The notes under the pieces: generated by a model | What the model was told of the DNA's origin: nothing | Database searches by the model: none | The model's input: the letters and a program-made list of their open reading frames with translations, nothing else | Shown here: one piece after another, positions 1 to 64,000 of the stretch | Layout: every line of letters begins with the position of its first letter | How positions within the stretch are numbered: the stretch's first letter is position 1 | DNA from: Candidatus Iainarchaeum sp. | GTDB taxonomy: Archaea; B1Sed10-29; WALL01; JAGHAM01 | DNA: 64,000 nucleotides | Direction of reading: 5' to 3' | Assembly: GCA_021161465.1 (NCBI GenBank) | Contig: JAGHAM010000004.1 | Location: forward strand, 3,035 to 67,034 | Made by a program: the position numbers and the translations under genes

Positions 1-41
1 TTGCTATGCAATCCGTCAGGTGAAATTCCCGGCTGGCGCAC

Positions 42-968
42 TTATCTCATCGCTTTCTTAGCATTAAGCTTGTTGGGATTGACTAATGTGTATACACTAA
101 TTTCTCTGCGTCCCACTGTGCCCCTGAGCCCCTTCCGTGGTTTTTCCTCAAGCACTCTTTCTCTTTTCAATCCAAAAGAGGAGGGGTTCAGCTTAAATTC
201 AGTAATTAAATCAGTTATCAGAAACCCACCTTTTTTGAGTCCATATACTATGTTAGCTAGAGCTGCTGCACCAAATTCTCTGGCATGTTGCAGATTTTCA
301 GATAGTTTCCTAGCTTGCTCCTCATTGATTGTTAGCCTAATTGGTTCCCCGGCTTGTATCCTCCTTACCTCTTTTGAATACTCCAAGAAATCTTTTTTGC
401 TTTTGAATAAGAAACTCTGATGGAGGTTTATACAAATGGCAAGGTCTGCTTTTTCAAGTGGGGCTGATACAACTATGTCCTGCTTACCTGCTCTTATGGG
501 GCCATTTCTATTCGGTAGTAGCTCTGGTGGAATATCCATCGCATAAACAGATACTGCCTTTACCTTGCCTGCTAGGTTCACCGTTTTCTTGCCTAACTCC
601 TTTTTTTCAATCTCTGGAAAGAAGTTTTTCAAATATTCTTTAGCTTCATCTTCTACAGCTAGTTTGATTTTCTTAGCTCTCAGGGATTTTATGTTCTCCG
701 TTTTGATATCGAAAATGTTTATCCTGTAATTTTTACCCTTTAGCACATTCGCTATTTCTAGATGTTCTGTCGGGTGGAACCCCTCACTTTGGCCTCCAGA
801 ACCAAATATATGCACGATTGGCTCTTTTGGAAGCGGAAGTTTTTTTAGTTCTTTTATTACCTTCCTGTTCCTACCAAAATAAGTGGTTGGAGATGCGAAA
901 GTCTTTCTTCTCACTCTCTCCCGTATACCTTTCTCTATAAGCTCTCCTTCCGGCATTGGAACCAACAA
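42..968 (-). CDS. conserved hypothetical protein (308 aa)
   Basis: Long ORF with a convergent/divergent arrangement relative to its neighbour. No family motif I can name with confidence (GSGGQSEG segment, basic N-terminus). The overlapping + strand ORF 1..420 is judged spurious. Confidence 0.4.
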   Translation of the reverse strand: MLVPMPEGELIEKGIRERVRRKTFASPTTYFGRNRKVIKELKKLPLPKEPIVHIFGSGGQSEGFHPTEHLEIANVLKGKNYRINIFDIKTENIKSLRAKKIKLAVEDEAKEYLKNFFPEIEKKELGKKTVNLAGKVKAVSVYAMDIPPELLPNRNGPIRAGKQDIVVSAPLEKADLAICINLHQSFLFKSKKDFLEYSKEVRRIQAGEPIRLTINEEQARKLSENLQHAREFGAAALANIVYGLKKGGFLITDLITEFKLNPSSFGLKRERVLEEKPRKGLRGTVGRREISVYTLVNPNKLNAKKAMR

Positions 969-1001
969 TCATTAAATACTTGCGTTTCTTAATAAAAGGT
1001 T

Positions 1002-1529
1002 ATGGGAATTTCAAATCTAATTTATGACTCCTGGATGAAGGATGCGCAATACAAGAAATATAGTGGGATATTACCAATGCTCAAGCGCGCTGGTGTGCAG
1101 TTTGGCAAGATGCTTGATGTTGGCATTGGCACTGGTTTATTTGAGGATTACCTTAAAGGTCAAGGCGCCAAATTCGATGCGATAGGCATAGAGCCAGACG
1201 AGAAGATGAAAAGGGAAGCGGAGAAGAAGGGTTACAAAGTTACCGTTGGGACTTCGGAGAGCTTGCCATTTGAGGATTCAACTTTTGATTTTGTGGCTTG
1301 CATCGATGCTCTCCATCTAGCAAAGGATAAAAGGAGAGCCATAACGGAGATGCTCCGTGTGCTGAGGCCGAGAGGGTTTTTGCTTGTGTCGCATTTTTGT
1401 AACACATTCAACGCTGGGGAAGTCACTAAAACTCTCGAGTCGGCTACTGAAGGGCTGAATATCGTTGACAAGAAGATGGTCGGCCAGAATGATGCTGAGC
1501 TTGCCGTTGCATTTCTCATTAGGAAGTGA
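1002..1529 (+). CDS. class I SAM-dependent methyltransferase
   Basis: Motif I 'LDVGIGTGLF' followed by an acidic residue and the 'LRPRGFL' post-II region typical of Methyltransf_11/25. Confidence 0.6.
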   Translation: MGISNLIYDSWMKDAQYKKYSGILPMLKRAGVQFGKMLDVGIGTGLFEDYLKGQGAKFDAIGIEPDEKMKREAEKKGYKVTVGTSESLPFEDSTFDFVACIDALHLAKDKRRAITEMLRVLRPRGFLLVSHFCNTFNAGEVTKTLESATEGLNIVDKKMVGQNDAELAVAFLIRK

Positions 1530-1954
1530 CACCAATGGGAAGGCCAGTACAAAGAAAGAAACAGGTAATTCGTGATGGAGTCATAATTTACGATATTCCA
1601 GAGCTAAATCTAGATGAGGATACCCGGAAGAAAGTTAAAGAAGTCCTTGAATGGCATGGAAATGAGCTTCTGAGAATAACACGAGAAATGCACGATGAGA
1701 TATCTAAAGTTAAGAAAAAGAGTTGGCAGGAGCATATGCGTGTTCAGTCTGAAAAGAGGCTACCAAGAACGAAAGAAGTTGAACTTCACAACAAGCTTGT
1801 GGAGAAACTGAATTCAATTAACCTTGGTGAGGAAAATCTGCGTAGGTTACGGGTTTTTCTAAGGGTTCATACTAACCATGCCATTGGCGAGGTATATACT
1901 ATCTTTAAGAGGGGTTACAAAAAGCCAGAAAGATTTGAAATAAGGATGAAATAA
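1526..1954 (+). CDS. hypothetical basic protein (142 aa)
   Basis: ORF whose start overlaps the stop of the upstream methyltransferase (ATGA-type coupling). Lys/Arg-rich. Confidence 0.4.
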   Translation: MTPMGRPVQRKKQVIRDGVIIYDIPELNLDEDTRKKVKEVLEWHGNELLRITREMHDEISKVKKKSWQEHMRVQSEKRLPRTKEVELHNKLVEKLNSINLGEENLRRLRVFLRVHTNHAIGEVYTIFKRGYKKPERFEIRMK

Positions 1955-1974
1955 CTTCTGGTGCTTAATCCTAC

Positions 1975-3009
1975 TCACCATAGAATCCTGAAACCCTTGG
2001 AGGTTAACACACCAGTGTGCTCCAGCCTTGCTCCCCCAATACCAGGTATAGCGAGACCTGGCTCAATTGTGAAGACCATACCTTTCTCTAGAATGTCTTT
2101 GCTTTCACTGCTTAAGCTTGGGTATTCGTGGATGTCAAGTCCAACACCATGACCAAGTCCATAGGGCCAGTATTTTGCGTATTTCCCGAAGAACTTGTTG
2201 GTTGCTTCGTAGAGTTCTCCTGCAGTCATCCCAGGCTCTACTATGTCGCGACCAAGCGCGTTTGCTTGCTCGACTAGCTCAAGGAGCTCTTTTTTCTTTG
2301 CGTTGGGCTTGAGACAGTAACTACGTGTAAAATCAGAGCAATAACCGTTCCAGCGCGAGCCCGTGTCAACTATAACGGTGTCCGTTGGCTTTATCCTCTT
2401 CTCAGTTGCTCCAGTATGCACCAGCAAGGTGTTCCTTCCTGAGGCGACTATTGGTTCAAATGCCAGCCCCGCGCCCTTGCGATAGTAAAAACTTGTGATG
2501 TCTGCGAAGATATCGCGTTCACGCTTTCCCTCCTGTATGCCATCTTCCGCAATTCTAAATGCTCTTTTGGTTATCGCGGCTGCCTTTCTCACAGCCTTCA
2601 GTTCTGTCTGGGTTTTAATTGCCCTAATCAACGAAAGCTCCTTGCTGACATCAACCAGCTTTGCACCAGGCAGATATTTCCTCAGCCGTTTTCTAACGCG
2701 TTTGAGTGCGTTTACACTAAAATAGTCTCCGTTAAATCCTATCCTCTTTCCCCCGGCTTTGCCCATAAGCTTGTAAGCTGTTTCCCGTTCTTCTCTTTTG
2801 TATTTCCTGACAGATGCTTTCTGGTTGTAGTCCCCTACAACAACAAAAGGAGACGAGTTAAATTGCCAGTAGAAGACTCCGGAAACAATAGCATCCACAC
2901 CAGCGTAATACTGGATGTTCCTATCAGGGTTGTCACCACTGCTTGCAATCAGCAGTGCATCACATTTGCCTTCAAGCTTCTCGCGAGCTTTCTTTAGAGT
3001 GGAGTTCAT
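1975..3009 (-). CDS. Xaa-Pro aminopeptidase / prolidase (peptidase M24)
   Basis: C-terminal pita-bread signature 'HGVGLDIHEYP', plus upstream metal-ligand Asp/His/Glu context typical of M24B. Confidence 0.75.
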   Translation of the reverse strand: MNSTLKKAREKLEGKCDALLIASSGDNPDRNIQYYAGVDAIVSGVFYWQFNSSPFVVVGDYNQKASVRKYKREERETAYKLMGKAGGKRIGFNGDYFSVNALKRVRKRLRKYLPGAKLVDVSKELSLIRAIKTQTELKAVRKAAAITKRAFRIAEDGIQEGKRERDIFADITSFYYRKGAGLAFEPIVASGRNTLLVHTGATEKRIKPTDTVIVDTGSRWNGYCSDFTRSYCLKPNAKKKELLELVEQANALGRDIVEPGMTAGELYEATNKFFGKYAKYWPYGLGHGVGLDIHEYPSLSSESKDILEKGMVFTIEPGLAIPGIGGARLEHTGVLTSKGFRILW

Positions 3010-3021
3010 AGTCTTTTTTTA

Positions 3022-4347
3022 GTGCTGGATGTTATTAGTCTTTTCGTTAGGCATAAGAATAAAATTATGGTTGTCCACAATACAGCCATGGCAGCTATAG
3101 CAAAATTTACCAAAGAGGAGGCACTTGATTACCACAAGAACAATTTTCCTGGGAACGGGAAGATAGAGGTAAGGAGCAAGGTGCCAGTCCAGACTTTCAA
3201 GGATTTGACTTTAGCTTATACGCCTGGTGTTGCAGAGCCGTGCAAGGAGATTCACGCTAACCCAGATTTAGTTCACGACTACACGACAAAGGATAACATG
3301 GTGGCAGTTGTCACTGATGGAACTGCAATACTTGGGCTTGGTGATATTGGTCCAGAGGCTGGTCTTCCTGTTATGGAGGGAAAATCCGTCCTGTTTAAGA
3401 GCCTGGCTGGCGTTGATGCATTCCCTATTTGTCTTTCAACTAAAGACCCCGATAAGATTATCGAAACTGTTGAGTATCTCGCCCCATCGTTTGGTGGGAT
3501 AAACCTGGAAGATATATCAGCTCCGAGATGCTTCTATGTTGAGGAAGAGCTCAAGAAGAGGATGGATATACCTGTATTCCATGACGACCAACATGGCACT
3601 GCCGTGGTTACTCTCTCAGGGCTCTTAAACGCGCTGAAGCTTGTTGGGAAGAAGATTAATGAAATAAAGGTTGTATTTAGTGGGGCTGGAGCCGCGGGAA
3701 TTGCGTGCTCAGAATTCTACATGAGCGCTGGTGTGAAGGACCTGATAATCTGTGACAGCAAGGGCACAATCTATGATGGAAGAGAGGAAGGTATGAATCC
3801 ATATAAGGAGAAGATAGCCAAGGTAACGAACAAGGAGGACGTTAGAGGAAACCTTGCGGATGCTATGAAGGGGGCAGATGTGTTTGTTGGTGTTTCCGCG
3901 CCGGGAATAGTGACCGAAGATATGGTCAGGTCCATGGCTGACGACCCGATTATTTTTGCATGCGCGAATCCCGTTCCTGAAATCATGCCAGAGAAAGCAT
4001 TGAAGGCAGGGGCCAAAGTTGTCGCCACAGGCAGGTCTGACTATCCAAACCAGATAAACAACGTGCTTGGCTTTCCTGGAATCTTCCGTGGGGCCTTAGA
4101 TGTCAGAGCCAGTGACATCAATGAGGAGATGAAGTTTGCTGCAGCCAGGGCTATAGCTTCATTGGTGTCCGAAGACGAGCTGAGGCCAGATTATATAATC
4201 ACCACTCCAATAGATAAGCGAGCAATGCCAGCTGAGGCAGCGGCAGTTGCTGAGGCAGCTATGAGAACCGGTGTGGCACGGCTAAAGGTTGACCCGGAGG
4301 AAGTTGCTGAGAGAACCAGGAAGTGGAGAACCCTGGAGCTGGAATGA
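3022..4347 (+). CDS. NAD(P)-dependent malic enzyme (malate dehydrogenase, decarboxylating)
   Basis: N-terminal 'LAYTPGVAEPC' and Rossmann 'VFSGAGAAGIA' motifs characteristic of small archaeal/bacterial malic enzymes. True start probably an internal Met (about 3067 or 3088), since the gene is divergent from 1975..3009. Confidence 0.75.
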   Translation: MLDVISLFVRHKNKIMVVHNTAMAAIAKFTKEEALDYHKNNFPGNGKIEVRSKVPVQTFKDLTLAYTPGVAEPCKEIHANPDLVHDYTTKDNMVAVVTDGTAILGLGDIGPEAGLPVMEGKSVLFKSLAGVDAFPICLSTKDPDKIIETVEYLAPSFGGINLEDISAPRCFYVEEELKKRMDIPVFHDDQHGTAVVTLSGLLNALKLVGKKINEIKVVFSGAGAAGIACSEFYMSAGVKDLIICDSKGTIYDGREEGMNPYKEKIAKVTNKEDVRGNLADAMKGADVFVGVSAPGIVTEDMVRSMADDPIIFACANPVPEIMPEKALKAGAKVVATGRSDYPNQINNVLGFPGIFRGALDVRASDINEEMKFAAARAIASLVSEDELRPDYIITTPIDKRAMPAEAAAVAEAAMRTGVARLKVDPEEVAERTRKWRTLELE

Positions 4348-5029
4348 GGATGGCTTGAACCCTTAAAGAGCTTGGCAAAAACAGAAGTACTAAATTTATT
4401 CCAAAAATGCTTAACGGAATTGAGCTACAGATAGAGCATTATCTCGATGAATTCCCAGGAGATGAGCCAATAGAGAAACCATGGGAAGCTGTAAAAAAAG
4501 CCTTTATCGATCCAATTTACAAAACAAAGAGTGAAGGAAATAAGAAAGGTATGGAGAGAATATACTAAAGACAGTAATTGGAAAGGGCTAATTAAAAAAT
4601 TAAGTGATTTTTCACTCGAAAAGGGCGTACATAAGAAAACCCCAATTGAGCCTTTTGATAAAACAAAATTAAAATTGGTGGCAATTGACTTCATTTCTTG
4701 AATTCAGGATCCTGTTTCACTCAAACTTTAAAAGGATAAGTTAAATGTAAAATTATGGTCCAATACGAATTCTGTTTGAATTTCAATGGCATAAGGCGTA
4801 TAGAACCAAAAGGTGTCAAATATGGCAGGCCTATCGAAGACTCGTTTGAAGAGATAAATTGTCCTTATTATTTGGAGAAAGGAGTTGCTGGATTAATGGG
4901 AATGAACCTGGACTTTCTCACTCTCGACGGTGAGAAAACCAACAGGACAACAATCTAACGAAAAGATATTTAAACCCCATATACCCAACTAAATATGGCT
5001 CAAGTTAAGTTACAAAAAGGTGAATCAAT

Positions 5030-6610
5030 ATGAAAAAACTTTTGACTCTCTCAATACTAACATTGTTCGCAATTGTTCTTATTGGCTGCGTGGAAGATCA
5101 GGGCCCCGGTCCTGGGTCTACGGGACAGGCGACCTTTGAAGTACTGGTTTCTGATCAGCCTTCAAACATATCTGACTTTGACTTACTTGAAGTAACTCTC
5201 TCGAAAATAAGGGTTTTCAAGTCCGGAGACAACACCGGCTTCGAAGAATTTTCTCCTGCAGTCGAAACATTTGATTTAACTCAGTTGCAGGGAGGCAATG
5301 CTTTAAGTCTTATCAACACAACCCTTCCCCAAGGAAACTACACCAAAATAGAATTTCATGTAACCAACATCACTGGAATCGTTGACAACGAGACCGTGGA
5401 AGTGAAAGTCCCATCAGAGAAACTTATGATAACCCAGGACTTCGAACTAACCGGCAACCAGACAACCTCTTTCGTCTTCGACATGACTGTTATCAAGAAA
5501 GGCACCGGTGACTACAATCTGCTCCCAGTAATCTCGGAGAGCGGCGTGGTCGGAAAGCAGGTTCAGAATGTCAAGAGAGTTAAAGCAACTGAAATGATTC
5601 AGAAGATGCAGGAAAAGAGAGAGAAACACGGACTGGCAAAGCAGAAGGAAAAACCGGAGACCCCAGGTAAAAATGAAACAACTCCCCCTGAAACTCCCAG
5701 GCCGAAAAAAGGTTCTTTCGAACTCCTGATTTCAGATGAGAACAATGCCATCGGAGAATTCGAGACCCTGACTGTCGACCTGAGTAAAGCCAGGGTTTTC
5801 ATGGCGGGAAACGATGATTCAGGAAACCAGACCAACACCAATGGAACCGGAGTTAACGGTAGCCAAAACAACAAGACTGGTGGACAGGGCTTCTCTGAAA
5901 TCGCTCTTGATGTTACAAGTCTTGATCTGACCACTCTCCAGGGCGACAACGCCCTCAGCGTTCTCAACACCACCCTAGAGACAGGAAAGTACACTAAAAT
6001 GGCACTCTATGTGGACAGCGCCTCTGGAACGGTCGACAACGAGACGGTAGATGTTAAAGTACCATCCGGAAAGCTTATGATAACTAAGAACTTCGAGGTA
6101 ATGGAGGGGGAGACAACCTCTTTCGTCTTCGACATAACGGTTATCAAGAAAGGTAACGGAGACTACAACCTCCTTCCAGTAATCTCAAAGAGTGGAGTCC
6201 TTGGAAAAGACGTTATGAGCGTTAATAGGACCAGAATCCGCAATGAGACTGAGGCTGGAAAGCCCAACGAGAAAGGCAACCAAACCCGTAACGAGACCGA
6301 GCAAATGGGCAAGGAAGAACGCTGCACTGAAAGCGGTGGAAATGTTACCACAGCAATGTGCTGCCTCTCATCAGAAGACTTCCCGAACACCTGTGTCATA
6401 GGTGCTTGTGGTTGCTCACCTGAAAACAGCCACGAAGTCGAGTTCTGTGACTGCGGTGAGGAAAAGTGCTTTAACGGTTCAGCGTGTGTGCCAATCGAGA
6501 CGGGCAATCAGACAGAACCCGGAAACGAAACTGTTCCCCCAGGCAACCAAACTGAATCAGGAAACGATACCGAACCGGGCAACCAGACCAATGGTAATCA
6601 GACTGCCTGA
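5030..6610 (+). CDS. secreted lipoprotein with tandem ~200-aa duplicated domain, Cys-rich module and NxT-rich tail
   Basis: Signal peptide plus lipobox-like 'LIGC'. Two internally repeated segments ('...TSFVFDMTVIKKGTGDYNLLPVISESGV' / '...TSFVFDITVIKKGNGDYNLLPVISKSGV'). C-terminal CxxC-rich block, then 'GNQTEPGNETVPPGNQTESGNDTEPGNQT' repeats. Confidence 0.6.
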   Translation: MKKLLTLSILTLFAIVLIGCVEDQGPGPGSTGQATFEVLVSDQPSNISDFDLLEVTLSKIRVFKSGDNTGFEEFSPAVETFDLTQLQGGNALSLINTTLPQGNYTKIEFHVTNITGIVDNETVEVKVPSEKLMITQDFELTGNQTTSFVFDMTVIKKGTGDYNLLPVISESGVVGKQVQNVKRVKATEMIQKMQEKREKHGLAKQKEKPETPGKNETTPPETPRPKKGSFELLISDENNAIGEFETLTVDLSKARVFMAGNDDSGNQTNTNGTGVNGSQNNKTGGQGFSEIALDVTSLDLTTLQGDNALSVLNTTLETGKYTKMALYVDSASGTVDNETVDVKVPSGKLMITKNFEVMEGETTSFVFDITVIKKGNGDYNLLPVISKSGVLGKDVMSVNRTRIRNETEAGKPNEKGNQTRNETEQMGKEERCTESGGNVTTAMCCLSSEDFPNTCVIGACGCSPENSHEVEFCDCGEEKCFNGSACVPIETGNQTEPGNETVPPGNQTESGNDTEPGNQTNGNQTA

Positions 6611-6615
6611 CTAAG

Positions 6616-7110
6616 GTGAGTCCAATACCTGAAGAGTTTTCCAGGGGATATCTTGGTGAGATAACTGTTAAGAAGGGACCCGTAAAAATCCCTTTGTCTG
6701 TTTACAGGAGAGGGTCCCTTCCCAGAGTAATTAAAGGAAAGCCCCCCTTGGAGAAAATACAGGAGCTCCTCCACAAACCCCCTCCATCTGAGGTTCACGC
6801 GGAGCCGAAAACCGCTGATGAGATATCTTCACTCATTCATAACCAACTTGCTATTCACCTGAAAGCACATCGTTTCATAGGTGAGAACTGGATTAAGACG
6901 CCTGTAGGTGAGTCTAAGGAAAAGCTGGCGGAGGAGCTTAACAAAAAGTTTCCAGATGCTGAGTTCGTGCATAAGGGCTACTGCGATGTGGACTTGTCTG
7001 GTAAGATTGTGAAGCTTAGCTTTCATGAGAGGACTAAACCTGAGAAGAAGACTCTCTCTGAACTAATAAGGTCCATCTCAGAGAGTGAATGGGAAATAGT
7101 TAAGGATTAG
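6616..7110 (+). CDS. hypothetical protein (164 aa)
   Basis: ORF with no recognisable motif. Confidence 0.4.
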   Translation: MSPIPEEFSRGYLGEITVKKGPVKIPLSVYRRGSLPRVIKGKPPLEKIQELLHKPPPSEVHAEPKTADEISSLIHNQLAIHLKAHRFIGENWIKTPVGESKEKLAEELNKKFPDAEFVHKGYCDVDLSGKIVKLSFHERTKPEKKTLSELIRSISESEWEIVKD

Positions 7111-7124
7111 CAGCATTTGTTGCT

Positions 7125-8060
7125 TTATACCAATGTCTTTCCTTTATCCATTATCAGCTTGTCATCAAACCAGATAGTTGGTTTATCTATTACAAAATCT
7201 TGATGGATATCAGCATCGATGTTGCCACTAAGGCTCTTTGAGTCGCCAATGGCTACATGGCAGGTGCCAAACACCTTCTCGTCCTCTATCACCTTTCCGC
7301 TTAACCTTGCACCGGGGTTTGTCCCTATTGCGAATTCTGCTAGGTATCTGCCGTTTCTTATACTCCAGAAATAATTCTTGACTTTTGGGTCAGTTATATT
7401 GGTCACGTAATTATTTCTGGCTATGAACTTGGTGCCTTTCATGCATTTGAACGTTGGGAACTGTGTGTTGTATGGCGACCAGTGGCCATTGAGGTTTTTA
7501 GGCACAAAAGCAGTTTCACCAGCTGGCAGGTTTGACAGCGAGCCTTTTTTGCTTATGTCCCCATCATCCAGTAAGAACCTCTTCCCACCAATTTCAGTGG
7601 TAAACTCGGTATTTTTTGCTTTTACTTTCACAACTTTGGTTTTATTCAGTAGACGCGCGAGCTTTTGGTTTTCCTTTTTTATCCAGCTGTAGTCTGCACT
7701 CATTCCACGAACGAACATCTCTTCTGTCATTTCGGGGAGGGTTGCGATTCGCGCTCCTCTCCTCTTAGCGGCTCTCACAGCATTGGTGTGCGTCAATGAG
7801 TACTTGGTTGGGCAGTAAAGAATGTCAGCTTTCCTCATGGTTTCTGCAACAAGTTTTGGTGGCTCAAGGCCATGCTGTCCAGTTGGTTGGATTACAAGCA
7901 TAAGTGCGTTGCAACTCTCACTCGCTGCTTTGAACAGCGCGTTGCCAACGTCTAGGGTTAGCTCGTCAGTTACAACTAATAGGAGTTCCTTCTTTCTGGG
8001 TTTTGATAGCAGAATTGCCTTGCGCGCTGCCTTCATCAGGGAATTAGATACAGATGCCAT
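7125..8060 (-). CDS. aminopeptidase-like protein (M29/AmpS-like)
   Basis: Segments 'AEFAIGTNPGA' and 'GTCHVAIGD...GNIDADIH' resemble thermophilic aminopeptidase (M29) signature regions. Assignment by eye only. Confidence 0.45.
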   Translation of the reverse strand: MASVSNSLMKAARKAILLSKPRKKELLLVVTDELTLDVGNALFKAASESCNALMLVIQPTGQHGLEPPKLVAETMRKADILYCPTKYSLTHTNAVRAAKRRGARIATLPEMTEEMFVRGMSADYSWIKKENQKLARLLNKTKVVKVKAKNTEFTTEIGGKRFLLDDGDISKKGSLSNLPAGETAFVPKNLNGHWSPYNTQFPTFKCMKGTKFIARNNYVTNITDPKVKNYFWSIRNGRYLAEFAIGTNPGARLSGKVIEDEKVFGTCHVAIGDSKSLSGNIDADIHQDFVIDKPTIWFDDKLIMDKGKTLV

Positions 8061-8149
8061 AGTTCTCTTACGAGTTAGTTATATTTATTTCATATGGAAA
8101 CTCTGGAGAACCACCTATTCTTTTATATCTTCCCGTCAAAACACCATGC

Positions 8150-8905
8150 ATGAAAAACTATCTGTTTGTTCTTGTGATAGCTGCTTTCCTAACTATGGGC
8201 TGTGTCAACAATGGAGAGCAGACTAATCCATCTTTAGGAAAGGGATATATAGCAGTTTATAACTTCAGCTCGCGTGTTGACTTGAACATGAATGGCACTT
8301 TTGTCCCATCAGCTTCCAGTGTGCACCCTATGACAGTAAGGCACTCAGGGGATAGGACGAAGGTGAGTATCGGCATAATGGGTTCTAATACGTCTCTGCT
8401 TGATAGTTATATAACCCCAGATGGGAACTTTACGTGCAGGAATTTCCCAATACAACAGTGTGTGAAAGATGAAATCACAGCAAGACCTCCAACGGAGATG
8501 GGCGTATATATGAAAGAACTCAAGGACAAAGGATTTTTAACGGTTTTGGCAACTAACACCCGAAAGGTAAATGGTTTCGATTGCAAGGAAGAGATTTACA
8601 CTGTCAACGATGTACCTGCTTATCTGAATTATATTAATTTCAATAAATCACAGGCGATTCCAATTGATGTTAAAATAGATGAGGTAAAAATGACCTACTG
8701 TGAGAAAGATGGTTTGACTGTTTCATATTCATCAGCATTAAATGCCGTTGTGAACAAGACATCCGCGCGGAGCTATCTCCTTAGCACAGGCACAAATGAG
8801 TCTGCTAATCCCATACCCGATTCCATAGTCTCAAATGTTTCTTATACTCTAATCTCACTTGATAAAGATGTTGAGATAGCTAATATGGAACTAACCCCGC
8901 CGTGA
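8150..8905 (+). CDS. secreted lipoprotein, hypothetical
   Basis: N-terminal hydrophobic signal with 'LTMGC' lipobox. Several NxT/S sequons. Confidence 0.5.
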   Translation: MKNYLFVLVIAAFLTMGCVNNGEQTNPSLGKGYIAVYNFSSRVDLNMNGTFVPSASSVHPMTVRHSGDRTKVSIGIMGSNTSLLDSYITPDGNFTCRNFPIQQCVKDEITARPPTEMGVYMKELKDKGFLTVLATNTRKVNGFDCKEEIYTVNDVPAYLNYINFNKSQAIPIDVKIDEVKMTYCEKDGLTVSYSSALNAVVNKTSARSYLLSTGTNESANPIPDSIVSNVSYTLISLDKDVEIANMELTPP

Positions 8906-8921
8906 TAGCCATTACAGAAAA

Positions 8922-9143
8922 CTAGTGTTTGATATCTTTTGGGCTTACTGTTGTGGGTTTCGCGCTCTCAGGGATTATTAGCTCAGAGGCAGGTCCAGAG
9001 GTTGGTTTTTTCTTGCTTGCACAGATGGTGCACAATCCTTCAGCGGTGTAGTGCTCTGCACAGACATGACGCCCGCATTTTGAGCAGGTGTATAAATGCT
9101 TTGCTGGCTTCCCACAGATGTCGCAGGTACCTGCTATTTCCAT
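8922..9143 (-). CDS. small zinc-ribbon protein
   Basis: Four CxxC pairs (CDICGK...CSKCGR...C..H...CTIC) within 45 aa. Confidence 0.5.
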   Translation of the reverse strand: MEIAGTCDICGKPAKHLYTCSKCGRHVCAEHYTAEGLCTICASKKKPTSGPASELIIPESAKPTTVSPKDIKH

Positions 9144-9175
9144 ACTTACCTTTATAAAAGCAAAACAATAAAACT

Positions 9176-10273
9176 TTGTTGGTTTTTATGGTCTCCTGGA
9201 AGCTTTTCAGCATCGCTGGAATCGATATAAAACTGCATTGGACAACTTTGCTTCTCCTTGGATTGTTTCTTGTCCTCAGCGTTAACTCATTCTTGATACT
9301 CCTTCTCTTGTTTATTTCAATAACTTTCCATGAGCTTTCGCATTCGCTGGTTGCAAAAGGCAACGGAGTCAAAATCAGCCAGATAATACTTCTGCCTATC
9401 GGTGGGATGGCCGTGATGAAGAATGCAGTGATAGACCCAAAAGTGGAGTTCAAGATGGCCATAGCGGGGCCTTTGTTCAACTTTGCAGTTTGTGGCTTAA
9501 TCCTAATCGCAGCATATCTGTCCGGCAGCAGCAACCTGATTTACTCCATGGGTTACTGGAACGAGAGGCTGGCAGGCGATATACTACAGGACATTGGACC
9601 GATGATGGTTTCATCATTGTTCTGGCTCAACTTCTTGCTGGGTGCATTCAATCTATTCTTCCCTGCGCTGCCCTTGGATGGAGGCAGGGTGTTGAGGGCA
9701 CTGCTGGCGATGGTTATGGACTATGTCAAGGCAACCAGGATTGCAACAGTTATATCAATGTTCCTTACTATACTGCTATTCTTGGTGTCTTTAGTGAGCA
9801 TGAACCTGATACTGCTCTTGATATCTATTTTCATATTCTTTGGAGCAAGGTCTGAGATGGAGTTTGCTGTATCCCACCGGTTGCTTAGAAAGATTCCAGT
9901 TTCAAACTTAATGAGAAAAAATTTTCTCATGGTTGATGAGAACACGCCTTTGGATGCTCTGGTTGCCGATATGATTGCGTCGAGGTCACTGGTGGCTTTC
10001 TCAAAGGAGGGGAAGAACATAACTGCAGTTTCGATATACAAGATAGGAGAGGTTCCAAAACAAAGATGGGGGCGGATGAAGTTCAAGGACCTGGCTGTGG
10101 TGATAAAACCTGTAAGCCCTGGTACGCAGGTGGTGACGGCTCTGACACGTATGGGTAAAGAGGGTTTTGAGGCTTTGCCTGTGGTTGATAACTATCATGA
10201 AGTAGTTGGCTGCCTTTACAAGAGAGATATTGACACAATTCTGGAACTCCTGAAAGTGACAAAGCTTTCTTAG
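9176..10273 (+). CDS. site-2 protease (peptidase M50) with C-terminal CBS domain pair
   Basis: Transmembrane HExxH 'FHELSHSL', 'ALPLDGGRVL' LDG motif, and a C-terminal CBS pair. Confidence 0.75.
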   Translation: MLVFMVSWKLFSIAGIDIKLHWTTLLLLGLFLVLSVNSFLILLLLFISITFHELSHSLVAKGNGVKISQIILLPIGGMAVMKNAVIDPKVEFKMAIAGPLFNFAVCGLILIAAYLSGSSNLIYSMGYWNERLAGDILQDIGPMMVSSLFWLNFLLGAFNLFFPALPLDGGRVLRALLAMVMDYVKATRIATVISMFLTILLFLVSLVSMNLILLLISIFIFFGARSEMEFAVSHRLLRKIPVSNLMRKNFLMVDENTPLDALVADMIASRSLVAFSKEGKNITAVSIYKIGEVPKQRWGRMKFKDLAVVIKPVSPGTQVVTALTRMGKEGFEALPVVDNYHEVVGCLYKRDIDTILELLKVTKLS

Positions 10274-10327
10274 GCTTCTGCACGACAGACAGTTTTTTTA
10301 ATCCTGATTCTCACTAATAACTGGCAA

Positions 10328-10734
10328 GCTGGGGTGGCGGAAGTTCACGAGCAGGCAAGCTCGAGAAGTTCAGTTCACGAGCAGGCAAGCTCGAGAAACG
10401 CAATCCGGTTCAACGCGCCGGCCTCGAGTAGCCGCAAAATCGGCTAGCGCTTTAGGCGTCTCACGCTCCGCGTGAGAGCACCAGGTGTGGCCGTAAAATC
10501 GGTTCACGCGAACCGTAAAATCGGTTCACGCTTTGGGTGTTGCGCTACGCGCAAGCACCAGGCGGATGATTAAGGACTTAGTCTAAACCTAAGTGAAAAA
10601 TAACAGGTGCTAGACTTTGTCCAAGTGCCTTACGCTATATGTAAGGCAGGCATCCTGAAAGCCGGTGGGCGCAAGCCCGTGCAGGTTCAAACTGTTTCGT
10701 CTCCGTATGAAACAGGAAATTCCTGCCCCCAGCG
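10328..10734 (+). tRNA. tRNA-Ser(CGA) candidate interrupted by three introns (D-loop ~62 nt, anticodon 37/38 ~231 nt, T-loop 59/60 ~29 nt)
   Basis: Perfect 7-bp acceptor GCTGGGG/CCCCAGC with G73. U8-G9 and a 3-bp D-stem GCG/CGC with a GGTTCAA D-loop remnant. Anticodon stem CCGGC/GCCGG, loop CTCGAG|A. Type-II variable arm TGGGCGCAAGCCCGT (GNRA hairpin). T-arm GCAGG-TTCAAA[intron]T-CCTGC. Hand fold only. Confidence 0.45.
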
Positions 10735-10775
10735 TACCCTTCAACAAACATGTATACACTATAGTAACTATATAA

Positions 10776-11018
10776 TTGGCTATAGTTAAGGTGTTCTGTA
10801 TGGCGACGACTATACAGATAAGCGAAAAACTTAGAGAGGAATTAGCAGCTAGGAAGCTCTACGAAAAAGAGAGTTATGAAGAGGTCATCAATGACCTGCT
10901 TGAGGACACTATGGAACTTTCAGAAGAAACCAAAAGAGAGATAGAGCAAGCGAGGAAGGAGATAAAAGAAGGAAAAGTTTACGCCATGGCAGAGATTAAA
11001 AAGGAGCTAGGGTTGTAA
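10776..11018 (+). CDS. small antitoxin-like protein (80 aa)
   Basis: Small acidic coiled protein immediately upstream of a RelE/ParE-like reading frame (10 nt gap). Confidence 0.4.
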   Translation: MAIVKVFCMATTIQISEKLREELAARKLYEKESYEEVINDLLEDTMELSEETKREIEQARKEIKEGKVYAMAEIKKELGL

Positions 11019-11027
11019 ATGTATGAG

Positions 11028-11147
11028 ATAATTTTCTCTGCCACCTCAAGAAAGAAATTGAAAAAGTTGGATAAGAACACTCAATCTAGAATCTTATCCT
11101 CTTTGGAGCGAATAAGAATTAGACCGGAATTTTTGTAAGACGCTTGG
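11028..11147 (+). pseudogene. truncated RelE/ParE-family toxin remnant (39 codons)
   Basis: Translation 'MYEIIFSATSRKKLKKLDKNTQSRILSSLERIRIRPEFL*' matches the N-terminal third of RelE/ParE toxins (..I.FS..A.K.LKKLDK..Q.RI...LE.L). Premature stop; not in the ORF track (<60 aa). Confidence 0.4.
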
Positions 11148-11468
11148 TCTTGAAGTTTCTCCAAAAGCAAAGCAATCACAAACCATGCCACTCTTGTTTC
11201 CATCGTTGTAATACCTAACATAAAATCCCTTTGGGCTTAAGTCATATGCTACAAATATATGTGGCTTCCAGACAATCTTGGGTGTAGGCTTGACTTTTGG
11301 GCTACTGGCTTCATGGGTTATATTTGCATCGTATACTTTGCCAACAACTTTTTCTGTAATTCCCTAGAGTGTTCACATCGAGAATGCTTGACAGACCCGC
11401 TACTAGGACAAACAAAATTAGGATAGTCAGAGCACCAATCACCAGAAACTGCTTTTTGCCTACCAGCA
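11094..11468 (-). pseudogene. frameshifted small secreted protein gene (candidate)
   Basis: Minus-strand ATG at 11468 gives a signal-peptide-like 'MLVGKKQFLVIGALTILILFVLVAGLSS..', which terminates after an A5 run. An 89-codon continuation without a start codon follows in another frame ('..VYDANITHEASSPKVKPTPKIVWKPHIFVAYD..'). Confidence 0.3.
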
Positions 11469-11511
11469 TAAACCTTTAGTAGACACCTCAATAATAAGTT
11501 TTCTCTCCATC

Positions 11512-11823
11512 ATGTTTTTAGTGTTAGTTAGCTATAAGCTGTGTATGTCCTCCAAGAGCGCAAGGATAACAGTGAAGGCTACGCCAGGGGCGAAAAACTT
11601 TAGCATTACCGGCTTTAACGAGTGGACAGGTGAGCTTGAGGTAAAACTGAAAAACCCGCCTCTAAAAGGGAAAGCTAACCAAGAGCTTATTCACGAGCTT
11701 GAGAAAGTGCTGAATGCTGAGGTCAGGTTGCTTTCCGGTGAAAAAAGCCGGAGGAAGCAAGTTGAGGTTTTAGGCAAGAGCCAGGATGAAGTGCGTGTCT
11801 TAATCAAGAGTTTTAAAGTATGA
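11512..11823 (+). CDS. UPF0235/DUF167 (YggU-like) protein
   Basis: 'ITVKATPGAKNFSITG...ELEVKLKNPPLKGKANQELIHELEKVL...VRLLSGEKSRRKQVEV' matches the DUF167 pattern (..v.a.P.a.kn.i.g.....l.v...app.eGkAN..l...l...l.....v....G..sr.K.v.i). Real start probably the internal Met near 11548. Confidence 0.55.
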   Translation: MFLVLVSYKLCMSSKSARITVKATPGAKNFSITGFNEWTGELEVKLKNPPLKGKANQELIHELEKVLNAEVRLLSGEKSRRKQVEVLGKSQDEVRVLIKSFKV

Positions 11824-11849
11824 GGGGTATAATCATATAGGGTGGGTTC

Positions 11850-12806
11850 ATGGAAAAACAGTTCATAAGTGAGCTTAAGACTAATGACACAGTTAACTCT
11901 TACTTTGCCGTCAAATACAAGCGCCCGGTTAAACCTTACAAAAAAGGTAATATGTTCAAAGTTGGTTTGTCTGACAAGACTGGTGAGATTGACCTAACTT
12001 ACTGGGGTGGCACCAACCAGGATAAGGTTAAGCAGCTGTGGAGTTCTTTTGATATTGATGACGTGGTTCTCGTGAATGGTGTTGTTAGCGAGTATCAGGG
12101 AGAGAGCAAGATAGATGTTAATGAAGGTGTCGGGAAAATATCAAAAACCAGCGAGTATAATATCGCTGATTTGGTTGCAGTCTCGGAGAGAGACCTTGAT
12201 GAGATGGCTTCAGAGCTAATGAGTAAAGTTGAGGAAGTGAAGGACCCTTATTTAAGCAAGCTTTTGCGCGCTTTCTTTGAAGACGCAAAGTTCATGGAAA
12301 AGTTCAAGAAAGCCCCTGCAGCCATGTATATGCACCATGCTTATGTTGGTGGGCTCCTGGAGCATACTCTACACGTCCTTAGCCTATGTGAGGCAATATA
12401 CAAGATATATCCCAAGATGGACCATGATTTGCTTGTGACTGGGGCAATCCTCCATGATATAGGGAAAACTAGGGAGTTTATGGTTGGAACCAGCATAAAA
12501 GTTACCGAGGAGGGGATGCTGAGGGGACACCTGGTTATAGGCGAGGAGATGGTTATAGAAAAAATGAAGGGCATCCTTGGATTCCCAGAGACGCTTATGA
12601 TGAAGGTCGCGCATATAATTTTAAGCCACCATGGCAATGGTGAGTTTGGTTCGCCTAAGAACCCACAGTTCCCAGAAGCAGCTGCAGTGCACTATGCTGA
12701 CGAAATGGATTCAAAGATTGATCAATATGTTAGCATAAAGGAGGATACTGACAGCACGGACTTTAGGATATACACAAAGAGGCTTGGCGAGCTTTACTTG
12801 AAGTGA
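11850..12806 (+). CDS. HD-domain phosphohydrolase with N-terminal OB-fold (YhaM-like)
   Basis: HD motifs 'HTLHVL...AILHDIGK' and 'HIILSHHG', preceded by an OB-fold-like N-terminal 100 aa. Confidence 0.65.
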   Translation: MEKQFISELKTNDTVNSYFAVKYKRPVKPYKKGNMFKVGLSDKTGEIDLTYWGGTNQDKVKQLWSSFDIDDVVLVNGVVSEYQGESKIDVNEGVGKISKTSEYNIADLVAVSERDLDEMASELMSKVEEVKDPYLSKLLRAFFEDAKFMEKFKKAPAAMYMHHAYVGGLLEHTLHVLSLCEAIYKIYPKMDHDLLVTGAILHDIGKTREFMVGTSIKVTEEGMLRGHLVIGEEMVIEKMKGILGFPETLMMKVAHIILSHHGNGEFGSPKNPQFPEAAAVHYADEMDSKIDQYVSIKEDTDSTDFRIYTKRLGELYLK

Positions 12807-12843
12807 ATTGCTTGTTTAATAGCCCACTAGCTACACATAAAAT

Positions 12844-12851
12844 TTTATATT
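12844..12851 (+). promoter_or_regulatory. TATA-box-like element upstream of alaS
   Basis: TTTTATAT about 45 nt upstream of the alaS ATG. Confidence 0.25.
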
Positions 12852-12896
12852 CTGTAGCACTTAATTCAACAAATCCGGTGCGAGAGTTGTAACGAT

Positions 12897-15587
12897 ATGC
12901 CAAAAAACAAGAAGGATGTCATGGAACTTCTTAGAAAGAAACCAGACGAGTACTGGAAAGTGGACCTATTCGAAGAAAGGGGATTTAAGCGCCAGAAATG
13001 CCCTTCCTGTGGGACCTACTTCTGGAGCATTAACGAGAGGGAGAACTGCAGCAGCCCGCCGTGTGGAGACTACGAGTTCATAGGAAAGCCGCCAACCAAA
13101 AAGAGCTTCGACCTGATTAAGGCTTGGCGCGCGATAGAAAAATTCTTCGTCAAGAATGGCCATACCTCAATAAACCGTTATCCGATAATATGCAGATGGT
13201 TTCCCGGACTTTTCTTCACTGTGGCAAGTATAGTTGATTTCCAGCGCTCTGTTGGCGGGAAGCCAGTTTTTGAGTTTCCAGTTGACCCATTGGTCGTTCC
13301 TCAACCGTGCCTGCGTTTTAATGACATACCAAACATAGGCGTGTCCGGAAGGCATATGAGCAGCTTTACCATGGTTGGACAGCATACAAAGAAATACTGG
13401 AAGGACAGGTGCATTGAGCTCGACTATGAACTAATGACCAAAGTTTTTGGAATCCCAGAAGACAAAATTGTCTTCACTGAGGACATCTGGGTTGGACCAA
13501 GCGCATTTGGGTCATCACTGGAGTATCTGGTGGACGGTCTTGAGCTGGGCACGTCAGTATTTACATCGTTTTGGGGGACTCCTGATAATTTCAAGCCAAT
13601 GGATGAGAAAGTGATTGACATGGGTGCAGGCCTGGAGCGGTTTACCTGGATTTCACAAGGTACCCCAACTATATATGATGCTTCATACGGGCCCGTGATA
13701 GCAAAGCTGAAGAAGACTGTAGACTACGACAAAGAGCTTTTTACCAGGTATTCAAGGTTAAGCGGCAGGATAGATGCAGATAAGATGAACCCGCGGAAGG
13801 CATTTGAGGGGGTTGCAGGCAAGCTTGGTGTTTCAGTAAAAGAATTAGAGACGAGCATAGGACCACTACAGGCTGTGTATGCAATAACAGACCATGCTAA
13901 GGCGCTAACGTTTGCCATAGCGGATTCTGGGTTGCCGAGCAATGTTGGCGGTGGCTATAACCTTCGTGTCCTCTTAAGAAGAGCCTTGAACCTGATAAGC
14001 AAATATAATTTGGATTTCACGCTGAATGATGTTTGTGAGAAACATGCTAAATACCTAAAGCCGGTGTATCCATCCCTTGCAGAGAACCTTGATGAAATAA
14101 ATGAAATCCTTGATGTCGAGAAGAAGAAGTATGAAAGGTCTCTTGACAGGGCCAGGCGGGTCGCAAGGACGATAGTGTCTAAGTCAAGAAAAGTCCCCAA
14201 GGACAGGATGATACAGCTTTATGAGTCTCAGGGGGTCACTCCTGAGTTGCTGAAACAGGTTGCTGAGAGTGAAGGGAAGGACATAGAAATAGCTGAGGAC
14301 TTTTATTCAAGCTTGACTGCAAAACATTCGAAGGATGCTAGCGCTGAGTTCGTTGAGGTCGATGCTCCAAAGACTGTGAACCTGTATTATAGCCAGCCAG
14401 AGGCAAAGGAGTTTACTGCTAAGGTCTTGAAGAATTTCAAATACCAGGGCAAAAACTGGGTCATACTGGACAGGACATTATTCTATGCTGAGAAGGGTGG
14501 CCAGGACCATGACACTGGCTGGCTTGATGGGAAAAGAGTCATAGATGTTCAGGATATTGGTGGGGTTGTTCTTCACCAAGCTGAACCATTACCGGAAGGA
14601 AAAACTGTCAAGGGCCAAATAGATTGGGATAGGCGTATTATCCTTAGAAACCATCACTCTGCAACACACATAATCAACGGTGCGTGCCGCCGTGTGCTTG
14701 GTAACCATATCTGGCAGGCTGGTGCGTGGAAGGGGATAGACAAGGCCCATCTTGATATAACCCACTATGAGAACCTCTCACAGGAGCAGATAGACAGGAT
14801 TGAGAAGCTGGCGAATAAAGTAGTGCAGGAGAATAGACCTGTGACACAGAATCTAATGCCAAGGACAGAGGCTGAGAGCAAATATGGGTTTAGGCTTTAT
14901 CAGGGAGGAGCTGTACCTGCTGCAGAGCTTTACATAGTTGAGGTTAAGGACTGGGATGTTGAAGCTTGTGGGGGGACTCATGTCAGCAGGACCGGCGTTA
15001 TAAAGAAAATAGTGATTTCAGGAACAGAGAAAATCCAGGATGGCATTGTAAGGGTTCATTTCCTAGCTGGTGAACCAGCTTTGGAGTATCTAAAGAAAAT
15101 GGATTCTCTGCTTAAGGAAACTGCAGGCCTGCTTGGTGTTAAGGAGAGTAAAGTTCCAGAATCAGTTAAAAAGCTGTTGAGCAAGTGGAAGTCAAAGCGT
15201 AAGGAGTTTGAGAGGTTTTTGAAGAAGACGGCAGAGGAGAAGTCAAATGATATAAATCCAATTGAGTTAGATGGAGTCAAGGCGTATGTTTCTGTTGTTG
15301 AAGGGGTAGACATGCTTGGTTTAAGGGAGGTCTCCAAAAAGTTAGGCAACGATGACTCGTTTGTTTTCCTTGTAAGCGACAGGGGTTTTGTATTTGCAGC
15401 TGCTGGAAAGAATGTTATAGAGAGAGGCATAAATGCGGGGAAGATTGTTAGGGAAATAACTGGTTCCTATGGAGGAGGGGGTGGAGGACCACCCGAGAAA
15501 GGGGAAGGTATGATAAAGGATAGCACCTCTTTGGAGCAGTTGGTTGATGATGTAAAGGGTAAGCTTAGGAGGGCTTTGAATGGTTAG
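12897..15587 (+). CDS. alaS: alanyl-tRNA synthetase (archaeal type)
   Basis: 896 aa. Archaeal AlaRS N-terminal catalytic region, editing domain HxxxH/CxxxH ('HHSATHIINGACRRVLG', 'ACGGTHV'), and C-terminal DHHA1-like 'GGGGGGP' region. Confidence 0.9.
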   Translation: MPKNKKDVMELLRKKPDEYWKVDLFEERGFKRQKCPSCGTYFWSINERENCSSPPCGDYEFIGKPPTKKSFDLIKAWRAIEKFFVKNGHTSINRYPIICRWFPGLFFTVASIVDFQRSVGGKPVFEFPVDPLVVPQPCLRFNDIPNIGVSGRHMSSFTMVGQHTKKYWKDRCIELDYELMTKVFGIPEDKIVFTEDIWVGPSAFGSSLEYLVDGLELGTSVFTSFWGTPDNFKPMDEKVIDMGAGLERFTWISQGTPTIYDASYGPVIAKLKKTVDYDKELFTRYSRLSGRIDADKMNPRKAFEGVAGKLGVSVKELETSIGPLQAVYAITDHAKALTFAIADSGLPSNVGGGYNLRVLLRRALNLISKYNLDFTLNDVCEKHAKYLKPVYPSLAENLDEINEILDVEKKKYERSLDRARRVARTIVSKSRKVPKDRMIQLYESQGVTPELLKQVAESEGKDIEIAEDFYSSLTAKHSKDASAEFVEVDAPKTVNLYYSQPEAKEFTAKVLKNFKYQGKNWVILDRTLFYAEKGGQDHDTGWLDGKRVIDVQDIGGVVLHQAEPLPEGKTVKGQIDWDRRIILRNHHSATHIINGACRRVLGNHIWQAGAWKGIDKAHLDITHYENLSQEQIDRIEKLANKVVQENRPVTQNLMPRTEAESKYGFRLYQGGAVPAAELYIVEVKDWDVEACGGTHVSRTGVIKKIVISGTEKIQDGIVRVHFLAGEPALEYLKKMDSLLKETAGLLGVKESKVPESVKKLLSKWKSKRKEFERFLKKTAEEKSNDINPIELDGVKAYVSVVEGVDMLGLREVSKKLGNDDSFVFLVSDRGFVFAAAGKNVIERGINAGKIVREITGSYGGGGGGPPEKGEGMIKDSTSLEQLVDDVKGKLRRALNG

Positions 15588-15737
15588 TGTGAGAAGTTCT
15601 GATTCGAGGAAAATTCTAAAGGAAGCCGGAGCAATCTTAGGAGTCAGCCCAGAAGAAGTCCCAAGGACTGTGAAGAAGCTATTGGAAGAAACCCACAAAT
15701 TAGAAAAAAGTATAAGACACCTTTAAATAACATAATA

Positions 15738-15745
15738 TTTAAATA
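15738..15745 (+). promoter_or_regulatory. TATA-box-like element (TTTAAATA) upstream of 15774/15777 start
   Basis: Archaeal TATA consensus TTTAWATA about 32 nt upstream of the ATG. A second copy lies at 15722-15729. Confidence 0.3.
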
Positions 15746-15773
15746 AATCAGCCCCTTATTCTATTTTGGTGAG

Positions 15774-18230
15774 TTGATGAAACACAAGATACTTTTTGGT
15801 ATCCTCATAGGACTATCAATCATGTTTTTGGTTGGTTGTGTTGGAGAACAAGGCGCTCCGAGTCACCAGAGCTTGGAGGTTTCTGTTTATGATTCCAACT
15901 CAAGTTCCCCTCTTGCTGGGACTCCTGTCATTCTTTATAATTCCTCCAACAAGGTGATTGCCACTAGTGTTACAGATTCTAGTGGCCATGCCTCGTTCGA
16001 TGTTTCTCCTGGCGACTATTATATCAAAGTAAATACAACAGGGTTCAATGAGAAGAGAAAAAGCGTTTCTATTGGCCCTATAGAAACCACCGTTGTTGAT
16101 GTGGGTGTCAGGAAACTTGGTGAATGCCTCGAGAAGTGGTCTTGCACTGACTGGGGCCCATGCACTAACGGGAAACAAACTCGTATGTGTATGGATGTCA
16201 ACGACTGTAATACAACATATAATAAGCCATCTGAGGAGCAGGCATGCAATTCTTTGGAGTGCTCTGCAAATTCAGAGTGTGATGATGATAACCCGTGCAC
16301 AACTGATAGCTGTACAGATGGCAAGTGTATCTACTCCCCCATAAAGTCATGCACCAGTGGTGATGGTTGTTGCCCATTTGGTTGTTCATATAACAACGAT
16401 AAGGATTGCCCAGAAGCTGACCAGTGTTCAACCAATACAGACTGCAACGACAATAACCCTTGCACTTTTGACAGTTGTGCTGGCTCACCAAAGGTTTGCA
16501 TTCATTCAACCATAATAAGTTGTTCTGACAACGATGATTGTTGCCCATCTGGCTGTAGTTATGTGGATGACAACGATTGCATGCCTGTTGATAAGTGTAA
16601 GCTCGATTCTGACTGCGATGATAATAATGCATGCACAGTGGACACCTGTTCAGGTATCCCAAAGGTTTGCCGTCATTCAACATTAACAGCATGTATTTCT
16701 GGTGATGGTTGTTGCCCAAGCGGTTGTAACCCGGCTGATGACGCTGACTGCAGGGAATGTGAGACAGACGGGAACTGCGATGATGGTAATCCCTGCACTA
16801 ACGACACCTGTGTATCCTGGGTCTGCGAGCACACAGTTTCTAGTGAGGGTTTATCGTGTGGTGAAGGGAAAGTTTGTTGTGGAGGAGAATGCAGGAGGGC
16901 ATGCTCTTCTGCCCAGGATTGTGCTGACTGGTTCGAGGATAACAATGAAAGCTTTGACTCCAACTGTACTGAATTCTCCTGTACCGACCCCGGCAACTGC
17001 TGTTATGCTAATTGCATTATAAGTGTTTCCCCGTGTGGTCCAGAGGACGGATGTTGTCCTTCTAACTGCAATTCTGAGGAGGACCCTGATTGTGAGACTT
17101 GTACTGATGAGTGCGATACTGAAGGCACGACCCAATGCAACGGTAACACCTTGGAGTCCTGCGGTAACTGTGATGGAGATTCCTGCCTTGAATGGTGCAA
17201 TCCTGACGACTGCAGTGACTGCTCCTGCGATTGCGGTAATTACTCCTCTGACCAGGATGAATCAGCGGTAAACTGCAGTGATGGAATAGACAATGACTGT
17301 GATGGCCTAATAGACTGTGATGACGTTGATTGTGTTTCTTATTGCGGTGAGTGTGAGCCTGGAGAAACCAAGGTTTGTGATAACCAGGAGGGAGTTTGTA
17401 AGGGTTCGGAGCAAACCTGCACTCATGAAGGAGACTGGCCCGGCTGTGTCTACACGTCAATTAATGGTTATGAGTCAGCAGAAGCCACCTGTGATGATGG
17501 GCTGGACAATGACTGTGATGGCCTGACTGACTGCGACGACCCTGACTGCAGTAATTCACCGGAATGCCAGGAGGACAGTTCTGTCAACTTTAAGGCGCGT
17601 TGCATAATGACTTATCCACCGGCGGGAGGTAATCAGTGTGATTTCTACTTTGACAATGTTGGAGAAGGTCATGTGCTCGAACCCTTCAAAGTAGATATGA
17701 AGACCAATGGAACTGCCAGACCATGGGGCCTAGGTAGTATTACTGTTAATCTGAAAGATGAAACCGGAGCCGGATGGACAAAACTCTTGAGATTGCCCTT
17801 AAACTCTTCTTACTGGACTGCTGAGGGAATATGCAGCAAAAACTCAGGCATAGAAAAAGTCGCGAAATGTGATTCGAGTGGTGAAGTACTGGAGGAACAT
17901 GTGTGCGGAGAAGGAAACGACTTTTCGGTTGGAATGGAAGACTATTTGAAGATAAAGCTTTCTGTTGACAGCCTAACGCTTTCCATTGAGGACGGTCTGA
18001 TGTATGAGTATGGTGGTTTCTTTGCTGGAGGGTCACAGTCCTTAGATGCTGAGATGGTTATACCAGGTAATTCTTATGTCATGGTAACTTGCGACTGGTT
18101 GGACACAGGCGAACTTCCATTGCTCTTGGAGATGGTTGTGGACCCTGATAACAGAATTTTGGAATCGGATGAAAGTGATAATGTCGATTCACTCTTCTTG
18201 ACAAGCGTAGGACAGACAAATTGCTTTTGA
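15774..18230 (+). CDS. large secreted lipobox protein: Ig-like/CarboxypepD_reg-like N-domain, ~6 Myxococcus-type Cys-rich repeats, MopE-like DNDCDG motifs, CARDB-like C-terminus
   Basis: Signal peptide 'LVGC'. Repeated 'CxDDNPCTxDxCxxGxCxH...CxSGDGCCPxGC...DxDC' modules. 'CSDGIDNDCDGLIDCDD' and 'CDDGLDNDCDGLTDCDD'. C-terminal '...VDPDNRILESDESDN' CARDB-like ending. Real start likely ATG 15777. Confidence 0.7.
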   Translation: MMKHKILFGILIGLSIMFLVGCVGEQGAPSHQSLEVSVYDSNSSSPLAGTPVILYNSSNKVIATSVTDSSGHASFDVSPGDYYIKVNTTGFNEKRKSVSIGPIETTVVDVGVRKLGECLEKWSCTDWGPCTNGKQTRMCMDVNDCNTTYNKPSEEQACNSLECSANSECDDDNPCTTDSCTDGKCIYSPIKSCTSGDGCCPFGCSYNNDKDCPEADQCSTNTDCNDNNPCTFDSCAGSPKVCIHSTIISCSDNDDCCPSGCSYVDDNDCMPVDKCKLDSDCDDNNACTVDTCSGIPKVCRHSTLTACISGDGCCPSGCNPADDADCRECETDGNCDDGNPCTNDTCVSWVCEHTVSSEGLSCGEGKVCCGGECRRACSSAQDCADWFEDNNESFDSNCTEFSCTDPGNCCYANCIISVSPCGPEDGCCPSNCNSEEDPDCETCTDECDTEGTTQCNGNTLESCGNCDGDSCLEWCNPDDCSDCSCDCGNYSSDQDESAVNCSDGIDNDCDGLIDCDDVDCVSYCGECEPGETKVCDNQEGVCKGSEQTCTHEGDWPGCVYTSINGYESAEATCDDGLDNDCDGLTDCDDPDCSNSPECQEDSSVNFKARCIMTYPPAGGNQCDFYFDNVGEGHVLEPFKVDMKTNGTARPWGLGSITVNLKDETGAGWTKLLRLPLNSSYWTAEGICSKNSGIEKVAKCDSSGEVLEEHVCGEGNDFSVGMEDYLKIKLSVDSLTLSIEDGLMYEYGGFFAGGSQSLDAEMVIPGNSYVMVTCDWLDTGELPLLLEMVVDPDNRILESDESDNVDSLFLTSVGQTNCF

Positions 18231-18243
18231 TACCAACTAAACT

Positions 18244-18251
18244 TTTAAATA
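18244..18251 (+). promoter_or_regulatory. TATA-box-like element upstream of leuS
   Basis: TTTAAATA about 38 nt upstream of the probable ATG at 18290. Confidence 0.3.
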
Positions 18252-18280
18252 AACTCCCACACTAATAAAAGGAAATCTAA

Positions 18281-21115
18281 GTGTTATCTATGCCAGCCTA
18301 CAAACACGAAAAGGTAGAGTTAAAATGGCAGAAAGAATGGGAAAACGCCGGGCTTAGCCAAGCCGATGCAGATCCAGAGAGAGAAAAGTACTTCTTGATA
18401 TTTGCCTATCCAGGAATCTCGGGCTTCCTTCATGTTGGCCATATGCGAGGCTACTCCTATTCTGACATCATCACTAGGTACAAGCGAATGCGCGGATTCA
18501 ACGTGCTCTTCCCAGCTGGCTTTCACGCCACTGGTATTCACGCTGTGGCGATAGCCGAGAAAATCAAGCGTGGCGATAAAAAATTAATCCAATATTTCAA
18601 GGACAATGGGGTTTCTGATAAGCAGATAGAGAAGTTCAAGGATTACAATGAGGTTGTAAAGTTTTTCTCAAAGGTTTACGTTGACGAGTACTGGAAACGC
18701 TTTGGGTTTCTCATAGACTGGAGGAGGCTTACGAGTACACTGCACCCAGGCTACCATAAGTTCATCCAGTGGCAGTTCAGGAAGCTGATGCAGCAGGGCT
18801 TACTAGTGCAGAAGGAGTACTATGGAGCTTTCTGTCCTCATTGTGGGCCGGTGGCAGTTGATGCAACTGAGACAGACTTGCAGAGGGGCGGAAATGCAGA
18901 GAAACTAGAGTTCACATTGTTGAAGTTCAAGTACGGAGATTCTTACCTAGTGGCTGCAACCTTAAGGCCTGAAACCATCTATGGCCAGACTAACATGTGG
19001 GTAAGGCCGGATATCAACTACGTGAAAGTTGAGGTAGATGGGGAGAAATGGATAGTTAGTGAGGAATGTTCTAAGGCTTTAACCGAGCAGGGAAAGAAAG
19101 TAAAGGTTCTGGAGGAAGTGCCTGGAAAAAGCATGATAGGAAAATACTGCCACGCGCCTGGCATAGATGGGGATATAATCATATTACCTTCTGATTTCCC
19201 CGACCCAAAGATAGGGACGGGCCTTGTTACTAGTGTACCTTCTGATGCACCTTACGATTACATCGCCTTGAAGGACCTACAGGGAAATCCAGGAGAGTGC
19301 AGAAAGTATGGGATTGACCCAGAGAAGGTTAAGGCGATAAAGCTGATACCAATAATCAAGTCCAAGGGCTATGGAGAATTCCCCGCAGAGGAAATTGTTG
19401 AGAGGATGGGTATAAAGAGCCAGCGCGAGACTGAGAAATTAGAGGAGGCTACCAAGGAGATATACAAATTGGGCTACCACACAGGGGTAATGCGCGAGAA
19501 CTGTGGGCCTTACGCAGGTATGCGAGTTGAAGAAGCCAAGGATGCTATGAAGGAGGACCTAATCAAGAAAGGTCTTGCCGACGTGTTCTATGCTTTCTCT
19601 GAGCCCGTGGTGTGCAGGTGTGGGAGAGATGTCGTCATAAGGAAGATAACTGACCAGTGGTTCATAAAATACAGTGATGAGTCTTTAACGGAGAAGTCAA
19701 AGCTGCATGCTGAAGGCATGAACATCTTCCCGGAGGATTACAAGAGGGAGATACCTGCGGTTCTGGATTGGTTCCAGGATAGGCCTTGTGTCAGACAGGG
19801 CTCTTGGCTCGGGACAAAGTTCCCATTCGATGAGAAATGGATTATAGAACCTATTTCAGACTCGACACTTTATCCAGCTTATTATGTTGTTTCTATCTAT
19901 GAGAACAATGGAGTAATCAAGCCAGAGGAGATGACCGAGGAATTCTTCGATTATGTTTTCTTGGGGAAAGGGGAACCAAAGAAACCAATCTGGAAGAGGA
20001 TAAGGGAGGATTTTGAATACTGGTACCCTCTTGATGTAAATTTGGGCGGCAAGGAGCACAAAACCGTTCACTTCCCTGCTTTCCTTATGAACCATGTTGC
20101 TATCCTACCTGGAACCTACTGGCCGAGGGGAATATTCGTGAACTGGTGGGTTTTGGGAAAGGCCGGTTCTAAAATAAGTAAGAGCAAGGGCGGGGCCGAG
20201 GCAATACCCGATATACTTGAAACTTACTCAGCTGACTCTATCAGGCTTTACTATTCTCATGTGGCTTCTCCGTTCCAGGACATCTATTGGGATGCTGACA
20301 CAGCCTTCAAGTACAAGAATGCTCTGGAACGTGCCTATGTAATATGTGAAACCCTCTCTGGACTGAAAGGCGGGAAATCAAGAATAGATAGCTGGCTGGA
20401 ATACAATTTCAATGAAAGCCTGAGGGAAGCAACTGACGCTATGGAGAACTATGACCTGAGAGTCGCCTCCGATGTAATTTTTTATGCCATACCGCGTATC
20501 CTCAACTGGTACCAGAGGAGAGGGGGAGAAAACACTAAGATGCTATCTTGGGTGTTGAGGGATTGGGTCAGATTGATGACTCCCTTCACCCCTCACCTTG
20601 CTGAGGAGATATGGCACTCGGTGCTTGGTGAGAAGAACCTAGTTTCGGTTGAGTCCTGGCCAAAAGCACGCGAGGTAGAAGCTGATGAGAGAGTGAATGA
20701 AGAAGAGGAGCTGCTTAGGGATATCCTAAGCGATACGCGTGATATATTCAAGCTGGTTGGTGGGAAGCCTTCAAAAGTTTTCATCTACACACCAGCTAAA
20801 TGGAAGTGGCAGGTTATTGGGAAGGTTAGGGGTAAAGAACGCGACTTCAAAGCATGCATACAGGCGGTAGCGGCTGACCAGGAGCTAAAGAAGGATGGGC
20901 CACGATTCATTAAGGCGATATTCAAGAAACTTCCTGGCTATTCGAGCAAACCCCAGATAGATGAGTATGATGGCCTAAAGAGCGCTGAGCTATTCCTCTC
21001 CGAGGAGCTTGGAGTTCCTGTAAAGGTTTTCAGAGAGGAGGACCCCAAGAAATACGACCCTACTGGGAAAGCATCTAAAGCGCTACCACTTTACCCTGCA
21101 ATATATGTAGAATAA
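18281..21115 (+). CDS. leuS: leucyl-tRNA synthetase (archaeal/eukaryal type)
   Basis: 944 aa. HIGH motif 'HVGHMRGY', KMSKS motif 'KISKSKG', CP1 editing insertion. Probable true start ATG at 18290. Confidence 0.9.
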   Translation: MLSMPAYKHEKVELKWQKEWENAGLSQADADPEREKYFLIFAYPGISGFLHVGHMRGYSYSDIITRYKRMRGFNVLFPAGFHATGIHAVAIAEKIKRGDKKLIQYFKDNGVSDKQIEKFKDYNEVVKFFSKVYVDEYWKRFGFLIDWRRLTSTLHPGYHKFIQWQFRKLMQQGLLVQKEYYGAFCPHCGPVAVDATETDLQRGGNAEKLEFTLLKFKYGDSYLVAATLRPETIYGQTNMWVRPDINYVKVEVDGEKWIVSEECSKALTEQGKKVKVLEEVPGKSMIGKYCHAPGIDGDIIILPSDFPDPKIGTGLVTSVPSDAPYDYIALKDLQGNPGECRKYGIDPEKVKAIKLIPIIKSKGYGEFPAEEIVERMGIKSQRETEKLEEATKEIYKLGYHTGVMRENCGPYAGMRVEEAKDAMKEDLIKKGLADVFYAFSEPVVCRCGRDVVIRKITDQWFIKYSDESLTEKSKLHAEGMNIFPEDYKREIPAVLDWFQDRPCVRQGSWLGTKFPFDEKWIIEPISDSTLYPAYYVVSIYENNGVIKPEEMTEEFFDYVFLGKGEPKKPIWKRIREDFEYWYPLDVNLGGKEHKTVHFPAFLMNHVAILPGTYWPRGIFVNWWVLGKAGSKISKSKGGAEAIPDILETYSADSIRLYYSHVASPFQDIYWDADTAFKYKNALERAYVICETLSGLKGGKSRIDSWLEYNFNESLREATDAMENYDLRVASDVIFYAIPRILNWYQRRGGENTKMLSWVLRDWVRLMTPFTPHLAEEIWHSVLGEKNLVSVESWPKAREVEADERVNEEEELLRDILSDTRDIFKLVGGKPSKVFIYTPAKWKWQVIGKVRGKERDFKACIQAVAADQELKKDGPRFIKAIFKKLPGYSSKPQIDEYDGLKSAELFLSEELGVPVKVFREEDPKKYDPTGKASKALPLYPAIYVE

Positions 21116-21138
21116 GATTGCCTAGAGTATACTAGCTA

Positions 21139-22326
21139 TCAGCGCGTTCGCTTTCTTTTTGGTTTAGCTATCTTAGCAAGGCGCTTTGCTAGGAGTTTTG
21201 TTTCACCGCTATATAATATATCTGAGGCACGGGTGGTTAGGTCCCTTAGCTCTTTTGTCCTTCCTGTTCTACCACCGCGGAATATCTCATGGACTACTCT
21301 ATCTAGTTCTCTCATTTCTGTGGTGCTTTTTGGCAACTTAAGTCCGGTTTTCTCCTCGATTTCTCTTGCCTGTCCACCAGCTATCTTCTTGCCAAGGACA
21401 TCTGTTAGCCCTCTTTTATACAGCCTTCTCACAGCGCTGAACATCTGTGGCCGTGTGCTTTTGGTTGCTATATATGTTGGTTCTTTGTGGCTGTCCAGCC
21501 TGGAGTTCATATTGTTTATCGCGTTTCTCATAGCCTCTATATCAATCATTTCAGATGGCGTTAGCAGTTTGTCCCTGTGCTTCTCAAGTATCTTCCTGGC
21601 TTCATTGATGTCTTTCCCATCAAGGTTTTGGAGGTACCCACTGTGGGAGGTTATCTTTCTCAGTTTTTTCATTTCGGTCTCTGATAAAACTATACCTTCT
21701 GTTTTCCTTGGTTTTCTGCGTGGTTTCCCTTGTGCTTTCTTCTTGCTTGGTTTCTTTCTGCTCGGCTTCTTAGTGCTTTTGGTTTTCTTCTTTTTAGGTT
21801 TTGAAACCTTAGGGGTTGGTTCAGGGGTGGCTAGTTGTTCCTTCTCTTTGAGTTTTTCTTCCAACTCTCTTATCTTATTAGTGAGGCTTTCTCTCTCCCT
21901 TTCGTGCTCTTCCATAAGTTCAGTCAGGCGTCTTTCTGCAAGTTTCATGATGGTTTCATTTTTAAGTTTGTCATGTCCCCTGTCAAGCATCCATCCCCAT
22001 GCAAACTGGCCTATTTTCTTCTCTTTTCCGGTTTGCAGCTGGTAGGCACGCTGGTCTTCTTCAGTCCTTATCCTGCTGAAAATGGGCCTATGGCTCCTGA
22101 AATAAGTTATGCCCTCTTCCGTTATCACTTCGCGCTCGTGTGGCCGCAGCACCTTGGCCATTACCCTTCCCCAAATATCTTTTCCAGAAACACGCTTAGC
22201 TCTTTTTTCAATGATTCTTGACATCCTTCTTTCAGGACTGAAAAATGAATATTTCTTTTTAATGATTTTACTATGCTCTCTAGCCTTGCCGGCATCATAT
22301 AATTCTATCTCCCCAGACCTTGCCAT
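21139..22326 (-). CDS. hypothetical protein with Lys-rich linker and helix-hairpin-helix-like C-terminal region
   Basis: Low-complexity 'KPKKKKTKSTKKPSRKKPSKKK' linker and 'LTDVLGKKIAGGQAREIEEKTG' HhH-like segment. Function not assignable. Confidence 0.4.
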   Translation of the reverse strand: MARSGEIELYDAGKAREHSKIIKKKYSFFSPERRMSRIIEKRAKRVSGKDIWGRVMAKVLRPHEREVITEEGITYFRSHRPIFSRIRTEEDQRAYQLQTGKEKKIGQFAWGWMLDRGHDKLKNETIMKLAERRLTELMEEHERERESLTNKIRELEEKLKEKEQLATPEPTPKVSKPKKKKTKSTKKPSRKKPSKKKAQGKPRRKPRKTEGIVLSETEMKKLRKITSHSGYLQNLDGKDINEARKILEKHRDKLLTPSEMIDIEAMRNAINNMNSRLDSHKEPTYIATKSTRPQMFSAVRRLYKRGLTDVLGKKIAGGQAREIEEKTGLKLPKSTTEMRELDRVVHEIFRGGRTGRTKELRDLTTRASDILYSGETKLLAKRLAKIAKPKRKRTR

Positions 22327-22329
22327 CTT

Positions 22330-23064
22330 CTAGGACCTCCTCCTGGTAGTTAAGAGCTCTCTTGGTATCGGCTCTACCATATACTCGCTTAATTTTTTCA
22401 ACTTGGCAAAGCTTTGAATCTCTCTTGGTATGTCCGCCTCTGGGAACTTAGTATAGAGTTGTTTCATAAACTCAGCGGATATGAACCCTTTTGATATCCA
22501 TTCTTCCTTGATGGTTTTTTGTATTGGAGTTTCAATTGGTGTTACAACTTTAAGTGATGGGCTCACAGGCTTGTCAGACGCGCTCTCAATCTTTTTCAGG
22601 GCTTTGTCTATCGTGTAATTGAATACAACTGTAGAATACTCATTGCTTATTGAAATTCCCCAGAGTTTTGAAATCTCGGGTGCCAGCCTTTCCTTTACGT
22701 TCTTTGGTAGCTCTTCAAATTTTTCTCTAATACTTATGAATTCTGGTTCATTGAATTCTTCCGGGTGCAATCCCTTAAGCTTCTTGAGAGCCATATAATA
22801 CTCTGCTGTGGATTTCCCACTTTCTAACTTTTTCGCGTATTCCAGATACTCAGAACGATTCTTTATGTTTTTTATAACATCACTAACGCTAACTCCTCTT
22901 CTTACTATTGGCGGGATGAACCGAAAATCTTCTTTTGTTATGGCTTCCTGTGGTTTCAATGATTTGTAGCTTCTGATGGCCCTAGCTGCCATCAACCTAT
23001 TGTCTAATTCGCTAATTTTCTCATCAAGCTCAACAAGCTTTGCATGGAGGTTATCCTTTTTCAT
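22330..23064 (-). CDS. hypothetical protein (244 aa)
   Basis: ORF 4 nt downstream of 21139..22326 on the same strand (likely operon). Confidence 0.4.
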   Translation of the reverse strand: MKKDNLHAKLVELDEKISELDNRLMAARAIRSYKSLKPQEAITKEDFRFIPPIVRRGVSVSDVIKNIKNRSEYLEYAKKLESGKSTAEYYMALKKLKGLHPEEFNEPEFISIREKFEELPKNVKERLAPEISKLWGISISNEYSTVVFNYTIDKALKKIESASDKPVSPSLKVVTPIETPIQKTIKEEWISKGFISAEFMKQLYTKFPEADIPREIQSFAKLKKLSEYMVEPIPRELLTTRRRS

Positions 23065-23288
23065 TTAAATCCCTTAACTCGGTATGCATTATTAAATATA
23101 CACGTTCTCATTTAAATATCTTTGCAATAATATTACATATGTATTCTTCCATTCTCCTATGCCATACTAAATCAGTCTGCCCGTCTGTCATCACAGCGTT
23201 AGCTCAGAACTCATAGGGCTCATCATCTGATGTTGATTGTCCCATAATTGGAATAAAAGGCTTCTGGTGATGTATCAGTTATTGACAA

Positions 23289-23837
23289 TCAATCCTTCCT
23301 ATGCTGTGTCTTCATCCCTCTGGTCCTGAAGAATCCTTTGTCATAAACTTTGCCATACTTTTCGTAAATTTGTTTTCCGCCATCTCTAAGCCAACCACCA
23401 CTAATCGGTAGCCCGTGTTTCTTGGCAGCATACCTAAGAAGTTTGGCTGCGAGGAACAGTGGCTTCTCCCTTTTCTTCTTGTATACACCTTCTTCAGTAA
23501 CATGACCACTGATAATTTTTGTATCTCTGAATTTTGGCCTGACGAATATTTCATGAACGAATAGTGTTTTACCTGCATTGCGGTTGATATCTTTTTTAGC
23601 GATGGGCTTGACTGTTATGAACCCTGAATACTCTCCCTTTGTTCTTTGCAGATAAGTAAAAATTTCGCCTTTGGTTTGAGATTCAGTTTTATTCTTAAGC
23701 CAGCCTTCCACTGCTTTTCTTGTAGTTGCATATCCTTTGTTTTCAACCCATTCCCGGCGCATCTTCTTTAGGGTTTCAATGTGTTCTGCATCTTCAGGAT
23801 CGAACAAGATATGCTCTACTTTACCTTTTCCACCCAT
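23289..23837 (-). CDS. conserved hypothetical protein, paralog of 32514..33077 (possible degenerate GNAT-like fold)
   Basis: Shares 'EYSGFITVKP', 'FVHEIFVRPKFR', 'LAAKLLRYAAKKHG.P..G.WL' and 'EKYG..Y..GFFR.RGMK..HRK' blocks with the 32514 protein. Confidence 0.5.
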   Translation of the reverse strand: MGGKGKVEHILFDPEDAEHIETLKKMRREWVENKGYATTRKAVEGWLKNKTESQTKGEIFTYLQRTKGEYSGFITVKPIAKKDINRNAGKTLFVHEIFVRPKFRDTKIISGHVTEEGVYKKKREKPLFLAAKLLRYAAKKHGLPISGGWLRDGGKQIYEKYGKVYDKGFFRTRGMKTQHRKD

Positions 23838-23871
23838 CTATATGCTTTATGAAGCAATGATATAAAATTGG

Positions 23872-24567
23872 TTACTCTGTTTTTCCAAAATCTGTTTTCA
23901 TCAGCTCATTTTTTGGTTTTCCCATTGCAATCATCCCAGCCAACACTGCAATCAACCCACCTTCTATCACACTAGCTACTAGTACGCCAAGTGCAAGACC
24001 AACTAGCCATCCAAGGAAACCTAGGATACCTGCATCCAATCCGAAGGAGTTAACAACAGCGCTAAAAGCTTTCCCTAAAGCCCTTCCTAGTTTATCAATT
24101 GAAAATCCACTGTATTGGAAAAACGTGTGGATGGCATTTATGAAGACAAAAATTATACTAAGCGCCTTACTAATCAAACCAATTATGAGTCCGAACAGAG
24201 AACCTGCAAAAAATGCTTGCTTGAGCGTTTCTCCATAATTTTTTACTGTGGTCCATCCTATCCAAAGCGTCAGCACCATGCACATGCTAGTGTAAAACCC
24301 AAGAGCTGAGCTACCTAACCAATCTCCTTGGAATATCGAGACACCTTCTCTCCACCCGCTGACTGGGACCACCAAGTTAACTACTCCCATAAAGATTGCA
24401 AAAGTTGCCCAAACAACAACTAAGAGCAAGGGAAGTTTCATTCTTCCGAATAGCTTGCCTATGTTTCCAGAGGATTTCTTAGGTTGAGTAGGGACATTGG
24501 GAGCAGTCTCTGTAACCATGACCTGAGGTTTTTTTATTTCAGTTTCTCCAACCATTACATTCACCAA
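23872..24567 (-). CDS. integral membrane protein, hypothetical
   Basis: Five or six hydrophobic helices. Co-directional with, and 35 nt upstream of, the 23289 gene. Confidence 0.5.
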   Translation of the reverse strand: MVNVMVGETEIKKPQVMVTETAPNVPTQPKKSSGNIGKLFGRMKLPLLLVVVWATFAIFMGVVNLVVPVSGWREGVSIFQGDWLGSSALGFYTSMCMVLTLWIGWTTVKNYGETLKQAFFAGSLFGLIIGLISKALSIIFVFINAIHTFFQYSGFSIDKLGRALGKAFSAVVNSFGLDAGILGFLGWLVGLALGVLVASVIEGGLIAVLAGMIAMGKPKNELMKTDFGKTE

Positions 24568-24665
24568 CTAACTAAAAACCAAGCTAATTTTTAAATTTTT
24601 TGGGTCATAGCCAAGGCAACTGTGAGATTCTTAACGTTATCTTTTTAAATTCAAAATACGTTTAG

Positions 24666-27644
24666 GTGATTATGATAACCCGAAATCTATGTGTTTTGCT
24701 GTTTTTCACCACTCTTTTGCTCTTTGTAGGATGTCTTGAGCCTCAGGAAACTGATAAAAATGTTCAGTTTTTAGTTTATGATACAACTCCAAGCAACGTT
24801 CTTGAGGGAGCTTCAATAACCATTTCAAATAGTTCTGGTGTATTTACCTCTCTCACAACAGATACATCTGGGGTTGTTTTTCTCCGACTTCCTCCAGGTG
24901 AGTACAGAGCCGAAGTTTCAAAGGAAGGATATCAAGGAAGACAGTTTAAATTCACAGTTTCTGGAAATACTTTCGTTACCTTGGATGCACCATTAGAAAG
25001 GATGAAACCATGTGTTGAAAACTGGTCCTGCTCAGAGTGGAGTTTATGTATCAATGGGACTCAAACTAGGAGTTGTATAGACAGTAATCACTGCAATACA
25101 ACTGAGAATAAGACTATTGAAGAGCAATCATGCACTCCACCTGAGTGCCAGATAAATTCTGACTGCAATGACAGTAATCCATGCACTACTGACTCTTGTG
25201 TAGATGGAACTTGCAAGCATGAAACGATAACCAAGTGTAAGTCCGGAGACAAATGCTGTCCAAGTGGGTGCACTCATGATAAAGACAGTGATTGCCTACA
25301 ATTAGTTCGATGCAACTCTACGTCTGACTGTGACGATGGAGATTCGTGTACACTTGACATTTGCTCAGGGAATCCAAGAGCATGTTCACATGTGAAGGTA
25401 ACTGCCTGTTCTGACAATGATGGTTGTTGTCCAGCGGGGTGTACTTACAAGGCCGATGATGATTGTGAACCAGTGGACGAATGTCAAACAGATGCTGACT
25501 GTGATGATAGCATACCCTGTACAAAGGATACTTGTTCAGGCGCTCCAAAAACATGTTCTCATGCCATGGTTACTCAATGCGTAGACAATGACAGTTGCTG
25601 CCCTGAGGGTTGTAGTTATCTCAACGACACAGATTGTCCTGAAACAGATGAGTGCTCAACGGATTCTGACTGTGATGATGGTGTGAACTGTACTCTAGAT
25701 ACATGTTCTGGAACTCCAAAGGCATGCCACCACACTCACATCACTACTTGTCAGTCTGGCGATGGCTGCTGCCCAGAAGGGTGCAACTATCTCAACGATA
25801 CGGACTGTCCAAATCTTGACCAGTGCTTAACCAATGCTGATTGCGATGACAACAACGTTTGCACTATGGATGTATGTAATGGAACTCCAAAGATGTGTTA
25901 CAACCTTCCTATTACTGAATGTCGGGATAATGATGGCTGTTGTCCATCTGGGTGTTCGTATGTGACCGATAACGATTGTAGTCAACAGGAGGTCACGGAG
26001 ACGCTTTATGTGGGAGACTTTGCTGTTGTTGGAGGCCTACCCATTTACCTACAATCAGTAACAAGATCATATATGCCCGGTGTGATTGGTAGTGCAACCA
26101 TGCTGGTTGGTGGGAAGAAACTTTCACTTAATGATGGTGATGCATTCCCTGGGGATGAGAACTGGAAAGTTAAAGTGACTACCGGTGCAACAGGCCAATG
26201 CCCGTCAGGTATGACCTGCAGCAATGGCTACATAGACTACATAACTCTGTACTATGATAAAACCCTCCAGCCATCGGATAAGGTAACAAAGATTGTTGGT
26301 CCAAATCCAAATCATTATTTCGAGTTGTCCTATGATGGTGATGAAGTTTCAAGAGGTGTATGGGACTCTGAAAGTGTGAGTTTGAAAGCAATGAACTATG
26401 GGTGCTTAGACAAACTTACATACACAGATGGAACGTATGAAAAGGCTTATGCGGTCGACATGAACTCCAATGATGGTCTTACCACAGCATTCCTTGCTGA
26501 TGGAAACGGCGGTGTTAGTGATGGTTCTAACCCACTAGATTTGCAAGAAGGAGATATCTTCTTCGTGGAGAACACGCCTGTTTATATAAACTCAATAGCT
26601 ATGTCTACTTCCCCATACAACTCCAAGGTAACCTTTACGGTCGGCTACGGAGCAACTGACGGCAAGACCTCTACCAAAGATGTTACTGGCGATGGGTGTA
26701 CAACTTCTGGTGGATGGGTATACTGTACCCCAACAATACTGGCGACGACCGTTGGCTTGAACTGGACCTTTAACATTTCGCAGTACTCTGAACCCATCCT
26801 CCATGTCCTAAGCGGAGCAGACAACGTACTCAACACAAAGTATGGTTCTTTGACTTGGCAGTCCGATAATCATGTCTTGTTTTCCAGCATGACTTTTAAG
26901 GATTCTTATAACCAAGAGTTCCTCGTTAAGCGACCGAGCTGTATGAGTACAGGATTGAAAGTTACAGATACGAGCGAAACTATGATATATGTTGACCAAT
27001 CTGGCACACATCCAGAATATGAATACAATAAATTCCATGAAACAGCTGGGGCTTGGATCGAGTCTGTAGATGATGACACGATAAAATTCGTTAATCCAGA
27101 ACATGCTCCAAGGACCGAGAGAGTTACGCTGTGTAAATTGGAGAGTGGCTCCTCTGGTTGCGAAATTAAAGATTTAGATTGGAATTATGGCATTACTCCC
27201 TCAAACAAGTTAGTCATTGACCACGATCAGGGTTTAGTTTTATCATCTTTCCCGTACAACGGTTCTGATTATGACTACAGCGAAACAGTCGTTGCGGGCG
27301 ATTCAACGATTCCCCTCTACTATGAGGAAGGAACCGATTTCCATGGTGTTTACTTCTCTGATCTCAAACCACAGAAGTATTATTATCGATTAGATTTCCT
27401 GGATAACTTCCCCATTGGTTTGGAGGCACATTCGCCAGAATTAAAATTTTTAGGTAGTGATTATACACTAACCAAAGTTGGTTCGACGGAGGTTGATCTA
27501 GTGGATGGTGCTAACTTGCTTTTGGGTGTTGGCTCTTGTCAGGATGTACCTTATCAAGGGCATACCTACAATCTATGTGTGATTAGTATAGGGTTTAATG
27601 ATGAAACTGAAACTGGATTTGCATCTATACGAGTTATTCAATAA
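24666..27644 (+). CDS. large secreted lipobox Cys-rich repeat protein (paralog of 15774..18230) with ~560-aa unique C-terminal domain
   Basis: Same architecture as 15774: signal 'FVGC', CarboxypepD_reg-like domain, 'ENWSCSEWSLCINGTQTRSC' module, six 'CxDxxxCTxDxCxGxxxxCxH...DGCCPxGC' repeats, then a large beta-rich domain. Confidence 0.7.
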   Translation: MIMITRNLCVLLFFTTLLLFVGCLEPQETDKNVQFLVYDTTPSNVLEGASITISNSSGVFTSLTTDTSGVVFLRLPPGEYRAEVSKEGYQGRQFKFTVSGNTFVTLDAPLERMKPCVENWSCSEWSLCINGTQTRSCIDSNHCNTTENKTIEEQSCTPPECQINSDCNDSNPCTTDSCVDGTCKHETITKCKSGDKCCPSGCTHDKDSDCLQLVRCNSTSDCDDGDSCTLDICSGNPRACSHVKVTACSDNDGCCPAGCTYKADDDCEPVDECQTDADCDDSIPCTKDTCSGAPKTCSHAMVTQCVDNDSCCPEGCSYLNDTDCPETDECSTDSDCDDGVNCTLDTCSGTPKACHHTHITTCQSGDGCCPEGCNYLNDTDCPNLDQCLTNADCDDNNVCTMDVCNGTPKMCYNLPITECRDNDGCCPSGCSYVTDNDCSQQEVTETLYVGDFAVVGGLPIYLQSVTRSYMPGVIGSATMLVGGKKLSLNDGDAFPGDENWKVKVTTGATGQCPSGMTCSNGYIDYITLYYDKTLQPSDKVTKIVGPNPNHYFELSYDGDEVSRGVWDSESVSLKAMNYGCLDKLTYTDGTYEKAYAVDMNSNDGLTTAFLADGNGGVSDGSNPLDLQEGDIFFVENTPVYINSIAMSTSPYNSKVTFTVGYGATDGKTSTKDVTGDGCTTSGGWVYCTPTILATTVGLNWTFNISQYSEPILHVLSGADNVLNTKYGSLTWQSDNHVLFSSMTFKDSYNQEFLVKRPSCMSTGLKVTDTSETMIYVDQSGTHPEYEYNKFHETAGAWIESVDDDTIKFVNPEHAPRTERVTLCKLESGSSGCEIKDLDWNYGITPSNKLVIDHDQGLVLSSFPYNGSDYDYSETVVAGDSTIPLYYEEGTDFHGVYFSDLKPQKYYYRLDFLDNFPIGLEAHSPELKFLGSDYTLTKVGSTEVDLVDGANLLLGVGSCQDVPYQGHTYNLCVISIGFNDETETGFASIRVIQ

Positions 27645-27665
27645 AAAGAAAGGAGGAGGTTAAAA

Positions 27666-28124
27666 TTAACCTCCCTTGGCGCAACCATGTGACATTTCCG
27701 TACCGGTGTTCAAGTCGGTCATTATATAACACACTTTTTCATTGTTCTTGTCAAAGTAGTAATCCCACTTCATCTTCTGTCCGCCTTGCTCATACATCCC
27801 AACAGCATGACACATTTGTTGCCCATCATACTCTCCAAATCCTTTGATTTCGAAGGACATGCTCTCGGTTTCTCCGCCTGCTCCACCGGCATAGTTCCAC
27901 TGTGCCCCTGGTGCACACCAATCACCTGTTCCGCTAGAGGTTCCACCAGTTTCCTGTTGCCCTCCAGTTCCTTCAGAAACAGTTTCTCCATTTGTACTGG
28001 TGTTCTGAGCATTCTCATTGTTGGACATTGATGGCTCTTGTGTTGTTCCTTTTGTGGATGTTCCAATGCAGCCCATCATGACTACTGCAAACAGTAGGAT
28101 AGTTATTGCTAAAATTGTTTTCAT
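27666..28124 (-). CDS. small secreted Gly/Thr-rich lipoprotein
   Basis: Signal peptide with 'MMGC' lipobox, then a low-complexity T/G/S-rich linker. Confidence 0.5.
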   Translation of the reverse strand: MKTILAITILLFAVVMMGCIGTSTKGTTQEPSMSNNENAQNTSTNGETVSEGTGGQQETGGTSSGTGDWCAPGAQWNYAGGAGGETESMSFEIKGFGEYDGQQMCHAVGMYEQGGQKMKWDYYFDKNNEKVCYIMTDLNTGTEMSHGCAKGG

Positions 28125-28198
28125 AAAGAAATCACCATTTGTTCCAAATTTTGCAGTTTATTCTTAATAAACCTGCTTCGCTTACACGTAGTAAAAAG

Positions 28199-28415
28199 GG
28201 CCGCGGCCGGGAATTTCCTACCCAACTCACAATCGTGTGTGGGGTTAGGAGGGGCGCAGCCCCTCTTTTTGAACCCGGGCCAGGGGATTTCTGCAAGATG
28301 CAGGATTATCGTCTACCCCCCATAGATGGATTGCGTAGCAATCCTCTGGGGTTAGAAGGGGCGCAGCCCCTCTTTCCACAGTCCCCTATACTAGCCAGGC
28401 TATACAACCGCAGCC
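28199..28415 (-). tRNA. tRNA-His(GUG) candidate with anticodon-loop intron (~85 nt) and T-loop 59/60 intron (~56 nt)
   Basis: On the minus strand: G-1 + acceptor GCTGCGG/CCGCGGC with C73. U8. D-stem GTAT/GTAT (G-U) with D-loop AGCCTGGCTA. Anticodon stem GGGGA/TCCCC, loop CTGTGG|A (anticodon GTG). Variable TGGC. T-arm CCGGG-TTCAAA[intron]T-CCCGG. Confidence 0.5.
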
Positions 28416-28447
28416 ATAGGTTAATTTTTAGAACAAGGTTGTTTAAA

Positions 28448-28699
28448 TTATTTCTTAAGTTTCTTGTAGCTGTATTCTACTTCATAGTGTTTCATCAACT
28501 TTTCAGCAATTTTTTGACCAGATTCTATCAGAGGTTGCCCGTACCTTTTGCCTATCCTTGTGCGAAATTCAACTTTACCAATAAATCTATAATGTTCTGG
28601 AGCAACTTTAAGGGCTTCCTCTTTAGATAATCCCAGTTCTACCCTTTTTCCGAACATTCTTGCTGCTTTAAAATCGTGTTCTTTAATCTTGGATTTCAC
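28448..28699 (-). CDS. hypothetical small basic protein (83 aa)
   Basis: ORF only. Confidence 0.35.
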   Translation of the reverse strand: MKSKIKEHDFKAARMFGKRVELGLSKEEALKVAPEHYRFIGKVEFRTRIGKRYGQPLIESGQKIAEKLMKHYEVEYSYKKLKK

Positions 28700-28727
28700 A
28701 GTTGCTTTATGTTAGTGAGGTTTAAGT

Positions 28728-29897
28728 TTATTTACGGGTTTTCATGAAATCTTCTATTCTGCTGAATGCTTCCTCTAGAACACCCTCTGGTGGCAGTGTG
28801 ACTATCCTAAAGTGGCCTCTTCCATACTCACCAAAGCCAGAACCAAAAACAGTTAGCACGTATTTCTCCTTCAACAAATCGAGAACCCATTTTTTGTCAT
28901 CAATGTTTCCATCCCCTATCTTAGGGAATGCATAGAAGGCTCCTTTTGGCTTAACACAAGGGAGCCCTATCTCATTGCATCTTTCATAGCAGTAGTTTGC
29001 CCTTTTCATTATCTTCCTTTTATTTTCTTCTAGGAAATCTCTTGGGCCATTTAACACTTCAGCCATCGCAAATTGAGCAGGCGTTGGGGCACAGAGATGG
29101 TTCCTAGCCTCCGCCGCGCAGGCATTGTAGAGCTCATCGCTGTTGTAAAATATACCATACCCTATCCTCCACCCAGTGGCGAAGAAGTTCTTGGACATAC
29201 CGTTCATTTGAACCACACTTGCACCAGCATCTACGGCTATCCTTGTTAGACAAGTGTATTTCTCAAACGTGAGTTCATCGTAAATCTCATCAGAAGTTAT
29301 GGTTAATTCGTTGTCAACAGCCAAATCAACTATTCCTTTAAGGGTTTCCTTTGAGTATACTGCTCCAGTTGGGTTGTTGGGGTTTATCACAGATATAATT
29401 TTAGTTTTAGGTGTAATCTTCTCTTTAATATCCTCCAAGTCAGGGTTCCACCCATTTCCTTCATCACATTTGTACTCTATGGACTTCCCACCAAAATATT
29501 TTGGGAAGGATAAATAAAGTGGATATGATGGGCTTGGTACTAGGGCCTCATCTCCTTTTTCGATGAGTGCACCAAAAACATACTGGATGAGCGGGCTTAC
29601 ACCATCGCCAACTATAACTCTTTCTTCGTCTACATCCAAATCATTTAACCTTTTTTCTCTTTTGGCAATTTCCCGTCTTGCTTCTGGTGTGCCACCACTG
29701 TCAGCATAGTAATTTTTACCTTCTCTTATCGCCTTTATGTATGCATCTTTGGCATATCCTGGAGCATCAAAGTCATATCCTCCCGGGTCGCCTATGTTTA
29801 ATTTTAGTATCTTGTGGCCCCCCTTTTCAAGCTCTCTCGCTGGGAGGACAACGTCTCTTATGGCGTATTCAAGTGTTGAAATCCTTTTGGCAATCAT
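28728..29897 (-). CDS. PLP-dependent aminotransferase, class I/II (aspartate/alanine aminotransferase family)
   Basis: 'NPNNPTGAVY', 'SKNFFATGWRIGY' (Lys-carrying SK motif), 389 aa. Confidence 0.8.
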   Translation of the reverse strand: MIAKRISTLEYAIRDVVLPARELEKGGHKILKLNIGDPGGYDFDAPGYAKDAYIKAIREGKNYYADSGGTPEARREIAKREKRLNDLDVDEERVIVGDGVSPLIQYVFGALIEKGDEALVPSPSYPLYLSFPKYFGGKSIEYKCDEGNGWNPDLEDIKEKITPKTKIISVINPNNPTGAVYSKETLKGIVDLAVDNELTITSDEIYDELTFEKYTCLTRIAVDAGASVVQMNGMSKNFFATGWRIGYGIFYNSDELYNACAAEARNHLCAPTPAQFAMAEVLNGPRDFLEENKRKIMKRANYCYERCNEIGLPCVKPKGAFYAFPKIGDGNIDDKKWVLDLLKEKYVLTVFGSGFGEYGRGHFRIVTLPPEGVLEEAFSRIEDFMKTRK

Positions 29898-29977
29898 ATG
29901 ACCACCAGTTCTCCATTTTTACATTTGGCCCTTAATAACTTATTGGTTTTTATATTGGATTTTCTTAAGCCCTATTT

Positions 29978-30907
29978 ATGTTTTGGAGATTGTCAAGTTG
30001 GATAGCAATCCTAATGCTTGGGTTGGTTGTTGGGATATTCCTAAATGAAGAGAAGAACAGGTTTGTGTTTAAGTTTTTGTTGGGTCTGGTCTTCGCAGTT
30101 ATCCTAAATCTATCTCTAAAATTCATCTTCAATATACCAAGATATATTGGCTTTGGGCCCGCCTTCCCCTCATTTCATGCACAGATGGCTTTTTTTATAG
30201 CTGTTATGGCATCGCTTGAAAAACCGAGGCTTGGATGGTTCCTGCTACCTTTAGCTGGCCTCATATCTTTTTCAAGAGTGGCTCTTGGCTTTCACTTGCT
30301 CGGTGAGGTAGTTGCGGGGGCTTTCCTTGGAACTTTAGTGGCTTATTGGTTTTTTAAGGTGAAGTTATCGGCTGTTTATCGTAAGGAGTTGGCAAGGCAG
30401 TTGGTTCATCTCTCTGGTATCCTGCTGGTGCCTTTGGCGATAATCTTGCCTGAAAAAATTGCCGGGGCGCTTTGCTTTCTTGCAGCACTTTTTATAATCT
30501 TTGCTCCATGGACACCAGTAGCCAGAATAGCAAAAGCCTTCCAGCGATTCAGGGAGAGAGGGTATAGGGGTGCATTCTACTTCTTCCTTGCTTCAGGGTT
30601 TGTCTTATTTGTTTTTCCATTTGAGGCTGCAGCTGCTGGCATAATTGCTTTAAGTGTTGGAGATTCTATTGCGACGATTTATGGAAGACACATTGGGAAG
30701 ATACATCTGTTCAAACATAAATCACTGGAAGGGAGCCTTGCTTGTTTTCTATTCGTTTATGCTGCAGTAGTGTTTATTTTGGGGCGTGAGCTAGCATTAC
30801 CCATTGCACTTACAGGCACCTTTGTAGAACTTTTTCCATGGTTTGATGATAATCTTTTGATACCTCCTGGTGTTGCCCTTGTCACCTACCTTGTACGTTT
30901 AATTTAG
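29978..30907 (+). CDS. membrane protein: N-terminal PAP2-like phosphatase domain fused to CTP-transferase/dolichol-kinase/CarS-like domain
   Basis: PAP2 motifs 'PSFHAQMAF' and 'SRVALGFHLLGEV'. C-terminal 'GDSIATIYGRHIGK....KSLEGSLA' signature of the CTP_transf_1 superfamily. Confidence 0.55.
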   Translation: MFWRLSSWIAILMLGLVVGIFLNEEKNRFVFKFLLGLVFAVILNLSLKFIFNIPRYIGFGPAFPSFHAQMAFFIAVMASLEKPRLGWFLLPLAGLISFSRVALGFHLLGEVVAGAFLGTLVAYWFFKVKLSAVYRKELARQLVHLSGILLVPLAIILPEKIAGALCFLAALFIIFAPWTPVARIAKAFQRFRERGYRGAFYFFLASGFVLFVFPFEAAAAGIIALSVGDSIATIYGRHIGKIHLFKHKSLEGSLACFLFVYAAVVFILGRELALPIALTGTFVELFPWFDDNLLIPPGVALVTYLVRLI

Positions 30908-30946
30908 CCCTGCAAAAGCTTAAATACCGCTTTTGAGTAGCATTTC

Positions 30947-31906
30947 ATGATGTTATCCTTGGGCAACGGGGTGCAGTATAAGGATTTGCTCTTTGACCCT
31001 ACCAGAAAGGCAGCTGATGGATTAGTGCTCATATCGCATGCACATTCAGACCACGCTAGGCAACATGATACGACTACAATTATGACACCAGAAACCTCAA
31101 AGATTACAGGGATAACAGGTAAGGTGTTGTCTTATGGGAAAACACACCAATTTGGGGAATTTAGGATAACGCCATACCCGGCTGGGCACATAATTGGTTC
31201 AGCACAGTATCTAGTTGAGGATGGCAAAACTATAGTTTATACTGGAGATTTCAGACTAAAGGATAGCATACTCTTTCCAGGGGCTGAACCCCTTAACTGC
31301 GATGAGCTTGTCATAGAGTCCACATTTGGCTCGCCAGAGTATACCTTTCCTGACCCATATGATGTTTACAAAGATATGTCAGGTTGGGTGTCTAAAAACC
31401 ACTCTAGGGGGCGGATAGTGCTAATTGGGGCATACTCCATTGGGAAGGCTCAAGAGATAACCCGAATGCTGAACGAATATACGGCTATAACCCCTCTGGT
31501 TCACCCGAAAATAAAAGCAGTGAATGATACGAGTGTGTTATCTGGTGTCAAATTAGGGGACTACCTGTCATTGGATTCTGAGGAAGCAAGGGAGATTTCA
31601 AGAGAGCCATTTGTTGCCTTGCTACCCCACAGGATGATTTCTAGAAATACTATCGAAAGTGTCATGCTACAGACAGGGCGAGATGTGGTTGCATGTGTCG
31701 CGACTGGGTGGGCCGGGCGTTTCAGCAGGTTTAAGGCATTTCCATTAAGCGACCATGCTGACTTCAATCAGCTCGTTGACTATGTAGAACACGCAGAACC
31801 CAAGAAGGTTTATACTACCCACGGTTTCGCAAAAACACTTGCAAGCCAGCTTAGTCATAAAGGATTCAATGCAAAGCCACTTGAAAAAGCCAACAGGCAG
31901 AGTTAG
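30947..31906 (+). CDS. metallo-beta-lactamase-fold nuclease (beta-CASP family)
   Basis: 'LISHAHSDHA' HxHxDH, 'YPAGHIIGSA', 'TGDF' and a downstream His/Asp beta-CASP-like block. 319 aa. Confidence 0.6.
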   Translation: MMLSLGNGVQYKDLLFDPTRKAADGLVLISHAHSDHARQHDTTTIMTPETSKITGITGKVLSYGKTHQFGEFRITPYPAGHIIGSAQYLVEDGKTIVYTGDFRLKDSILFPGAEPLNCDELVIESTFGSPEYTFPDPYDVYKDMSGWVSKNHSRGRIVLIGAYSIGKAQEITRMLNEYTAITPLVHPKIKAVNDTSVLSGVKLGDYLSLDSEEAREISREPFVALLPHRMISRNTIESVMLQTGRDVVACVATGWAGRFSRFKAFPLSDHADFNQLVDYVEHAEPKKVYTTHGFAKTLASQLSHKGFNAKPLEKANRQS

Positions 31907-31974
31907 GCAGCTTCCTTCAGGGGTGTAGTTTTTTATACCAGAACAAGATAACTCTTAATATTGAGGCGGTAGTT

Positions 31975-32478
31975 ATGGCTGAACTTAAGAAACAAGCGCA
32001 TTTCAAGGATATCCCCAAGATTGTTGTATTGCATGCTATTGAATCTATATCGGCAGCATTGATACAGGATGCGAAATACAATTATGGGAGAGAGTTTGGA
32101 TTTGATTCCAGCCTTGAGATGAAAGAGGCACAAGGCTTGGTTGAGTCATCAGTTAAATTTTTTCCATACACCTACAATTTCAGGTGGTTGGTTGCCCCTG
32201 ATGAAGGTGGTTATCTAGTTACGTTTATAGGCAAGACTCCTGGCAGCTGGTGGGAGTTTCTGTACTCAATGGACAAAAAGCTTGATAACCTCATGGAGAC
32301 ACAGTGGGCTGCCTTGATAAACTTTGGTATTGGCTATCTAACGGCTAAGTATTACACTAAGAGTGTTAAGTCGCCTGGCCCAACATCTCCACCAAAAGAG
32401 CACATAAAGAAGGCTAGAAACAAGCTGGTTCAGAAGATTGGTAAAGAACAAAAGAAGACACCCATCGATAAGAGATAG
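31975..32478 (+). CDS. hypothetical protein (167 aa)
   Basis: ORF only. Directly precedes paralog B. Confidence 0.4.
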   Translation: MAELKKQAHFKDIPKIVVLHAIESISAALIQDAKYNYGREFGFDSSLEMKEAQGLVESSVKFFPYTYNFRWLVAPDEGGYLVTFIGKTPGSWWEFLYSMDKKLDNLMETQWAALINFGIGYLTAKYYTKSVKSPGPTSPPKEHIKKARNKLVQKIGKEQKKTPIDKR

Positions 32479-32513
32479 AAACATATTAATAGTTTTTATT
32501 AATCAATCTTCTC

Positions 32514-33077
32514 ATGGTTTCTAAGAAGAGGATACACATTTTCAAGTTTAATCCAGATAGCAAAGAACATCTGCAAGCTTTAAGGGAACTAGTTGAGGAC
32601 AGCATGATGGACAGTGTTTTTGAAGATTACTTAACCAATGGTAAATCAGATAGACTGAATGGGCATTCGTCATGGGTAACGAGTATGAAGGCTCACCTAC
32701 AAAAGAAAGGCAAGGTAATAACCTATCTACAAAAGGTTGATGAAGAATACTCTGGTTTTATTACGGTTGAGCCAAAGAAGAAGGAGAAGAAGACGTTCGT
32801 TCATGACATATTTGTGCGACCAGAGTTCAGAGAAACATATGTTGAGGAATACCCAAAAGAGCTTGGCGGCCCACTCAAGAAAAGGCGTGAGCAGCCATTG
32901 ATGCTTGCAGCGAAACTTTTACGGTATGTGGCAAAAACCCATGGATTCCCACTTGATGGGATATGGCTCCCGCCACACGGTGAAAGGGCTAACGAGAAGT
33001 ATGGTGAAAAATATAACGCTGGCTATTTTAGATTACGGGGGATGAAAGCCAGACACAGAAAGAAAAGAGAAATCTAG
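32514..33077 (+). CDS. conserved hypothetical protein, paralog of 23289..23837
   Basis: See 23289. Conserved blocks are present throughout the length. Confidence 0.5.
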   Translation: MVSKKRIHIFKFNPDSKEHLQALRELVEDSMMDSVFEDYLTNGKSDRLNGHSSWVTSMKAHLQKKGKVITYLQKVDEEYSGFITVEPKKKEKKTFVHDIFVRPEFRETYVEEYPKELGGPLKKRREQPLMLAAKLLRYVAKTHGFPLDGIWLPPHGERANEKYGEKYNAGYFRLRGMKARHRKKREI

Positions 33078-33514
33078 TTTGAGAGGTCTATGGTGTGGCT
33101 TAGTCTCTCTCCTGTTTTTGGGTGGAACCCAAACAACACAAACTTGGCATTTTTCAAACCCTTTAAATCAACCTTGCCCTTCAGCTCTTTTAGGACTTCT
33201 TTTGGGTTTATCTTGGACGGTTCTTCAATATACCTAAGGAATAGGCTGCCATAAGCGACTCTCGGCTTTAGTGGTTTCTTTGACATAGCGGTTTCTTTTA
33301 TACCCTCAAAATAAGCTATGAAATATGGGTTGTCTTTTGTTGGCTCGTGACTGTATCTATTTATAGCTATTCTCTTGTCTCCAGTGTATCCTCTTGATGG
33401 GTCATTTATGAATTTGGATAGCTCAGAGGCTCTGCGCCAGCCTGGTCTCTTTCTCTCAAGCCTCTTTAGGTTTTCGAATACTACGCGCGTTTGTCCTCTG
33501 GGCTTTCCTGGCAT
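33074..33514 (-). CDS. hypothetical protein (146 aa)
   Basis: ORF with a basic N-terminus. Confidence 0.4.
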   Translation of the reverse strand: MPGKPRGQTRVVFENLKRLERKRPGWRRASELSKFINDPSRGYTGDKRIAINRYSHEPTKDNPYFIAYFEGIKETAMSKKPLKPRVAYGSLFLRYIEEPSKINPKEVLKELKGKVDLKGLKNAKFVLFGFHPKTGERLSHTIDLSN

Positions 33515-33566
33515 AGTTTAAAGTTGTGCTCAGTGATTTAAAAGCATTTGTGTTTTTAGGAGGTTT

Positions 33567-33956
33567 TCATCGTCTGTTTTTGGACCTTGTTATCTCGCTA
33601 ATCTCGACCAGGAGCGCGCCTTTGCATGCCAACCCTTTCTTTGCTTTCAGCTTTTTGCAAAGCTGGAACCATTTTCCCTCACTGAAGTATTTGCATTTTC
33701 CTGAGAATTGGTATCCCTCATAGTTCTTATCCCATGCAACTAAGGCCACATTGCTGTTGTCTTGGATATTCTCCAAGGTTGTTTTCATGTAGGTGTCACA
33801 CAAAAGTATCTTGTTTTTGCCTATTACTTTGTAGCAGGTAATTGCGATAACATGGGGCTTGCCTTTTTTCGTAGTAGCAAGAGCAATGGGTTTACCCTCT
33901 ATGAGTTCTTTAATGTGAGGGCTAATTTCTTTCATGACTACCATAACTAAAGGCAC
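33567..33956 (-). CDS. pyridoxamine 5'-phosphate oxidase-like FMN-binding split-barrel protein
   Basis: Size and pattern ('IALATTKKGKPHVIAITCYKV...KILLCDTYMKTT...VALVAWD') typical of PNPOx-like/flavin-reductase-like proteins. Confidence 0.5.
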   Translation of the reverse strand: MPLVMVVMKEISPHIKELIEGKPIALATTKKGKPHVIAITCYKVIGKNKILLCDTYMKTTLENIQDNSNVALVAWDKNYEGYQFSGKCKYFSEGKWFQLCKKLKAKKGLACKGALLVEISEITRSKNRR

Positions 33957-34063
33957 ATATATAAATCTTCTCGAGGCTGGTATGGTTAGTTCTATGCGTG
34001 CGGAGATGAGCTGGTGAGCTGCATTCGAAATGCTTAATTAGTTTCCTTTCTAAAAGTCAACAT

Positions 34064-35245
34064 ATGCTTGGAGAGGATTTTATTGATGTCGGGAAGAGAG
34101 TTAAGGAGGAAGGGCTCTCTAGGCTTAAAAAAATCCATAGTTATTATTTCCAATGCCTCAAGTTGGTTGATACAATTGAGGACCAGAAGTATAAAGCAGA
34201 GCAGCTGAAGGGGAGAGATTTAGTCATTAGGAATAAGCATGCTAAGAGGACAGCAAAAACCATAAAGAGGATAAACCAATTGTTTGGCGTGATAAATCAG
34301 TCATTCCTGAGGGGTGAGCTAAAAGATTTTGAGGGGAAAGCATTTGCTGTTGCAATCCAACAGTCACTGAAGGAAGGGGTTTCATCAATTTCTAGGCCAA
34401 CCTGTGCTACGTGCCACATACAAAGGCTTGAGCCCATGGCTGGAACCACGAGTGAAGCGAGGAAAGCCTTAAGCCAGCTGGATAAATTGGTTCTTTTGTA
34501 TGAAGACTACGAGAAGAAAAGGCAGGCTCTGGATAAGAGGATAAAGGGGCTTAAGGGAGATATACATAACATTGAGAATAAAATGAGGGAACTACAGAAA
34601 GTTAGCGAAACTCTAAAGGAAATAAAAGACAGTGATAAGCTGATTAAAGACTACGAGCAGTTGGGGCAGCTCTTGGAGAACTATGAGTCTATCAGAAGGA
34701 AGCGTTTGTCACTCCTTGCAACCAAACCTGTGCCGGATTTGGTGAAAGCATTTTATAGCGATAAAAAATCTGGTGAGATTGGTTTTCCTATACCAAATGA
34801 CGAGAAAGCTTTAAAGGAACTTTCTGCTGTTGCCAGTCACGACTGCCCCAACTTTTCTGCAGGACAGCTACTTGAGTGTCTAACTTACAATGATAAAAAG
34901 CTATCTCATATGACCCCAGAACCAACAAAACTAAAGCAACTAGTCTTGGATAACCATAACTGGCTTTCAAGCGTAGATGGGCTACCCAATTCTGACTTCC
35001 TAAAGTTAACTATGGAGAGCTCAAAGGCAGATGTGGAAAAGGCCGGAGAGTTTCTGAGGGTTGACAAGGAGCTAATCGATGAAATAAAGAATCTGGTAGA
35101 AACTGTTGATGCTAAAGAAGCTGTAAGGGCTAAAAGTTTAATCTTAAAATCAAAGCAGGAGTCTATGAGCCAGCTTAGGGAAAAATGGGAGAGCGCCAGC
35201 AAGGAGTTAGCTAATCTACTGAAGATAAAACAAAACTATTTCTAA
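34064..35245 (+). CDS. coiled-coil protein, hypothetical
   Basis: Long heptad-rich segments. No enzymatic motif. Confidence 0.4.
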   Translation: MLGEDFIDVGKRVKEEGLSRLKKIHSYYFQCLKLVDTIEDQKYKAEQLKGRDLVIRNKHAKRTAKTIKRINQLFGVINQSFLRGELKDFEGKAFAVAIQQSLKEGVSSISRPTCATCHIQRLEPMAGTTSEARKALSQLDKLVLLYEDYEKKRQALDKRIKGLKGDIHNIENKMRELQKVSETLKEIKDSDKLIKDYEQLGQLLENYESIRRKRLSLLATKPVPDLVKAFYSDKKSGEIGFPIPNDEKALKELSAVASHDCPNFSAGQLLECLTYNDKKLSHMTPEPTKLKQLVLDNHNWLSSVDGLPNSDFLKLTMESSKADVEKAGEFLRVDKELIDEIKNLVETVDAKEAVRAKSLILKSKQESMSQLREKWESASKELANLLKIKQNYF

Positions 35246-35247
35246 CC

Positions 35248-35781
35248 TCAAAGTTCTTTGACCACGAATTTTTTACCTTGCATTCCTTGTTTTGGGAACC
35301 CTAGGCAGATGGTCAGGTCCGCGTCAACCTCCAATTCTGTGCCAATACCCGTTGGCACATCGACACTTACGATGAATACGCCTGCTTTCTTCCTGGCGTT
35401 TATTTCATTGACCAAACCCCTTATTGGTTCTCGCAGTTCCCCTTTGATGCCTATCCCAAGCAGGCAGTCGACTATGCAGTCAAAGCCATCTATAGAATCC
35501 ACAAACCTATCTGGAGATAGCTTTTCTCTATTAATCTCGGCCTCTGTGGTTTTGGTTTCAAAAGGAGCATACACTTTCGAATCTGGCAGGTGTCGTGCAG
35601 CCGTGAAGCAATCACCCCCATTGTTGCCTGAGCCGCATATAAACACAATATTACTGCATACACCTTGTTTCATAAGCTTCTTTAGTTCCTCTGCCACAGC
35701 CTTCCCTGCGTGTTCCATAAGCTGTAGGTGGTCCTTGCCTTTCTCCCAGGCGCGCATCTCTTCAACTGTAACGAATTTCAT
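35248..35781 (-). CDS. NAD(P)H-hydrate epimerase (YjeF N-terminal domain)
   Basis: 'IVFICGSGNNGGDCFTAARHL' signature of the YjeF_N family. Confidence 0.7.
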   Translation of the reverse strand: MKFVTVEEMRAWEKGKDHLQLMEHAGKAVAEELKKLMKQGVCSNIVFICGSGNNGGDCFTAARHLPDSKVYAPFETKTTEAEINREKLSPDRFVDSIDGFDCIVDCLLGIGIKGELREPIRGLVNEINARKKAGVFIVSVDVPTGIGTELEVDADLTICLGFPKQGMQGKKFVVKEL

Positions 35782-36023
35782 TTTTCTCCCTTCTGTAACA
35801 TTCTAACCAATTCACTGAATTTTAGCATTCTGTGTTTTGGAAGTTCCTCCTCAAACTTACCTAAGTCCGCTTCTATGCTATTTGGTGATAGAAAGTGAAT
35901 CATACCTACTTTATAGTCAATCTTACCAGCCCGCATTCCATCTACCATAAGTTTTGCAGTTGGCTCCTCGGGCATGTGATTTATTGATTTATCTAATTTA
36001 AAACTTTTGCACAGATAATACAA
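35778..36023 (-). CDS. hypothetical small protein (81 aa)
   Basis: ORF overlapping the start of the YjeF-N gene by 4 nt. Confidence 0.3.
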   Translation of the reverse strand: MYYLCKSFKLDKSINHMPEEPTAKLMVDGMRAGKIDYKVGMIHFLSPNSIEADLGKFEEELPKHRMLKFSELVRMLQKGEK

Positions 36024-36124
36024 GTTGTAATGGTGTACCTACCATCCCTGTTTCATCTGCAGGATTTATTAATGATAGCTGTGTAACTAACACTTAGTGG
36101 TCAGGGATTAAAGGAGTTATAAAA

Positions 36125-36784
36125 ATGGCTGATATAGATTTAGAGGCTGCGAAGGAGAGGATTAGGAAAGCAGCACGTGGTGAGCGTAGTGAAACCACTG
36201 TTAAGCTATGGTTCGATATCCTGCCCAAAGATGTTCAGGAAAAACTTAGGAAGGATGATGAAATAAGGGATCTCCTACCGAAGTTATTTGAGGCCAAGCC
36301 AAAGGCGAGGCGCAGGTCTCCAAAAATCAAATTAGAGCCTGGCGAATTCTCATCGTTTATAGGTAAACATGCTGATGATATAGTGCAATCCTATGATGCT
36401 CTGGTTGAAAAGATAAAAGAGCGTGGTAGGGGCTACAAGTATCGGAAGCCAACATGGTCGGAGTTTATGGAAGAAATGGCCAATAGGGGTGTTCCTAAGG
36501 ATGTACTTAGTCGTATGCAGAAGAGTTTCGGAAATCAGGAGAGGTATACCGGTAGGAAACTAAAGTTCATGTTCCAAAAATCCGCGGAAATCAGTGATGC
36601 TATACTGGAAGTAGCCTATAAACATGAGGCTAAGGACTTTAGGGTGGAAAGAATGTCATTGAGAGAACTATCAAGGCACCCCCGCATAAAAACAGATATC
36701 ACTACGCTAAAAAGGAATCTAAGAAAGATGAAAGAGGTTCCCGTTGTAAAGAAGTTTATACAACACCATAAATACAGAGTGTAA
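36125..36784 (+). CDS. hypothetical basic protein (219 aa)
   Basis: ORF only. Confidence 0.4.
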   Translation: MADIDLEAAKERIRKAARGERSETTVKLWFDILPKDVQEKLRKDDEIRDLLPKLFEAKPKARRRSPKIKLEPGEFSSFIGKHADDIVQSYDALVEKIKERGRGYKYRKPTWSEFMEEMANRGVPKDVLSRMQKSFGNQERYTGRKLKFMFQKSAEISDAILEVAYKHEAKDFRVERMSLRELSRHPRIKTDITTLKRNLRKMKEVPVVKKFIQHHKYRV

Positions 36785-37039
36785 TTGTTCTGCTTATCTT
36801 CTAACTCTCTTCCTGTGCCCTAGACATTTCTGTCATCAATACCCAACGTTCTTGATAGTTTTGAGAACTTCTTCTCAACGTGTTTTTATCTATTCTTTGT
36901 ATCTATATACGTGCTCTCTTGCTAATTCCTGGGATTCACAGGTTAGTATTACTGAGGCAGACATTTTAAGTTGGTAAATGAAAAATCTAAGAGGCTATCC
37001 CTTCAGATGCAAGGTAAAAGACTATTTGTTCATAAATTA

Positions 37040-37969
37040 TTAAGGCAGGCTTGAAAAGTTACCAATCCCTGTCTTATCCATCCCTTTCACAAGTTCAACT
37101 AGACTCTTAATATCCCTTTCAACCTCTTCTGGTTTTGGTTTGCCGGCACTGATTACCGTGTATTTTCCTATACCTCTATCCGTAAGCTTTAGCTTAAAGC
37201 TTCGATTCACTAATGGTAAAATTGTCCTTCTTGTTCTTGAATCTAAGTAGCCTTTACATTTCACTTCATCGTTTGTTAAGACTAAAACTCTTGAATCAAA
37301 CTTTGCATCCCCCGTTTTAGCTTCATTAAATCCAGAAGGTTTCTTGATAAATGACTCTATTAATGGTTTTGGTTTCATGTGTATTAAGAAATCACCATCT
37401 GGTTCTTCGTCCTCCTCATACTTTGTTACAAGTATAGATGTTTCATATATATCCATAAGCTCCCCATAAGATATCCTACAGGGAAGCCTGCACAGTATAT
37501 TATAGTTATCTATCCTTCCAGTTAGGATGTTAACACTTTCATCTTTGCCTTTAATCCTATCCCTCAAGCTTGATTTCTTTTTGTACACATATACTGTTCC
37601 ACCAAAGTCTCTTGCAATCCTAATCAATCTTTTTATGACCCTCCAATCATTTTCAATGCCTACGGTAAGAGTCCATGGGAAAACGATAATGAGTATTGAT
37701 AAGAGTAACAACCAAAAAACAATCTGTAGGCCTTCATTGCTCAAAAGTTTTGAACCATGAGCTATACTGTTGTAAACTACTAGAGACCCGAAGGAAACCA
37801 AAAAAATGAAAATCAGCGTAAGCTTTATTCTTGATTTCATTTTTTCTTTCTTTGAAACAGTTCTAAATACGTAGTCGCCTCTAAGGTCATATAATTTTGA
37901 GTCATCTGGAATCTCTATATAAACATTCCCAGCTAATACTCTCTTCATGGAATAATAGGAAACGTCCAT
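37040..37969 (-). CDS. membrane-anchored hypothetical protein
   Basis: Two N-proximal TM helices and a soluble C-terminal domain. Confidence 0.45.
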   Translation of the reverse strand: MDVSYYSMKRVLAGNVYIEIPDDSKLYDLRGDYVFRTVSKKEKMKSRIKLTLIFIFLVSFGSLVVYNSIAHGSKLLSNEGLQIVFWLLLLSILIIVFPWTLTVGIENDWRVIKRLIRIARDFGGTVYVYKKKSSLRDRIKGKDESVNILTGRIDNYNILCRLPCRISYGELMDIYETSILVTKYEEDEEPDGDFLIHMKPKPLIESFIKKPSGFNEAKTGDAKFDSRVLVLTNDEVKCKGYLDSRTRRTILPLVNRSFKLKLTDRGIGKYTVISAGKPKPEEVERDIKSLVELVKGMDKTGIGNFSSLP

Positions 37970-37977
37970 ACTTTAAA

Positions 37978-38766
37978 TTATTTAGTCCTCTTTCCAACAT
38001 TTTTAATGGTTTCGAAAGCCCTGTTTGCGAATTCATCGCTTACCTGAATCCAGTGTGTTAGCCACTCACCAACACTCATAGCTGGCTGGACTACAGTTTT
38101 AACAGCTTTGCTACTGTTTATGCCTTTAATAGTTTTGGCTGTTTTTGATATCTCTCCACCACGCGAGGCAACCCTCCCTGTAGCAGACAATCCTCTTGCT
38201 GATACTCCCTGACCTTTAACCAAAGCGCCTTGTGTTTTTGCTAGAGCACTTTCAGTCCTAACAGCAAGGCCTTCAACTCTGGTTACCATACCCTGAAGTC
38301 TTGCCAGCCTTGTTATAACAGCAAGGCCACCAAGGATAGGAAGTAGTTCAGTCACAAGTATAAACCCATCTATGCCGTCAGCCGTGTTTTCGTTTCCATG
38401 GTAAAATTCAACCGAGCGCCAGAGCAGGTATGCAATACCTGACGCGCTGAGTAAGATTGTGCCTACCATTATTACTTGCTCATCTTCCAGAAAACTTGCC
38501 CAGACTAAAACAAAGGCGCCAGAAACAGCTAAAGTAGTCATAGCCTTGTATGGCTCATAAAGTGATTCTTTCAAGAAATTTCCCATGCGGTGCAGTTTAA
38601 AGACAACTCGTAATGCACCAAGAACAAGCATTAAAATCCTGCTGATAGTCCTCAAGGGGTGTCTTATCACCCAGAAGATACCCTTAACTAGCTCAATGAG
38701 GGACTTCCCCCATCCTTTAAAGACGCGAACCACGCCACGCGCGAATCGCCCCAAAACTTTTTGCAT
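37978..38766 (-). CDS. integral membrane protein, hypothetical
   Basis: Multiple TM helices. 8 nt upstream of the 37040 gene on the same strand. Confidence 0.45.
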   Translation of the reverse strand: MQKVLGRFARGVVRVFKGWGKSLIELVKGIFWVIRHPLRTISRILMLVLGALRVVFKLHRMGNFLKESLYEPYKAMTTLAVSGAFVLVWASFLEDEQVIMVGTILLSASGIAYLLWRSVEFYHGNENTADGIDGFILVTELLPILGGLAVITRLARLQGMVTRVEGLAVRTESALAKTQGALVKGQGVSARGLSATGRVASRGGEISKTAKTIKGINSSKAVKTVVQPAMSVGEWLTHWIQVSDEFANRAFETIKNVGKRTK

Positions 38767-38980
38767 TCAATATTATTGCATAGTTTGCCTATAAAAAGAT
38801 TATCTCCGTTGAGAGGAATCATCGAAGTAGGCTTATAAGGACCATGAGAAACTGCAACATTGACGGAAGATTTATATTGTTACATAAAATAGGACTTGAT
38901 CTAAGTTGAGGGCGTAGATCTTCACGTGCGTGAGTAGGTTCCTTCTCTATTAAATTCAACTTCGAATAAAATTAGGGTAT

Positions 38981-39607
38981 ATGTCTTCCAGTATCCGTTC
39001 TGAAAAACGAAGAAGATTTGAATTTGCCAGTTTCCTGTTCTTCTTTCTCTCTAGTGCTTTATTGGCGATGCCAGTATACCCTATATCCCACGAGCTCGGT
39101 CACTACATAATTGCTTGCTCGTTCGATTGTTCCAAGGTTGAAAAGTTGAACATACTTTTAACATGGAATTCGCTCTTTACACCAAGAGGCAATATGTATG
39201 TTAAATTCAGGGAGGATTATCCTTTTGGGTATCCCACATGGCAATCGATTTTAATAGCAATAGGGGGATTCTTAGCAGAAGCAACGGTGATACTCTTAGG
39301 TTCGCTTGCTTTTCTGCTCATTCGAAATTTCAGACTCCGTCAGTTTTTATTTGGCTTCATCTTCTGGGGAATGCTTGAGACCACCTTGGTTTCTCCTTTG
39401 ACACTCCCAAGTGCATTAGTGGATTTTGCTGTGGTGCTTAAGACAGATTTTGGTCTTAGTGGGATTACCCTCTCTGGAGCATTATTACTTATCTTCACGG
39501 CTATACTAGTTCTCTGGCTTATACTTGCAGTTAGGTTGATAGAGAAAACTAAGCTTGAGCCATTAGCGACTTTGCTGTCAAAAATAAAGAAGAAAGCACG
39601 TTGGTAG
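38981..39607 (+). CDS. membrane protein with HExxH motif (possible intramembrane metalloprotease)
   Basis: 'ISHELGHY' HExxH located next to a TM helix. About 5 TM segments. Confidence 0.4.
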   Translation: MSSSIRSEKRRRFEFASFLFFFLSSALLAMPVYPISHELGHYIIACSFDCSKVEKLNILLTWNSLFTPRGNMYVKFREDYPFGYPTWQSILIAIGGFLAEATVILLGSLAFLLIRNFRLRQFLFGFIFWGMLETTLVSPLTLPSALVDFAVVLKTDFGLSGITLSGALLLIFTAILVLWLILAVRLIEKTKLEPLATLLSKIKKKARW

Positions 39608-39647
39608 TACTGTGTCAAATCTATCCTGCAGTACCATTTGAGACTTT

Positions 39648-41138
39648 CTAGTTTCCTTTCATTTCCCACAGCTTCGTGCAGATGTCTTGAACCTTGACGC
39701 GCACTTGTTCAGTGGAGTCGCGCATGCGGATTGTTACCGTGTTATCCTTTAAAGTGTCAAAGTCGATGGTTATGCCAAATGGAACCCCTATCTCGTCAGC
39801 TCGCGCGTATCTCCTGCCAATGCTACCCGTGCCATCGTAAAACACTCTGAACCCAACACTACCGAGCATATTGTAAACTTCCCTGGCCTTTTCTGGCAAT
39901 CCGCCCTTATTGACTAGTGGATAGACGCTAACGTCATATGGCGCTACAACACTTGGTAGCTTAAGGTAATTATATTTGTGCTTCTCATCTGGCTCTGCGA
40001 GGGAGTTGTCTAAAATCAAGAAAACATTTCTGTCGACACCAAAAGAAAGTTCCAACACGTGTGGCAGGCACTTTTGGCCATCTCCATAACTAACTTCCAT
40101 AGTTTCGCCAGTGATCTCCTGATGGCCTTTTAAATCGTGGTCAGTCCTATAATGGAACCCAGCAACCTCAACCCACTTGTCTAGTGACGGCGAGTAGCAC
40201 TCAAGGTCGATGTGATACTTGTTGTAAAATGCTTTCTCTTTCTCACTGAGCTGGTGAAGTCTGAAGTTGTCCTTATTGAAACCCATGGACTCCATAAACT
40301 GGCACATTTTGGCTAGATGGAACACAAAGAAAGGTTCCATCCCAAGCTTCTTGGTAGCTTCCTTTCCAGTTATCATTATAGGATTCTTTGTCCCTTCCAG
40401 TAAGATGTTCATCTCCTGTTTCTCCACATGGTCAAAAGGAACTTCTGGTAACTTGTCAGGGTCGAAGAAGATTTGTAGTTCAGCCTGGGTGAATTCCCTG
40501 GCGCGCAACACCCCCTGCCTTGGACTTATCTCATTCCTGTAAGCCCTGCCAACCACGGCAAGGCCTAGGGGCAGCCTCTGGCGGTTCACCCTGAACTCGC
40601 GCTTGAATGCGGCATATGCTCCCTGGGCAGTTTCAGGTCTAAGATATGCAGTAACTATGTCATCTCCAGTTCCAACCTGAACTGGGAACATCAGCGTAAA
40701 AGTTTTTATCTCCTTGAACTCTCCCCCACATTTTGGGCAACGGATGTTGTGCTTTTTTATGAGCTTGCTAAGTTCTTCGGCAGTGACGCCTTCAAAGGTT
40801 TCGTGAAGCACATCCTCAACTATATGGTCGGCCCGCACGCGCTCACCGCATTTAGAACACTCAGCCACCGGGTCGAAGAAATGTTCTAAATGACCACTGC
40901 CCTTAAAAACCTTTTCAGGCATTATGGTGGTTGGTTCTATCTCATGGAAATTGTCGTTTAGAGCAAGGAAAAAAGTTCTCCAGTAGTTCTCCCATCTATG
41001 CTTTATCTCACTCCCAATACTGCCGTAATCATAAAATCCGGATATGTTGCCATGGAATTCACTATTTGGGTAAATTACTCCTCTTTGTAGCAGGATTTTG
41101 TTCAGAAGCTCAATGCGATTTATGTCCTTGTTGGGCAT
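39648..41138 (-). CDS. glyS: glycyl-tRNA synthetase (archaeal/eukaryal alpha2 type)
   Basis: 'FHGNISGFYDYGSIG' class II motif-1 region typical of GlyRS, plus a Zn-ribbon-like CxxC...CxxC insertion. Confidence 0.85.
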   Translation of the reverse strand: MPNKDINRIELLNKILLQRGVIYPNSEFHGNISGFYDYGSIGSEIKHRWENYWRTFFLALNDNFHEIEPTTIMPEKVFKGSGHLEHFFDPVAECSKCGERVRADHIVEDVLHETFEGVTAEELSKLIKKHNIRCPKCGGEFKEIKTFTLMFPVQVGTGDDIVTAYLRPETAQGAYAAFKREFRVNRQRLPLGLAVVGRAYRNEISPRQGVLRAREFTQAELQIFFDPDKLPEVPFDHVEKQEMNILLEGTKNPIMITGKEATKKLGMEPFFVFHLAKMCQFMESMGFNKDNFRLHQLSEKEKAFYNKYHIDLECYSPSLDKWVEVAGFHYRTDHDLKGHQEITGETMEVSYGDGQKCLPHVLELSFGVDRNVFLILDNSLAEPDEKHKYNYLKLPSVVAPYDVSVYPLVNKGGLPEKAREVYNMLGSVGFRVFYDGTGSIGRRYARADEIGVPFGITIDFDTLKDNTVTIRMRDSTEQVRVKVQDICTKLWEMKGN

Positions 41139-41287
41139 GAAAACCCCCTGCTTAGAATAAGGAAGGAGAATTATTTAAGGATGGTGGTGGAGTTAGAAGT
41201 GTTGGATAATCATTTTATCAATACTATACTTAGATGGGATATCCTAATTCATATAGAAGTCGCGAATATAGATGAGCACATCTAATC

Positions 41288-42187
41288 CTATTTAATTCGT
41301 CGTTCAGATTTGGTGCTCCTATTCTTCAGGATAATAATAATTATTACTATAATCAATACTAGGAATGCAAGTGAGAACAAGATACCAATCACTAGGACAT
41401 ATACCCAAATACCCGAGAGCCAGTCGTTGTTGGTTGTTACATCATTTGGCATTGGTTTTTCAGGATACCAGCCACTGTTTGAGTAATCCTCCTCAGACCA
41501 ACTACTGCTGGAATATGTGTCATACGAATCATTAACAATACTGTACTCAACTCTATCTATGTACAAGGGTTTTCCCATAGAATGTATTCCCTTGCAAGAT
41601 CCTTGTGCGTTTGAGAAGGTATCCCAATGGTCTGTCCCACCTCCAAGCCAAAATCGAAATCCACCATAGTAATCAGTAAAATCAGATTCTAAACTTACAT
41701 TTTCTACTTCTCCATCAATACTTATACATCCCACACCCTTACTAATCCATACCCTAATATCATAAGTTCTCCCTGTTTCAATCTCTTCATAAGCGGTATA
41801 CCTTGTCTTATATCGATTTCCAGCTCCATCATAGAAACCAGCCCTGATGCCATTTTCACTTACGCTGTCTGTGTCCCAGCTATATTGCATGAACACTTCT
41901 TTTCCATTTCTTCCTAGCAAACCAAATTTGGCTGATGTAGCATATACTTCTGGGGTAGAGTTATCCACTTTGAAGGAGAAAGAAAATGAGGGTTCGTTTG
42001 TTTGAATCATATTTACTGGTGGCACATATGCTTGAATGTTATATGGGGCCCTTGTACACTTCCAGTTCCAGTTATACTGTTTATATCCTACCTTAACCCA
42101 ATTATATTCGGATGTATTGCCTTTTAGGACTGCAGCATAGCTAGTTGCTACCAGAAATATTGCAAGGAGAAAGGCAAGCTTTTTCAC
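41288..42187 (-). CDS. secreted protein with C-terminal TM anchor (lectin/LamG-like beta domain?)
   Basis: N-terminal signal 'LAIFLVATSYA'. C-terminal 'ILFSLAFLVLIIVIIIIILKNRSTK' anchor with a basic tail. Confidence 0.5.
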   Translation of the reverse strand: MKKLAFLLAIFLVATSYAAVLKGNTSEYNWVKVGYKQYNWNWKCTRAPYNIQAYVPPVNMIQTNEPSFSFSFKVDNSTPEVYATSAKFGLLGRNGKEVFMQYSWDTDSVSENGIRAGFYDGAGNRYKTRYTAYEEIETGRTYDIRVWISKGVGCISIDGEVENVSLESDFTDYYGGFRFWLGGGTDHWDTFSNAQGSCKGIHSMGKPLYIDRVEYSIVNDSYDTYSSSSWSEEDYSNSGWYPEKPMPNDVTTNNDWLSGIWVYVLVIGILFSLAFLVLIIVIIIIILKNRSTKSERRIK

Positions 42188-42264
42188 CAGTTAAAAAATA
42201 ACAATACAATATTTAAACTTTCCCCTTTTATCCTTTGATGGATGATAGTTCTAACTACAAATAA

Positions 42265-44208
42265 GTGGAAACAGTTAAAAAGCTTGCTCTACATAACCCC
42301 TGCACTATAAAGGGGATAAAAATGCGAGTTAGTGTTGTTGCTATTCTTATGATTTTTTTTGCTGTCATTATGGCAGGTTGTGTTAACGACAATGGAGGAA
42401 GTACTGTAGGAAATAATGTTTCATGCGACCCTCCATTGAGAGTAATTGGCGGCCATTGCTGCCTTGACCAGGATAACGATGGTGTGTGTGATACCAATAT
42501 TTCCAATCCTGTAAGCACACCTGTTGCCAATGAGAGTCCTATCAGCAATGGAAGCGCCCCTAATGTAACCCAACCAGTTGAAAACCATACAGGAAACCAG
42601 ACAATTAATGGAACAGGCCCTGGGAACAATACACACCAGCCAAATGGGACAGTTCCATCTGTTGCAAATAACACTGGGAATGAATCGAATGCGAGTATCA
42701 ATGGAACTATAGGGAATACAACAAATGGAACGAGTGCACAAGAAACGCCAGCATTCAGCGTTCGATGCCATCTACCTTATATAACTGATAATGATGGCTG
42801 CTGCCTGGATGCAAATGAGGATGGAGCCTGTGACGAGATAGAAGATGCTGCACCATGTGGAGATGGTGTCTGCACTGAAGATGAGATGGATAGTTGCTGT
42901 ACTGATTGTGGTTGCCCTGAAAACCAAACATGTATAGATGATGAGTGCATATCCACCATTAATATATCAGTAACTGCCATCAATCTCTTCAAGACTCCAA
43001 AAATACCACCTAGTTTTTGTGGAGATGGCATCTGTGGCAGTGGGGAGACGACAGATAATTGCTGCACTGACTGTGGGTGCCCAACAGGTATGTTCTGCAG
43101 CAGTGATGGTTGTAAAGTTTTCACCATCCCCAACCAAATACACGGATTCATCCCCTTAGGCCCGACAAACACGACAAACGACACGGGAACTCCATGGATT
43201 GTTGTTACGATTGATGAAATACAGATGCACACATCTGGTGATGGCAGTGGTCCAGGGGAGTTGATGTTCTACAGCCAGACGAAGAGTGGTAATGTTACCC
43301 AACTAGTGAAATGGCCAGTTGGTGGTTATAAAGCCATCTGGAAGGACAGTGTTCTCCTTGCCGGGAAGAGAGAAGCAGTTCCTCTTTTTGCACTTCCGGA
43401 GGCAAGCATGGGTGATTCACTTGATATACACATGTTGTTTGGAGAATCAGATTTGCCTAGCGTTTTGCCATTTATTGGCTGCGACCTTACTATCCCTCAG
43501 GTAAAATCTTTGTTCCATCTAAGTGATTGCAATAAGGATTCTGATGACCCCATATGGGTCGTGCTGCTTTCCAACACAATATTCAAGCCATTCCTTGCCT
43601 TGGTGGATGCGATAGGTGGTAACCACTGCCACACAAATGATTTCCTTGGTGAGTTGCACACTACAGTTACTAGCCCAAGTTGGAGCATTGGTCAGCAACA
43701 TGTTGATATGAATGATCTTTCAGTCAATTATACCATCAGGCGGGTGTATGTGCACCCAGATGATAAATTGACACTTAAACTTAAAGGTGTGAAGATAATT
43801 GATGATGCTGATAGTGGCAATAATCCCGGCGAAATCTTAGGATGGGGCCGTTTCGCTTCTGCCCTCACTGCAAGCTCCTTTGGAACAGGCATGTACGAAG
43901 ACTATCAGAAAATCTTCGACTTGGGGCAACGTCAGGTGGAAGGTCCGGCTAATCTGAATGTGGACTTATCTGGGGATAGCTATACAGCTGTGGGCAAACC
44001 ATTCCTGTATGCAGAACTAGACCTGTTTGACAGAGATTCTAGATGTTCCCAACCAAATGGCATGAAGTACACTTGCTATTACTCACCGAAGGTGGAGGAA
44101 GTTGGTATAACAAGCTTGTTGCTATTCCAGAATGATAGTTCAGGTGAATTCACCATTGATAGTGGTGGGGTTGGAAGCGCTGAGACGACTTGGGAACTGA
44201 GCAAATAA
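42265..44208 (+). CDS. secreted Cys-rich protein with very sequon-dense linker and repeated 'CCTDCGCP' modules
   Basis: Signal/lipobox 'MAGC'. About 25 NxT/S sequons within about 100 aa. 'SCCTDCGCPENQTCIDDEC' and 'NCCTDCGCPTGMFCSSDGC' repeats. Confidence 0.6.
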   Translation: METVKKLALHNPCTIKGIKMRVSVVAILMIFFAVIMAGCVNDNGGSTVGNNVSCDPPLRVIGGHCCLDQDNDGVCDTNISNPVSTPVANESPISNGSAPNVTQPVENHTGNQTINGTGPGNNTHQPNGTVPSVANNTGNESNASINGTIGNTTNGTSAQETPAFSVRCHLPYITDNDGCCLDANEDGACDEIEDAAPCGDGVCTEDEMDSCCTDCGCPENQTCIDDECISTINISVTAINLFKTPKIPPSFCGDGICGSGETTDNCCTDCGCPTGMFCSSDGCKVFTIPNQIHGFIPLGPTNTTNDTGTPWIVVTIDEIQMHTSGDGSGPGELMFYSQTKSGNVTQLVKWPVGGYKAIWKDSVLLAGKREAVPLFALPEASMGDSLDIHMLFGESDLPSVLPFIGCDLTIPQVKSLFHLSDCNKDSDDPIWVVLLSNTIFKPFLALVDAIGGNHCHTNDFLGELHTTVTSPSWSIGQQHVDMNDLSVNYTIRRVYVHPDDKLTLKLKGVKIIDDADSGNNPGEILGWGRFASALTASSFGTGMYEDYQKIFDLGQRQVEGPANLNVDLSGDSYTAVGKPFLYAELDLFDRDSRCSQPNGMKYTCYYSPKVEEVGITSLLLFQNDSSGEFTIDSGGVGSAETTWELSK

Positions 44209-44250
44209 AACCAATGTGGAGGATGGGGGGCAAACGTAGTGTTTTGGGAA

Positions 44251-45363
44251 CTACCTTCCCCTCCCTTTATTTTTAATCAAGGCGCGGTAAACCTGACTTA
44301 GCTTCAAGGGCCTTCCAGCTATTGGATTCTCCCTATGAACCTTATACTTTTTCGATAGCCTCTCAAGCTCTGGGATTTCAAAACCTTGCGCGGTTGTACC
44401 CTCAAGTATTAATTTTCCAGTGTTTACGTTTATTTTTCCAAGAAGCCATCCATCGATATGTATTTCGGCCTCAATACTGTCTGCTAGGTCTTTGTAATCT
44501 TTAATATTCCTGATGCTGTCTTCAGTCCCGGCACTGAAGAGCTCCACTTTCCCATACCTCTCTAACGCTGGCTTTATATCATCAAAGAATATTTTGGATA
44601 CTCCTCTTGCATGCTTTTTAAGCTCTTTCATTGTTTCGTTATGGCTTTTCTTGGCTTCCTCAACGTCTGGAAGGTTAAATAGTTCAATCCCTCTTACCTC
44701 AGTTGGGTACTCCTCAATTCTCTTTACCCTGCCCCTTTTGGTTGATATGGCTGTTTTCCTCATAGTTATAGATGAATCTTCTCCGATGGGCCAGAAGTCC
44801 GGTACCCCTTCAAGCTCGCGCATTCTTCTCTGCAGTTTTGTAAGTGCTTTCTCAAGTTTTTTGCTTCCCTTATACTTCTTGAACAAAGGGTAGTTGTGTT
44901 TTGTAACCGCTGCAAGATAAGCTATTGGCCTTAACTCTTTTTTTATCTCTTTTATCTCGTTTATGAGACTCTTCTCTAGTTCTTTGTCTCTTGGTTTTGG
45001 TAGGAAACTACCTTCGGTGTAGAGCCAGAGGCGAGGGTTAGTTGGCGAGAATGAGAAGACTTTCCTAACTTTTGATTCCCAGCTGCGTTTCTTTTTATTT
45101 ATGTATTCCAAGCTGAAAAGAGATAAATCCAAGTCATGGTGCTCTATTGGCTCTTTCAGCGTTTCAATGGTTACCATCCTGTGCGTGGCTTTCTTTGCTT
45201 CTTTCAGTACATCTGGAGAGAGCTCTTTCTTGTTCTCTTCAATTGCCTTCTTAATTATCCCAACCCTATAATGGCTAATAGTGTACCTATTCTTGTCCCA
45301 AAGATGCTCTAAAGACTTCTCATGGGTCTTTAGCTTCTTATGGACTTCACGCCTGTAAGCCAT
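44251..45363 (-). CDS. hypothetical protein (370 aa)
   Basis: ORF only. Charged, helical. Confidence 0.4.
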   Translation of the reverse strand: MAYRREVHKKLKTHEKSLEHLWDKNRYTISHYRVGIIKKAIEENKKELSPDVLKEAKKATHRMVTIETLKEPIEHHDLDLSLFSLEYINKKKRSWESKVRKVFSFSPTNPRLWLYTEGSFLPKPRDKELEKSLINEIKEIKKELRPIAYLAAVTKHNYPLFKKYKGSKKLEKALTKLQRRMRELEGVPDFWPIGEDSSITMRKTAISTKRGRVKRIEEYPTEVRGIELFNLPDVEEAKKSHNETMKELKKHARGVSKIFFDDIKPALERYGKVELFSAGTEDSIRNIKDYKDLADSIEAEIHIDGWLLGKINVNTGKLILEGTTAQGFEIPELERLSKKYKVHRENPIAGRPLKLSQVYRALIKNKGRGR

Positions 45364-45444
45364 GTATATATTTTTGCATACTTCTTTTAAACTACTTTCT
45401 CCGCTGCAAGTTTATGGGCCACATAAAAATTTAAATACGCCTTT

Positions 45445-46575
45445 ATGCATAAGTGGAATTCCATGTTCTCGGGGGGTTTAAAGAAAGCAGTTAAGGTATT
45501 TGTTTTTCTTGCTGCAATCTACACCTTCCTTTTAAGTATCCATCTGTTGTCATCTGGGCTTAAGAGGCTCGGCAGTGGCTTCGTTAAGTCACTTATAAGC
45601 TCAACTTCCGACCCATTGACCGGGCTTTTTGTTGGTATCCTAGCGACGAGTGTCATCCAATCTTCTTCAGCTACAACTTCCATGGTGGTTTCTCTAGTTG
45701 CGGCAAATCCTGCGTTCCTACCAAACGCTGTCCCTATAGTTATGGGTGCGAATATTGGCACGACTGTGACGAATATCCTGGTTTCCTTTGGCCATATGAC
45801 CAGGAGAAAAGAATTCAAGAAAGCTCTTGCAGGAGCAACCGTTCATGATTTCTTCAATCTAATAGCGGTGACTATTTTGTTCCCAATTGAATTGTTATTT
45901 CATCCTTTGAGAACTATGGCAATTTTCCTTGGCAATGAATTTGCTGGGCTCGGTGGGTTGACTATGGTTTCTCCATTGAAGCTTGTGCTTTCCCCTGCTT
46001 CTGATTTTATAGTTTCGTTTTTGTCCCAGCTTCAACCGCTGTGGTTTGCTAATGCAGCGGTAATAGCTGCCGCAATAGGTTTGTTGATATTCTCGCTGAA
46101 TACTATTGTCCAGTTAACGCGTCGCTTTGCTGAGGCAATCCAGGAGAACATATTCGATAAATACCTCTTTAAAGCAGCGCTCCTTTCGTTCCTTATAGGC
46201 TTGCTTCTAACTGCCATAGTGCAGTCTAGTTCTGTCACTACGTCCATGTCTGTTCCACTGGTTGGTTCTGGTTTGATAACTGTAGAGCAGGTGTTCCCTT
46301 ATGTGCTTGGGGCAAATGTGGGTACAACTGTGACCGCTCTCCTCGCTGCACTTGGAACTGCTTCAAAAGAGGCTGTGCAAATAGCTCTTGTACATTTACT
46401 TTTTAATGTGGTTGCTATTTGTTTAATTTACCCGTTCAGGTTTGTTCCTATCTCACTTGCGAAACGGCTTGGAGAGCTAGCATCCGAGAAGAGGAAGTAT
46501 GCAATAGCTTACGTGGTGACTGCTTTTTATATAATTCCAATCATTTACATAATACTAACAAATTGGGGTGGTTAA
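45445..46575 (+). CDS. Na+/phosphate symporter (NptA/PNaS family)
   Basis: Two 'GANIGTTVT'/'GANVGTTVT' repeats characteristic of Na/Pi cotransporter II-related proteins. Confidence 0.75.
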   Translation: MHKWNSMFSGGLKKAVKVFVFLAAIYTFLLSIHLLSSGLKRLGSGFVKSLISSTSDPLTGLFVGILATSVIQSSSATTSMVVSLVAANPAFLPNAVPIVMGANIGTTVTNILVSFGHMTRRKEFKKALAGATVHDFFNLIAVTILFPIELLFHPLRTMAIFLGNEFAGLGGLTMVSPLKLVLSPASDFIVSFLSQLQPLWFANAAVIAAAIGLLIFSLNTIVQLTRRFAEAIQENIFDKYLFKAALLSFLIGLLLTAIVQSSSVTTSMSVPLVGSGLITVEQVFPYVLGANVGTTVTALLAALGTASKEAVQIALVHLLFNVVAICLIYPFRFVPISLAKRLGELASEKRKYAIAYVVTAFYIIPIIYIILTNWGG

Positions 46576-47241
46576 GTGGTTTTCAAGGATATTGTCGATG
46601 CTTTTACCAAGAGCAATATGGTGAAACAGACCTATGAGGAGGTTGGTGAGATGCACCATGAACTTGAAAGGATGTTTAAGGAGGCAAGGAACTGTCTGGT
46701 TGGTGGTGGCACTATCAATAAGGTTGTAGAGGAGGATGTCTTGGTGAACAAAAAACAAATTCATATTAGAAAACAGATTATAAACTACTTAGCGATGAAT
46801 TCTGCCCCAGATGTAACTGCAGCATTAGAGTTAGTTGAAATAGCTAGTGAATATGAGCGCATTGGGGACTACTGTAAAAATCTATCTCAGCTTGAAACCA
46901 TATATGGTATAAATTTGTCCAATGATAGTCCAAGCAAGAAAATTATCGAGATGACAGATTTGATAGAGGAGGAATTCCATTTAGTCCACGATGCTGTGAA
47001 ATATGAGGATGAAAAACTGGCTAAAAAGTGTGAGAAGCGCCACAAGGAGATGAAAGTCCTTCATCAGGAACTTATAGAGTGCATAAAAAAACATCCTGAG
47101 ATGAAGGCTGTCAAAGCCGCAGTGTATTCGTCAGCTGGGACCTACTGCAGGCGAATAAGCGCGCACCTTAAGAATGTATCCACAGCTGTGACGAACCCAT
47201 TCCCAGAGATGGGTTTCAGGCTTGGCAAATATACCGACTAA
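46576..47241 (+). CDS. PhoU-like phosphate-uptake regulator domain protein
   Basis: Start abuts the stop of the transporter. Helical PhoU-like repeats with 'E.ERIGDY' motif ('EYERIGDYCKN'). Confidence 0.55.
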   Translation: MVFKDIVDAFTKSNMVKQTYEEVGEMHHELERMFKEARNCLVGGGTINKVVEEDVLVNKKQIHIRKQIINYLAMNSAPDVTAALELVEIASEYERIGDYCKNLSQLETIYGINLSNDSPSKKIIEMTDLIEEEFHLVHDAVKYEDEKLAKKCEKRHKEMKVLHQELIECIKKHPEMKAVKAAVYSSAGTYCRRISAHLKNVSTAVTNPFPEMGFRLGKYTD

Positions 47242-47265
47242 CTTGCAAAACACATAAGCCTTTTT

Positions 47266-48126
47266 ATGTTAACAGTGAAAAATATAATGTTGGTATTCAT
47301 GGACTTTAAAAAACTCAGAGAGAAGGCATTTAAGGAAACTATTAATGAAGTTCGCAAGGAGAAGAAAGAAACTGATAACCTTGTTGTCCAGGCTGTTGAG
47401 GCGATAGATGAGCTTGATGATATCACGAATATCATAGTTGAGAGAGTGAAGAACTGGTATGCCTTCCACTACCCAGAGCTTGAAAAGCTCGTGAAGGATC
47501 CTATGCTATACCTGCTTATAATAAAGGAGATTAAATCGAGAGACCAAATGCTCGCTGAAAAACTCGAGAGGTTTGTCGGGCCAGAACGGGCAAAAGCTAT
47601 TGCAGAGAAAGCTGTTGGGTCTATGGGGGCCGAGATTGTAGATAAAGACCTGCAAAGGCTTGTACATCTGGCAGAGCTTGGGATTCATGCAAGACAAGAA
47701 AGGGATGAGTTGGCCGATTACATAGAAGAGAGGACAAAAGAAATCACACCAAACCTTCATGCTATGCTTGGTGGTATGCTTGCTGCAAGGCTTATAGCGA
47801 GAGCAGGTTCACTTGAGCGGCTAGCTAAAATGCCTGCCAGCACCGTGCAGGTACTGGGCGCGGAGAAGGCATTGTTTGCACATCTGCGTAGGGGTGTTCC
47901 TTCTCCAAAGCATGGTTTGATATTCCAGTTCCCACAGATAATCCAGTCCCCAAAGAAGCAGCGTGGGAAGATATCCAGGGCGCTGGCTGGGAAGGTTTCC
48001 ATAGCAGCCAAGGAGGATTTCTTTGGAAATAAGGATATAAGCAAAGAACTAATTCAAAGCTTTGAAAAGCGGGTTGAGGCTATAAAGGAGGGAGCATCAA
48101 AGAAGAAGGGTGGCAAGCATGAATGA
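47266..48126 (+). CDS. Nop5/Nop56-family C/D box snoRNP protein (short archaeal form)
   Basis: Nop domain 'MLGGMLAARLIARAGSLERLAKMPASTVQVLGAEKALF...HGLIFQ'. True start probably the Met at about 47299. Confidence 0.8.
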   Translation: MLTVKNIMLVFMDFKKLREKAFKETINEVRKEKKETDNLVVQAVEAIDELDDITNIIVERVKNWYAFHYPELEKLVKDPMLYLLIIKEIKSRDQMLAEKLERFVGPERAKAIAEKAVGSMGAEIVDKDLQRLVHLAELGIHARQERDELADYIEERTKEITPNLHAMLGGMLAARLIARAGSLERLAKMPASTVQVLGAEKALFAHLRRGVPSPKHGLIFQFPQIIQSPKKQRGKISRALAGKVSIAAKEDFFGNKDISKELIQSFEKRVEAIKEGASKKKGGKHE

Positions 48127-48775
48127 AATCTTTCATAATGTTTTCCGTGAAGGCAACAAACTTTACACAAAGAACTTAGTTCCTGGGCAACGGGTTTACG
48201 GAGAAAAACTTTTGGAAACTGGCCGGGGAGAGCTGAGGGAATGGAACCCAAACAGGTCCAAGCTGGCTGCGGTGATACTAAAGGGCTTGAAAACGTTTCC
48301 ACTCAAGCAAGATTCAAAGGTGCTCTATCTCGGTGCTGCCCAGGGAACCACTGCATCACACGTTAGCGATGTAGTGGACAAAGGTTATGTTATCTGTGTT
48401 GATGTATCCTCTAAGGCTATGGAGGAGCTGATACCTCTGTGCGAATCCCGCCAGAATATGCTTCCGGTTCTTGGAGATGCTAACAGGCCTGGAGAGTATG
48501 CTAAGTATACTCTTGGAATTAATATGATTTATCAGGATGTTGCCCAACCAAACCAAGCTAAAATACTGCTAAAGAACGCTTCACTGCTTGATCCAGGGGA
48601 GTACGCTATCTTATGTATTAAAAGTAGGTCAATAGATGTTGCAGAAGACCCAAAGAAAATCATCAAAAAAGAGTTGGAATCCGTTTCTGATGGTTTTTTT
48701 GTGAGAGAGGTGATTGACCTCGAGCCATACCACATGGACCATGCACTAGCTGTGTGTGAGAAAAAACTTAGTTAG
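48110..48775 (+). CDS. flpA: fibrillarin-like rRNA/tRNA 2'-O-methyltransferase
   Basis: 'VLYLGAAQGTTASHVSDVV' SAM-binding motif of fibrillarin. Start overlaps the Nop5 stop. Confidence 0.85.
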   Translation: MASMNEIFHNVFREGNKLYTKNLVPGQRVYGEKLLETGRGELREWNPNRSKLAAVILKGLKTFPLKQDSKVLYLGAAQGTTASHVSDVVDKGYVICVDVSSKAMEELIPLCESRQNMLPVLGDANRPGEYAKYTLGINMIYQDVAQPNQAKILLKNASLLDPGEYAILCIKSRSIDVAEDPKKIIKKELESVSDGFFVREVIDLEPYHMDHALAVCEKKLS

Positions 48776-49737
48776 GCCAGGTTATAGTCAATTATGCGCT
48801 TCATCATCACGAAGGGCTGTGCTCCACCAATCAAGCTATCACCGATGTAAAAGGAGGGGGCTACTATGGCTCCTTCTTTTATTGCCAGCTGGTAGTCTCC
48901 CTGTACTGTGCTTACCTTTTCCCCGTTTCCAAAGCATGTGTTGAACTCTTCCATATCGAGACCAACCTTCATAGCATAGCTCTTTAAGTCTTCGTCAGAC
49001 AGTGCATCCTTCAAAGATTCTGGATCCCAGTTATCATAAAGCACATCATGATATTCCCAGAATTTACCTTGGTCATAAGCGCATTCTGCTGCCTCTGCTG
49101 CCCTTTCTGACCTAGGGTGTATGCTTGTGAGCGGGAAGTTGATGAATACATATTTTGCCTTGCCAGTGTCAACATAATCTTTTATGATTTTCTTGTAGGT
49201 TGTTCTGTAGAAGTTCCTGCAGTATGCACAGTCGAAATCACCAAATTCAACTATCGTGAGCTTTGCTGACATATTTCCCTTTATGGGCTGTCCATCAAGG
49301 TTTATCTTCGATGGCGACAGTTCAGGTGTCATTAAAACAAAGTATATCTTTTCTATCTTTAGGGTTCTGTCATCCACCCTGACTTCTATAATCTTTAGGC
49401 CTTCGTTTGTTTTAGCTTCATAGTCTACAAGCCATTTGCCATTAGCGAAATTGTATCTGGTATTTTTTATTGAACCGCCGTATCTAAGGCGTGTCAGAGT
49501 ACTTAGCACAAGATGGTTCACATCATTATTTGTCCTTATTGGAAGGATTATGTTGGAAACAGACGAGGAGGGCACATTCATGTTGCATACCCTCTCCTCT
49601 TTTAGCACTTGACTGGTTCCAGCAAGTATGCCAATCATCAGGGTTGCTGAGATAAATACAATTATCAAATACCATGTTCCCGGAGGTATATCCCATGGAC
49701 ATTCTTCGCTCAGCAACTTCTTGAGCTTTTCCATCAT
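48772..49737 (-). CDS. membrane-anchored thioredoxin-fold DsbA-like oxidoreductase
   Basis: 'FGDFDCAYCRNFY' CxxC active site, with an N-terminal TM helix. The ORF-track N-terminal extension to 49818 overlaps the tRNA 3' exon and is probably not translated (start at 'MMEKLKK'). Confidence 0.6.
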   Translation of the reverse strand: MMEKLKKLLSEECPWDIPPGTWYLIIVFISATLMIGILAGTSQVLKEERVCNMNVPSSSVSNIILPIRTNNDVNHLVLSTLTRLRYGGSIKNTRYNFANGKWLVDYEAKTNEGLKIIEVRVDDRTLKIEKIYFVLMTPELSPSKINLDGQPIKGNMSAKLTIVEFGDFDCAYCRNFYRTTYKKIIKDYVDTGKAKYVFINFPLTSIHPRSERAAEAAECAYDQGKFWEYHDVLYDNWDPESLKDALSDEDLKSYAMKVGLDMEEFNTCFGNGEKVSTVQGDYQLAIKEGAIVAPSFYIGDSLIGGAQPFVMMKRIIDYNLA

Positions 49738-49757
49738 GTTATTACTCCATTTGTAGG

Positions 49758-50188
49758 TGGGCGCGAAGGGACTTTCCACCCCAATAGGGGGTTTGAGGCG
49801 CACCAACCTTCCCTGCACACATGGATTTGATAACCTTCTATCTCCATGCAGGTACCCTCTGCAGGGTTAGAGGTTCGTCCAGACCATAAGTCTAAACGTG
49901 TGCACCCTTTTCTTCCTGCGTATCGGGTGGCCTCGTGCCACCCCTGCAGGTTTAGAGATTCGTTCTAGACTGTAGGTCTAGAACGGGTGCAACCCTCCTG
50001 GTGCAACCAATCTTCCTACAATCGGGATACGGATGATATTCCATCCCCATGCAGGTTTAGAAAGGGTGCAACCCTCCTGGTGCAACCAATCTTTCGAACC
50101 CTCGGCCTCAGGTTATCCTCAGCCACGCTGAGTGTACCAGAACGGGCCTTATAAGACCTGCGCTCTGACCTGGCTAAGCTACGCGCCC
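49758..50188 (-). tRNA. tRNA-Ile(UAU)? candidate with anticodon intron (~35 nt) and very long (~320 nt) T-loop 59/60 intron
   Basis: Minus strand: acceptor GGGCGCG/CGCGCCC with A73. UA. Canonical D-arm GCTT-AGCCAGGTCA-GAGC. Anticodon stem CAGGT/ACCTG, loop CTTATA|A. Variable AGGCC. T-arm GAGGG-TTCGAA[intron]T-CCCTT. The intron carries two 28-nt direct repeats. Confidence 0.4.
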
Positions 50189-50296
50189 ACATTTATGGTT
50201 TAGCGCTTTATATATTTAAAACCTACTTTAGTGATTATCTCCTTTATATTCGTTTTACCAGCACTTTTTTAATGTAGTTAATCTTAATTTTCCCCT

Positions 50297-50932
50297 ATGG
50301 TGTTTTGGGATCTTGAATCAAAACGTCAGTCAATACATCTGGTTTTTGGGGTATTGTTTGCATTTATTGTGTACATGTTGAAACCCGAGCAGAGCTTTGC
50401 ATTTTTACTTGGTGGGGCAGCTTTGACTCTCCTGTTATCGTTGGAGATATCTGAGGGTAGGAAGGTTCCTGTGTTTTACTGGGTTGTTAGGCATACAGAA
50501 AGGGCGAACAATAAACCAGGCAGTGGGGTGACGTGGTACTTCTTTGGAGTTTTGCTGACATTCTCAATATTTTATTTCTATTTCAATGTGCCGAAGGAGA
50601 TAATTGTAGCATCCATGTTGATTCTCGCTATTGGGGACTCAGTTTGCACAGGGCTTGGGAGAAAGCTTGGCAGAAGGCTCCTACCCAAGACACAGACAAA
50701 ATCATGGGCGGGTAGTGGGCTCGGATTCTTATTTTCATTCTTAGGCGCGTCTGTGCCCCTGGCTAATATTTTCCCGCCAGAGCAAACAGTGACCATCGCA
50801 CTGATTGGTGCAGCTGTTGGGATGCTAACAGAAGCATATCTAAGGAAGCTCAATGATAACTTAACTATCCCAGTAGTTTCATGTGCTGCGATGAGCTTAG
50901 CAGCTTATTGGCTTGGTTGGATTGCAATTTAA
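50297..50932 (+). CDS. membrane protein of CTP-transferase/dolichol-kinase/CarS-like family
   Basis: 'GDSVCTGLGRKLGRRLLPKTQTKSWAGSGLGFLF', the same signature as the C-terminal half of 29978..30907. About 6 TM helices. Confidence 0.45.
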   Translation: MVFWDLESKRQSIHLVFGVLFAFIVYMLKPEQSFAFLLGGAALTLLLSLEISEGRKVPVFYWVVRHTERANNKPGSGVTWYFFGVLLTFSIFYFYFNVPKEIIVASMLILAIGDSVCTGLGRKLGRRLLPKTQTKSWAGSGLGFLFSFLGASVPLANIFPPEQTVTIALIGAAVGMLTEAYLRKLNDNLTIPVVSCAAMSLAAYWLGWIAI

Positions 50933-50995
50933 GATAATAGTGTCTTAGCCGCCACCTTGACAGCCCTCATCATAAAGGCGCCACAAGATTGCACT

Positions 50996-51481
50996 CTAAG
51001 GTAATGGTGTCTTAGTGAGATCAGCCCGGGTTACCAATCCTAGCAGTTTGCCATTCTCCACCACAGGCAGATGTGTTAACTTCTTTTTGGACATTATATC
51101 AGCTGCTTCAGTAACATGCATCTCAGGCTTTGCGGTTACTGGACTTTTGTCCATAATGTCTTTCACTCTATTGTGTTTCAGTTTGCTGAATTCATTTTCC
51201 GCTTCATCTATCTCCGCCCACAGGTCTTCAGCTACTTCAATTACATCGAACGGTGAAGGCAGAATAAGCTCGGCTCCAAACTCATGGACTTCCATGAACT
51301 TTAGAATTTGTTCGTTTGTCAGCAGCCCTACGAGTTTGCCTTCCTCAACCACTGGTGCCCCGCTTATTTTTTCTTTCTTAAACTTTCTTATTGCATCAAC
51401 TATAGGCTCATTTGGGCTTAGCGTTATTGGTTCTTTTATCATTACATCCTTGACCAGCATGAAGAATATAACGCAGCACAA
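50996..51481 (-). CDS. CBS domain pair protein
   Basis: Two CBS repeats ('ISGAPVVEEGKLVGLLT', 'LTHLPVVENGKLLGLVT'). Confidence 0.7.
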   Translation of the reverse strand: MCCVIFFMLVKDVMIKEPITLSPNEPIVDAIRKFKKEKISGAPVVEEGKLVGLLTNEQILKFMEVHEFGAELILPSPFDVIEVAEDLWAEIDEAENEFSKLKHNRVKDIMDKSPVTAKPEMHVTEAADIMSKKKLTHLPVVENGKLLGLVTRADLTKTPLP

Positions 51482-51714
51482 CTATTAAAAACTTTTGGGG
51501 AGAAAGAGCAGACGATTTTTATGAAGCGGAGCTGTCCTCCTGATCATACTATCACCCTCTTGCTTACTATAATGGGGGCAAATCAATTGTGACATGATAA
51601 GGACAGAACATATAAAGGAAAATTGCATCGAAGACGTTAGGTCAGCGAAAAGGTAAGAAACACTTAAAAAGCATGGAGTCTAAAATATATGAGTAATTCT
51701 GTAAAGGTGTTCAA

Positions 51715-52005
51715 ATGAAGGTTAAAGACTTACAGGTTAGAAAATCTGTTGATTCTATCGAATTGGAGATAGTTAGTATTGATGAGCCGAGGACTTGGTC
51801 GAACCCACGTGGTTCTGGAAGGGTTGCTTCTGCAACGGCTAAAGATGATACTGGTGAGGTTAAACTGACTCTCTGGAATGATGACATTGACAAGGTCAAG
51901 AAAGGAGATACAATAGTCATAGAAAATGGATGGGTTGGAGAGTTCCAGGGAGAGAAGCAGTTATCCACAGGAAGGTACGGGAAGCTCACGGTTAACCCAA
52001 AATAA
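51715..52005 (+). CDS. single OB-fold nucleic-acid-binding protein (SSB/RPA-like)
   Basis: 96 aa, 'VSIDEPRTWSNPRGSGRVASATAKDDTGEVKLTLWND' OB-fold pattern. Confidence 0.5.
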   Translation: MKVKDLQVRKSVDSIELEIVSIDEPRTWSNPRGSGRVASATAKDDTGEVKLTLWNDDIDKVKKGDTIVIENGWVGEFQGEKQLSTGRYGKLTVNPK

Positions 52006-52033
52006 TAAAAAACATCACCGGTAAAACAATCTT

Positions 52034-53701
52034 ATGCTTGAGTTTAGAAAGCAGGTAGCTGTTGCCTTGTCAAAGGCCTCTGGCGTTGAAGTCAAGCCCA
52101 GGGAATTGACCATACCACCAAATCCAGAGTTAGGTGACTTATCTTCTAATGTGGCTTTTCAGCTTCCTGGGAACCCGAAGGAAAACTCGGAGAAGATAGC
52201 TGGGAGGATAAAACCGAGAGGGCTTATTTCTAAAGTTGAAACCAAGGGACCTTACATAAACTTCTTTCTAAACTGGGCCGAATTCAATCGATTGACCATA
52301 GCTACTGCACTGAAACACAATTATGGTAAAAACACGGACTACACAGGGAAGACAGCAATGGTTGAATACAGCCAACCAAATCCAAATAAGCCTCAGCATG
52401 TTGGGCATTTGAGAAATAACCTTCTAGGCATGGCAGTTTCAAATATACTGGAAGCTAACGGTTGGGAGGTTGTTAAAGCTAATCTTATAAACGACCGTGG
52501 CATCCACATATGCAAGGCCATGCTTGGATACCTCAAGTGGGGGGAGGGCAAAGAGCCCAATGAAAAGCCAGACCACTTCGTTGCTAAGTTTTACCAGCGC
52601 TTTGTCATGGAGGAGGCTAAGGACCCTGAGCTAACTAAGGAAGCCCAGGAGATGTTGAGGAAGTGGGAAGCAGGTGACCCACAGGTAAGGGCGCTATGGA
52701 GGAAGATAGTAGATTGGGCCTATAAAGGCTGGAACGAGACTTACTCCATGACAGGGACTGAGTTTGACGTTTGGTTCTACGAAAGCGAGACGTATCTGGA
52801 TGGAAAGAGGATTGTTGATAGTGGTTTGAAGAGAGGGGTGTTCAAGAAGGCTGATGATGGGAGTGTTTATGCAGAACTTGAACCAGAGTTGCCGAATAAA
52901 ACAGTGCTCCGTTCAGATGGAACTTCTATTTACATAACTAACGATTTAGCTCTTGCAAAGAGAAAGTTTGAGAGCTATCCGTTGGATAAGAGTATTTATG
53001 TGATTGGCTCCGCTCAAAATACTTATATGAAACAGCTTTTCAGGATTCTAAAGCTGCTTGGTTTTGAGTGGTCGGATAAGTGTTGTCATTTATCCTATGG
53101 TATGGTTTCATTGCCAGAAGGGAAGATGTCTTCAAGGCTTGGCAGGATGATTTACGCTGATGACTTGCTGGATGAAGTTATCAACCTGGCGGAGAAGGAA
53201 GCCGAGAAAAAGGGTATCAGCGAGGATGTTAAGGAGACGGCTAAGCACGTTGGGCTGGCTGCTATCAAATTTAACTTTCTGAAGGTTAACCATAGGAAAG
53301 ACATATTGTTTGAGAAGGAAAAGGCAGTTTCGTTTGAGGGAGATACCGGGCCTTATGTGCAGTATGCCCATGCTAGGTGCAATCAAATAATTGAAAAACT
53401 TGGCAGCTATGGAAAGCCAAATTACTCCAAGCTGACAACACTCCACGAGCGCGAACTCGTGAAGAAGATAAGTGAGTTCCCTGAGATTGTGAGGGAGTGT
53501 GGGGAAACTCTTGAGACACACCCTATAGCTAATTATCTGCTTGAGCTGACGCACACGTTCTCTGATTTCTATGCTAATTGCCCCGTGATACAGTCCAGAG
53601 GCTCTTTAAGGGCAGCTCGTGCTGATTTGGTGAAAGCAACTAAGGGAGTTCTATCTACTGGATTAAGCTTGCTTGGTATAAAACCATTGGAGAAGATGTG
53701 A
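52034..53701 (+). CDS. argS: arginyl-tRNA synthetase
   Basis: 'YSQPNPNKPQHVGHLRN' HIGH region. C-terminal DALR anticodon-binding-like region. 555 aa. Confidence 0.85.
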   Translation: MLEFRKQVAVALSKASGVEVKPRELTIPPNPELGDLSSNVAFQLPGNPKENSEKIAGRIKPRGLISKVETKGPYINFFLNWAEFNRLTIATALKHNYGKNTDYTGKTAMVEYSQPNPNKPQHVGHLRNNLLGMAVSNILEANGWEVVKANLINDRGIHICKAMLGYLKWGEGKEPNEKPDHFVAKFYQRFVMEEAKDPELTKEAQEMLRKWEAGDPQVRALWRKIVDWAYKGWNETYSMTGTEFDVWFYESETYLDGKRIVDSGLKRGVFKKADDGSVYAELEPELPNKTVLRSDGTSIYITNDLALAKRKFESYPLDKSIYVIGSAQNTYMKQLFRILKLLGFEWSDKCCHLSYGMVSLPEGKMSSRLGRMIYADDLLDEVINLAEKEAEKKGISEDVKETAKHVGLAAIKFNFLKVNHRKDILFEKEKAVSFEGDTGPYVQYAHARCNQIIEKLGSYGKPNYSKLTTLHERELVKKISEFPEIVRECGETLETHPIANYLLELTHTFSDFYANCPVIQSRGSLRAARADLVKATKGVLSTGLSLLGIKPLEKM

Positions 53702-54634
53702 GTGCCAAAGCTGTCCGATTTAGGTGAACGTGAGGTCATCAGAAGGGTTCGGAGACTTCTGAAGAGGCCAGGCATATTGACTCAGCTTGATGAGGATGCT
53801 GAGATATTCAAAACAAAAGGCTTTTTAGCGGTGACAACGGAGTTGCATGTTGCAGGCACGCACTTTAGAAGTTCAAGTCCTGTTAGTGTAGGAAAGCGCG
53901 TTGTAGTTTCAACACTCACTGACCTGCTGGCCAAGGGCGCGCTACCACTTTATTTCATGACTAGCATCGGCTTGTCTAGTGATACCGACTATGAGTTTGT
54001 GAGAAAGTTATACAAGTCTATGTCCGACTCTTTGAAAGAATTTAACGCGTTTTTAATCGGTGGTGACACAGTTGAATCCAACCAGTTGGTCATCGGCACC
54101 ACAGCGATAGGCAGGGTGAAAGGGAAACCCTTGTTGAGAAAAAATGCCCGGGTGGGGGATAAGGTGGTGGTTACAGGCGAGATAGGTAACGGCGCGCTTG
54201 GCTATCTGCTCTTGAAAAAAGGGCTGGCAGGACCCAGGAAGTTTGTGAGGGCACAGCTTGAGCCGAGTGTGGACTTTAGGCTCTGCAAACGTTTGATGTC
54301 CAGGGCTAATGCTGGCATAGACATCTCAGACGGTCTCGCTTTTCAACTGGCAGAGGTTGCGAAACAATCGGAGAAGAGAATAACTATTTTCGAGGATGAA
54401 TTACCAGTGGACTCACACTTGCCAAAGCTTTGCAAAGAAAACAACTTCAACTTGGACGAGGTGCTTTTTCACATAGGAGATGATTACCAGGTGCTTTACA
54501 CGATGCCTAACCCACCGAAGGGCGCGCTTGTTATAGGAGAAGTTGAGCGCGGGAGTGGATTGTTCATAAAAAGAAAGACAGGTGAAATCCAGCCGTTGAA
54601 TGGTGAAGGCTGGGAGAGTTTCAAGCGTCATTGA
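53702..54634 (+). CDS. thiL: thiamine-monophosphate kinase-like (AIR synthase-related family)
   Basis: 'LSDLGEREVIRRV', 'DDAEI', 'VTTELHVAGTHF', 'STLTDLLAKGALPL', 'IGGDTV', 'VGDKVVVTGEIG' fit the ThiL pattern. Start abuts the argS stop. Confidence 0.6.
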   Translation: MPKLSDLGEREVIRRVRRLLKRPGILTQLDEDAEIFKTKGFLAVTTELHVAGTHFRSSSPVSVGKRVVVSTLTDLLAKGALPLYFMTSIGLSSDTDYEFVRKLYKSMSDSLKEFNAFLIGGDTVESNQLVIGTTAIGRVKGKPLLRKNARVGDKVVVTGEIGNGALGYLLLKKGLAGPRKFVRAQLEPSVDFRLCKRLMSRANAGIDISDGLAFQLAEVAKQSEKRITIFEDELPVDSHLPKLCKENNFNLDEVLFHIGDDYQVLYTMPNPPKGALVIGEVERGSGLFIKRKTGEIQPLNGEGWESFKRH

Positions 54635-54664
54635 TTTAAACTACATATACTAAAATTTTAGGGC

Positions 54665-54831
54665 GGACGCGTAGCCTAGCCAGGATTGTTCCGTGGCAAC
54701 AGCTCATGGAATCCTGATAGGGCACCGGCCTTCTAAGCCGGCTATCGGGGGTTCAAAATAAGGAGGAGGGACACGTTCCCTCCTCCCTTATAAGCCCTTC
54801 TCCTTTGCGAGTGAGTTTCCCTCCGCGTCCG
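54665..54831 (+). tRNA. tRNA-Arg(UCU) with D-loop intron (~32 nt) and T-loop 59/60 intron (~60 nt)
   Basis: Acceptor GGACGCG/CGCGTCC with G73. U8 A9. D-stem GCCT/GGGC, D-loop AGCCAGGA[intron]TA. Anticodon stem CCGGC/GCCGG, loop CTTCTAA. Variable CTATC. T-arm GGGGG-TTCAAA[intron with 12-bp hairpin]T-CCCTC. Confidence 0.6.
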
Positions 54832-54872
54832 CTTCTTATTGTTATTTAAGTTACAATGAACAAAATAACATT

Positions 54873-55613
54873 ATGCCCGGGAAGCTTGGTCATTCGATTT
54901 ATACAGGTGAAATGAAGCTTAGGGAAAGTTTGATAGAGCATTTTGGGAAGCCTGATGATTACAGTGGAAGCTTGGTCGACTACAACAAGCTTCATGAGAA
55001 GACTATACAACTAAAAATAGACAATCTTTTGAAGAGGCTGAAGTCAAAGGGAGTTCTAAATGAGGACAAGACTGTGAGAATCTTGGATATAGGCTGCTGG
55101 AAGGGCCAGGCGCTTTCTGAAGTAAAAGATTACATAGAAAAGAAAGGTTTTAATGTGGAAGCTTATGGTGTAACACTCGTTAAGCATGACAAGCAGTCAG
55201 CAATGAAAAATGGCTTGAAGATAGTGACTGCGGATGCTGAGAGATTGCCGTTTCCAGATAACTATTTCCACTTGGTCTTATCAGTACATTCTATAGAGCA
55301 TATGTATGACAAGCTTAAGGTTATTGAGGAGGCCCATAGGGTTTTAGCACCGGAAGGGCTTGCCACACTCCACGTGAGAACTCGAAGTTTTGCTACGGAC
55401 GAAGGAAAGCCAATAAGCTTGCGCGTGCTGGCAGAGCGCATACCATCTGGAAAGTTGGTGAATCTGCAAAAGGGTTATTCAAACTTAATTGAATTTACCA
55501 AGAGAAGGGGAGAGAAGCTTAACTTCCATCTTAAAATGGTCAAGTTCGCTAGGAAATCGCCTTCCGGGGGCAGTGTTTCCTTCTATGGACCAGACCGAAA
55601 AGAATTTAAATGA
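54873..55613 (+). CDS. class I SAM-dependent methyltransferase
   Basis: 'RILDIGCWKGQA' motif I, 'LKIVTADAERLPF' and 'LAPEGL' motifs (Methyltransf_11-like). Confidence 0.6.
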   Translation: MPGKLGHSIYTGEMKLRESLIEHFGKPDDYSGSLVDYNKLHEKTIQLKIDNLLKRLKSKGVLNEDKTVRILDIGCWKGQALSEVKDYIEKKGFNVEAYGVTLVKHDKQSAMKNGLKIVTADAERLPFPDNYFHLVLSVHSIEHMYDKLKVIEEAHRVLAPEGLATLHVRTRSFATDEGKPISLRVLAERIPSGKLVNLQKGYSNLIEFTKRRGEKLNFHLKMVKFARKSPSGGSVSFYGPDRKEFK

Positions 55614-55632
55614 TTTTTGCTTTATTGATGGT

Positions 55633-55929
55633 ATGGGAATTGGTAGGTTCGAGAAAAGGCTAATAGCTTCAGCTAAGCTAGCCAGCATGGAGAAGTACGG
55701 TTATTGCTATTCTGAGGATTTGGCTGTAGTTAAGGAGTACTTGCGCGATGAGGTAGAGATTGAAGAGTCTGAAGGCAACAGGGTTACTGTAACACGAAAT
55801 GGGATTTCATTTGAAATTGACGTAAGGGGCATGGTGCCTAAGAAAACAGAGGTTGCCAGTTGGGCTATCCAACCTGCAGAGGAAAGAAGAGGTAAATGGG
55901 TTTCAGTTTTTGACCCCGCAAACCACTGA
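55633..55929 (+). CDS. hypothetical small protein (ORF 55489..55929 trimmed to a non-overlapping Met)
   Basis: The track ORF overlaps the methyltransferase by 125 nt. An internal Met near 55633 gives a non-overlapping 98-aa product. Weak. Confidence 0.25.
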   Translation: MGIGRFEKRLIASAKLASMEKYGYCYSEDLAVVKEYLRDEVEIEESEGNRVTVTRNGISFEIDVRGMVPKKTEVASWAIQPAEERRGKWVSVFDPANH

Positions 55930-55980
55930 AGGATGCTCTCCTTTGCTAGCAAGGACTGCAGCTTTGTTTATCTGTAGAGG

Positions 55981-58314
55981 TTAGTCCTTCTCTATTACCT
56001 TGCCTGTCATGCTATCTAGAACTAGTTCTCTGTTTCCGCTTTTTGATGAAAATATGGCGTAATAAACCGGTTTGTATATGAAGGACTTGTCCCTTATCTT
56101 AACCTCACCAAACAGTGCAGGTATGTCCGAAACAGAACTGTCTGGTATGGTTGGCTTTTCTGTGATTCCTGTGCTTTTCTCCATTACGAGTTCAGTCTCC
56201 AGCGATGTAAACTCAGGTGTTACTAACTTTTCCGGCAGGTTAAAGTCATATTTGAGCGAGTAAACGCCTTTTTTATCTTTCTTGAGCTTCCCCTCATCAA
56301 CGAGCTCATCGCTCTCCTTCATAGTGTCTGCTTCGCTTAACCCCGAGAACTTGGACAGGCTCTTAACACTTGCCTTCTTGCCTTTCCTGAGTGCGACTAT
56401 CACCTTTCTTTTTTCGGGAGGCATTTCCAAAAGTTTCTTCACACCTTTGGTTGTTGTTAAGTTGCCATTTTTTATCCCGATTATCTCTCCGGTGATACCA
56501 TCTATATAGCATACACTCCTCCTGAAGCCACCCTTCTCAAAGTAATCGTATTCCAGCTTGTATATTGGCGAATATCTAACTCCAAACTCCTTCAGGTTCT
56601 CCTCATTTCCAACCAACCCAAACAGCTTTTTCCTCCTCTTTGATTCAAGAATCACCCTAGCTTTGTCTTCATCTATTTTGCCCTTAAGCACAAGCACTTC
56701 CTCAACATCAGTTCCCTCAGGAGAGGGTTCATAACTTTTTGGAACAAGGTAATCGCCGTCAAGCTTGTAGTCTCCAGCTGTGAGCTCTTGGACAAGGTCC
56801 TTACTTTCTATCTTGGTTTTATACCTCTTGTTTATTGTCCTTACCAGTTGGTCGACCTGCCTGAGATGGACCCTTTTGAAGTCTCCAATCCTTTTGATAA
56901 GGGTTTTAATCAGGAAGTCTTTAACTTCCTCTGGCTTTATGCCTTCCTCAAAGCTGACTGACCTAGCTTCCCTACCCTCATGCTGGGAGAACCTTGGTCT
57001 TACTTTCATGACAAAAGCCCTTGAAGTGGAATCGCTTCTGTCGCCGACGAGGCAGTGACCTATCGGGAGTGACCTTATGAATTTTGAATGCTGATACTCT
57101 TTTGGTATCATGGTAGGCATCCTTTTCAAGACTGCTTTCAAGTCATCATCGAAGACAAGCTTATGGCATAGCAGAATATCTAGTTGTGAGAGCACTTTGG
57201 TGTCTATTGCAGATGGTTGCTGGGTTGCAAACACCAGTGAGCAACCAGGCCTCCTGCCTTGTTTTACATACTCTATCAGTGGGTCGCTTGCGGGTGTCTT
57301 AGCACCGCTTGGTATCAGGGTATGTGCCTCATCTATGAAGAGCCAGGTTGGTGGGATTCCGGTTTCAAGCATGTCCTCCATCTCCACCGCAAATTTCTTC
57401 ATGGAGGTCTTCCTGGCAGACAGTTTTCTGGCGTTTAAGATTTTTCTGGCAAGGATTCCTATTACCAGGGAGGAAACTTTTTCCTCAAGGAAGCTTATGT
57501 CTATTATTGATACTTCCCCCTCCCTACATAACTCTATTAGCGGTGTTCCTGTTTCAGTAAACACTCCCCATGATTTGGCTGCTTCGAACCTTGAGATTAT
57601 GGCTCTCCTCGAGCTCTTGCTGAAACCTTTCTTCCCGGACACTATCTCCTCGCTTTCACTTAGGCAGGTTATTATGTCATCTATACTGTAAACCTCCGTC
57701 TTTGGAGGCAGCCTTTTCCCATCTTTAGTTGTATAACCCTCCCTAACATTTTCAAGGGTTTTTTCAAGTAGTAAACCCTTTGGGGAAAACCTGTCAATAT
57801 CAAAGGTAATGCACCAGTCATCTACAGTTAAGTCTGCTGGCCTGAGTGCAAAGCTTCTGTCGTAAGTGTCCTCTGGAAGTGTGTTTCTTACACCATGTGG
57901 CACAAAGACAGACACGTTGTCCACCCCTTTTGGGGTTTGCCCCATTCTCACAAGCTCGTCAAGCTCGCGCTCTTCCTGGTTTGGGTGTTTCATCGACCAG
58001 TAGATTCCTATTGGATCGATTATGACGCTAGCGACGTTTGGATTTTTGAAAACTAGTTCCTCTGCGATTACACCCAATGAATAGCTTTTGCCGGAGCCTC
58101 TCGCCCCAACTATGAATACCACGTGTGGTGCTATAGCATCCATATACACAAAGCTGCCGTAGTTCTCCTGCTCAGCTATCTTTCCCATCAGGAGCGCGCC
58201 GTCTCGCTTGTATTTCTCGTGTATGCTCTTATCTCTCCCTATAAAGAAGGCTCTGCCTGAATCATCTGTTAATGCTTTTAATGGCTCATTTACTCTTGGG
58301 CTAAATGTGGGCAT
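55981..58314 (-). CDS. HerA/FtsK-like DUF87 P-loop ATPase with ~300-aa C-terminal extension
   Basis: Walker A 'GARGSGKS', 'VIIDPIGIYW' (DUF87 'DpeGEY'-like), Walker B 'WLFIDEAHTL'. 777 aa. Confidence 0.65.
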   Translation of the reverse strand: MPTFSPRVNEPLKALTDDSGRAFFIGRDKSIHEKYKRDGALLMGKIAEQENYGSFVYMDAIAPHVVFIVGARGSGKSYSLGVIAEELVFKNPNVASVIIDPIGIYWSMKHPNQEERELDELVRMGQTPKGVDNVSVFVPHGVRNTLPEDTYDRSFALRPADLTVDDWCITFDIDRFSPKGLLLEKTLENVREGYTTKDGKRLPPKTEVYSIDDIITCLSESEEIVSGKKGFSKSSRRAIISRFEAAKSWGVFTETGTPLIELCREGEVSIIDISFLEEKVSSLVIGILARKILNARKLSARKTSMKKFAVEMEDMLETGIPPTWLFIDEAHTLIPSGAKTPASDPLIEYVKQGRRPGCSLVFATQQPSAIDTKVLSQLDILLCHKLVFDDDLKAVLKRMPTMIPKEYQHSKFIRSLPIGHCLVGDRSDSTSRAFVMKVRPRFSQHEGREARSVSFEEGIKPEEVKDFLIKTLIKRIGDFKRVHLRQVDQLVRTINKRYKTKIESKDLVQELTAGDYKLDGDYLVPKSYEPSPEGTDVEEVLVLKGKIDEDKARVILESKRRKKLFGLVGNEENLKEFGVRYSPIYKLEYDYFEKGGFRRSVCYIDGITGEIIGIKNGNLTTTKGVKKLLEMPPEKRKVIVALRKGKKASVKSLSKFSGLSEADTMKESDELVDEGKLKKDKKGVYSLKYDFNLPEKLVTPEFTSLETELVMEKSTGITEKPTIPDSSVSDIPALFGEVKIRDKSFIYKPVYYAIFSSKSGNRELVLDSMTGKVIEKD

Positions 58315-58349
58315 CGCTAATATATACTGAAGGGTAATATAAATAAACT

Positions 58350-59342
58350 ATGGCCTTGAAGAGGACTACTATTGAGTTGGCCAATGAGCTTATAGACTGG
58401 TATGCTAAATCAGGCAATTTGCACAGGAAGGTTTCGCTTGAGGCTTTCAGGGATGCCTATAATGTTAGAACAAGCTATGAAGGTCTTAAAGATCTAATGC
58501 TACAGCTATCATATGCATCTATCCCACTCGAGGGCGGTAAATTCGATTTGAGGAAGGTTCCAAAGACGCACAGGAGAAGGGTTGAGGCATTACGGGAGGA
58601 ATTAAAAAAAGGCAACATAGACATCAAGCAAGCCGAAGCCGCTGCCCGCAAATTTTTAGCTCATCCGCTTGGCGAGAGGATGAGGGACTTGAATCCAATG
58701 GAGGATGAAGAAATCGAGAGGATGCAAAAGCGGTTTGAACTGAGCATGAATAAGGCAATGTCCATATTGACAGAATCTATGAACGCGCATCCTGCTAGGG
58801 CATATAGCATAATGTGGAAGGCACTTGGGGGGAAAATACATGATGAAATACCAATTATAATGAGGAGTTCAAACAAGGGGGAGTTAAGGGATTATTTGAG
58901 AAAGTTTTGGAACGTTAGTTATCTCAAGGCTGATGCCTTTGTCCAGTACAAGAAGGCCGACAGCCATATAATAGACCTATACAAGAACCATTTGGATGAT
59001 ATCCCAGATGAAGCGTTGAGACACACCGTAGAGAACCTATATCGCAGCGTTAGAAGGTACCCATGGGGCAAGCGCAAATCTGCAATCCCTACCAAATCTA
59101 AGGCCGGGATGTCTAAGAGAGATTTTATCAATGGCTATAAATCCTTTGGCATTGAAATAAGGTTGAAGCCTGAAGAAGCGAAATTACCAGAATACAAAAA
59201 GAAGCTCATATTGTTTGGTAGGCATCTCAATGCTGGAACCGCTATATACAAAGAAGCTATGAAGAAAAGAAAAGAGATAGGCCCATTAATTAGGGCTAAA
59301 GAAAAAATGAAATCTGCCCATAAGCGGGCAGAATTAAAATAA
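58350..59342 (+). CDS. hypothetical basic helical protein (330 aa)
   Basis: Divergent from the DUF87 ATPase (35-nt spacer). No motif recognised. Confidence 0.4.
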   Translation: MALKRTTIELANELIDWYAKSGNLHRKVSLEAFRDAYNVRTSYEGLKDLMLQLSYASIPLEGGKFDLRKVPKTHRRRVEALREELKKGNIDIKQAEAAARKFLAHPLGERMRDLNPMEDEEIERMQKRFELSMNKAMSILTESMNAHPARAYSIMWKALGGKIHDEIPIIMRSSNKGELRDYLRKFWNVSYLKADAFVQYKKADSHIIDLYKNHLDDIPDEALRHTVENLYRSVRRYPWGKRKSAIPTKSKAGMSKRDFINGYKSFGIEIRLKPEEAKLPEYKKKLILFGRHLNAGTAIYKEAMKKRKEIGPLIRAKEKMKSAHKRAELK

Positions 59343-59359
59343 AAGAAAAAGAGGAGGGT

Positions 59360-59728
59360 TTAATCTTCTTCCTCCAAGACTTCCTCTTCAATTTCTAAGG
59401 TTTCTTTACCTGTTTCAGGTGATTCTTCCTTTGCTTTTTCCTCCTTCTTCTCAGCTTTCTCTTTTATTTCCTTAGCTGAGCTTATCTCTTCAACAGGTTC
59501 GCCGCTGTCTTCACTCATTTTTAAAACAGAGTCTGCAAGCGATTTGGCTATTCCACCCTCGTCAGGGAAACCAAGACCTCTCTTATATCTCCTTTGCCCA
59601 TCAGGGGTGAAGTATCCCTTGGATAGTGAAATGAAGTAATTTCCATTTACTTCTTTTCTCGCTACTTCAATGAAGTTGTTCGTTCCATACTTTATTTCTT
59701 CTGCCTTAATTGTTGTGTATTCTACCAT
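59360..59728 (-). CDS. hypothetical protein with acidic C-terminal tail
   Basis: 122 aa, 'EKKEEKAKEESPETGKETLEIEEEVLEEED' tail. Confidence 0.4.
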   Translation of the reverse strand: MVEYTTIKAEEIKYGTNNFIEVARKEVNGNYFISLSKGYFTPDGQRRYKRGLGFPDEGGIAKSLADSVLKMSEDSGEPVEEISSAKEIKEKAEKKEEKAKEESPETGKETLEIEEEVLEEED

Positions 59729-59806
59729 TCTGTCTCACCTTGGTTGTTAGTGCGTTGTTTTTGAATCTATCTGTTTAAAAAACTTATCTCTAAGGTTTGC
59801 CTAGGG

Positions 59807-60871
59807 GTGTTCAACAACATAAATCCTTTTATTCTCGGAAATCTACAAATTCCAAGGGAGTTTATGTGGGACTACGAACCTAAAATCATTAAAGATGAAA
59901 AGCCATTGTTGGAAGCCTTTGTGCCTGAGCATGTGTTGCACAGAGAAGGGCAGAAACAGCTTTTGGTTAGCGCGCTGAAGCCAGCTTTAGCCGGGCGCAG
60001 GGCAGTGGACTCCTTCTTCTATGGGCCCTGCGGAACCGGTAAGACGCTATTGGCAAGGTGGCTTTTGAACGAGTTAGAGAGCCATTCATCCAAGGTGCAG
60101 ACTGTATACGTTAACTGCTGGAAAAACAACACGGCGTACACCTGCCTTTCGTCTATACTCAAGGAGTTGGGGGTTTTTACCACATACAGGCAGGCAACTA
60201 GTGAACTGTTAAAACAGCTTGAGGTGGAAGCTAGGGAGAAAGCAACAGTGGTATGTCTTGATGAGGTGGATTCTTTGGAGGACAAGGAGCTTCTCTATAG
60301 CATGTCACGCTCTGGTGTTGCCTTGCTTTTGATATCTAATGACCCCTATGCACTGGTTGACTTGGACTTAAGGATAAAGAGCTCTTTAAGACCGGAGCCT
60401 GTTGAGTTCCCAGCGTATAAGACTGTTGAGATATTCGATATACTGATGCAGAGGAGGTCATACGCGTTTGTGCCAGGGACTGTTGATGATATAGTCCTTA
60501 AGCTAGTTGCTAGGCTATCTGATGGCGATGCAAGGGTGGCCTTGGAAACATTGAGGCGTGCTGCTTTGCTTTCCGAAGAGCGCGGTGAAGATAAGGTCAC
60601 AAGCACAAGTGTGAAGGAAGTGTTTAAGACTACAGGAAACCTTCGCAAGAGTGAAGCCCTAAAGCGCCTGAACGAGCATGAGAAGGCCTTGTACCAGATA
60701 ATTGAGGGCAAGAAAAAAATATCCACAAAGAGGTTGTTTGAAGAGTACACAAAGATAGTAGAAAATCCTGCTACAGATAGGACTTATCGCAATTATATGA
60801 ACCATCTGGTCAAGCTTGGGCTGGTTAAAGCTACTGGTGAGCTTACAGGGAGAAAATACGAGCTAGTTTGA
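59807..60871 (+). CDS. cdc6: Orc1/Cdc6 replication initiation protein
   Basis: 'FVPEHVLHREGQ', Walker A 'GPCGTGKT', Walker B 'VVCLDEVDSL', C-terminal winged helix. Probable start at the Met near 59867. Confidence 0.8.
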   Translation: MFNNINPFILGNLQIPREFMWDYEPKIIKDEKPLLEAFVPEHVLHREGQKQLLVSALKPALAGRRAVDSFFYGPCGTGKTLLARWLLNELESHSSKVQTVYVNCWKNNTAYTCLSSILKELGVFTTYRQATSELLKQLEVEAREKATVVCLDEVDSLEDKELLYSMSRSGVALLLISNDPYALVDLDLRIKSSLRPEPVEFPAYKTVEIFDILMQRRSYAFVPGTVDDIVLKLVARLSDGDARVALETLRRAALLSEERGEDKVTSTSVKEVFKTTGNLRKSEALKRLNEHEKALYQIIEGKKKISTKRLFEEYTKIVENPATDRTYRNYMNHLVKLGLVKATGELTGRKYELV

Positions 60872-60924
60872 TCGATATAGTCAAGTTTTTTAATTCCTTG
60901 TTCCCTTAGGTATACTGGTGTGTT

Positions 60925-61494
60925 ATGCCAACGCATGAAAAACCAAAGGAGTTCCGAAAGCCTGAGAGGAGATGGCCAACAAAACTCGCGAGAATACAAA
61001 TACATGTTTCGGACCCAGAAGGATTAAAACACGTTGGGGTCAGGGGTTACAATGTTCTACAGATTTCTAAAAGGGGCTTATCTCCTGCACCGCTAACGAC
61101 ACCATCAACACGAGAGGTCGAAGAGGAATTCATAAAGAAAGCTAAAAATTTTGGTGTATCAAGCAATCGTTCAAAGATGCCTTCACTCCAACTCAAGGAG
61201 AGAGTGGGTAAAGACATCATAGCCCATACGGTTGTTGAAACGGGGAAAGGTAAAGCTTTTGTAGCAGAATGGACCCGAAAACACTTGGACTCAGAAACAG
61301 ATAGAAGAAGTGGAGTGGAGCGTCTTGTTGTTTTCAACGACCATCCGGAAATATACCAGAAAGTTCTTGAGAAAGAGGGTATTGAAGGCGTACTTAAACT
61401 ACTTGAGGCCCATAACAAAGGTAGGACATTATGGGAGAAGCTTATAAAGCCAAGGATAGACAGGACTAAACGAAACACTCTCGTAAAACTTTGA
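60925..61494 (+). CDS. hypothetical protein (189 aa)
   Basis: ORF only. Confidence 0.4.
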   Translation: MPTHEKPKEFRKPERRWPTKLARIQIHVSDPEGLKHVGVRGYNVLQISKRGLSPAPLTTPSTREVEEEFIKKAKNFGVSSNRSKMPSLQLKERVGKDIIAHTVVETGKGKAFVAEWTRKHLDSETDRRSGVERLVVFNDHPEIYQKVLEKEGIEGVLKLLEAHNKGRTLWEKLIKPRIDRTKRNTLVKL

Positions 61495-61517
61495 TGACAA
61501 AAAAGAGAAGTGTGTGA

Positions 61518-62267
61518 ATGATAGTTGGGATAGACCCTGGGACAACAGTTGGGTTTGCTGTCCTTGACTTGGATGGAAATCCAGTGAAGGTAGGCAGCTT
61601 TAAGAATAAGTCCATTGACGACCTGGTGAGGATTCTATCTAGCTATGAGCCTGTTCTGGTTTCATCTGATGTTGCTAAGGTTCCAGAAGCTGTTAAAAAG
61701 GTGGCCATTGCATTTAATGCAACTGTTTTTCACCCAACTGAGAACTTGCAGATTGAGGAGAAGGTAAAGTTGATTAGAGGCCATAGCGTTTCTAATGTTC
61801 ACGAGCGTGATGCTCTTGCAGCTGCCATTAAGGCTTACAAGCATTACTCCTCCAAGCTAAGGAAAGCTAAAAAGCTTGCAGCGGAGAGACAAGAGGATAT
61901 ACTCCGCGCTGCCCTGCGTGAAGTTAGGTTGTCGGATGTAGCTGAGCCACACCCGGCAGATAGCAAAGAAAACACTGCTGGGATAGCGGAGGTCAGAAAG
62001 GAGCTCGGCATTGAGAAGAAAAAAGCAATCGAGCTGGAGAGGAAAAACAAAGAGCTAAGAAAGAGGCTTGCAGTGGCAAATAAGAAAATTTCGGTGTTAG
62101 AAAGAAAACTTGCAAGGGTGGAGAAATTTTCACAAAAAGAGGAGGTTGCCAGAGAACACAAGGAAGAGAAACATGCCTCCATCACCGAGTTGGAACCTGA
62201 TGAGGTCGAGAAACTATTCTTAGAGTATAAGAAAAACCCTAAGAAGATAGCTAATCTAGGGCAATAA
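61518..62267 (+). CDS. RNase H-fold YqgF/RuvC-like protein with C-terminal coiled coil
   Basis: 'MIVGIDPGTTVGFAVLD' resembles the YqgF/RuvX/RuvC N-terminal catalytic strand. C-terminal heptad-rich region. Confidence 0.4.
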   Translation: MIVGIDPGTTVGFAVLDLDGNPVKVGSFKNKSIDDLVRILSSYEPVLVSSDVAKVPEAVKKVAIAFNATVFHPTENLQIEEKVKLIRGHSVSNVHERDALAAAIKAYKHYSSKLRKAKKLAAERQEDILRAALREVRLSDVAEPHPADSKENTAGIAEVRKELGIEKKKAIELERKNKELRKRLAVANKKISVLERKLARVEKFSQKEEVAREHKEEKHASITELEPDEVEKLFLEYKKNPKKIANLGQ

Positions 62268-62415
62268 GTATCACTATTTCTGCAACTATGAAGAAGACTG
62301 AAAACCAAGCAACCATTTCTGGTGTTATCTCTATCCCACCACCAGAGGTATCAAAATATCTAACCAATCCTGCGGCACTGGTTGGCCCCTGCACTGGGTT
62401 TGACTTAATCTTCAT
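62251..62415 (-). CDS. secG: preprotein translocase subunit Sec61beta
   Basis: Manual translation (not in the ORF track): 'MKIKSNPVQGPTSAAGLVRYFDTSGGGIEITPEMVAWFSVFFIVAEIVILIALD'. The '..AGLVRYFD.....I.P..V...S..FI' pattern plus a single C-terminal TM helix is typical of archaeal Sec61beta. Confidence 0.6.
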   Translation of the reverse strand: MKIKSNPVQGPTSAAGLVRYFDTSGGGIEITPEMVAWFSVFFIVAEIVILIALD

Positions 62416-62426
62416 TTAAACCAAAC

Positions 62427-63947
62427 TTATTTAGCTGTTTTCTTGTTTAAATCTTTTTTGTTTTTGCTATGGTGTTTTTTATGCTTCTTCTTGTAGTAAA
62501 AGAACAGTATCACAACTACAATCAACAGTATCACACCAACAACTATCAAAGCAATCACAACCCCAGCTATCAGTCCAAATTCACCTAGTATTGGATGGGC
62601 TTCTCCTTCTGTTTTGAAACCTATATAGAAGGTTGTGCTGTTCTCGCTGTCTGCCCGGTAAACACGCAATGAACCCTTAACTGGCTTGAAGGCCATAGTT
62701 TCATTTGAGATGGCTACCTTACGACTATTAAACTTGTAGTCATCTTCACATTCGGGTGTGTTTGCACTGCAGAACACGAAAGAGCTGTTTTCAGGTAGCC
62801 AGTCAATTCCCTGGACGTTTATCTGGTCTTTTATGTCACCCAAAGTTAAGGAGCCTTCCGTTGTGAAGTCGAGGTTTGCTGAAGCTGGCTCTCCGGGAAG
62901 GCTTTGATTCAACAAAGAGAGTATCGCTGAGAGTGTTGAGTTTTCATCAGGGGACAAAATTCTATAAAGCTTGCAATTGTCAGAGCAGGCAGTTAAGTTA
63001 TCTGTACCATTCTCCTTGTCACATTCTTCTCCATCAACAACAAGCCCATCTCCACATATTGGCACGAGAGAGTTGCAGTCCTTACATTCAAATCCGGGTG
63101 TGTAATTCTGTGATGCACTGGTTTGCTTCGTGTCGCATAACTCACCCTCAACAACAAGCCCATCTCCACATATTGGTGTCATGTTCATACAATCGCTGGA
63201 GCATTTGAAGCCTTTGGTTACATTGCTCTTATCACACACTTCGTCACCAGCTATTATACTATCCCCACAGGTAGTTTCAAGCTTGCAGTCTGATGTGCAA
63301 TTGTAGCCATATGGCACGTCTTTATCACCATCACACTCTTCCCCATTTTCTTTGTCTACTTTACCATTCCCACAATAAGGGGGCACCTCAAGGTAGGCTT
63401 TTGTGCTCATGTCATAAACCTTGTCTAGAGGCATCTTGGTTATTGTCTCTCCATTTATTGTTATGTCCTTTATCTCCCATGTATACTCTCTGTCTCCTAT
63501 TGTATCCGCACCCATAAACACTATGGTTAAGTTGTCAAAGAGGCACTCTGTTGACTTTATGTCCATTTTAATGGTTTTCCACTCATTGTTTTTGAAGGCC
63601 TCCTCTTTCGGGTCGCCATTGGTGTAACTATCTACTGCTGGTCCGTCTGCAATCCTCCCTGGCAATAGCAAGTTTTGTGAACCCGAACTACAAAATACTC
63701 CATAGGCCTCCTGTGTGCTGCCAAGCCAGTTGCACTCAAAGTGAACATGGCATAGGTGACTTTGTGAGGGGTAGGGGAGAAATGAAAAAGTGTTGGTTAT
63801 GAAACCCGGCTTTTCAACCGTTGCATTTTCATATCCATAGATAAATCCAAAGAAGTTTGGCCCATCGTTGTTTTCACCTTCACCAGTCTTCACAGCCAGT
63901 GCATGGTTGTCGAAGTCCAAATCTATATTTGGGGCATTTACCCTCAC
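62427..63947 (-). CDS. secreted Cys-rich Myxococcus-repeat protein with C-terminal TM anchor
   Basis: Repeats 'PICGDGLVVEGELCD', 'PICGDGLVVDGEECD', 'CGNGKVDKENGEECD', 'TCGDSIIAGDEVCD'. C-terminal 'GVVIALIVVGVILLIVVVILFFYYKKKHKKHH'. The 5' end lies near the window edge. Confidence 0.65.
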   Translation of the reverse strand: MRVNAPNIDLDFDNHALAVKTGEGENNDGPNFFGFIYGYENATVEKPGFITNTFSFLPYPSQSHLCHVHFECNWLGSTQEAYGVFCSSGSQNLLLPGRIADGPAVDSYTNGDPKEEAFKNNEWKTIKMDIKSTECLFDNLTIVFMGADTIGDREYTWEIKDITINGETITKMPLDKVYDMSTKAYLEVPPYCGNGKVDKENGEECDGDKDVPYGYNCTSDCKLETTCGDSIIAGDEVCDKSNVTKGFKCSSDCMNMTPICGDGLVVEGELCDTKQTSASQNYTPGFECKDCNSLVPICGDGLVVDGEECDKENGTDNLTACSDNCKLYRILSPDENSTLSAILSLLNQSLPGEPASANLDFTTEGSLTLGDIKDQINVQGIDWLPENSSFVFCSANTPECEDDYKFNSRKVAISNETMAFKPVKGSLRVYRADSENSTTFYIGFKTEGEAHPILGEFGLIAGVVIALIVVGVILLIVVVILFFYYKKKHKKHHSKNKKDLNKKTAK

Positions 63948-64000
63948 CTTTGCAGTTAGTTCCCATGAATTGCCTGCAGGGTGTGGGATTATCGTTGAAA

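Follow-up and report, generated by a model that had tools for sequence, protein, structure and literature searches.

Up to three bulge-helix-bulge (BHB) introns per tRNA gene are found in Thermoproteales, e.g. Pyrobaculum calidifontis (PMC4033280, PMC8450103). Heavily disrupted tRNA genes are likewise described for DPANN lineages, in which EndA variants with broadened specificity have been reported and undetected disrupted tRNA genes are explicitly expected (Kaneta 2018, PMC5829648; Fujishima 2011, PMC3239211); position 59/60 is a documented non-canonical intron site in ARMAN-2 (PMC3239211), and apparently no Diapherotrites tRNA set is among those analysed in these two papers. In Haloferax volcanii, the intron at 37/38 of tRNA-Trp (103 nt) carries a box C/D sRNA (Clouet d'Orval 2001, via PMC7714728).

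The locus described here lies in a window of 64,000 nucleotides, i.e. the whole stretch of DNA analysed, to which all coordinates refer. Positions 10328-10734 are, with high confidence, a tRNA-Ser(CGA) gene with three introns from a Candidatus Diapherotrites (DPANN) host. The gene is real and of an already known kind, and no new kind of system is revealed. Features shared with Thermoproteales are up to three introns, here predicted to be protein-spliced, at canonical and non-canonical sites, relaxed BHB motifs, genes missed by simple tRNA finders, and signs of intron duplication or transposition (here a module of ~28 nt in tRNA-His); unlike in Thermoproteales, the host is not a crenarchaeote but a member of the DPANN Diapherotrites, one intron measures 231 nt and that of a neighbouring tRNA-Ile ~321 nt, and growth appears to proceed by tandem duplication of internal hairpin modules. 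Usual archaeal tRNA introns, with tens of nucleotides, are much shorter than either. The host, a mesophile-like archaeon with 43% GC, is represented by a MAG. The AlaRS encoded in the window is 100% identical to an NCBI protein from 'MAG: Candidatus Diapherotrites archaeon'.

The T-loop intron at 59/60, the relaxed BHB motifs and the superphylum are shared with ARMAN-2 (Micrarchaeota) and other DPANN (PMC3239211, PMC5829648), but the tested ARMAN-2 introns measure only 13 and 25 nt, and none of the genes cited as cases from PMC3239211 has more than two. With Haloferax tRNA-Trp the gene has in common a long intron at 37/38 and a host with Nop5 and fibrillarin; the Haloferax intron, as described in the cited source, contains a complete set of C, D', C' and D boxes, with guides to C34 and U39 of its own tRNA, whereas none are found here beyond chance. 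Similar in layout are two tRNA-Ser(UGA) genes of Aenigmatarchaeota (DPANN; L003 and L008), also class-II Ser tRNA genes, with long introns at 37/38 (150 and 126 nt, respectively) plus T-loop introns at 59/60 (63 and 38 nt, respectively). They differ in having perfect 4-bp central helices in both introns, no D-loop intron and another anticodon, and their introns share no sequence similarity with those of the window gene. The gene is laid out as follows, with strand and content.

10293..10302, + strand: T/A-rich, TATA-like box TTTTTTTAAT, 25 nt 5' of tRNA position 1
10328..10342, + strand: exon 1; acceptor 5' strand GCUGGGG, U8 G9, D-stem 5' strand GCG, start of the D-loop GAA
10343..10403, + strand: intron 1; 61 nt, D-loop, about position 15/16
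10404..10428, + strand: exon 2; remainder of the D-loop UCCGGUUCAA, D-stem 3' strand CGC, G26, anticodon stem 5' strand CCGGC, and the loop part C32 U33, anticodon CGA (10425-27), G37
10429..10659, + strand: intron 2; 231 nt, canonical position 37/38
10660..10691, + strand: exon 3; A38, anticodon stem 3' strand GCCGG, long variable arm GGGC-GCAA-GCCC, T-stem 5' strand GCAGG, T-loop UUCAAA
10692..10720, + strand: intron 3; 29 nt, T-loop, position 59/60
10721..10734, + strand: exon 4; U60, T-stem 3' strand CCUGC, acceptor 3' strand CCCCAGC, discriminator G73

A tRNA-Ser(CGA) with three introns, in a GC-rich island of about 407 nt, had been proposed in a sequence-only reading, and the proposal is borne out by the ARAGORN call on the spliced sequence, by syntenic orthologues and by covariation, with no Rfam family claiming the region. 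GC content is 0.55 in the island versus 0.434 in the whole window, and 0.71 in the exons versus 0.40-0.59 in the introns; the fold of the whole region has z = -9.3, with 0/100 shuffles as good. Joined, the exons give 86 nt and, in ARAGORN, a clean tRNA-Ser(cga) cloverleaf, so that they do assemble into a scoring tRNA-Ser; in the scan of boundary combinations, 2184 combinations led to tRNA-Ser(cga). The spliced product has the conserved U8, A14, G18G19, U33, the T-loop region GUUCAAAU, G73 and a long variable arm. The structural details of the proposal also stand: GCUGGGG (10328-34) and CCCCAGC (10727-33) form a perfect 7-bp acceptor followed by G73 at 10734; the variable arm is of type II with a GNRA hairpin; the D-stem GCG/CGC has 3 bp, and UCCGGUUCAA is the 3' part of the D-loop; the anticodon intron, given as ~231 nt, is exactly 231 nt. 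The same class II tRNA-Ser features (long variable arm, G73, 3-bp D-stem, anticodon CGA) are present in intronless relatives. CCA is not encoded after exon 4, the bases 3' of G73 being UACCC.

In five relatives the orthologous tRNA-Ser gene lies directly downstream of the same M50/CBS protease gene as in the window; these genes have 0, 1, 1, 1 and 2 introns at positions of the window gene, which has 3.

L137: intronless, loop CUCGAGA, the same as in the window
L135/L136: 19-nt intron at 37/38
L133: 56-nt intron at 37/38
L001: 61-nt intron at 37/38
L002: 56-nt intron at 37/38 and 22-nt intron at 59/60

Across the six syntenic loci the per-column identity of the exons is about 91%, and the introns stand out as clean insertion blocks; exon 1 is identical or nearly so in all five relatives, and is uninterrupted there. 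In an alignment of eight spliced or intronless sequences the cloverleaf is paired in 100% of cells (24/24 pairs), with compensatory changes on both sides in 10 of the 24 pairs; at most one both-sided pair was obtained in a control with the partner shifted by 1-3 columns, and 0/500 shuffles attained the observed share of paired cells, number of both-sided changes or covariation score. A comparable TTTTAA-type box is found 23-27 nt 5' of G1 in 6/6 syntenic loci; judged by its position and conservation, the TATA-like box is likely a promoter element. Further homologues of the protease have no tRNA gene beside them: the contig ends right after the gene (L131), the gap is only 56 nt (L132) or is 126 nt (L129/L130), or the neighbour differs (L134).

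The boundaries of intron 2 are set by the intronless relatives, which show the mature loop CUCGAG|A. Other registers in the anticodon loop, giving the anticodon UGA (33/34) or junctions 34/35 to 36/37, were rejected because they have no BHB-like flank and because the loop of intronless relatives is CUCGAGA. The boundary in the D-loop is ambiguous within 2 nt; the three registers give an identical product, and BHB-like support was found for one of them.

The three splice motifs differ in quality. That of intron 3 is near-canonical (near-strict): the outer helix is the T-stem (5 bp), the inner helix has 8 bp, the central helix is UUC:GAA plus A.G (3/4 pairs), and the 3-nt bulges are AA|C and AU|U; an intron at 59/60 is also present in L002 and in the Aenigmatarchaeota genes L003 and L008. 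Intron 1 has a relaxed BHB-like motif, with a central helix GCG:CGC (3/4 pairs), bulges AA|G and AA|U, an inner helix UUC.CGAG/CUCG.GAA (3+4 bp) and an outer helix of 1 bp only. At intron 2 the canonical central helix, CUCG with CCUG, has 2/4 pairs; it also has 2/4 in L001, and 4/4 in L133, L002, L135, L003 and L008. In folds under constraints the preferred pairing is a shifted helix of 3 bp, between U33-C34-G35 and UGA at 10656-58, with a predicted 3' bulge of 2 nt. The motif of the anticodon intron is relaxed, without the canonical 4-bp central helix; this speaks against the three-intron reading, and cleavage at the site is putative.

For transcription, enzymes, cut order and intron fate we infer the following course. 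Transcription would start from the TATA-like box ~25 nt upstream and give a precursor no shorter than 407 nt; EndA, the splicing endonuclease of archaea, would cleave the three intron-exon motifs, as in protein-spliced introns of the BHB type; the four exons would be joined by an RtcB-type ligase to the 86-nt class-II tRNA; CCA would be added post-transcriptionally, and the mature tRNA-Ser(CGA) would decode UCG codons. A Pfam scan of 40 ORFs of the window revealed neither an EndA nor an RtcB gene.

Repeats make up much of introns 1 and 2. Intron 1 (fold z = -4.4), absent in 5/5 orthologues, contains two tandem copies of a 26-nt unit (10342-67 and 10372-97; 100% identity), both of which form the hairpin CGAGC-AGGCAA-GCUCG (10348-63 and 10378-93); most likely the D-loop intron was doubled via this perfect tandem duplication. 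Intron 2 (fold z = -5.9) aligns over its first ~56 nt with the entire intron of L001, L002 and L133, and is built from the following elements.

10430-45, + strand: hairpin 1, the first element
10459-77, + strand: unit resembling the ancestral hairpin 2, the second element
10491- and 10513-, + strand: two further copies of hairpin 1, after the hairpin-2-like unit
10536-59, + strand: second hairpin 2, before the AU-rich module
10565-10659, + strand: AU-rich three-way-junction module, 95 nt, GC 0.40

The duplicated hairpins that the earlier reading had placed in the anticodon intron are there in part: CCGYAAAAUCGG occurs three times (10432, 10491 and 10513), and an 8-bp stem UCUCACGC/GCGUGAGA is formed at 10459-66/10470-77, but the CGAGC-AGGCAA-GCUCG pair belongs to the D-loop intron. 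No tandem array was reported by TRF at its thresholds, and the intron repeats were detected by a separate repeat search. The 95-nt module (fold z = -4.55) is absent in all five orthologues, and no copies of it or of the introns were found elsewhere by BLAST against the window, by a phage search or by a search of viral contigs. The 231-nt intron is most likely the roughly 56-61-nt intron of three of the relatives plus tandem hairpin copies plus the 95-nt AU-rich module. The repeated hairpins are better explained by local tandem duplication of an ancestral intron than by a functional RNA, and most likely all three introns are passengers without a function.

The 231-nt insert could also be read as two nested or adjacent BHB introns removed in order, with four introns in the gene; we regard this as improbable. 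An inner 95-nt intron (10565-10659) would be excised at a helix CAGG (10559-62):CCUG (10654-57) with 3-nt bulges CG|G and AA|A, and its removal would put CAGG beside A38, so that an outer 136-nt intron (10429-10564) gains a 3/4 helix with CUCG. A BHB scan indeed finds p = 10564 and q = 10660 with a 4/4 central helix and an inner helix of 3 bp; the outer central helix, calculated at 3/4 after inner removal, would equal in quality those of the other two introns of the gene; an analogous UGGG...CCUG pairing in L001 would afterwards give CUCG:UGGG with 4/4 pairs, two of them G-U; the 95-nt module differs in GC content (0.40 versus 0.59), is confined to this genome and folds alone; and archaeal tRNA introns that lie close together are known to be removed in order (PMC8450103). 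Against this, the CAGG:CCUG helix has a probability of about 0 in the partition function, where a competitor, GGAUG (10564-68):CAUCC (10651-55), is favoured and reaches P about 0.8 when the cloverleaf is imposed as a constraint; the inner motif has an outer helix of 1 bp only, and the inner helix in L001 has 0 bp. Complementarities of 4 nt are moreover common when G-U pairs are allowed, with five alternative partners within the window intron alone. Were the reading true, the gene would have four introns, above the documented maximum of three per tRNA gene. Its extension, in which this Diapherotrites lineage would be enlarging its tRNA introns to 230-320 nt via tandem-duplicated hairpins near the splice sites, is similarly improbable.

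That the locus is a decaying tRNA-Ser(CGA) pseudogene with accumulated insertions, not processed to a working tRNA, is very unlikely. Such a view would accommodate the degenerate splice motif of the anticodon intron (central helix 2/4), the very recent intron duplications, with copies 100% identical, and a gene undetected by standard tools. It is opposed by the intact cloverleaf (24/24 pairs, every conserved tertiary position), by insertions exactly at intron positions of orthologues or other DPANN tRNAs with BHB-like flanks, and by the conserved promoter-like box; the relaxed 3' junction is also conserved in L001, whose AlaRS is only 67% identical (AlaRS gene of the window, 12897-15587). Three further tRNA genes of the window, that of tRNA-His among them, are interrupted alike and cannot all be dead.

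A functional intron RNA, possibly of the C/D-box type, had also been suggested; that the anticodon intron carries a box C/D guide RNA acting with L7Ae, Nop5 and fibrillarin to direct 2'-O-methylation is even less probable, and the suggestion is not upheld. Two genes that would serve it are in the window, as had been noted:

47266-48126: Nop-domain protein (Nop5), Pfam 2.5e-64
48110-48775: fibrillarin, Pfam 2.6e-74

The boxes are present as well: AUGAUUA (10566-72) matches RUGAUGA at 6/7 positions, CUGA (10655-58) lies at the 3' end of the intron, and the 95-nt module has a stable fold. The boxes, however, have no statistical weight: on the window strand C-like boxes and CUGA occur at 4.2 and 4.5 per kb, respectively, i.e. 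about 1.7 and 1.8 are expected per 407 nt, so one of each is what chance would give. Their distance is wrong for such an RNA (82 nt), and there are no C'/D' boxes. Guides of archaeal sRNAs have about 12 nt; the 12 nt 5' of CUGA fall within a perfect hairpin of 9 bp, and only 7/12 of them match the mature tRNA. CUGA is kept in L001, in an intron without a C box, and pairs there with the anticodon strand, whereas the 95-nt module is not conserved in any orthologue; Rfam gave no relevant match at E <= 10. The possibility that the island is another structured ncRNA (RNase P RNA, SRP RNA or another family) with coincidentally tRNA-like ends is negligible: RNase P and SRP RNA, too, typically have a length of ~400 nt, high GC and paired ends, and the pairing GGAAGUUC...GGAAAUUCC superficially resembles helix P4 of RNase P RNA, but this likeness, seen by eye, was dropped, as Rfam has no match at gathering score in the window and the orthologues measure only 85-164 nt, shorter by exactly those proposed introns that they lack, which is incompatible with a functional RNA of 400 nt.

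A tRNA-Ser gene with three introns thus remains the preferred reading, and standard tools pass over it. At gathering score Rfam gave no match anywhere in the 64-kb window; at E <= 10, the region 10200-10850 gave only two 18-nt hairpin matches (E about 1-5), SRP and RNase P RNA not being among them. A miss of the unspliced gene by the Rfam tRNA model is expected, since the gene is interrupted. Run with its options for introns (-i, -i0,300, -ps), ARAGORN found nothing in the unspliced region, and lowered thresholds over the whole window produced implausible calls only. A metagenome scan with the 18-mer CAACGCGCCGGYCTCGAR gave 120/120 matches by chance, in high-GC bacterial genes. In all, ARAGORN and Rfam report zero tRNAs in a window with no fewer than four tRNA genes, for Ser, His, Ile and Arg.

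Genes missed in this way exemplify the 'missing tRNA' problem, which has been raised before for DPANN (PMC5829648), and they affect inferences on completeness and codon usage for such MAGs. The tRNA-Ser locus beside the M50 gene offers, at one syntenic place, a natural series of 0, 1, 2 and 3 introns, including clear enlargement by perfect tandem duplication, and is a convenient system for the gain and growth of archaeal tRNA introns; its relaxed anticodon-intron motif, present in two lineages, is a substrate on which the tolerance of DPANN endonucleases can be set against the 3-4-3 bulge-helix-bulge rule. The tRNA-Arg, tRNA-His and tRNA-Ile genes of the window likewise contain introns and escape both ARAGORN and Rfam, and the organism must therefore splice introns of this kind. 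In the tRNA-Ile gene one intron has ~321 nt; in the tRNA-His gene the ~28-nt module is common to the start of both introns.

The GC-rich island (GC 0.55, against 0.434 for the window) sits in the 530 nt that separate the M50/CBS protease gene at 9176-10273 (+) from a small ORF beginning at about 10812, and its fold is much more stable than those of shuffled sequences (MFE -184 kcal/mol, z = -9.3). No tRNA was reported by ARAGORN or Rfam in the whole 64 kb; a search for a different ncRNA family likewise gave nothing meaningful (Rfam, E <= 10, 10200-10850). With exons 10328-10342, 10404-10428, 10660-10691, and 10721-10734 joined to 86 nt and CCA appended, ARAGORN called tRNA-Ser(cga) with a clean class-II cloverleaf.

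Elements of the spliced tRNA-Ser(CGA) (ARAGORN cloverleaf) and introns of its gene.
Acceptor stem: GCUGGGG/CCCCAGC, G73
D-stem: 3 bp
D-loop: GAAUCCGGUUCAA
Anticodon loop: CU-CGA-GA
Variable arm: GGGC-GCAA-GCCC
T-arm: GCAGG-UUCAAAU-CCUGC
10343-10403, +, D-loop intron, 61 nt, about position 15/16
10429-10659, +, anticodon intron, 231 nt, position 37/38
10692-10720, +, T-loop intron, 29 nt, position 59/60

Two kb downstream lies an AlaRS gene whose protein is 100% identical to one from 'MAG: Candidatus Diapherotrites archaeon', which places the host among the DPANN archaea. Contigs of relatives were obtained via the AlaRS and M50 proteins; in five further genomes the M50 gene is directly followed by the same tRNA gene.

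Introns of the tRNA gene downstream of the M50 protease gene (L, loci of relatives).
L137: none; loop CUCGAGA
L135/L136: 19 nt at 37/38
L133: 56 nt at 37/38
L001: 61 nt at 37/38
L002: 56 nt at 37/38 and 22 nt at 59/60
Window: 61 nt (D-loop), 231 nt (37/38), and 29 nt (59/60)

When the six loci are aligned with MAFFT, exons match up along their whole length, and the surplus of the window forms three clean insertion blocks. Covariation was assessed on a set of 8 sequences that lack introns or had them removed; two of these are intronless tRNA-Ser(UGA) genes of Iainarchaeum type found in a genome scan. Standard pairs fill 192/192 pair cells and 10 of the 24 pairs show both-sided changes, against at most one pair when the partner is slid 1-3 columns; none of 500 shuffles matched the observed pairing, both-sided changes, and covariation score. 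Spliced cloverleaf and comparative evidence together settle the identity and boundaries of the gene, and the model agrees with the sequence-only reading (tRNA-Ser(CGA), three introns, ~231 nt in the anticodon intron); the 37/38 boundary is fixed because intronless relatives show a G37-A38 loop. All six syntenic loci share a conserved TTTTAA-type box 23-27 nt ahead of tRNA position 1 (window: 10293-10302), probably the TATA element of the archaeal tRNA promoter.

In the bulge-helix-bulge (BHB) motif of archaeal pre-tRNAs, both the 5' exon and the intron terminate in a strand of the central helix (H) followed by two nucleotides of the bulge; all three junctions were scored in this orientation. 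The T-loop intron is nearly strict (outer helix, the 5-bp T-stem; inner helix, 8 bp; H, UUC:GAA plus A.G; bulges, AA^C and AU^U). Introns at 59/60, with perfect H helices, are also present in L002 and in two Aenigmatarchaeota tRNA-Ser(UGA) genes, and the position is a documented intron site in ARMAN-2 (PMC3239211). The D-loop intron is relaxed, with H = GCG:CGC (3/4), a good inner helix, and an outer helix of only 1 bp. For the anticodon intron, H is a perfect 4-bp helix in L133, L002, L135, and the Aenigmatarchaeota loci L003 and L008 (for example CUCG:CGAG, bulges AG^U and CA^A); in the window and L001 the intron ends in UCCUGAA^A, leaving 2/4 pairs. Cloverleaf-constrained folds of both give a 3-bp helix of U33-C34-G35 with UGA, one register shifted, in which the 3' cut is predicted within a 2-nt bulge facing C32 and the 5' cut within a 3-nt stretch beside the conserved first intron hairpin. 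Some archaeal endonucleases cleave relaxed motifs with 1-4-nt bulges (PMC3239211), and the organism's own enzyme would presumably cleave this one. No EndA (splicing endonuclease) or RtcB (ligase) gene was found among the 40 window ORFs scanned.

The whole intron of L001, L002, and L133 aligns with the opening ~56 nt of the anticodon intron here; these comprise hairpin 1 (UAGCCGCAAAAUCGGCUA), with a compensatory change (CCG/CGG vs CUG/CAG), and a second hairpin. Hairpin 1 then recurs twice (19 nt each, 100% identical, 22 nt apart), followed by a second copy of the two-hairpin unit (28 nt, 79% identity). The D-loop intron consists of a 26-nt unit present twice, without mismatch, at 30-nt spacing. 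It holds the CGAGC-AGGCAA-GCUCG hairpin pair (10348-63 and 10378-93), which the sequence-only reading had put in the anticodon intron; the other motifs that it listed are correctly placed. As judged from these repeats, recent local tandem duplication is the simplest reading of how both introns were enlarged, and we see no sign of a function for the repeats, although a functional RNA had been suggested for the anticodon intron. The heptamer GUUCACG stands at 10343, 10373, 10502, and 10524, twice in each of the two introns because of the duplications, and has only 5 occurrences elsewhere (64 kb, both strands); it may hint at a common origin of the two introns, or be a coincidence.

The anticodon intron ends in a 95-nt AU-rich module (10565-10659, GC 0.40), folding as a three-way junction (z = -4.55), for which no counterpart was found in relatives, the window, phages, or viral contigs. 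This module could itself be an inner BHB intron, removed before an outer one of 136 nt: CAGG (10559-62) is perfectly complementary to CCUG (10654-57), the resulting BHB (3-nt bulges, 3-bp inner helix) would excise exactly the 95 nt, H would be 3/4 in the 136-nt remainder, and ordered removal of close-set introns has precedent (PMC8450103). We consider this unlikely, however, since the partition function puts the CAGG:CCUG helix at a probability near 0, owing to competition from GGAUG:CAUCC, and the analogue in L001 is weak too.

Three more GC-rich islands of the window are interrupted tRNA genes missed by ARAGORN and Rfam; they were read by eye, then spliced and put through ARAGORN.

Other interrupted tRNA genes in the window and in Aenigmatarchaeota MAGs.
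54665-54831, +, tRNA-Arg(UCU); introns of ~29 nt (D-loop) and ~60 nt (T-loop, 59/60)
28415-28199, -, tRNA-His(GUG), encoded G-1; introns of ~85 nt (37/38) and ~55 nt (59/60)
50188-49758, -, tRNA-Ile(UAU)-like; introns of ~34 nt (37/38) and ~321 nt (T-loop)
L003, 6900-7210, tRNA-Ser(UGA); introns of 150 nt (canonical) and 63 nt (59/60)
L008, reverse strand, tRNA-Ser(UGA); introns of 126 nt (canonical) and 38 nt (59/60)

ARAGORN called tRNA-Arg(tct) in 1503 spliced boundary combinations. Both tRNA-His introns open with a ~28-nt module (AAGAGGGGCUGCGCCCCUYCUAACCCCA), suggesting intron duplication or transposition inside one gene; an overlapping 163-aa ORF (28139-28630) without Pfam match is probably spurious. 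The ~321-nt tRNA-Ile intron contains GAUUGGUUGCACCAGGAGGGUUGCACCC twice and CUAAACCUGCA twice, with a third copy at one mismatch (CUAACCCUGCA). The 3' end of tRNA-Ile is overlapped by the listed ORF 48772-49818 (-), a thioredoxin-like gene, so its true start is probably the ATG near 49737. As the Arg, His, and Ile genes are likewise interrupted, the organism depends on splicing such introns, and it is very improbable that the tRNA-Ser(CGA) locus is a pseudogene. The central helix of the long L003 and L008 introns is perfect (CUUG:CAGG or CUUG:CAAG); long 37/38 tRNA-Ser introns are therefore not limited to the window genome.

A box C/D guide RNA in the anticodon intron, proposed together with a Nop5-fibrillarin pair that Pfam does identify in the window (47266-48126 and 48110-48775), is not supported: the sole C/D-type boxes in the 407 nt, AUGAUUA (6/7 to RUGAUGA) and CUGA, are at chance level, as such boxes are frequent on the same strand (4.2 and 4.5 per kb), they lie 82 nt apart without C'/D' boxes, of the 12 nt preceding CUGA, which supply one arm of a perfect 9-bp hairpin, only 7 match the mature tRNA, and L001 has CUGA without a C box, in a helix formed with its anticodon strand.

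In Thermoproteales, tRNA genes are known to carry as many as three introns (PMC4033280, PMC8450103); DPANN lineages are known for disrupted tRNA genes, relaxed BHB motifs, and introns at 59/60, and further undetected cases were explicitly predicted in them (PMC3239211, PMC5829648); the three-intron tRNA-Ser(CGA) gene is therefore another case of a known kind, and its practical value lies in annotation. Less usual are the lengths of the introns (231 nt in this gene and ~321 nt in tRNA-Ile nearby), introns growing via tandem duplication, a degenerate anticodon-intron motif common to two lineages, and a 0-to-3-intron series at one locus.

In L135 (about 2740-2900), the terminal 18 nt of the tRNA, together with its trailer (ATCCTGCCCCCAGCGCTC), recur ~170 nt downstream of the gene, which looks like an att-type direct repeat from an element once integrated at the tRNA 3' end. 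The segment just 3' of the tRNA differs among relatives and carries small toxin-antitoxin-like genes (L133 2229-2705, ParE and a weak DUF7557 match; L002 2595-3223, DUF4258 and MqsA-like). The 68-aa window ORF (10812-11018, +) has no Pfam match; its start is similar to that of the DUF7557-like gene of L133. An integration hotspot may adjoin the tRNA.

Follow-up and report, generated by a model that had tools for sequence, protein, structure and literature searches.

Predicted introns at position 59/60 of the T-loop in all four tRNA genes found in a 64,000-nt stretch of a DPANN archaeal genome

In Candidatus Micrarchaeum acidiphilum ARMAN-2, 56% of the tRNAs are disrupted, the splice motifs are relaxed, and introns occur at position 59/60 (Fujishima et al. 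2011, PMC3239211). The 59/60 introns lie in tRNA-Cys, where the motif is of the hBH type, and in tRNA-Pro, which is interrupted at both 53/54 and 59/60, and the disrupted tRNAs are processed by an epsilon2 splicing endonuclease (PMC3239211). The Thermoproteales provide a second precedent. The studies of Sugahara et al. 2008 and Fujishima et al. 2010, as summarised in PMC4090602 and PMC4033280, describe up to three introns per tRNA gene and large-scale intron transposition, with like intron sequences in different tRNA species, at canonical and noncanonical sites, that are read as a recent spread. Earlier publications already cover intron transposition, disrupted tRNA sets, and 59/60 introns, and similar multi-intron genes are already known from related ultrasmall archaea; what is new here is a further example, not a new kind.

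The window, by which we mean the whole 64,000-nt stretch of DNA analysed, resembles ARMAN-2 in its DPANN host, its noncanonical introns (including 59/60), its relaxed bulge-helix-bulge (BHB) motifs, its many disrupted tRNAs, and in that standard tools miss the genes. The lineage is nevertheless different: the closest named relatives of the window ArgRS are from Candidatus Micrarchaeota, with only 51-53% identity. In addition, the 59/60 intron is present in four of four genes, and there are repeat-rich introns of much greater length (231 and 321 nt). The LeuRS encoded in the window matches MCD6414134.1, a protein of a MAG labelled Candidatus Diapherotrites archaeon, with 100% identity. Both synthetase homologues come from DPANN archaea, in agreement with the DPANN-type lineage proposed in an earlier note on this DNA. 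The window also contains Nop5 and fibrillarin genes and a C/D sRNA-like match. With the Thermoproteales, the window shares up to three introns per gene and similar introns across tRNA species and positions. Those organisms are, however, Crenarchaeota with an (alpha-beta)2 enzyme, unlike the uncultivated DPANN host of the window, and the intron family described below is marked by a conserved 5' hairpin module of its own and occurs, in the examples found, only at 37/38 and 59/60.

ARAGORN reports no tRNA gene in the unspliced window, in intron mode included, and Rfam gives no tRNA match in the whole window either at the gathering score or at E ≤ 10, nor at E ≤ 1 in 461-nt stretches around the Ser and Ile genes. 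A scan for a T-stem with TTCRA and a complementary 7-bp acceptor returned four interrupted loci, the ends of which coincide exactly with those read independently of the scan in the earlier note. When spliced in silico, all four are called as cloverleaf tRNAs by ARAGORN, namely, Ser(cga), His(gtg), Ile(tat), and Arg(tct), with nine introns in total and two or three per gene. Scans for D-loops, T-loops, and GC-rich windows gave no additional tRNA candidate in the window, so these four are the only candidates that the scans found there. The spliced products carry the G-1/C73 pair expected of tRNA-His and the long variable arm expected of tRNA-Ser. As judged from their sequences, Ser(CGA), His(GUG), Ile(UAU), and Arg(UCU) are confirmed as real tRNA genes, with introns that are predicted to be protein-spliced. 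Each gene was located by the acceptor/T-arm scan and by ARAGORN on the spliced form, with the following structures.

10328-10734, plus strand: tRNA-Ser(CGA), three introns, identical copy in locus L015; exons 10328-10342, 10404-~10427/8, ~10659/60-10691, and 10721-10734
10343-10403, plus strand: Ser D-loop intron, at about position 15/16, 61 nt; best BHB-compatible cut has central helix 3/4 and inner helix 3 bp
10428-10658, plus strand: Ser anticodon-loop intron, 231 nt, at 36/37 or 37/38 (boundary ±1 nt), from sequence parse and constrained fold
10692-10720, plus strand: Ser T-loop intron 59/60, 29 nt; outer helix 5 bp (T-stem), central helix 3/4, inner helix 8 bp, 3' bulge AT/T
28199-28415, minus strand: tRNA-His(GUG), encoded G-1, discriminator C73, two introns; exons 28415-28376, 28288-28268, and 28212-28199
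28289-28375, minus strand: His canonical 37/38 intron, 87 nt; strict BHB, central helix 4/4 (CUGU/GCAG), outer helix 7, inner helix 4
28213-28267, minus strand: His T-loop intron 59/60, 55 nt; central helix 3/4, 5-bp outer helix
28442-28447, minus strand: TTTAAA box of tRNA-His at -32
49758-50188, minus strand: tRNA-Ile(UAU), two introns; exons 50188-50150, 50114-50093, and 49771-49758
50115-50149, minus strand: Ile canonical 37/38 intron, 35 nt; outer helix 5, central helix 3/4, inner helix 4
49772-50092, minus strand: Ile T-loop intron 59/60, 321 nt; central helix 3/4, 5-bp outer helix
50215-50220: TTTAAA box of tRNA-Ile at -32
54665-54831, plus strand: tRNA-Arg(UCU), two introns; exons 54665-54686, 54719-54757, and 54818-54831
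54687-54718, plus strand: Arg D-loop intron, 32 nt; strict BHB, central helix 4/4 (CAGG/CCUG), inner helix 8 bp, bulges AU/U and AU/A
54758-54817, plus strand: Arg T-loop intron 59/60, 60 nt; outer helix 5, central helix 4/4 (UUCA/UGAG), 3' bulge UU/U
54635-54640: TTTAAA box of tRNA-Arg at -30

The TTTAAA hexamer has a frequency of only 0.56 per kb in the window; upstream of the Ser gene, TTTTTTTAAT lies at about -35 to -26. The T-loop reads TTCRAA, then the intron, then T and the 3' T-stem in all four genes, as the earlier note had claimed for every tRNA gene in the window. The additional D-loop and anticodon-loop introns that it proposed are found in Ser and Arg and in Ser, His, and Ile, respectively, and the gene that it had marked as a doubtful Ile is Ile(UAU). 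Its expectation that standard tRNA annotation would fail holds for the two tools run, ARAGORN and Rfam, each of which missed all four genes. Its statement that every region attracted spurious ORFs stands for two of them: the His gene is covered by a 163-aa TTG ORF without a Pfam match, and the Ile 3' exon is overlapped by the 5' extension of a thioredoxin ORF. The Ser region contains only ORFs of ≤60 aa, and no ORF of ≥30 aa is present at Arg, where the statement fails.

In the 59/60 junctions, the T-stem and a UUCR:NGRA helix, together with a 3' bulge NN/U60, make up a strict or relaxed BHB. The T-stem would act as the outer helix, and T-loop bases 54-57 (UUCR) would pair with the intron NGRA, the position of which, two nucleotides upstream of the 3' splice site, would leave the 3-nt bulge. 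The 5' cut would fall after A58-A59, with a hairpin directly downstream. Both bulges would then be cut by a broad-specificity archaeal splicing endonuclease, and the exons would be joined by the RtcB ligase. In all window genes and their relatives the outer helix has 5 bp and the central helix 3-4 of 4 pairs, and by reading of the sequences the same geometry is present in loci L019 and L021. The central helix is a strict 4/4 in the Arg D-loop, Arg T-loop, and His 37/38 introns, while an R57-G mismatch reduces it to 3/4 in the T-loop introns of Ser, His, and Ile. The Ser T-loop junction is a full hBHBh'-like motif; most 59/60 copies have a local hairpin and a branch in place of a contiguous inner helix. 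Recognised relaxed BHB forms are hBH, HBh', and BHL. With 3/4 central pairs and the contiguous inner helix missing, the T-loop introns concerned would therefore depend on a tolerant enzyme. The splice sites also fit the relaxed-specificity endonuclease suggested in the earlier note, in that several junctions are relaxed and not strict BHB.

Structurally, site 59/60 is the counterpart of the canonical 37/38 site: each arm has a 5-bp stem and a 7-nt loop that is cut between loop bases 6 and 7. In the canonical archaeal BHB intron at 37/38, a type that is also present in the window His and Ile genes, the first four loop bases likewise pair with the intron 3' end, there are two 3-nt bulges, and the cut follows loop base 6; the 59/60 site differs in lying in the T-arm. 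The UUCR sequence is near-invariant across tRNAs, and a single intron 3' end therefore suits any T-loop; this would account for the presence of a 59/60 intron in every gene.

The introns also share sequence. A module, AAGA(A)GGGGN-loop-NCCCCUUUCUAAACC, opens introns both at 37/38 and at 59/60, in at least five tRNA species and several genomes. In the His gene, the 59/60 intron (module copy 28240-28268) and the 37/38 intron (copy 28347-28375) begin with 28 nt that are 96% identical, and the L010 Arg and L010 Ile introns have 96% identity over the same length. Another metagenome has the module in its tRNA-Arg(CCU) and tRNA-Leu(GAG) genes (L019, L021), and all 10 copies adopt the same hairpin fold, with differing apical pairs. 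Closely similar intron sequence is thus found across tRNA species and positions, as in a family of transposing introns, and we infer from these likenesses that introns with the conserved 5' hairpin module have spread between 37/38 and 59/60 and from one tRNA species to another. The recurring small hairpins with GCA/UGC triloops pointed out in the earlier note are likewise in excess: the nine introns contain 13 triloop hairpins with at least four Watson-Crick pairs, compared with 3.8 ± 2.0 in 1000 dinucleotide shuffles, none of which reached 13. The loop is UGC in 6 of the 13 (0.12 expected), these six being three duplicated pairs; GCA is the UGC loop of the two minus-strand genes as read on the plus strand.

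Direct repeats are a further feature of the inserts. The Ser D-loop intron, the removal of which leaves a D-arm that ARAGORN accepts (variant SerA), contains a perfect 26-nt direct repeat (10342-10367 and 10372-10397). The Ser anticodon-loop intron consists partly of repeated hairpin units (10432-10450, 10491-10509, and 10513-10531), and the Ile T-loop intron contains a 44-nt direct repeat with 93% identity (49971-50014 and 50050-50093) plus shorter repeats. No Rfam family was found inside either of these two introns. Internal direct repeats make up part of both long introns (231 and 321 nt), which suggests growth by duplication.

Exon identity to close relatives is 93-95%, and the acceptor and T stems that span the introns show compensatory changes on both sides, with 1 non-pair in 231 pair cells; in the Ile acceptor stem, both sides of pairs have changed in the L010 and L011 orthologues, which also keep the 5' part of the 37/38 intron. 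The syntenic Arg orthologues, which adjoin ArgRS, have two introns in the window, one in L010, and none in L012-L014. The His T-loop intron is missing from the syntenic His genes of the two relatives examined (L017, L018), in which the T-loop is intact. The same syntenic genes with 0, 1, or 2 introns provide a clean comparative series that dates the intron gains.

Taken together, we consider it very probable that these are four functional DPANN tRNA genes, each with its own TATA-type promoter and a precursor with two or three protein-spliced (BHB) introns, from which the introns would be excised and the exons ligated. The inserts (29-321 nt) gave no group I or group II match in Rfam, in or around them (E ≤ 1 on short stretches), and split or permuted tRNA genes were rejected, as each gene keeps its exons in order on a single strand in a span of 167-431 nt. 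The two largest inserts (Ile, 321 nt; Ser, 231 nt) could instead be tandem or nested arrays that are removed stepwise, or the pieces could be transcribed apart and joined in trans like split tRNAs. By eye, the Ile insert consists of about four units, two of them confirmed by the 44-nt repeat, each with a GGAAG/GAAAG end that resembles the true 3' end GGAAAG/U and could pair with the T-loop UUC. BHB-like mini-motifs lie within the Ile and Ser inserts, and neither junction analysis nor a constrained fold gave a clean outer BHB for the Ser anticodon-loop insert. We regard this reading as unlikely; the scan that found the internal motifs gives many chance matches at the stringency used, no TTTAAA-type box was seen upstream of the short 3' exons when the introns were read by eye, and the exons are collinear on one strand within 431 nt, like those of ordinary introns.

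It is still less probable that the genes are decaying pseudogenes broken by insertions, with functional intron-less copies elsewhere in the genome. Such copies could lie in the rest of the genome, as the sequence read covers the window and short loci, and the unclean Ser anticodon-loop junction and the repeat-rich long inserts would suit decay. However, every stem is intact once spliced, the insertions are exactly at BHB-compatible sites, promoter boxes are retained, and the introns diverge whereas the exons show purifying selection and compensatory changes; the syntenic orthologues, moreover, are intron-bearing or intron-less forms of the same genes. We give almost no credence to repeat-induced chimeras of the assembly, even though the DNA comes from a MAG, direct repeats are present in the introns, and the independent contig L015 begins 5 nt inside the Ser gene. 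That contig, from a different sample and assembly, has the Ser gene and its repeats base for base, L016 differs from the window by one mismatch, and syntenic genes of relatives from other samples share the architecture.

For functional genes of this kind, the host would require a relaxed or broad-specificity splicing endonuclease. The epsilon2 enzyme is a feature of ARMAN-2, whereas for the window's host the enzyme type is one that we infer. Broad-specificity splicing endonucleases comprise epsilon2, (alpha-beta)2, and alpha4 with an L3 loop. Neither the scan of 30 ORFs from the window nor the lists of genes at the protein-anchored loci L010-L018 revealed a splicing endonuclease (PF01974/PF02778). 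Homologues of epsilon2 are plentiful in Micrarchaeota (1416 matches), and the best 120 of these are all from other Micrarchaeota, none tied to the host lineage or its close relatives.

We also suggest, as a tentative and rather doubtful extension, that the module introns are an actively mobile cassette that copies itself into position 6/7 of any 7-nt loop with four pairable first bases, so that the T-loops of this DPANN clade were colonised gene by gene via the universal UUCR, with tandem duplication leading to introns of >300 nt. To our knowledge, the mechanism of archaeal tRNA-intron gain is unsolved. If the cassette is real, the His gene would record the jump of an intron from 37/38 to 59/60 inside one gene, and the clade would be a tractable system for studying such gain, for example by reverse splicing (endonuclease plus ligase) and subsequent fixation in DNA. 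The excised introns, if abundant, might also have their own function as stable circular RNAs.

Our results highlight that the tRNA sets of DPANN MAGs look badly incomplete unless annotation handles multiple and noncanonical introns. A module common to 37/38 and 59/60 would offer a simple structural reason for the T-loop as a universal landing site. Current knowledge is not overturned; the picture drawn from ARMAN-2 and the Thermoproteales is extended to another DPANN lineage, to which unusually long, repeat-rich introns are added.

The window yields no tRNA to standard searches: ARAGORN predicts 0 genes, also in its intron mode, and Rfam gives no tRNA match at the gathering score or at E ≤ 10, nor at E ≤ 1 when the Ser and Ile genes are searched within stretches of 461 nt. 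This bears out the claim of the earlier note that standard annotation fails here. We scanned the window for a 5-bp stem followed by TTCRA, for its complementary strand within the next 700 nt, and for a 7-bp acceptor with U8 closing it. The acceptor/T-arm scan returned four loci, whose ends are exactly those of the earlier reading:

10328-10734, plus strand: tRNA-Ser(CGA)
28415-28199, minus strand: tRNA-His(GUG)
50188-49758, minus strand: tRNA-Ile(UAU)
54665-54831, plus strand: tRNA-Arg(UCU)

With the inserts taken out, each of the four genes is recognised by ARAGORN as a cloverleaf tRNA. The spliced His tRNA has the expected encoded G-1 opposite C73, and the spliced Ser tRNA the expected 15-nt variable arm. 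Scans for D-loop motifs, T-loop motifs and GC-rich windows revealed no fifth candidate in the window. Spurious ORF calls, which had been claimed for each region, are found at the His and Ile genes and not at the other two. The four genes contain nine introns in total:

10343-10403, plus strand: Ser D-loop intron, ~15/16, 61 nt
~10428-10658, plus strand: Ser anticodon-loop intron, 231 nt, boundary 36/37 or 37/38
10692-10720, plus strand: Ser T-loop intron, 59/60, 29 nt
28375-28289, minus strand: His 37/38 intron, 87 nt
28267-28213, minus strand: His T-loop intron, 59/60, 55 nt
50149-50115, minus strand: Ile 37/38 intron, 35 nt
50092-49772, minus strand: Ile T-loop intron, 59/60, 321 nt
54687-54718, plus strand: Arg D-loop intron, 32 nt
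54758-54817, plus strand: Arg T-loop intron, 59/60, 60 nt

The T-loop intron at 59/60 is common to all four genes, as had been proposed; each reads TTCRAA, intron, T and then the 3' T-stem. Intron-less orthologues read TTCRAAT, which assigns U60 to the exon 3' of the cut. All boundaries were scored against the 3-4-3 geometry of the bulge-helix-bulge (BHB) motif, in which each cut follows the second base of the bulge. At 59/60 the outer helix is the 5-bp T-stem, and T54-R57 pair with four intron bases located two nucleotides before the 3' cut. These bases are GGAA in the Ser, His and Ile introns (3/4 pairs, with an R57-G mismatch) and UGAG in the Arg intron (4/4 pairs). The relative L011, a locus anchored on ArgRS, has UGAA and scores 4/4; CGAA in L010 (also ArgRS-anchored) and CGGA and UGAA in the metagenome loci L019 and L021 likewise give 4/4 each when the sequences are read by eye. 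With cuts written as slashes, the 5' bulge is A58 A59/N and the 3' bulge NN/U60. The 59/60 geometry is thus the canonical 37/38 geometry on the other arm that has a 5-bp stem and a 7-nt loop.

The Ser T-loop intron forms a contiguous 8-bp inner helix and is therefore hBHBh'-like, while those of His, Ile and Arg have a local hairpin directly after the 5' cut and a branch in place of the inner helix, and are therefore relaxed forms. A strict 4/4 central helix is present in the Arg D-loop, Arg T-loop and His 37/38 introns; neither geometry scoring nor a constrained fold gave a clean BHB motif for the 231-nt Ser anticodon-loop intron. The short central helix is absent from minimum-free-energy folds, unconstrained and constrained. 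Because it is usually missing from folds of BHB motifs, these folds were not counted as evidence either way. A generic strict-BHB scan for nested or tandem introns inside the long Ser and Ile inserts returned dozens of matches and is non-discriminating at that stringency.

Triloop hairpins with four or more Watson-Crick pairs number 13 across the nine introns, against 3.8 ± 2.0 in dinucleotide shuffles (0/1000 reach 13), which upholds the earlier observation of recurring GCA/UGC triloops. The loop is UGC in 6 of the 13, comprising three duplicated pairs, and GCA is the plus-strand view of the two minus-strand genes. Underlying these hairpins is one recurring module, AAGA(A)GGGGN-loop-NCCCCU(U)UCUAA(A)CC, which starts 0-1 nt past the 5' splice site. 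Over 28 nt, its copies in the two window His introns share 96% identity, as do those in the Arg and Ile T-loop introns of L010. L017 and L018, two relatives with LeuRS 70-72% identical, carry it in their His 37/38 intron, and the window Ile T-loop intron contains diverged copies. When metagenomes were searched for a T-loop combined with the module, it turned up at 59/60 of tRNA-Arg(CCU) and tRNA-Leu(GAG) in another sample; a further hit, L020, lacked tRNA context and was dismissed as a chance match. Folded individually, ten of ten copies form one 7-9-bp hairpin, with apical pairs varying among C-G, U-A and G-C and loops of 3-6 nt; individual folds were used in place of a MAFFT alignment, which put the 4-nt-loop copies out of structural register. 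The Arg(CCU) gene, at 543-739 (plus strand) of L019 from JGI metagenome Ga0255391, combines a long anticodon-loop intron with the module-family 59/60 intron, and ARAGORN finds no tRNA on that contig.

In the His genes of the relatives the module is confined to 37/38. On the simplest reading, the window His T-loop intron was copied from the 37/38 intron of the same gene, presumably in that direction. At the 3' end of the copy, GCAG, the partner of the anticodon-loop CUGU, would then have given way to GGAA, the partner of the T-loop UUC.

The long introns are rich in repeats that Tandem Repeats Finder missed and a direct-repeat search detected: the Ser D-loop intron has a perfect 26-nt direct repeat, the Ser anticodon-loop intron a 19-nt hairpin unit present three times and a 28-nt unit, and the Ile T-loop intron a 44-nt repeat (93% identity) and shorter ones. 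Rfam finds no family within these introns. A candidate C/D-box sRNA in a Ser intron was rejected, its C-box-like GGAUGAUU and 3' CUGA being wrongly spaced and without an Rfam match. The Ser gene, all repeats included, is identical base for base in L015, an independent assembly of the same strain from another sample, and L016, another protein-anchored locus, differs from the window by one mismatch. Position 1 of L015 corresponds to window position 10333, so that this contig begins 5 nt inside tRNA-Ser; repeat-rich introns may cause assemblies to break at tRNA loci. No tRNA-Ser turned up at the syntenic site in L017 or L018, and the comparative support for this gene therefore comes only from the identical strain in L015.

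Exons are 93-95% identical between the window and syntenic orthologues in relatives. The acceptor and T stems, whose strands lie hundreds of nucleotides apart in the precursor, show compensatory changes on both sides, with non-pairs in 1 of 231 pair cells. Downstream of ArgRS, tRNA-Arg(UCU) has two introns in the window, only that at 59/60 in L010 (ArgRS 64% identical) and none in L012-L014 (53-57%). tRNA-Ile has 37/38 and 59/60 introns in L010 and L011, and tRNA-His only the 37/38 intron in L017 and L018 (LeuRS 70-72% identical). On this comparison, introns are gained and lost at fixed sites among relatives. TTTAAA, which occurs at 0.56/kb in the window, stands at -32 of His, -32 of Ile and -30 of Arg; -30 to -32 is the expected place of an archaeal TATA box. 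The L015 copy, the conservation, the gain and loss of introns and the TTTAAA boxes together argue that the four genes are real and used.

The anticodon UAU of tRNA-Ile is common to the window (50188-49758, minus strand), L010 (1878-1712) and L011 (1894-1734). The usual archaeal form is tRNA-Ile CAU, modified with agmatidine; tRNA-Ile(UAU) is reportedly known from Nanoarchaeum and Korarchaeum, both lacking TiaS, which hints at AUA decoding as in those archaea. Nop5 (PF01798) and fibrillarin (PF01269), at 47266-48775 (plus strand), adjoin tRNA-Ile here and in L010 and L011. The 5' extension of a mechanically called thioredoxin/DsbA-like ORF (48772-49818, minus strand) covers the tRNA-Ile 3' exon; the Pfam domain begins at residue 176, and an ATG at ~49737, just downstream of the tRNA end, is more likely the start.

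Four aminoacyl-tRNA synthetase genes are interleaved with the four tRNA genes in the 64 kb:

12897-15587: AlaRS
18281-21115: LeuRS
39648-41138: class II synthetase with HGTP anticodon domain
52034-53701: ArgRS

tRNA-Arg(UCU) lies ~1 kb downstream of ArgRS, a pairing kept in 4 of 5 ArgRS-anchored relatives and not seen in L011. In L012, the stretch directly upstream of ArgRS (9792-9960, plus strand) is reported by ARAGORN as a 'tRNA-Ser(gct)' whose 77-nt intron sits in an odd place; it looks like another multi-intron tRNA, mis-parsed. The gap between two ORFs at 23170-23230 (minus strand) probably holds a genuine C/D guide RNA: several families of archaeal C/D-box sRNA match below threshold (sR12, 30.1 bits, E=0.022), and the C, D', C' and D boxes are plain to see (AUGAUGA...CUGA...UGAUGA...CUGA). 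The paralogous-looking proteins of 818 and 992 aa at 15774-18230 and 24666-27644 (plus strand), with an N-terminal CarboxypepD_reg/SpaA-like domain and no further Pfam match, are probably cell-surface proteins.

The proposal of a DPANN-type lineage agrees with the synthetases: the window LeuRS and MCD6414134.1, a protein of a MAG labelled Candidatus Diapherotrites archaeon, are 100% identical, and the nearest named ArgRS relatives are Candidatus Micrarchaeota (51-53%), so that the host is placed as a DPANN archaeon. An ArgRS search of the genome contig collection gave only matches of 27-32% identity and did not recover the lineage there. For the splicing endonuclease, the query was most of the EndA of ARMAN-2 (Candidatus Micrarchaeum acidiphilum), rebuilt from PDB 4fz2 alignments. 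It returned 1416 homologues; the best 120 of 1416, mostly 380-395 aa, were all from other Micrarchaeota; none could be tied to the lineage itself, and none lay on the relatives' 1.17-Mb or 1.08-Mb contigs. No endonuclease domain was found in the 30 window ORFs scanned or in the L010-L018 gene tables. The overall interpretation in the earlier note is supported, and for its enzyme part we infer that the host has a tolerant, relaxed-specificity endonuclease. In ARMAN-2, of the Micrarchaeota, 56% of tRNA genes are disrupted, 59/60 introns occur in tRNA-Cys (hBH type) and, with 53/54, in tRNA-Pro, and the three-unit epsilon2 endonuclease cuts relaxed motifs (PMC3239211). Other DPANN lineages have alpha4 enzymes with an extra loop, which go with more tRNA disruption (PMC5829648).

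We propose that a separate promoter would drive each gene, that the precursor would fold so that every junction forms a BHB or relaxed BHB, and that a tolerant splicing endonuclease would cut both bulges. In archaeal tRNA splicing the exons are joined by RtcB ligase, which would here join those of the four tRNAs. UUCR at 54-57 is nearly invariant among tRNAs, so the T-loop of any tRNA can take an intron with NGRA-NN at its end unadapted; an anticodon-loop intron, in contrast, would have to match each loop. This universal fit may explain both the use of 59/60 in every one of the four genes and the presence of one intron family at that site in at least five tRNA species. Work on ARMAN-2 and Thermoproteales has already described non-canonical BHB introns, including 59/60, relaxed motifs, up to three introns per gene, genes missed by standard finders, and families of similar introns spread among tRNAs (PMC3239211, PMC4090602, PMC4033280). 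New here are a further DPANN lineage with such tRNA introns, unusually long, repeat-rich introns, a dated copy event within the His gene, its direction presumed, and a defined intron family that, in the examples found, is limited to two equivalent sites, 37/38 and 59/60.

Follow-up and report, generated by a model that had tools for sequence, protein, structure and literature searches.

A putative lipid-anchored, cysteine-rich protein of a small archaeon ends in a predicted, circularly permuted S-layer core

The 64-kb window (the whole stretch of DNA that was analysed, 64,000 nucleotides) encodes two paralogous cysteine-rich proteins, A and B (Table 1), and sequence comparison indicates that the last 550 residues of B are a circularly permuted homologue of the middle part of a small family of archaeal S-layer proteins of the Methanococcales type. 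We give about an even chance to the reading of A and B as stalk proteins with a lipid anchor and different heads, that of B being associated with an S-layer. With the permuted core, the likeliest role of B is no longer that of a generic adhesin but that of an S-layer-associated protein, and the head of B probably associates with the organism's own S-layer.

Table 1. Features of genes A and B in the window, with residues of the products and the basis of each assignment.
Feature	Product residues	Positions	Strand	Basis
Gene A	817 aa from ATG; 818 aa from TTG at 15774	15777..18230	+	ORF list
A, predicted signal peptide and lipobox, MKHKILFGILIGLSIMFLVG followed by C	Cys21	15777..15839	+	PROSITE-type lipobox rule
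A, CarboxypepD_reg (transthyretin-like beta-sandwich)	34-110	15873..16103	+	PF13620, 40.1 bits
A, 41-aa six-Cys module, CxExWxCxxWxxCxxGxxxRxCxDxNxC...C	118-158	16125..16247	+	alignment
A, three canonical 55-57-aa ten-Cys repeats (163-328), then variant unit (329-440)	163-440	16260..17093	+
A, two acidic double-disulfide repeats, C-x-D-G-x-D-N-D-C-D-G-x-x-D-C-D-D-x-D-C		17253..17582	+	NF033662
A, orphan C-terminal part ending in a CARDB-like motif (aa 779-804 = 18108..18185)	~215 aa	17583..18227	+
Gene B	990 aa from ATG; 992 aa from GTG at 24666	24672..27644	+	ORF list
B, predicted signal peptide and lipobox, MITRNLCVLLFFTTLLLFVG followed by C		24672..24734	+	PROSITE-type lipobox rule
B, CarboxypepD_reg	37-110	24774..24995	+	PF13620, 41.4 bits
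B, 41-aa six-Cys WxCxxW module	116-156	25011..25133	+	alignment
B, five canonical 55-57-aa ten-Cys repeats	161-440	25146..25985	+	repeat and DNA alignment
B, module Y, canonical S-layer profile positions 284-678	452-826	26019..27143	+	i-E 1.2e-80
B, module X, canonical S-layer profile positions 109-267	834-991	27165..27638	+	i-E 9.3e-41

The two modules at the end of B were recognised with a family profile HMM built locally from 14 canonical S-layer proteins, and phmmer and BLAST also matched B. Their order is Y-X in B and in one other protein (P0010), compared with X-Y in the canonical proteins, for example P0121 and P0122. Residues 452-991 of B show homology to the middle ~570 positions of the proteins in a divergent branch of the Methanococcales-type family (TIGR01564; PF05123 with PF05124). 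B differs from these proteins in the inverted module order, in the fusion of the core to a preceding lipobox, beta-sandwich and putative Cys-rich stalk, and in the loss of the N- and C-terminal 'outer domain' (PF05124) that all canonical members have kept. Both halves of this domain, the signal-proximal and the C-terminal, are missing; B has no counterpart of profile positions 1-108 and 679-802, and the pattern in P0010 is the same. B retains every one of the 33 columns that are invariant when the permuted family is aligned, and its head is 39-41% identical to P0123 and P0121, which are S-layer proteins from the same clade.

B itself showed no match to PF05123, PF05124 or TIGR01564, so that its link to S-layer proteins is a transitive one, made through the family. 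Eight of the 15 aligned family members are matched by TIGR01564 (S_layer_MJ; best E 5.8e-13) and nine by PF05124, five of these above the cut-off and up to 43.1 bits, while the 'central region' model PF05123 matches a single member, at the X/Y junction (27.6 bits, cut-off 27). Searched against the PDB, the family profile recovered a chain named 'S-layer protein' (9fsa, E 1.2e-4). On the canonical members PF05124 is a split domain made up of an N-terminal part (~30-97) and a C-terminal part (~700-813), so that the canonical termini meet and the permutation is topologically simple. B is a clear example, found in nature, of a structural surface protein that has been circularly permuted and has also lost a domain.

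An AF2 model of the head of B, for which each relative was split into two rows of the alignment, was all-beta with a mean pLDDT of 68.7 and values of 87-92 at both ends; Foldseek found no match to it in the PDB at E<=0.001. A first model, made from a 4-sequence alignment, had been discarded (pLDDT 50.6, with meaningless Foldseek matches). The same part of the protein had been listed in the earlier note only as a 'divergent C-terminal domain', and its nature as a permuted S-layer core had been missed.

An exhaustive phmmer search with the head of B over 1.84e9 cluster representatives returned 17 matches, mostly canonical proteins of ~800 aa with a Sec signal. B and P0010 are the only two proteins with the B-type architecture found among these 1.84 billion representatives. 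P0010 and a canonical S-layer protein (P0127) are encoded on the same 432-kb contig of a related genome, where the canonical gene sits in a conserved neighbourhood of BofA, MJ0538, TruD and eRF1. The canonical members end in '...LIAAIKAL' and, by inspection of the alignment, have no C-terminal hydrophobic stretch for membrane anchoring. At the canonical loci of two relatives a conserved neighbouring protein is membrane-anchored, by a lipobox or a TM segment, and this neighbour is an equally good candidate for an anchor as B. In a second lineage, fragments of the S-layer core occur together with repeats rich in Cys and a hydrophobic anchor at the N-terminus. Neither a canonical S-layer gene nor a homologue of the S-layer-adjacent companion protein was found in the 64-kb window. 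A scan of genome contigs returned a single SAG and two metagenome scans gave no match, and the absence of a canonical gene therefore applies to these 64 kb.

The earlier note had placed A and B at 15774..18230 (818 aa) and 24666..27644 (992 aa), and both reading frames are present in the ORF list. Gene A lies between alaS (12897..15587) and leuS (18281..21115), and ENA and JGI contigs record its exact product with the same neighbours. The product of B is identical to NCBI MCD6414139.1, which is labelled there as from a 'Candidatus Diapherotrites archaeon'; it had no exact entry in the contig index under either start codon, and is present in the cluster collection. BLASTP aligned A and B at 41% identity across residues 20-440 (E 1e-93) and found their C-termini unrelated to each other, which bears out the proposal of paralogues that diverge in their C-terminal domains. 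More generally, there is support for describing A and B as surface proteins of a small archaeon that are paralogous, secreted, rich in Cys and provided with a lipobox. An anchor (a lipobox or an N-terminal TM segment) followed by CarboxypepD_reg, the WxC module and the repeats was found in about 12 archaeal proteins.

The signal and lipobox proposed as common to A and B were recovered in both with a PROSITE PS51257-type rule (positively charged n-region, hydrophobic h-region, [LIVMF..][..][AGS]-C, Cys at 15-35), the residues before the predicted lipidated cysteine being MFLVG in A and LLFVG in B. Including these two, six ORFs of the window pass this rule. Lipobox proteins and the lipidation enzyme AliA (arCOG02177) have both been reported from DPANN archaea (PMC12462473). 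The CarboxypepD_reg-like domain is also well founded, as PF13620 scored above its cut-off of 32.3 bits in both proteins (Table 1). As an annotation, 'carboxypeptidase regulatory-like domain-containing protein' conceals an S-layer-derived protein.

Alignment of 16 copies from 14 proteins confirmed the conserved W-S-C-x-x-W motif as part of a discrete 41-residue unit with six Cys and nine invariant columns. It matched no family in Pfam, NCBIfam or the PDB. A thrombospondin type 1 repeat was considered for this unit and rejected (PF19030, E 0.83); a profile of the 16 modules found no such repeat in the PDB, its sole match being a 24-residue toxin (E 0.06).

The repeats that follow have a period of 171 nt (57 residues), and their DNA is 60-73% identical. 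Five to six repeats had been counted in each protein; this holds for B, which has five canonical copies, but A has three, followed by a variant unit of ~110 aa which by inspection is common to P0009, P0010 and P0017. Their cysteines are strictly periodic, ten per repeat, the pattern expected of disulfides. The repeats had been called Myxococcus-type, yet the models for that Cys-rich repeat (TIGR02232 and PF13948, DUF4215) matched neither protein at E<=1 as a whole or at E<=10 in isolated segments. TIGR02232, PF11617 (Cu-binding MopE) and CARDB (PF07705) were the three HMM families against which the earlier note proposed to check its labels; the first two are unmatched and the third stays below threshold, so that by the note's own test its labelling is partly refuted. 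Labels given by eye to Cys-rich repeats, here Myxococcus-type and MopE, evidently fail against HMMs.

A partial likeness was found to the Dictyostelium CTDC repeat (PF00526), which scored 38.8 bits (cut-off 27) on an isolated repeat segment of A over profile positions 1-14 of 24 only; with whole proteins B reached 15.3 bits and A was not among the matches. The first 14 residues of the 57-aa unit (C-x-D-x-N-x-C-T-x-D-x-C) correspond to the Dictyostelium repeat, whereas the second half (C-x7-C-x5-CCPxGC-x7-C) lies outside PF00526. Among the relatives retrieved, CCPxxC also occurs in runs that lack the CTDC-type half, and the matches with such runs include proteins labelled Polyangia, Deltaproteobacteria and Pseudomonadota.

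The head of A is of a different kind. NF033662 matched A, and not B, in two stretches (51.1 bits, cut-off 41), and the DNA of the two acidic copies (17279-17332 and 17495-17548) is 80% identical. MopE-like DNDCDG motifs had been claimed for both proteins; the motif does occur twice in A, but it is absent from B, and PF11617 matched neither protein, even when the isolated segment was scanned at E<=10. The second copy aligned instead with the C-rich domain of teneurin-4 (7PLP, E 1.6e-5), whose Ca2+-coordinating residues have been described (PMC9058538). All Ca2+ ligand positions are aligned, comprising eight acidic ligands and Asn844, together with four of the six Cys; A differs in having an extra Cys in place of Gly846 and in the absence of the C858-C869 disulfide, and the acidic motif is confined to A. 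By eye, copy 1 keeps seven of the eight acidic ligands and the Asn. Judged from this residue conservation, the acidic repeats of A may bind Ca2+, and metal binding of the copper (MopE) kind is unsupported.

For the remaining ~215 residues of A the homologue search, made with the C-terminal 219 aa, came back empty, a weak result given that the search also missed the query's own database entry. The CARDB-like ends that had been attributed to the two proteins apply at most to A, where CARDB reached 16.4-19 bits (cut-off 22.7) over profile positions 69-98 of a ~100-residue domain, i.e., ~30 residues; the end of B is not CARDB. A and a CARDB-bearing relative have only the motif 'VDPDN.I.ES.E.N' in common.

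In the preferred reading of lipid-anchored stalk proteins, the Sec-type signal peptide would end at the lipobox Cys, which would be thioether-linked to archaeol and so tether the protein on the outer face of the membrane. The beta-sandwich, the six-Cys module and four to five ten-Cys repeats would make up a disulfide-stiffened stalk that holds the head off the membrane. At its tip A would present the two acidic repeats and the orphan domain, while the head of B may dock under the organism's own S-layer or insert into the lattice of canonical subunits. B would then link lattice and membrane, and the stalk would set the distance between them. The more specific proposal, that the B-type is a previously unrecognised S-layer tether with a permuted lattice-subunit core in or on a Methanococcales/DPANN-type lattice and a lipid-anchored, disulfide-rich stalk, is tentative and in our view somewhat doubtful. 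We regard with the same reserve the suggestion that goes with it, namely that the same stalk is also a scaffold on which further heads are carried, that of A among them. As the B-type occurs in only two of ~15 family clusters, it is not a general S-layer anchor.

B might alternatively be the principal, self-anchored S-layer protein of the organism, replacing the canonical subunit, with A being an unrelated accessory protein in which the stalk is reused. The retention of every family-invariant residue of the S-layer core and the lack of a canonical gene in the window are consistent with this, and other archaeal lineages are known to anchor S-layer proteins through lipidation and long stalks (bioRxiv 10.1101/2024.05.28.596244). 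However, the gene absence covers 64 kb of the genome only, in the one further genome that encodes a B-type protein the B-type gene shares its contig with a canonical S-layer gene, and B lacks the PF05124 domain of all canonical members, and we consider such a replacement quite unlikely. A role in adhesion to a host or partner, which the earlier note favoured, is also unlikely. The stalk would here push the heads past the cell's own S-layer, the head of B binding or intercalating into a partner's S-layer and that of A binding another ligand. This would suit a DPANN organism with a large surface repertoire (the six lipobox ORFs, and 19.7% of the window in the ORFs listed as surface proteins) and with a stalk that stays constant while the heads are exchanged, as is the case for the TraA receptor of myxobacteria. 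The nearest relatives of A and B match them at only 33-41% identity, compared with ~67% for one housekeeping gene in the same relative (tblastx), although this comparison of rates rests on pairs without established orthology. Against adhesion, the proteins closest to the head of B are S-layer proteins from its own clade and not from any known host group; HMM scans detected neither a lectin nor an adhesin domain in A or B, and no host is known.

A function as metal-binding (MopE-like copper) or redox proteins, with the cysteines as metal ligands, appears highly improbable. The Cys content is high (11.1% in A and 6.9% in B), DNDCDG resembles the motif that PF11617 describes, and one relative (P0018) carries PF11617. 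This model is nevertheless unmatched in A and B and the motif is missing from B; moreover, the cysteines show the periodicity of disulfides, and the acidic motif aligns with a Ca2+-binding and not a Cu-binding domain.

S-layer proteins with an MSTP-like beta-sandwich have been predicted in DPANN archaea (bioRxiv 10.1101/2024.05.28.596244). B offers a concrete and testable candidate for the link, not yet established, between the membrane and S-layer subunits of the Methanococcales/DPANN type. If the tether proposed above proved true, it would answer, at least in this lineage, how S-layer subunits that lack an anchor stay on the cell. In the two-component S-layer of the Sulfolobales (SlaB/SlaA), the distance between lattice and membrane is fixed by a stalk protein anchored in the membrane. 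This protein, SlaB, has a coiled-coil stalk and, at its C-terminus, a TM helix, and it does not derive from the lattice protein; its likeness to B is in concept only, with no sequence relationship. A precedent for the stalk itself is Myxococcus xanthus TraA, with a PA14 head, a stalk of Cys-rich repeats and a MYXO-CTERM anchor (PMC3325183). TraA and the A/B pair follow the same plan, with an anchor (lipid or membrane), Cys-rich repeats in tandem that are proposed to form a rigid stalk, and a distal head that varies, and the paralogues have the stalk in common. They differ in anchor, repeat family (TIGR04201 in TraA), heads and domain of life, and the polarity is opposite, A and B being anchored N-terminally.

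For the wider window, surface proteins had been estimated at more than 20% of the sequence, and the eight ORFs listed fall slightly short of this, at 19.7%. They had been described as Cys-rich and sequon-dense throughout. The former holds strongly for A and B and not for the others, while the latter holds for the ORFs at 5030, 42322 and 62427 (z 7.5, 7.2 and 4.3) and not for A and B, which are not enriched (z 0.7 and 1.6). No tRNA or Rfam feature was found in the window. PF13948, the DUF4215 model, did match another ORF of the window, at 62427..63947.

The main addition of this analysis is that the C-terminal region of B, recorded in the earlier note as divergent from that of its paralogue A, is, by sequence comparison, a circularly permuted S-layer core carried on a lipoprotein stalk. 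Residues 441-992 of B had only two relatives in a word-indexed search. Seventeen were found when 1.84 billion cluster representatives were searched exhaustively with phmmer, and amongst these the combination of lipobox and cysteine-rich architecture was seen just twice, in B itself and in the relative P0010. Most of the other matches were proteins of ~800 aa (canonical proteins hereafter) in which the Sec signal and N-terminus (MKSLNIKKAAAVAAG...QIVVG...DG..AA.LAA.IG) are conserved, as is the C-terminus (...GNAIVIGGH.VN.LA...LYVAGYTA.DT..AV..LI.AIKAL). TIGR01564 (S_layer_MJ) was matched by 8 of the 15 aligned members (best E 5.8e-13) and PF05124 ('S-layer like family, outer domain') by nine, five of them above the cut-off (up to 43.1 bits); PF05123 ('central region') was matched by the relative P0125 (27.6 bits against 27), and the family profile found the PDB chain 9fsa, 'S-layer protein' (E 1.2e-4). 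The canonical relatives are thus classed as S-layer proteins by annotation. Curated S-layer models did not match B itself, so that its S-layer link is transitive, via these relatives.

In the canonical proteins the PF05124 match is split between residues ~30-97 and ~700-813, so that the outer domain is made from both termini and the central ~600 residues are an insertion. Against a family profile HMM of 802 positions, made from 14 canonical members, B residues 452-826 aligned to positions 284-678 (module Y, i-E 1.2e-80) and residues 834-991 to positions 109-267 (module X, i-E 9.3e-41), with positions 1-108 and 679-802 unmatched. P0010 shows the same permuted pattern, A gave no match to this profile, and BLAST of B against the relatives P0121 and P0122 also recovered the inverted module order. 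On these alignments the head of B corresponds to the central region of the family with its two modules reversed; a linker of ~8 residues lies between them at the place of the outer domain, and the stalk joins the head at a junction that is internal in canonical proteins. All 33 of 33 invariant columns are retained by B in an alignment with artificially re-permuted relatives. A first AF2 run on the head with four sequences was poor (pLDDT 50.6); with a second alignment, in which each canonical relative was split into two rows (Y part and X part) aligned to B, the model was all-beta with a mean pLDDT of 68.7, both ends scoring 87-92. The high scores of the two ends would fit their packing together, as the permutation predicts.

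Both genes lie where the earlier note had placed them (see table). From the ATG at 15777, A encodes 817 aa, and the same product is recorded on ENA and JGI contigs, likewise between alaS and leuS. From the ATG at 24672, B encodes 990 aa identical to NCBI MCD6414139.1 (on a 77-kb contig), named 'carboxypeptidase regulatory-like domain-containing protein [Candidatus Diapherotrites archaeon]'; the source of the window is therefore a DPANN archaeon. P0001 (802 aa), which represents the JGI/ENA cluster, starts at MFLVGC, which cuts off the signal peptide and would hide a lipoprotein prediction.

Positions of the features discussed. Sequon z scores are relative to same-composition shuffles.
Feature	Location	Strand	Sequon z	Remarks
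A	window 15774..18230	+	0.7	lipobox, Cys-rich
Start region of A	window 15774..15839			start differs among gene callers; ENA and JGI contig calls at ATG 15777
B	window 24666..27644	+	1.6	lipobox, Cys-rich
Lipobox protein	window 5030..6610	+	7.5	25 sequons; DUF4382 (E 3.5e-32); 'PGNQTE'-type tail
Lipobox protein	window 42322..44208	+	7.2	23 sequons; without family match
506-aa ORF	window 62427..63947	-	4.3	three PF13948 DUF4215 (Myxococcus-type Cys-rich) repeats, 46.3 bits; C-terminal TM helix and basic tail; sequon-enriched
Four consecutive ORFs between leuS and B	window 21139..24567	-		395, 244, 182 and 231 aa; no Pfam match
~290-aa protein directly downstream of canonical S-layer gene	locus L007 (related genome), 6474..7319			no Pfam match on record
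~290-aa protein directly downstream of canonical S-layer gene	locus L003 (related genome), 10582..11493			no Pfam match on record
1358-aa ORF	locus L006, 3466..7542 (SAG AM-311-L14, JBHOSQ010000007.1)			class-III/pilin-like N-terminus (MKKAQGSLEYLLILAAILAIGVVV)

The N-terminal halves of the two proteins are clearly related (A residues 20-440 against B residues 21-438, 41% identity, E 1e-93 by BLASTP), and their C-termini proved unalignable in BLASTP, as had been claimed. Each has a signal peptide with lipobox (MKHKILFGILIGLSIMFLVG-C in A, MITRNLCVLLFFTTLLLFVG-C in B) that satisfies a PROSITE PS51257-type rule, by which six real ORFs and one spurious antisense ORF were selected in the window. 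Proteins with a lipobox, and AliA, the enzyme that lipidates them, have been reported in Euryarchaeota and DPANN, the anchor in Haloferax being thioether-linked archaeol (PMC12462473), and we infer that A and B are lipidated in this organism. PF13620 (CarboxypepD_reg) exceeds its cut-off in both. It is followed in the comparison by a common 41-residue module (CxExWxCTEWSxCxxGxxTRxCxDxNxCGTxxxKPxExxxC; nine invariant columns in 16 copies from 14 proteins) with no Pfam or NCBIfam family and no relevant match in a PDB-sequence profile search; the same scans and search led us to reject a thrombospondin type 1 repeat. The module occurs in B as a single, membrane-proximal copy; P0010 (locus L004) carries a second at residues 359-399, immediately before its S-layer-like head.

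The tandem units that follow are 55-57 residues long with ten cysteines each (C-x5-C-x5-C-x4-C-x4-6-C-x7-C-x5-CC-x3-C-x7-C), suggesting five disulfides. Canonical units number five in B and three in A, followed in A by a variant unit of ~110 residues, also seen by inspection in the relatives P0009, P0010 and P0017. The repeat DNA has a period of 171 nt and its copies are 60-73% identical, indicating that the repeats are old. Their earlier designation as Myxococcus-type was not borne out: TIGR02232 and its Pfam counterpart PF13948 gave no match in A or B, even with isolated segments at E<=10, and the Myxococcus-type repeat of the window belongs to the 506-aa ORF. With the repeat segment scanned alone, PF00526 (Dicty_CTDC) scored 38.8 bits (cut-off 27) over residues 1-14 of each repeat. 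The CCPxGC half matches no curated family; CCPxxC runs lacking the CTDC-type half occur amongst the retrieved relatives, with labels including Polyangia, Deltaproteobacteria and Pseudomonadota.

In the head of A, the DNDCDG motif described as MopE-like is present twice, in A only, and corresponds to NF033662 ('acidic double-disulfide repeat', 51.1 bits against 41). Its second copy aligns with the C-rich domain of teneurin-4 (PDB 7PLP, E 1.6e-5), matching four of six cysteines and all of the Ca2+ ligands (E835, D840, D843, N844, D845, D847, D851, D854 and D856; PMC9058538). Structural Ca2+ sites are probable in this head, and Ca2+ would be the better guess if A binds metal at all. CARDB-like ends had been proposed for both proteins; that of B is not CARDB-like and that of A is sub-threshold (19 bits against 22.7, over the last ~30 profile positions only). 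Apart from this stretch, a homologue search with the last 219 residues of A found no relatives; the negative is weak, since the same search did not return the entry of the query itself.

P0010 and the canonical P0127 are encoded on one 432,297-bp contig (ERZ10759834 NODE_8), so the B-type gene is present in addition to a canonical S-layer gene and not in its place. Cluster records place P0127 also on a 1.17-Mb contig, equal in size to the one that carries the nearest relatives of A, P0002 and P0015. The canonical gene order (BofA, MJ0538, S-layer gene, ~290-aa protein, TruD, eRF1) is conserved with SAG AM-311-L14. The ~290-aa neighbour is membrane-anchored in both genomes, through a lipobox (FVGC) in the one and through a hydrophobic segment at the N-terminus in the other, and is a competing candidate for S-layer anchor or companion; neither its homologue nor a canonical S-layer gene was found in the 64-kb window. 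In the 1358-aa SAG protein, S-layer-core fragments (profile positions 437-562, 119-220 and 318-375) alternate with true Myxococcus-type CGNG...EECDDG repeats and Pro/Thr linkers, so that S-layer-core pieces joined to Cys-rich repeats are a recurring theme.

A and B have the build of proteins held by a lipid anchor at the N-terminus, with one kind of disulfide-rich stalk in both and heads that can be exchanged, a logic comparable to that of myxobacterial TraA, whose Cys-rich repeats have been proposed to form a rigid stalk (PMC3325183). It is tentatively suggested that the head of B may associate with the S-layer of its own cell, as a tether or minor lattice component. This is the most economical reading because the origin of the head lies in the S-layer subunit of its own clade, no obvious C-terminal membrane anchor shows in canonical subunits on inspection of the alignment, and B-type and canonical genes occur together in one genome. 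That B is itself the main S-layer protein seems unlikely, since a related genome has both a B-type gene and a canonical one.

Association with the cell's own S-layer has also to be weighed against readings that cover both proteins. The earlier note suggested that they are partner-cell adhesins, which is doubtful, if somewhat less so than a main S-layer role for B. A copper or redox function is very improbable, as PF11617 (MopE) finds no match and the acidic motif of A aligns with a Ca2+ domain.

Overall, what had been observed was largely real, with labels partly wrong and the interpretation partly supported. The eight ORFs listed as surface proteins cover 19.7% of the window, short of the >20% claimed; six have a lipobox and two a C-terminal TM anchor. 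Cysteine richness holds for A (11.1% Cys) and B (6.9%), the others not being strongly Cys-rich, and sequon density for three other ORFs (see table) and not for A or B. The ORF listed from 42265 probably starts at the ATG at 42322. No tRNA or Rfam features were found in the 64-kb window. Amongst the four minus-strand ORFs upstream of B, the first (395 aa) has a long Lys-rich tract (KPKKKKTKSTKKPSRKKPSKKK...) and the last (231 aa) looks by inspection like a multi-pass membrane protein.
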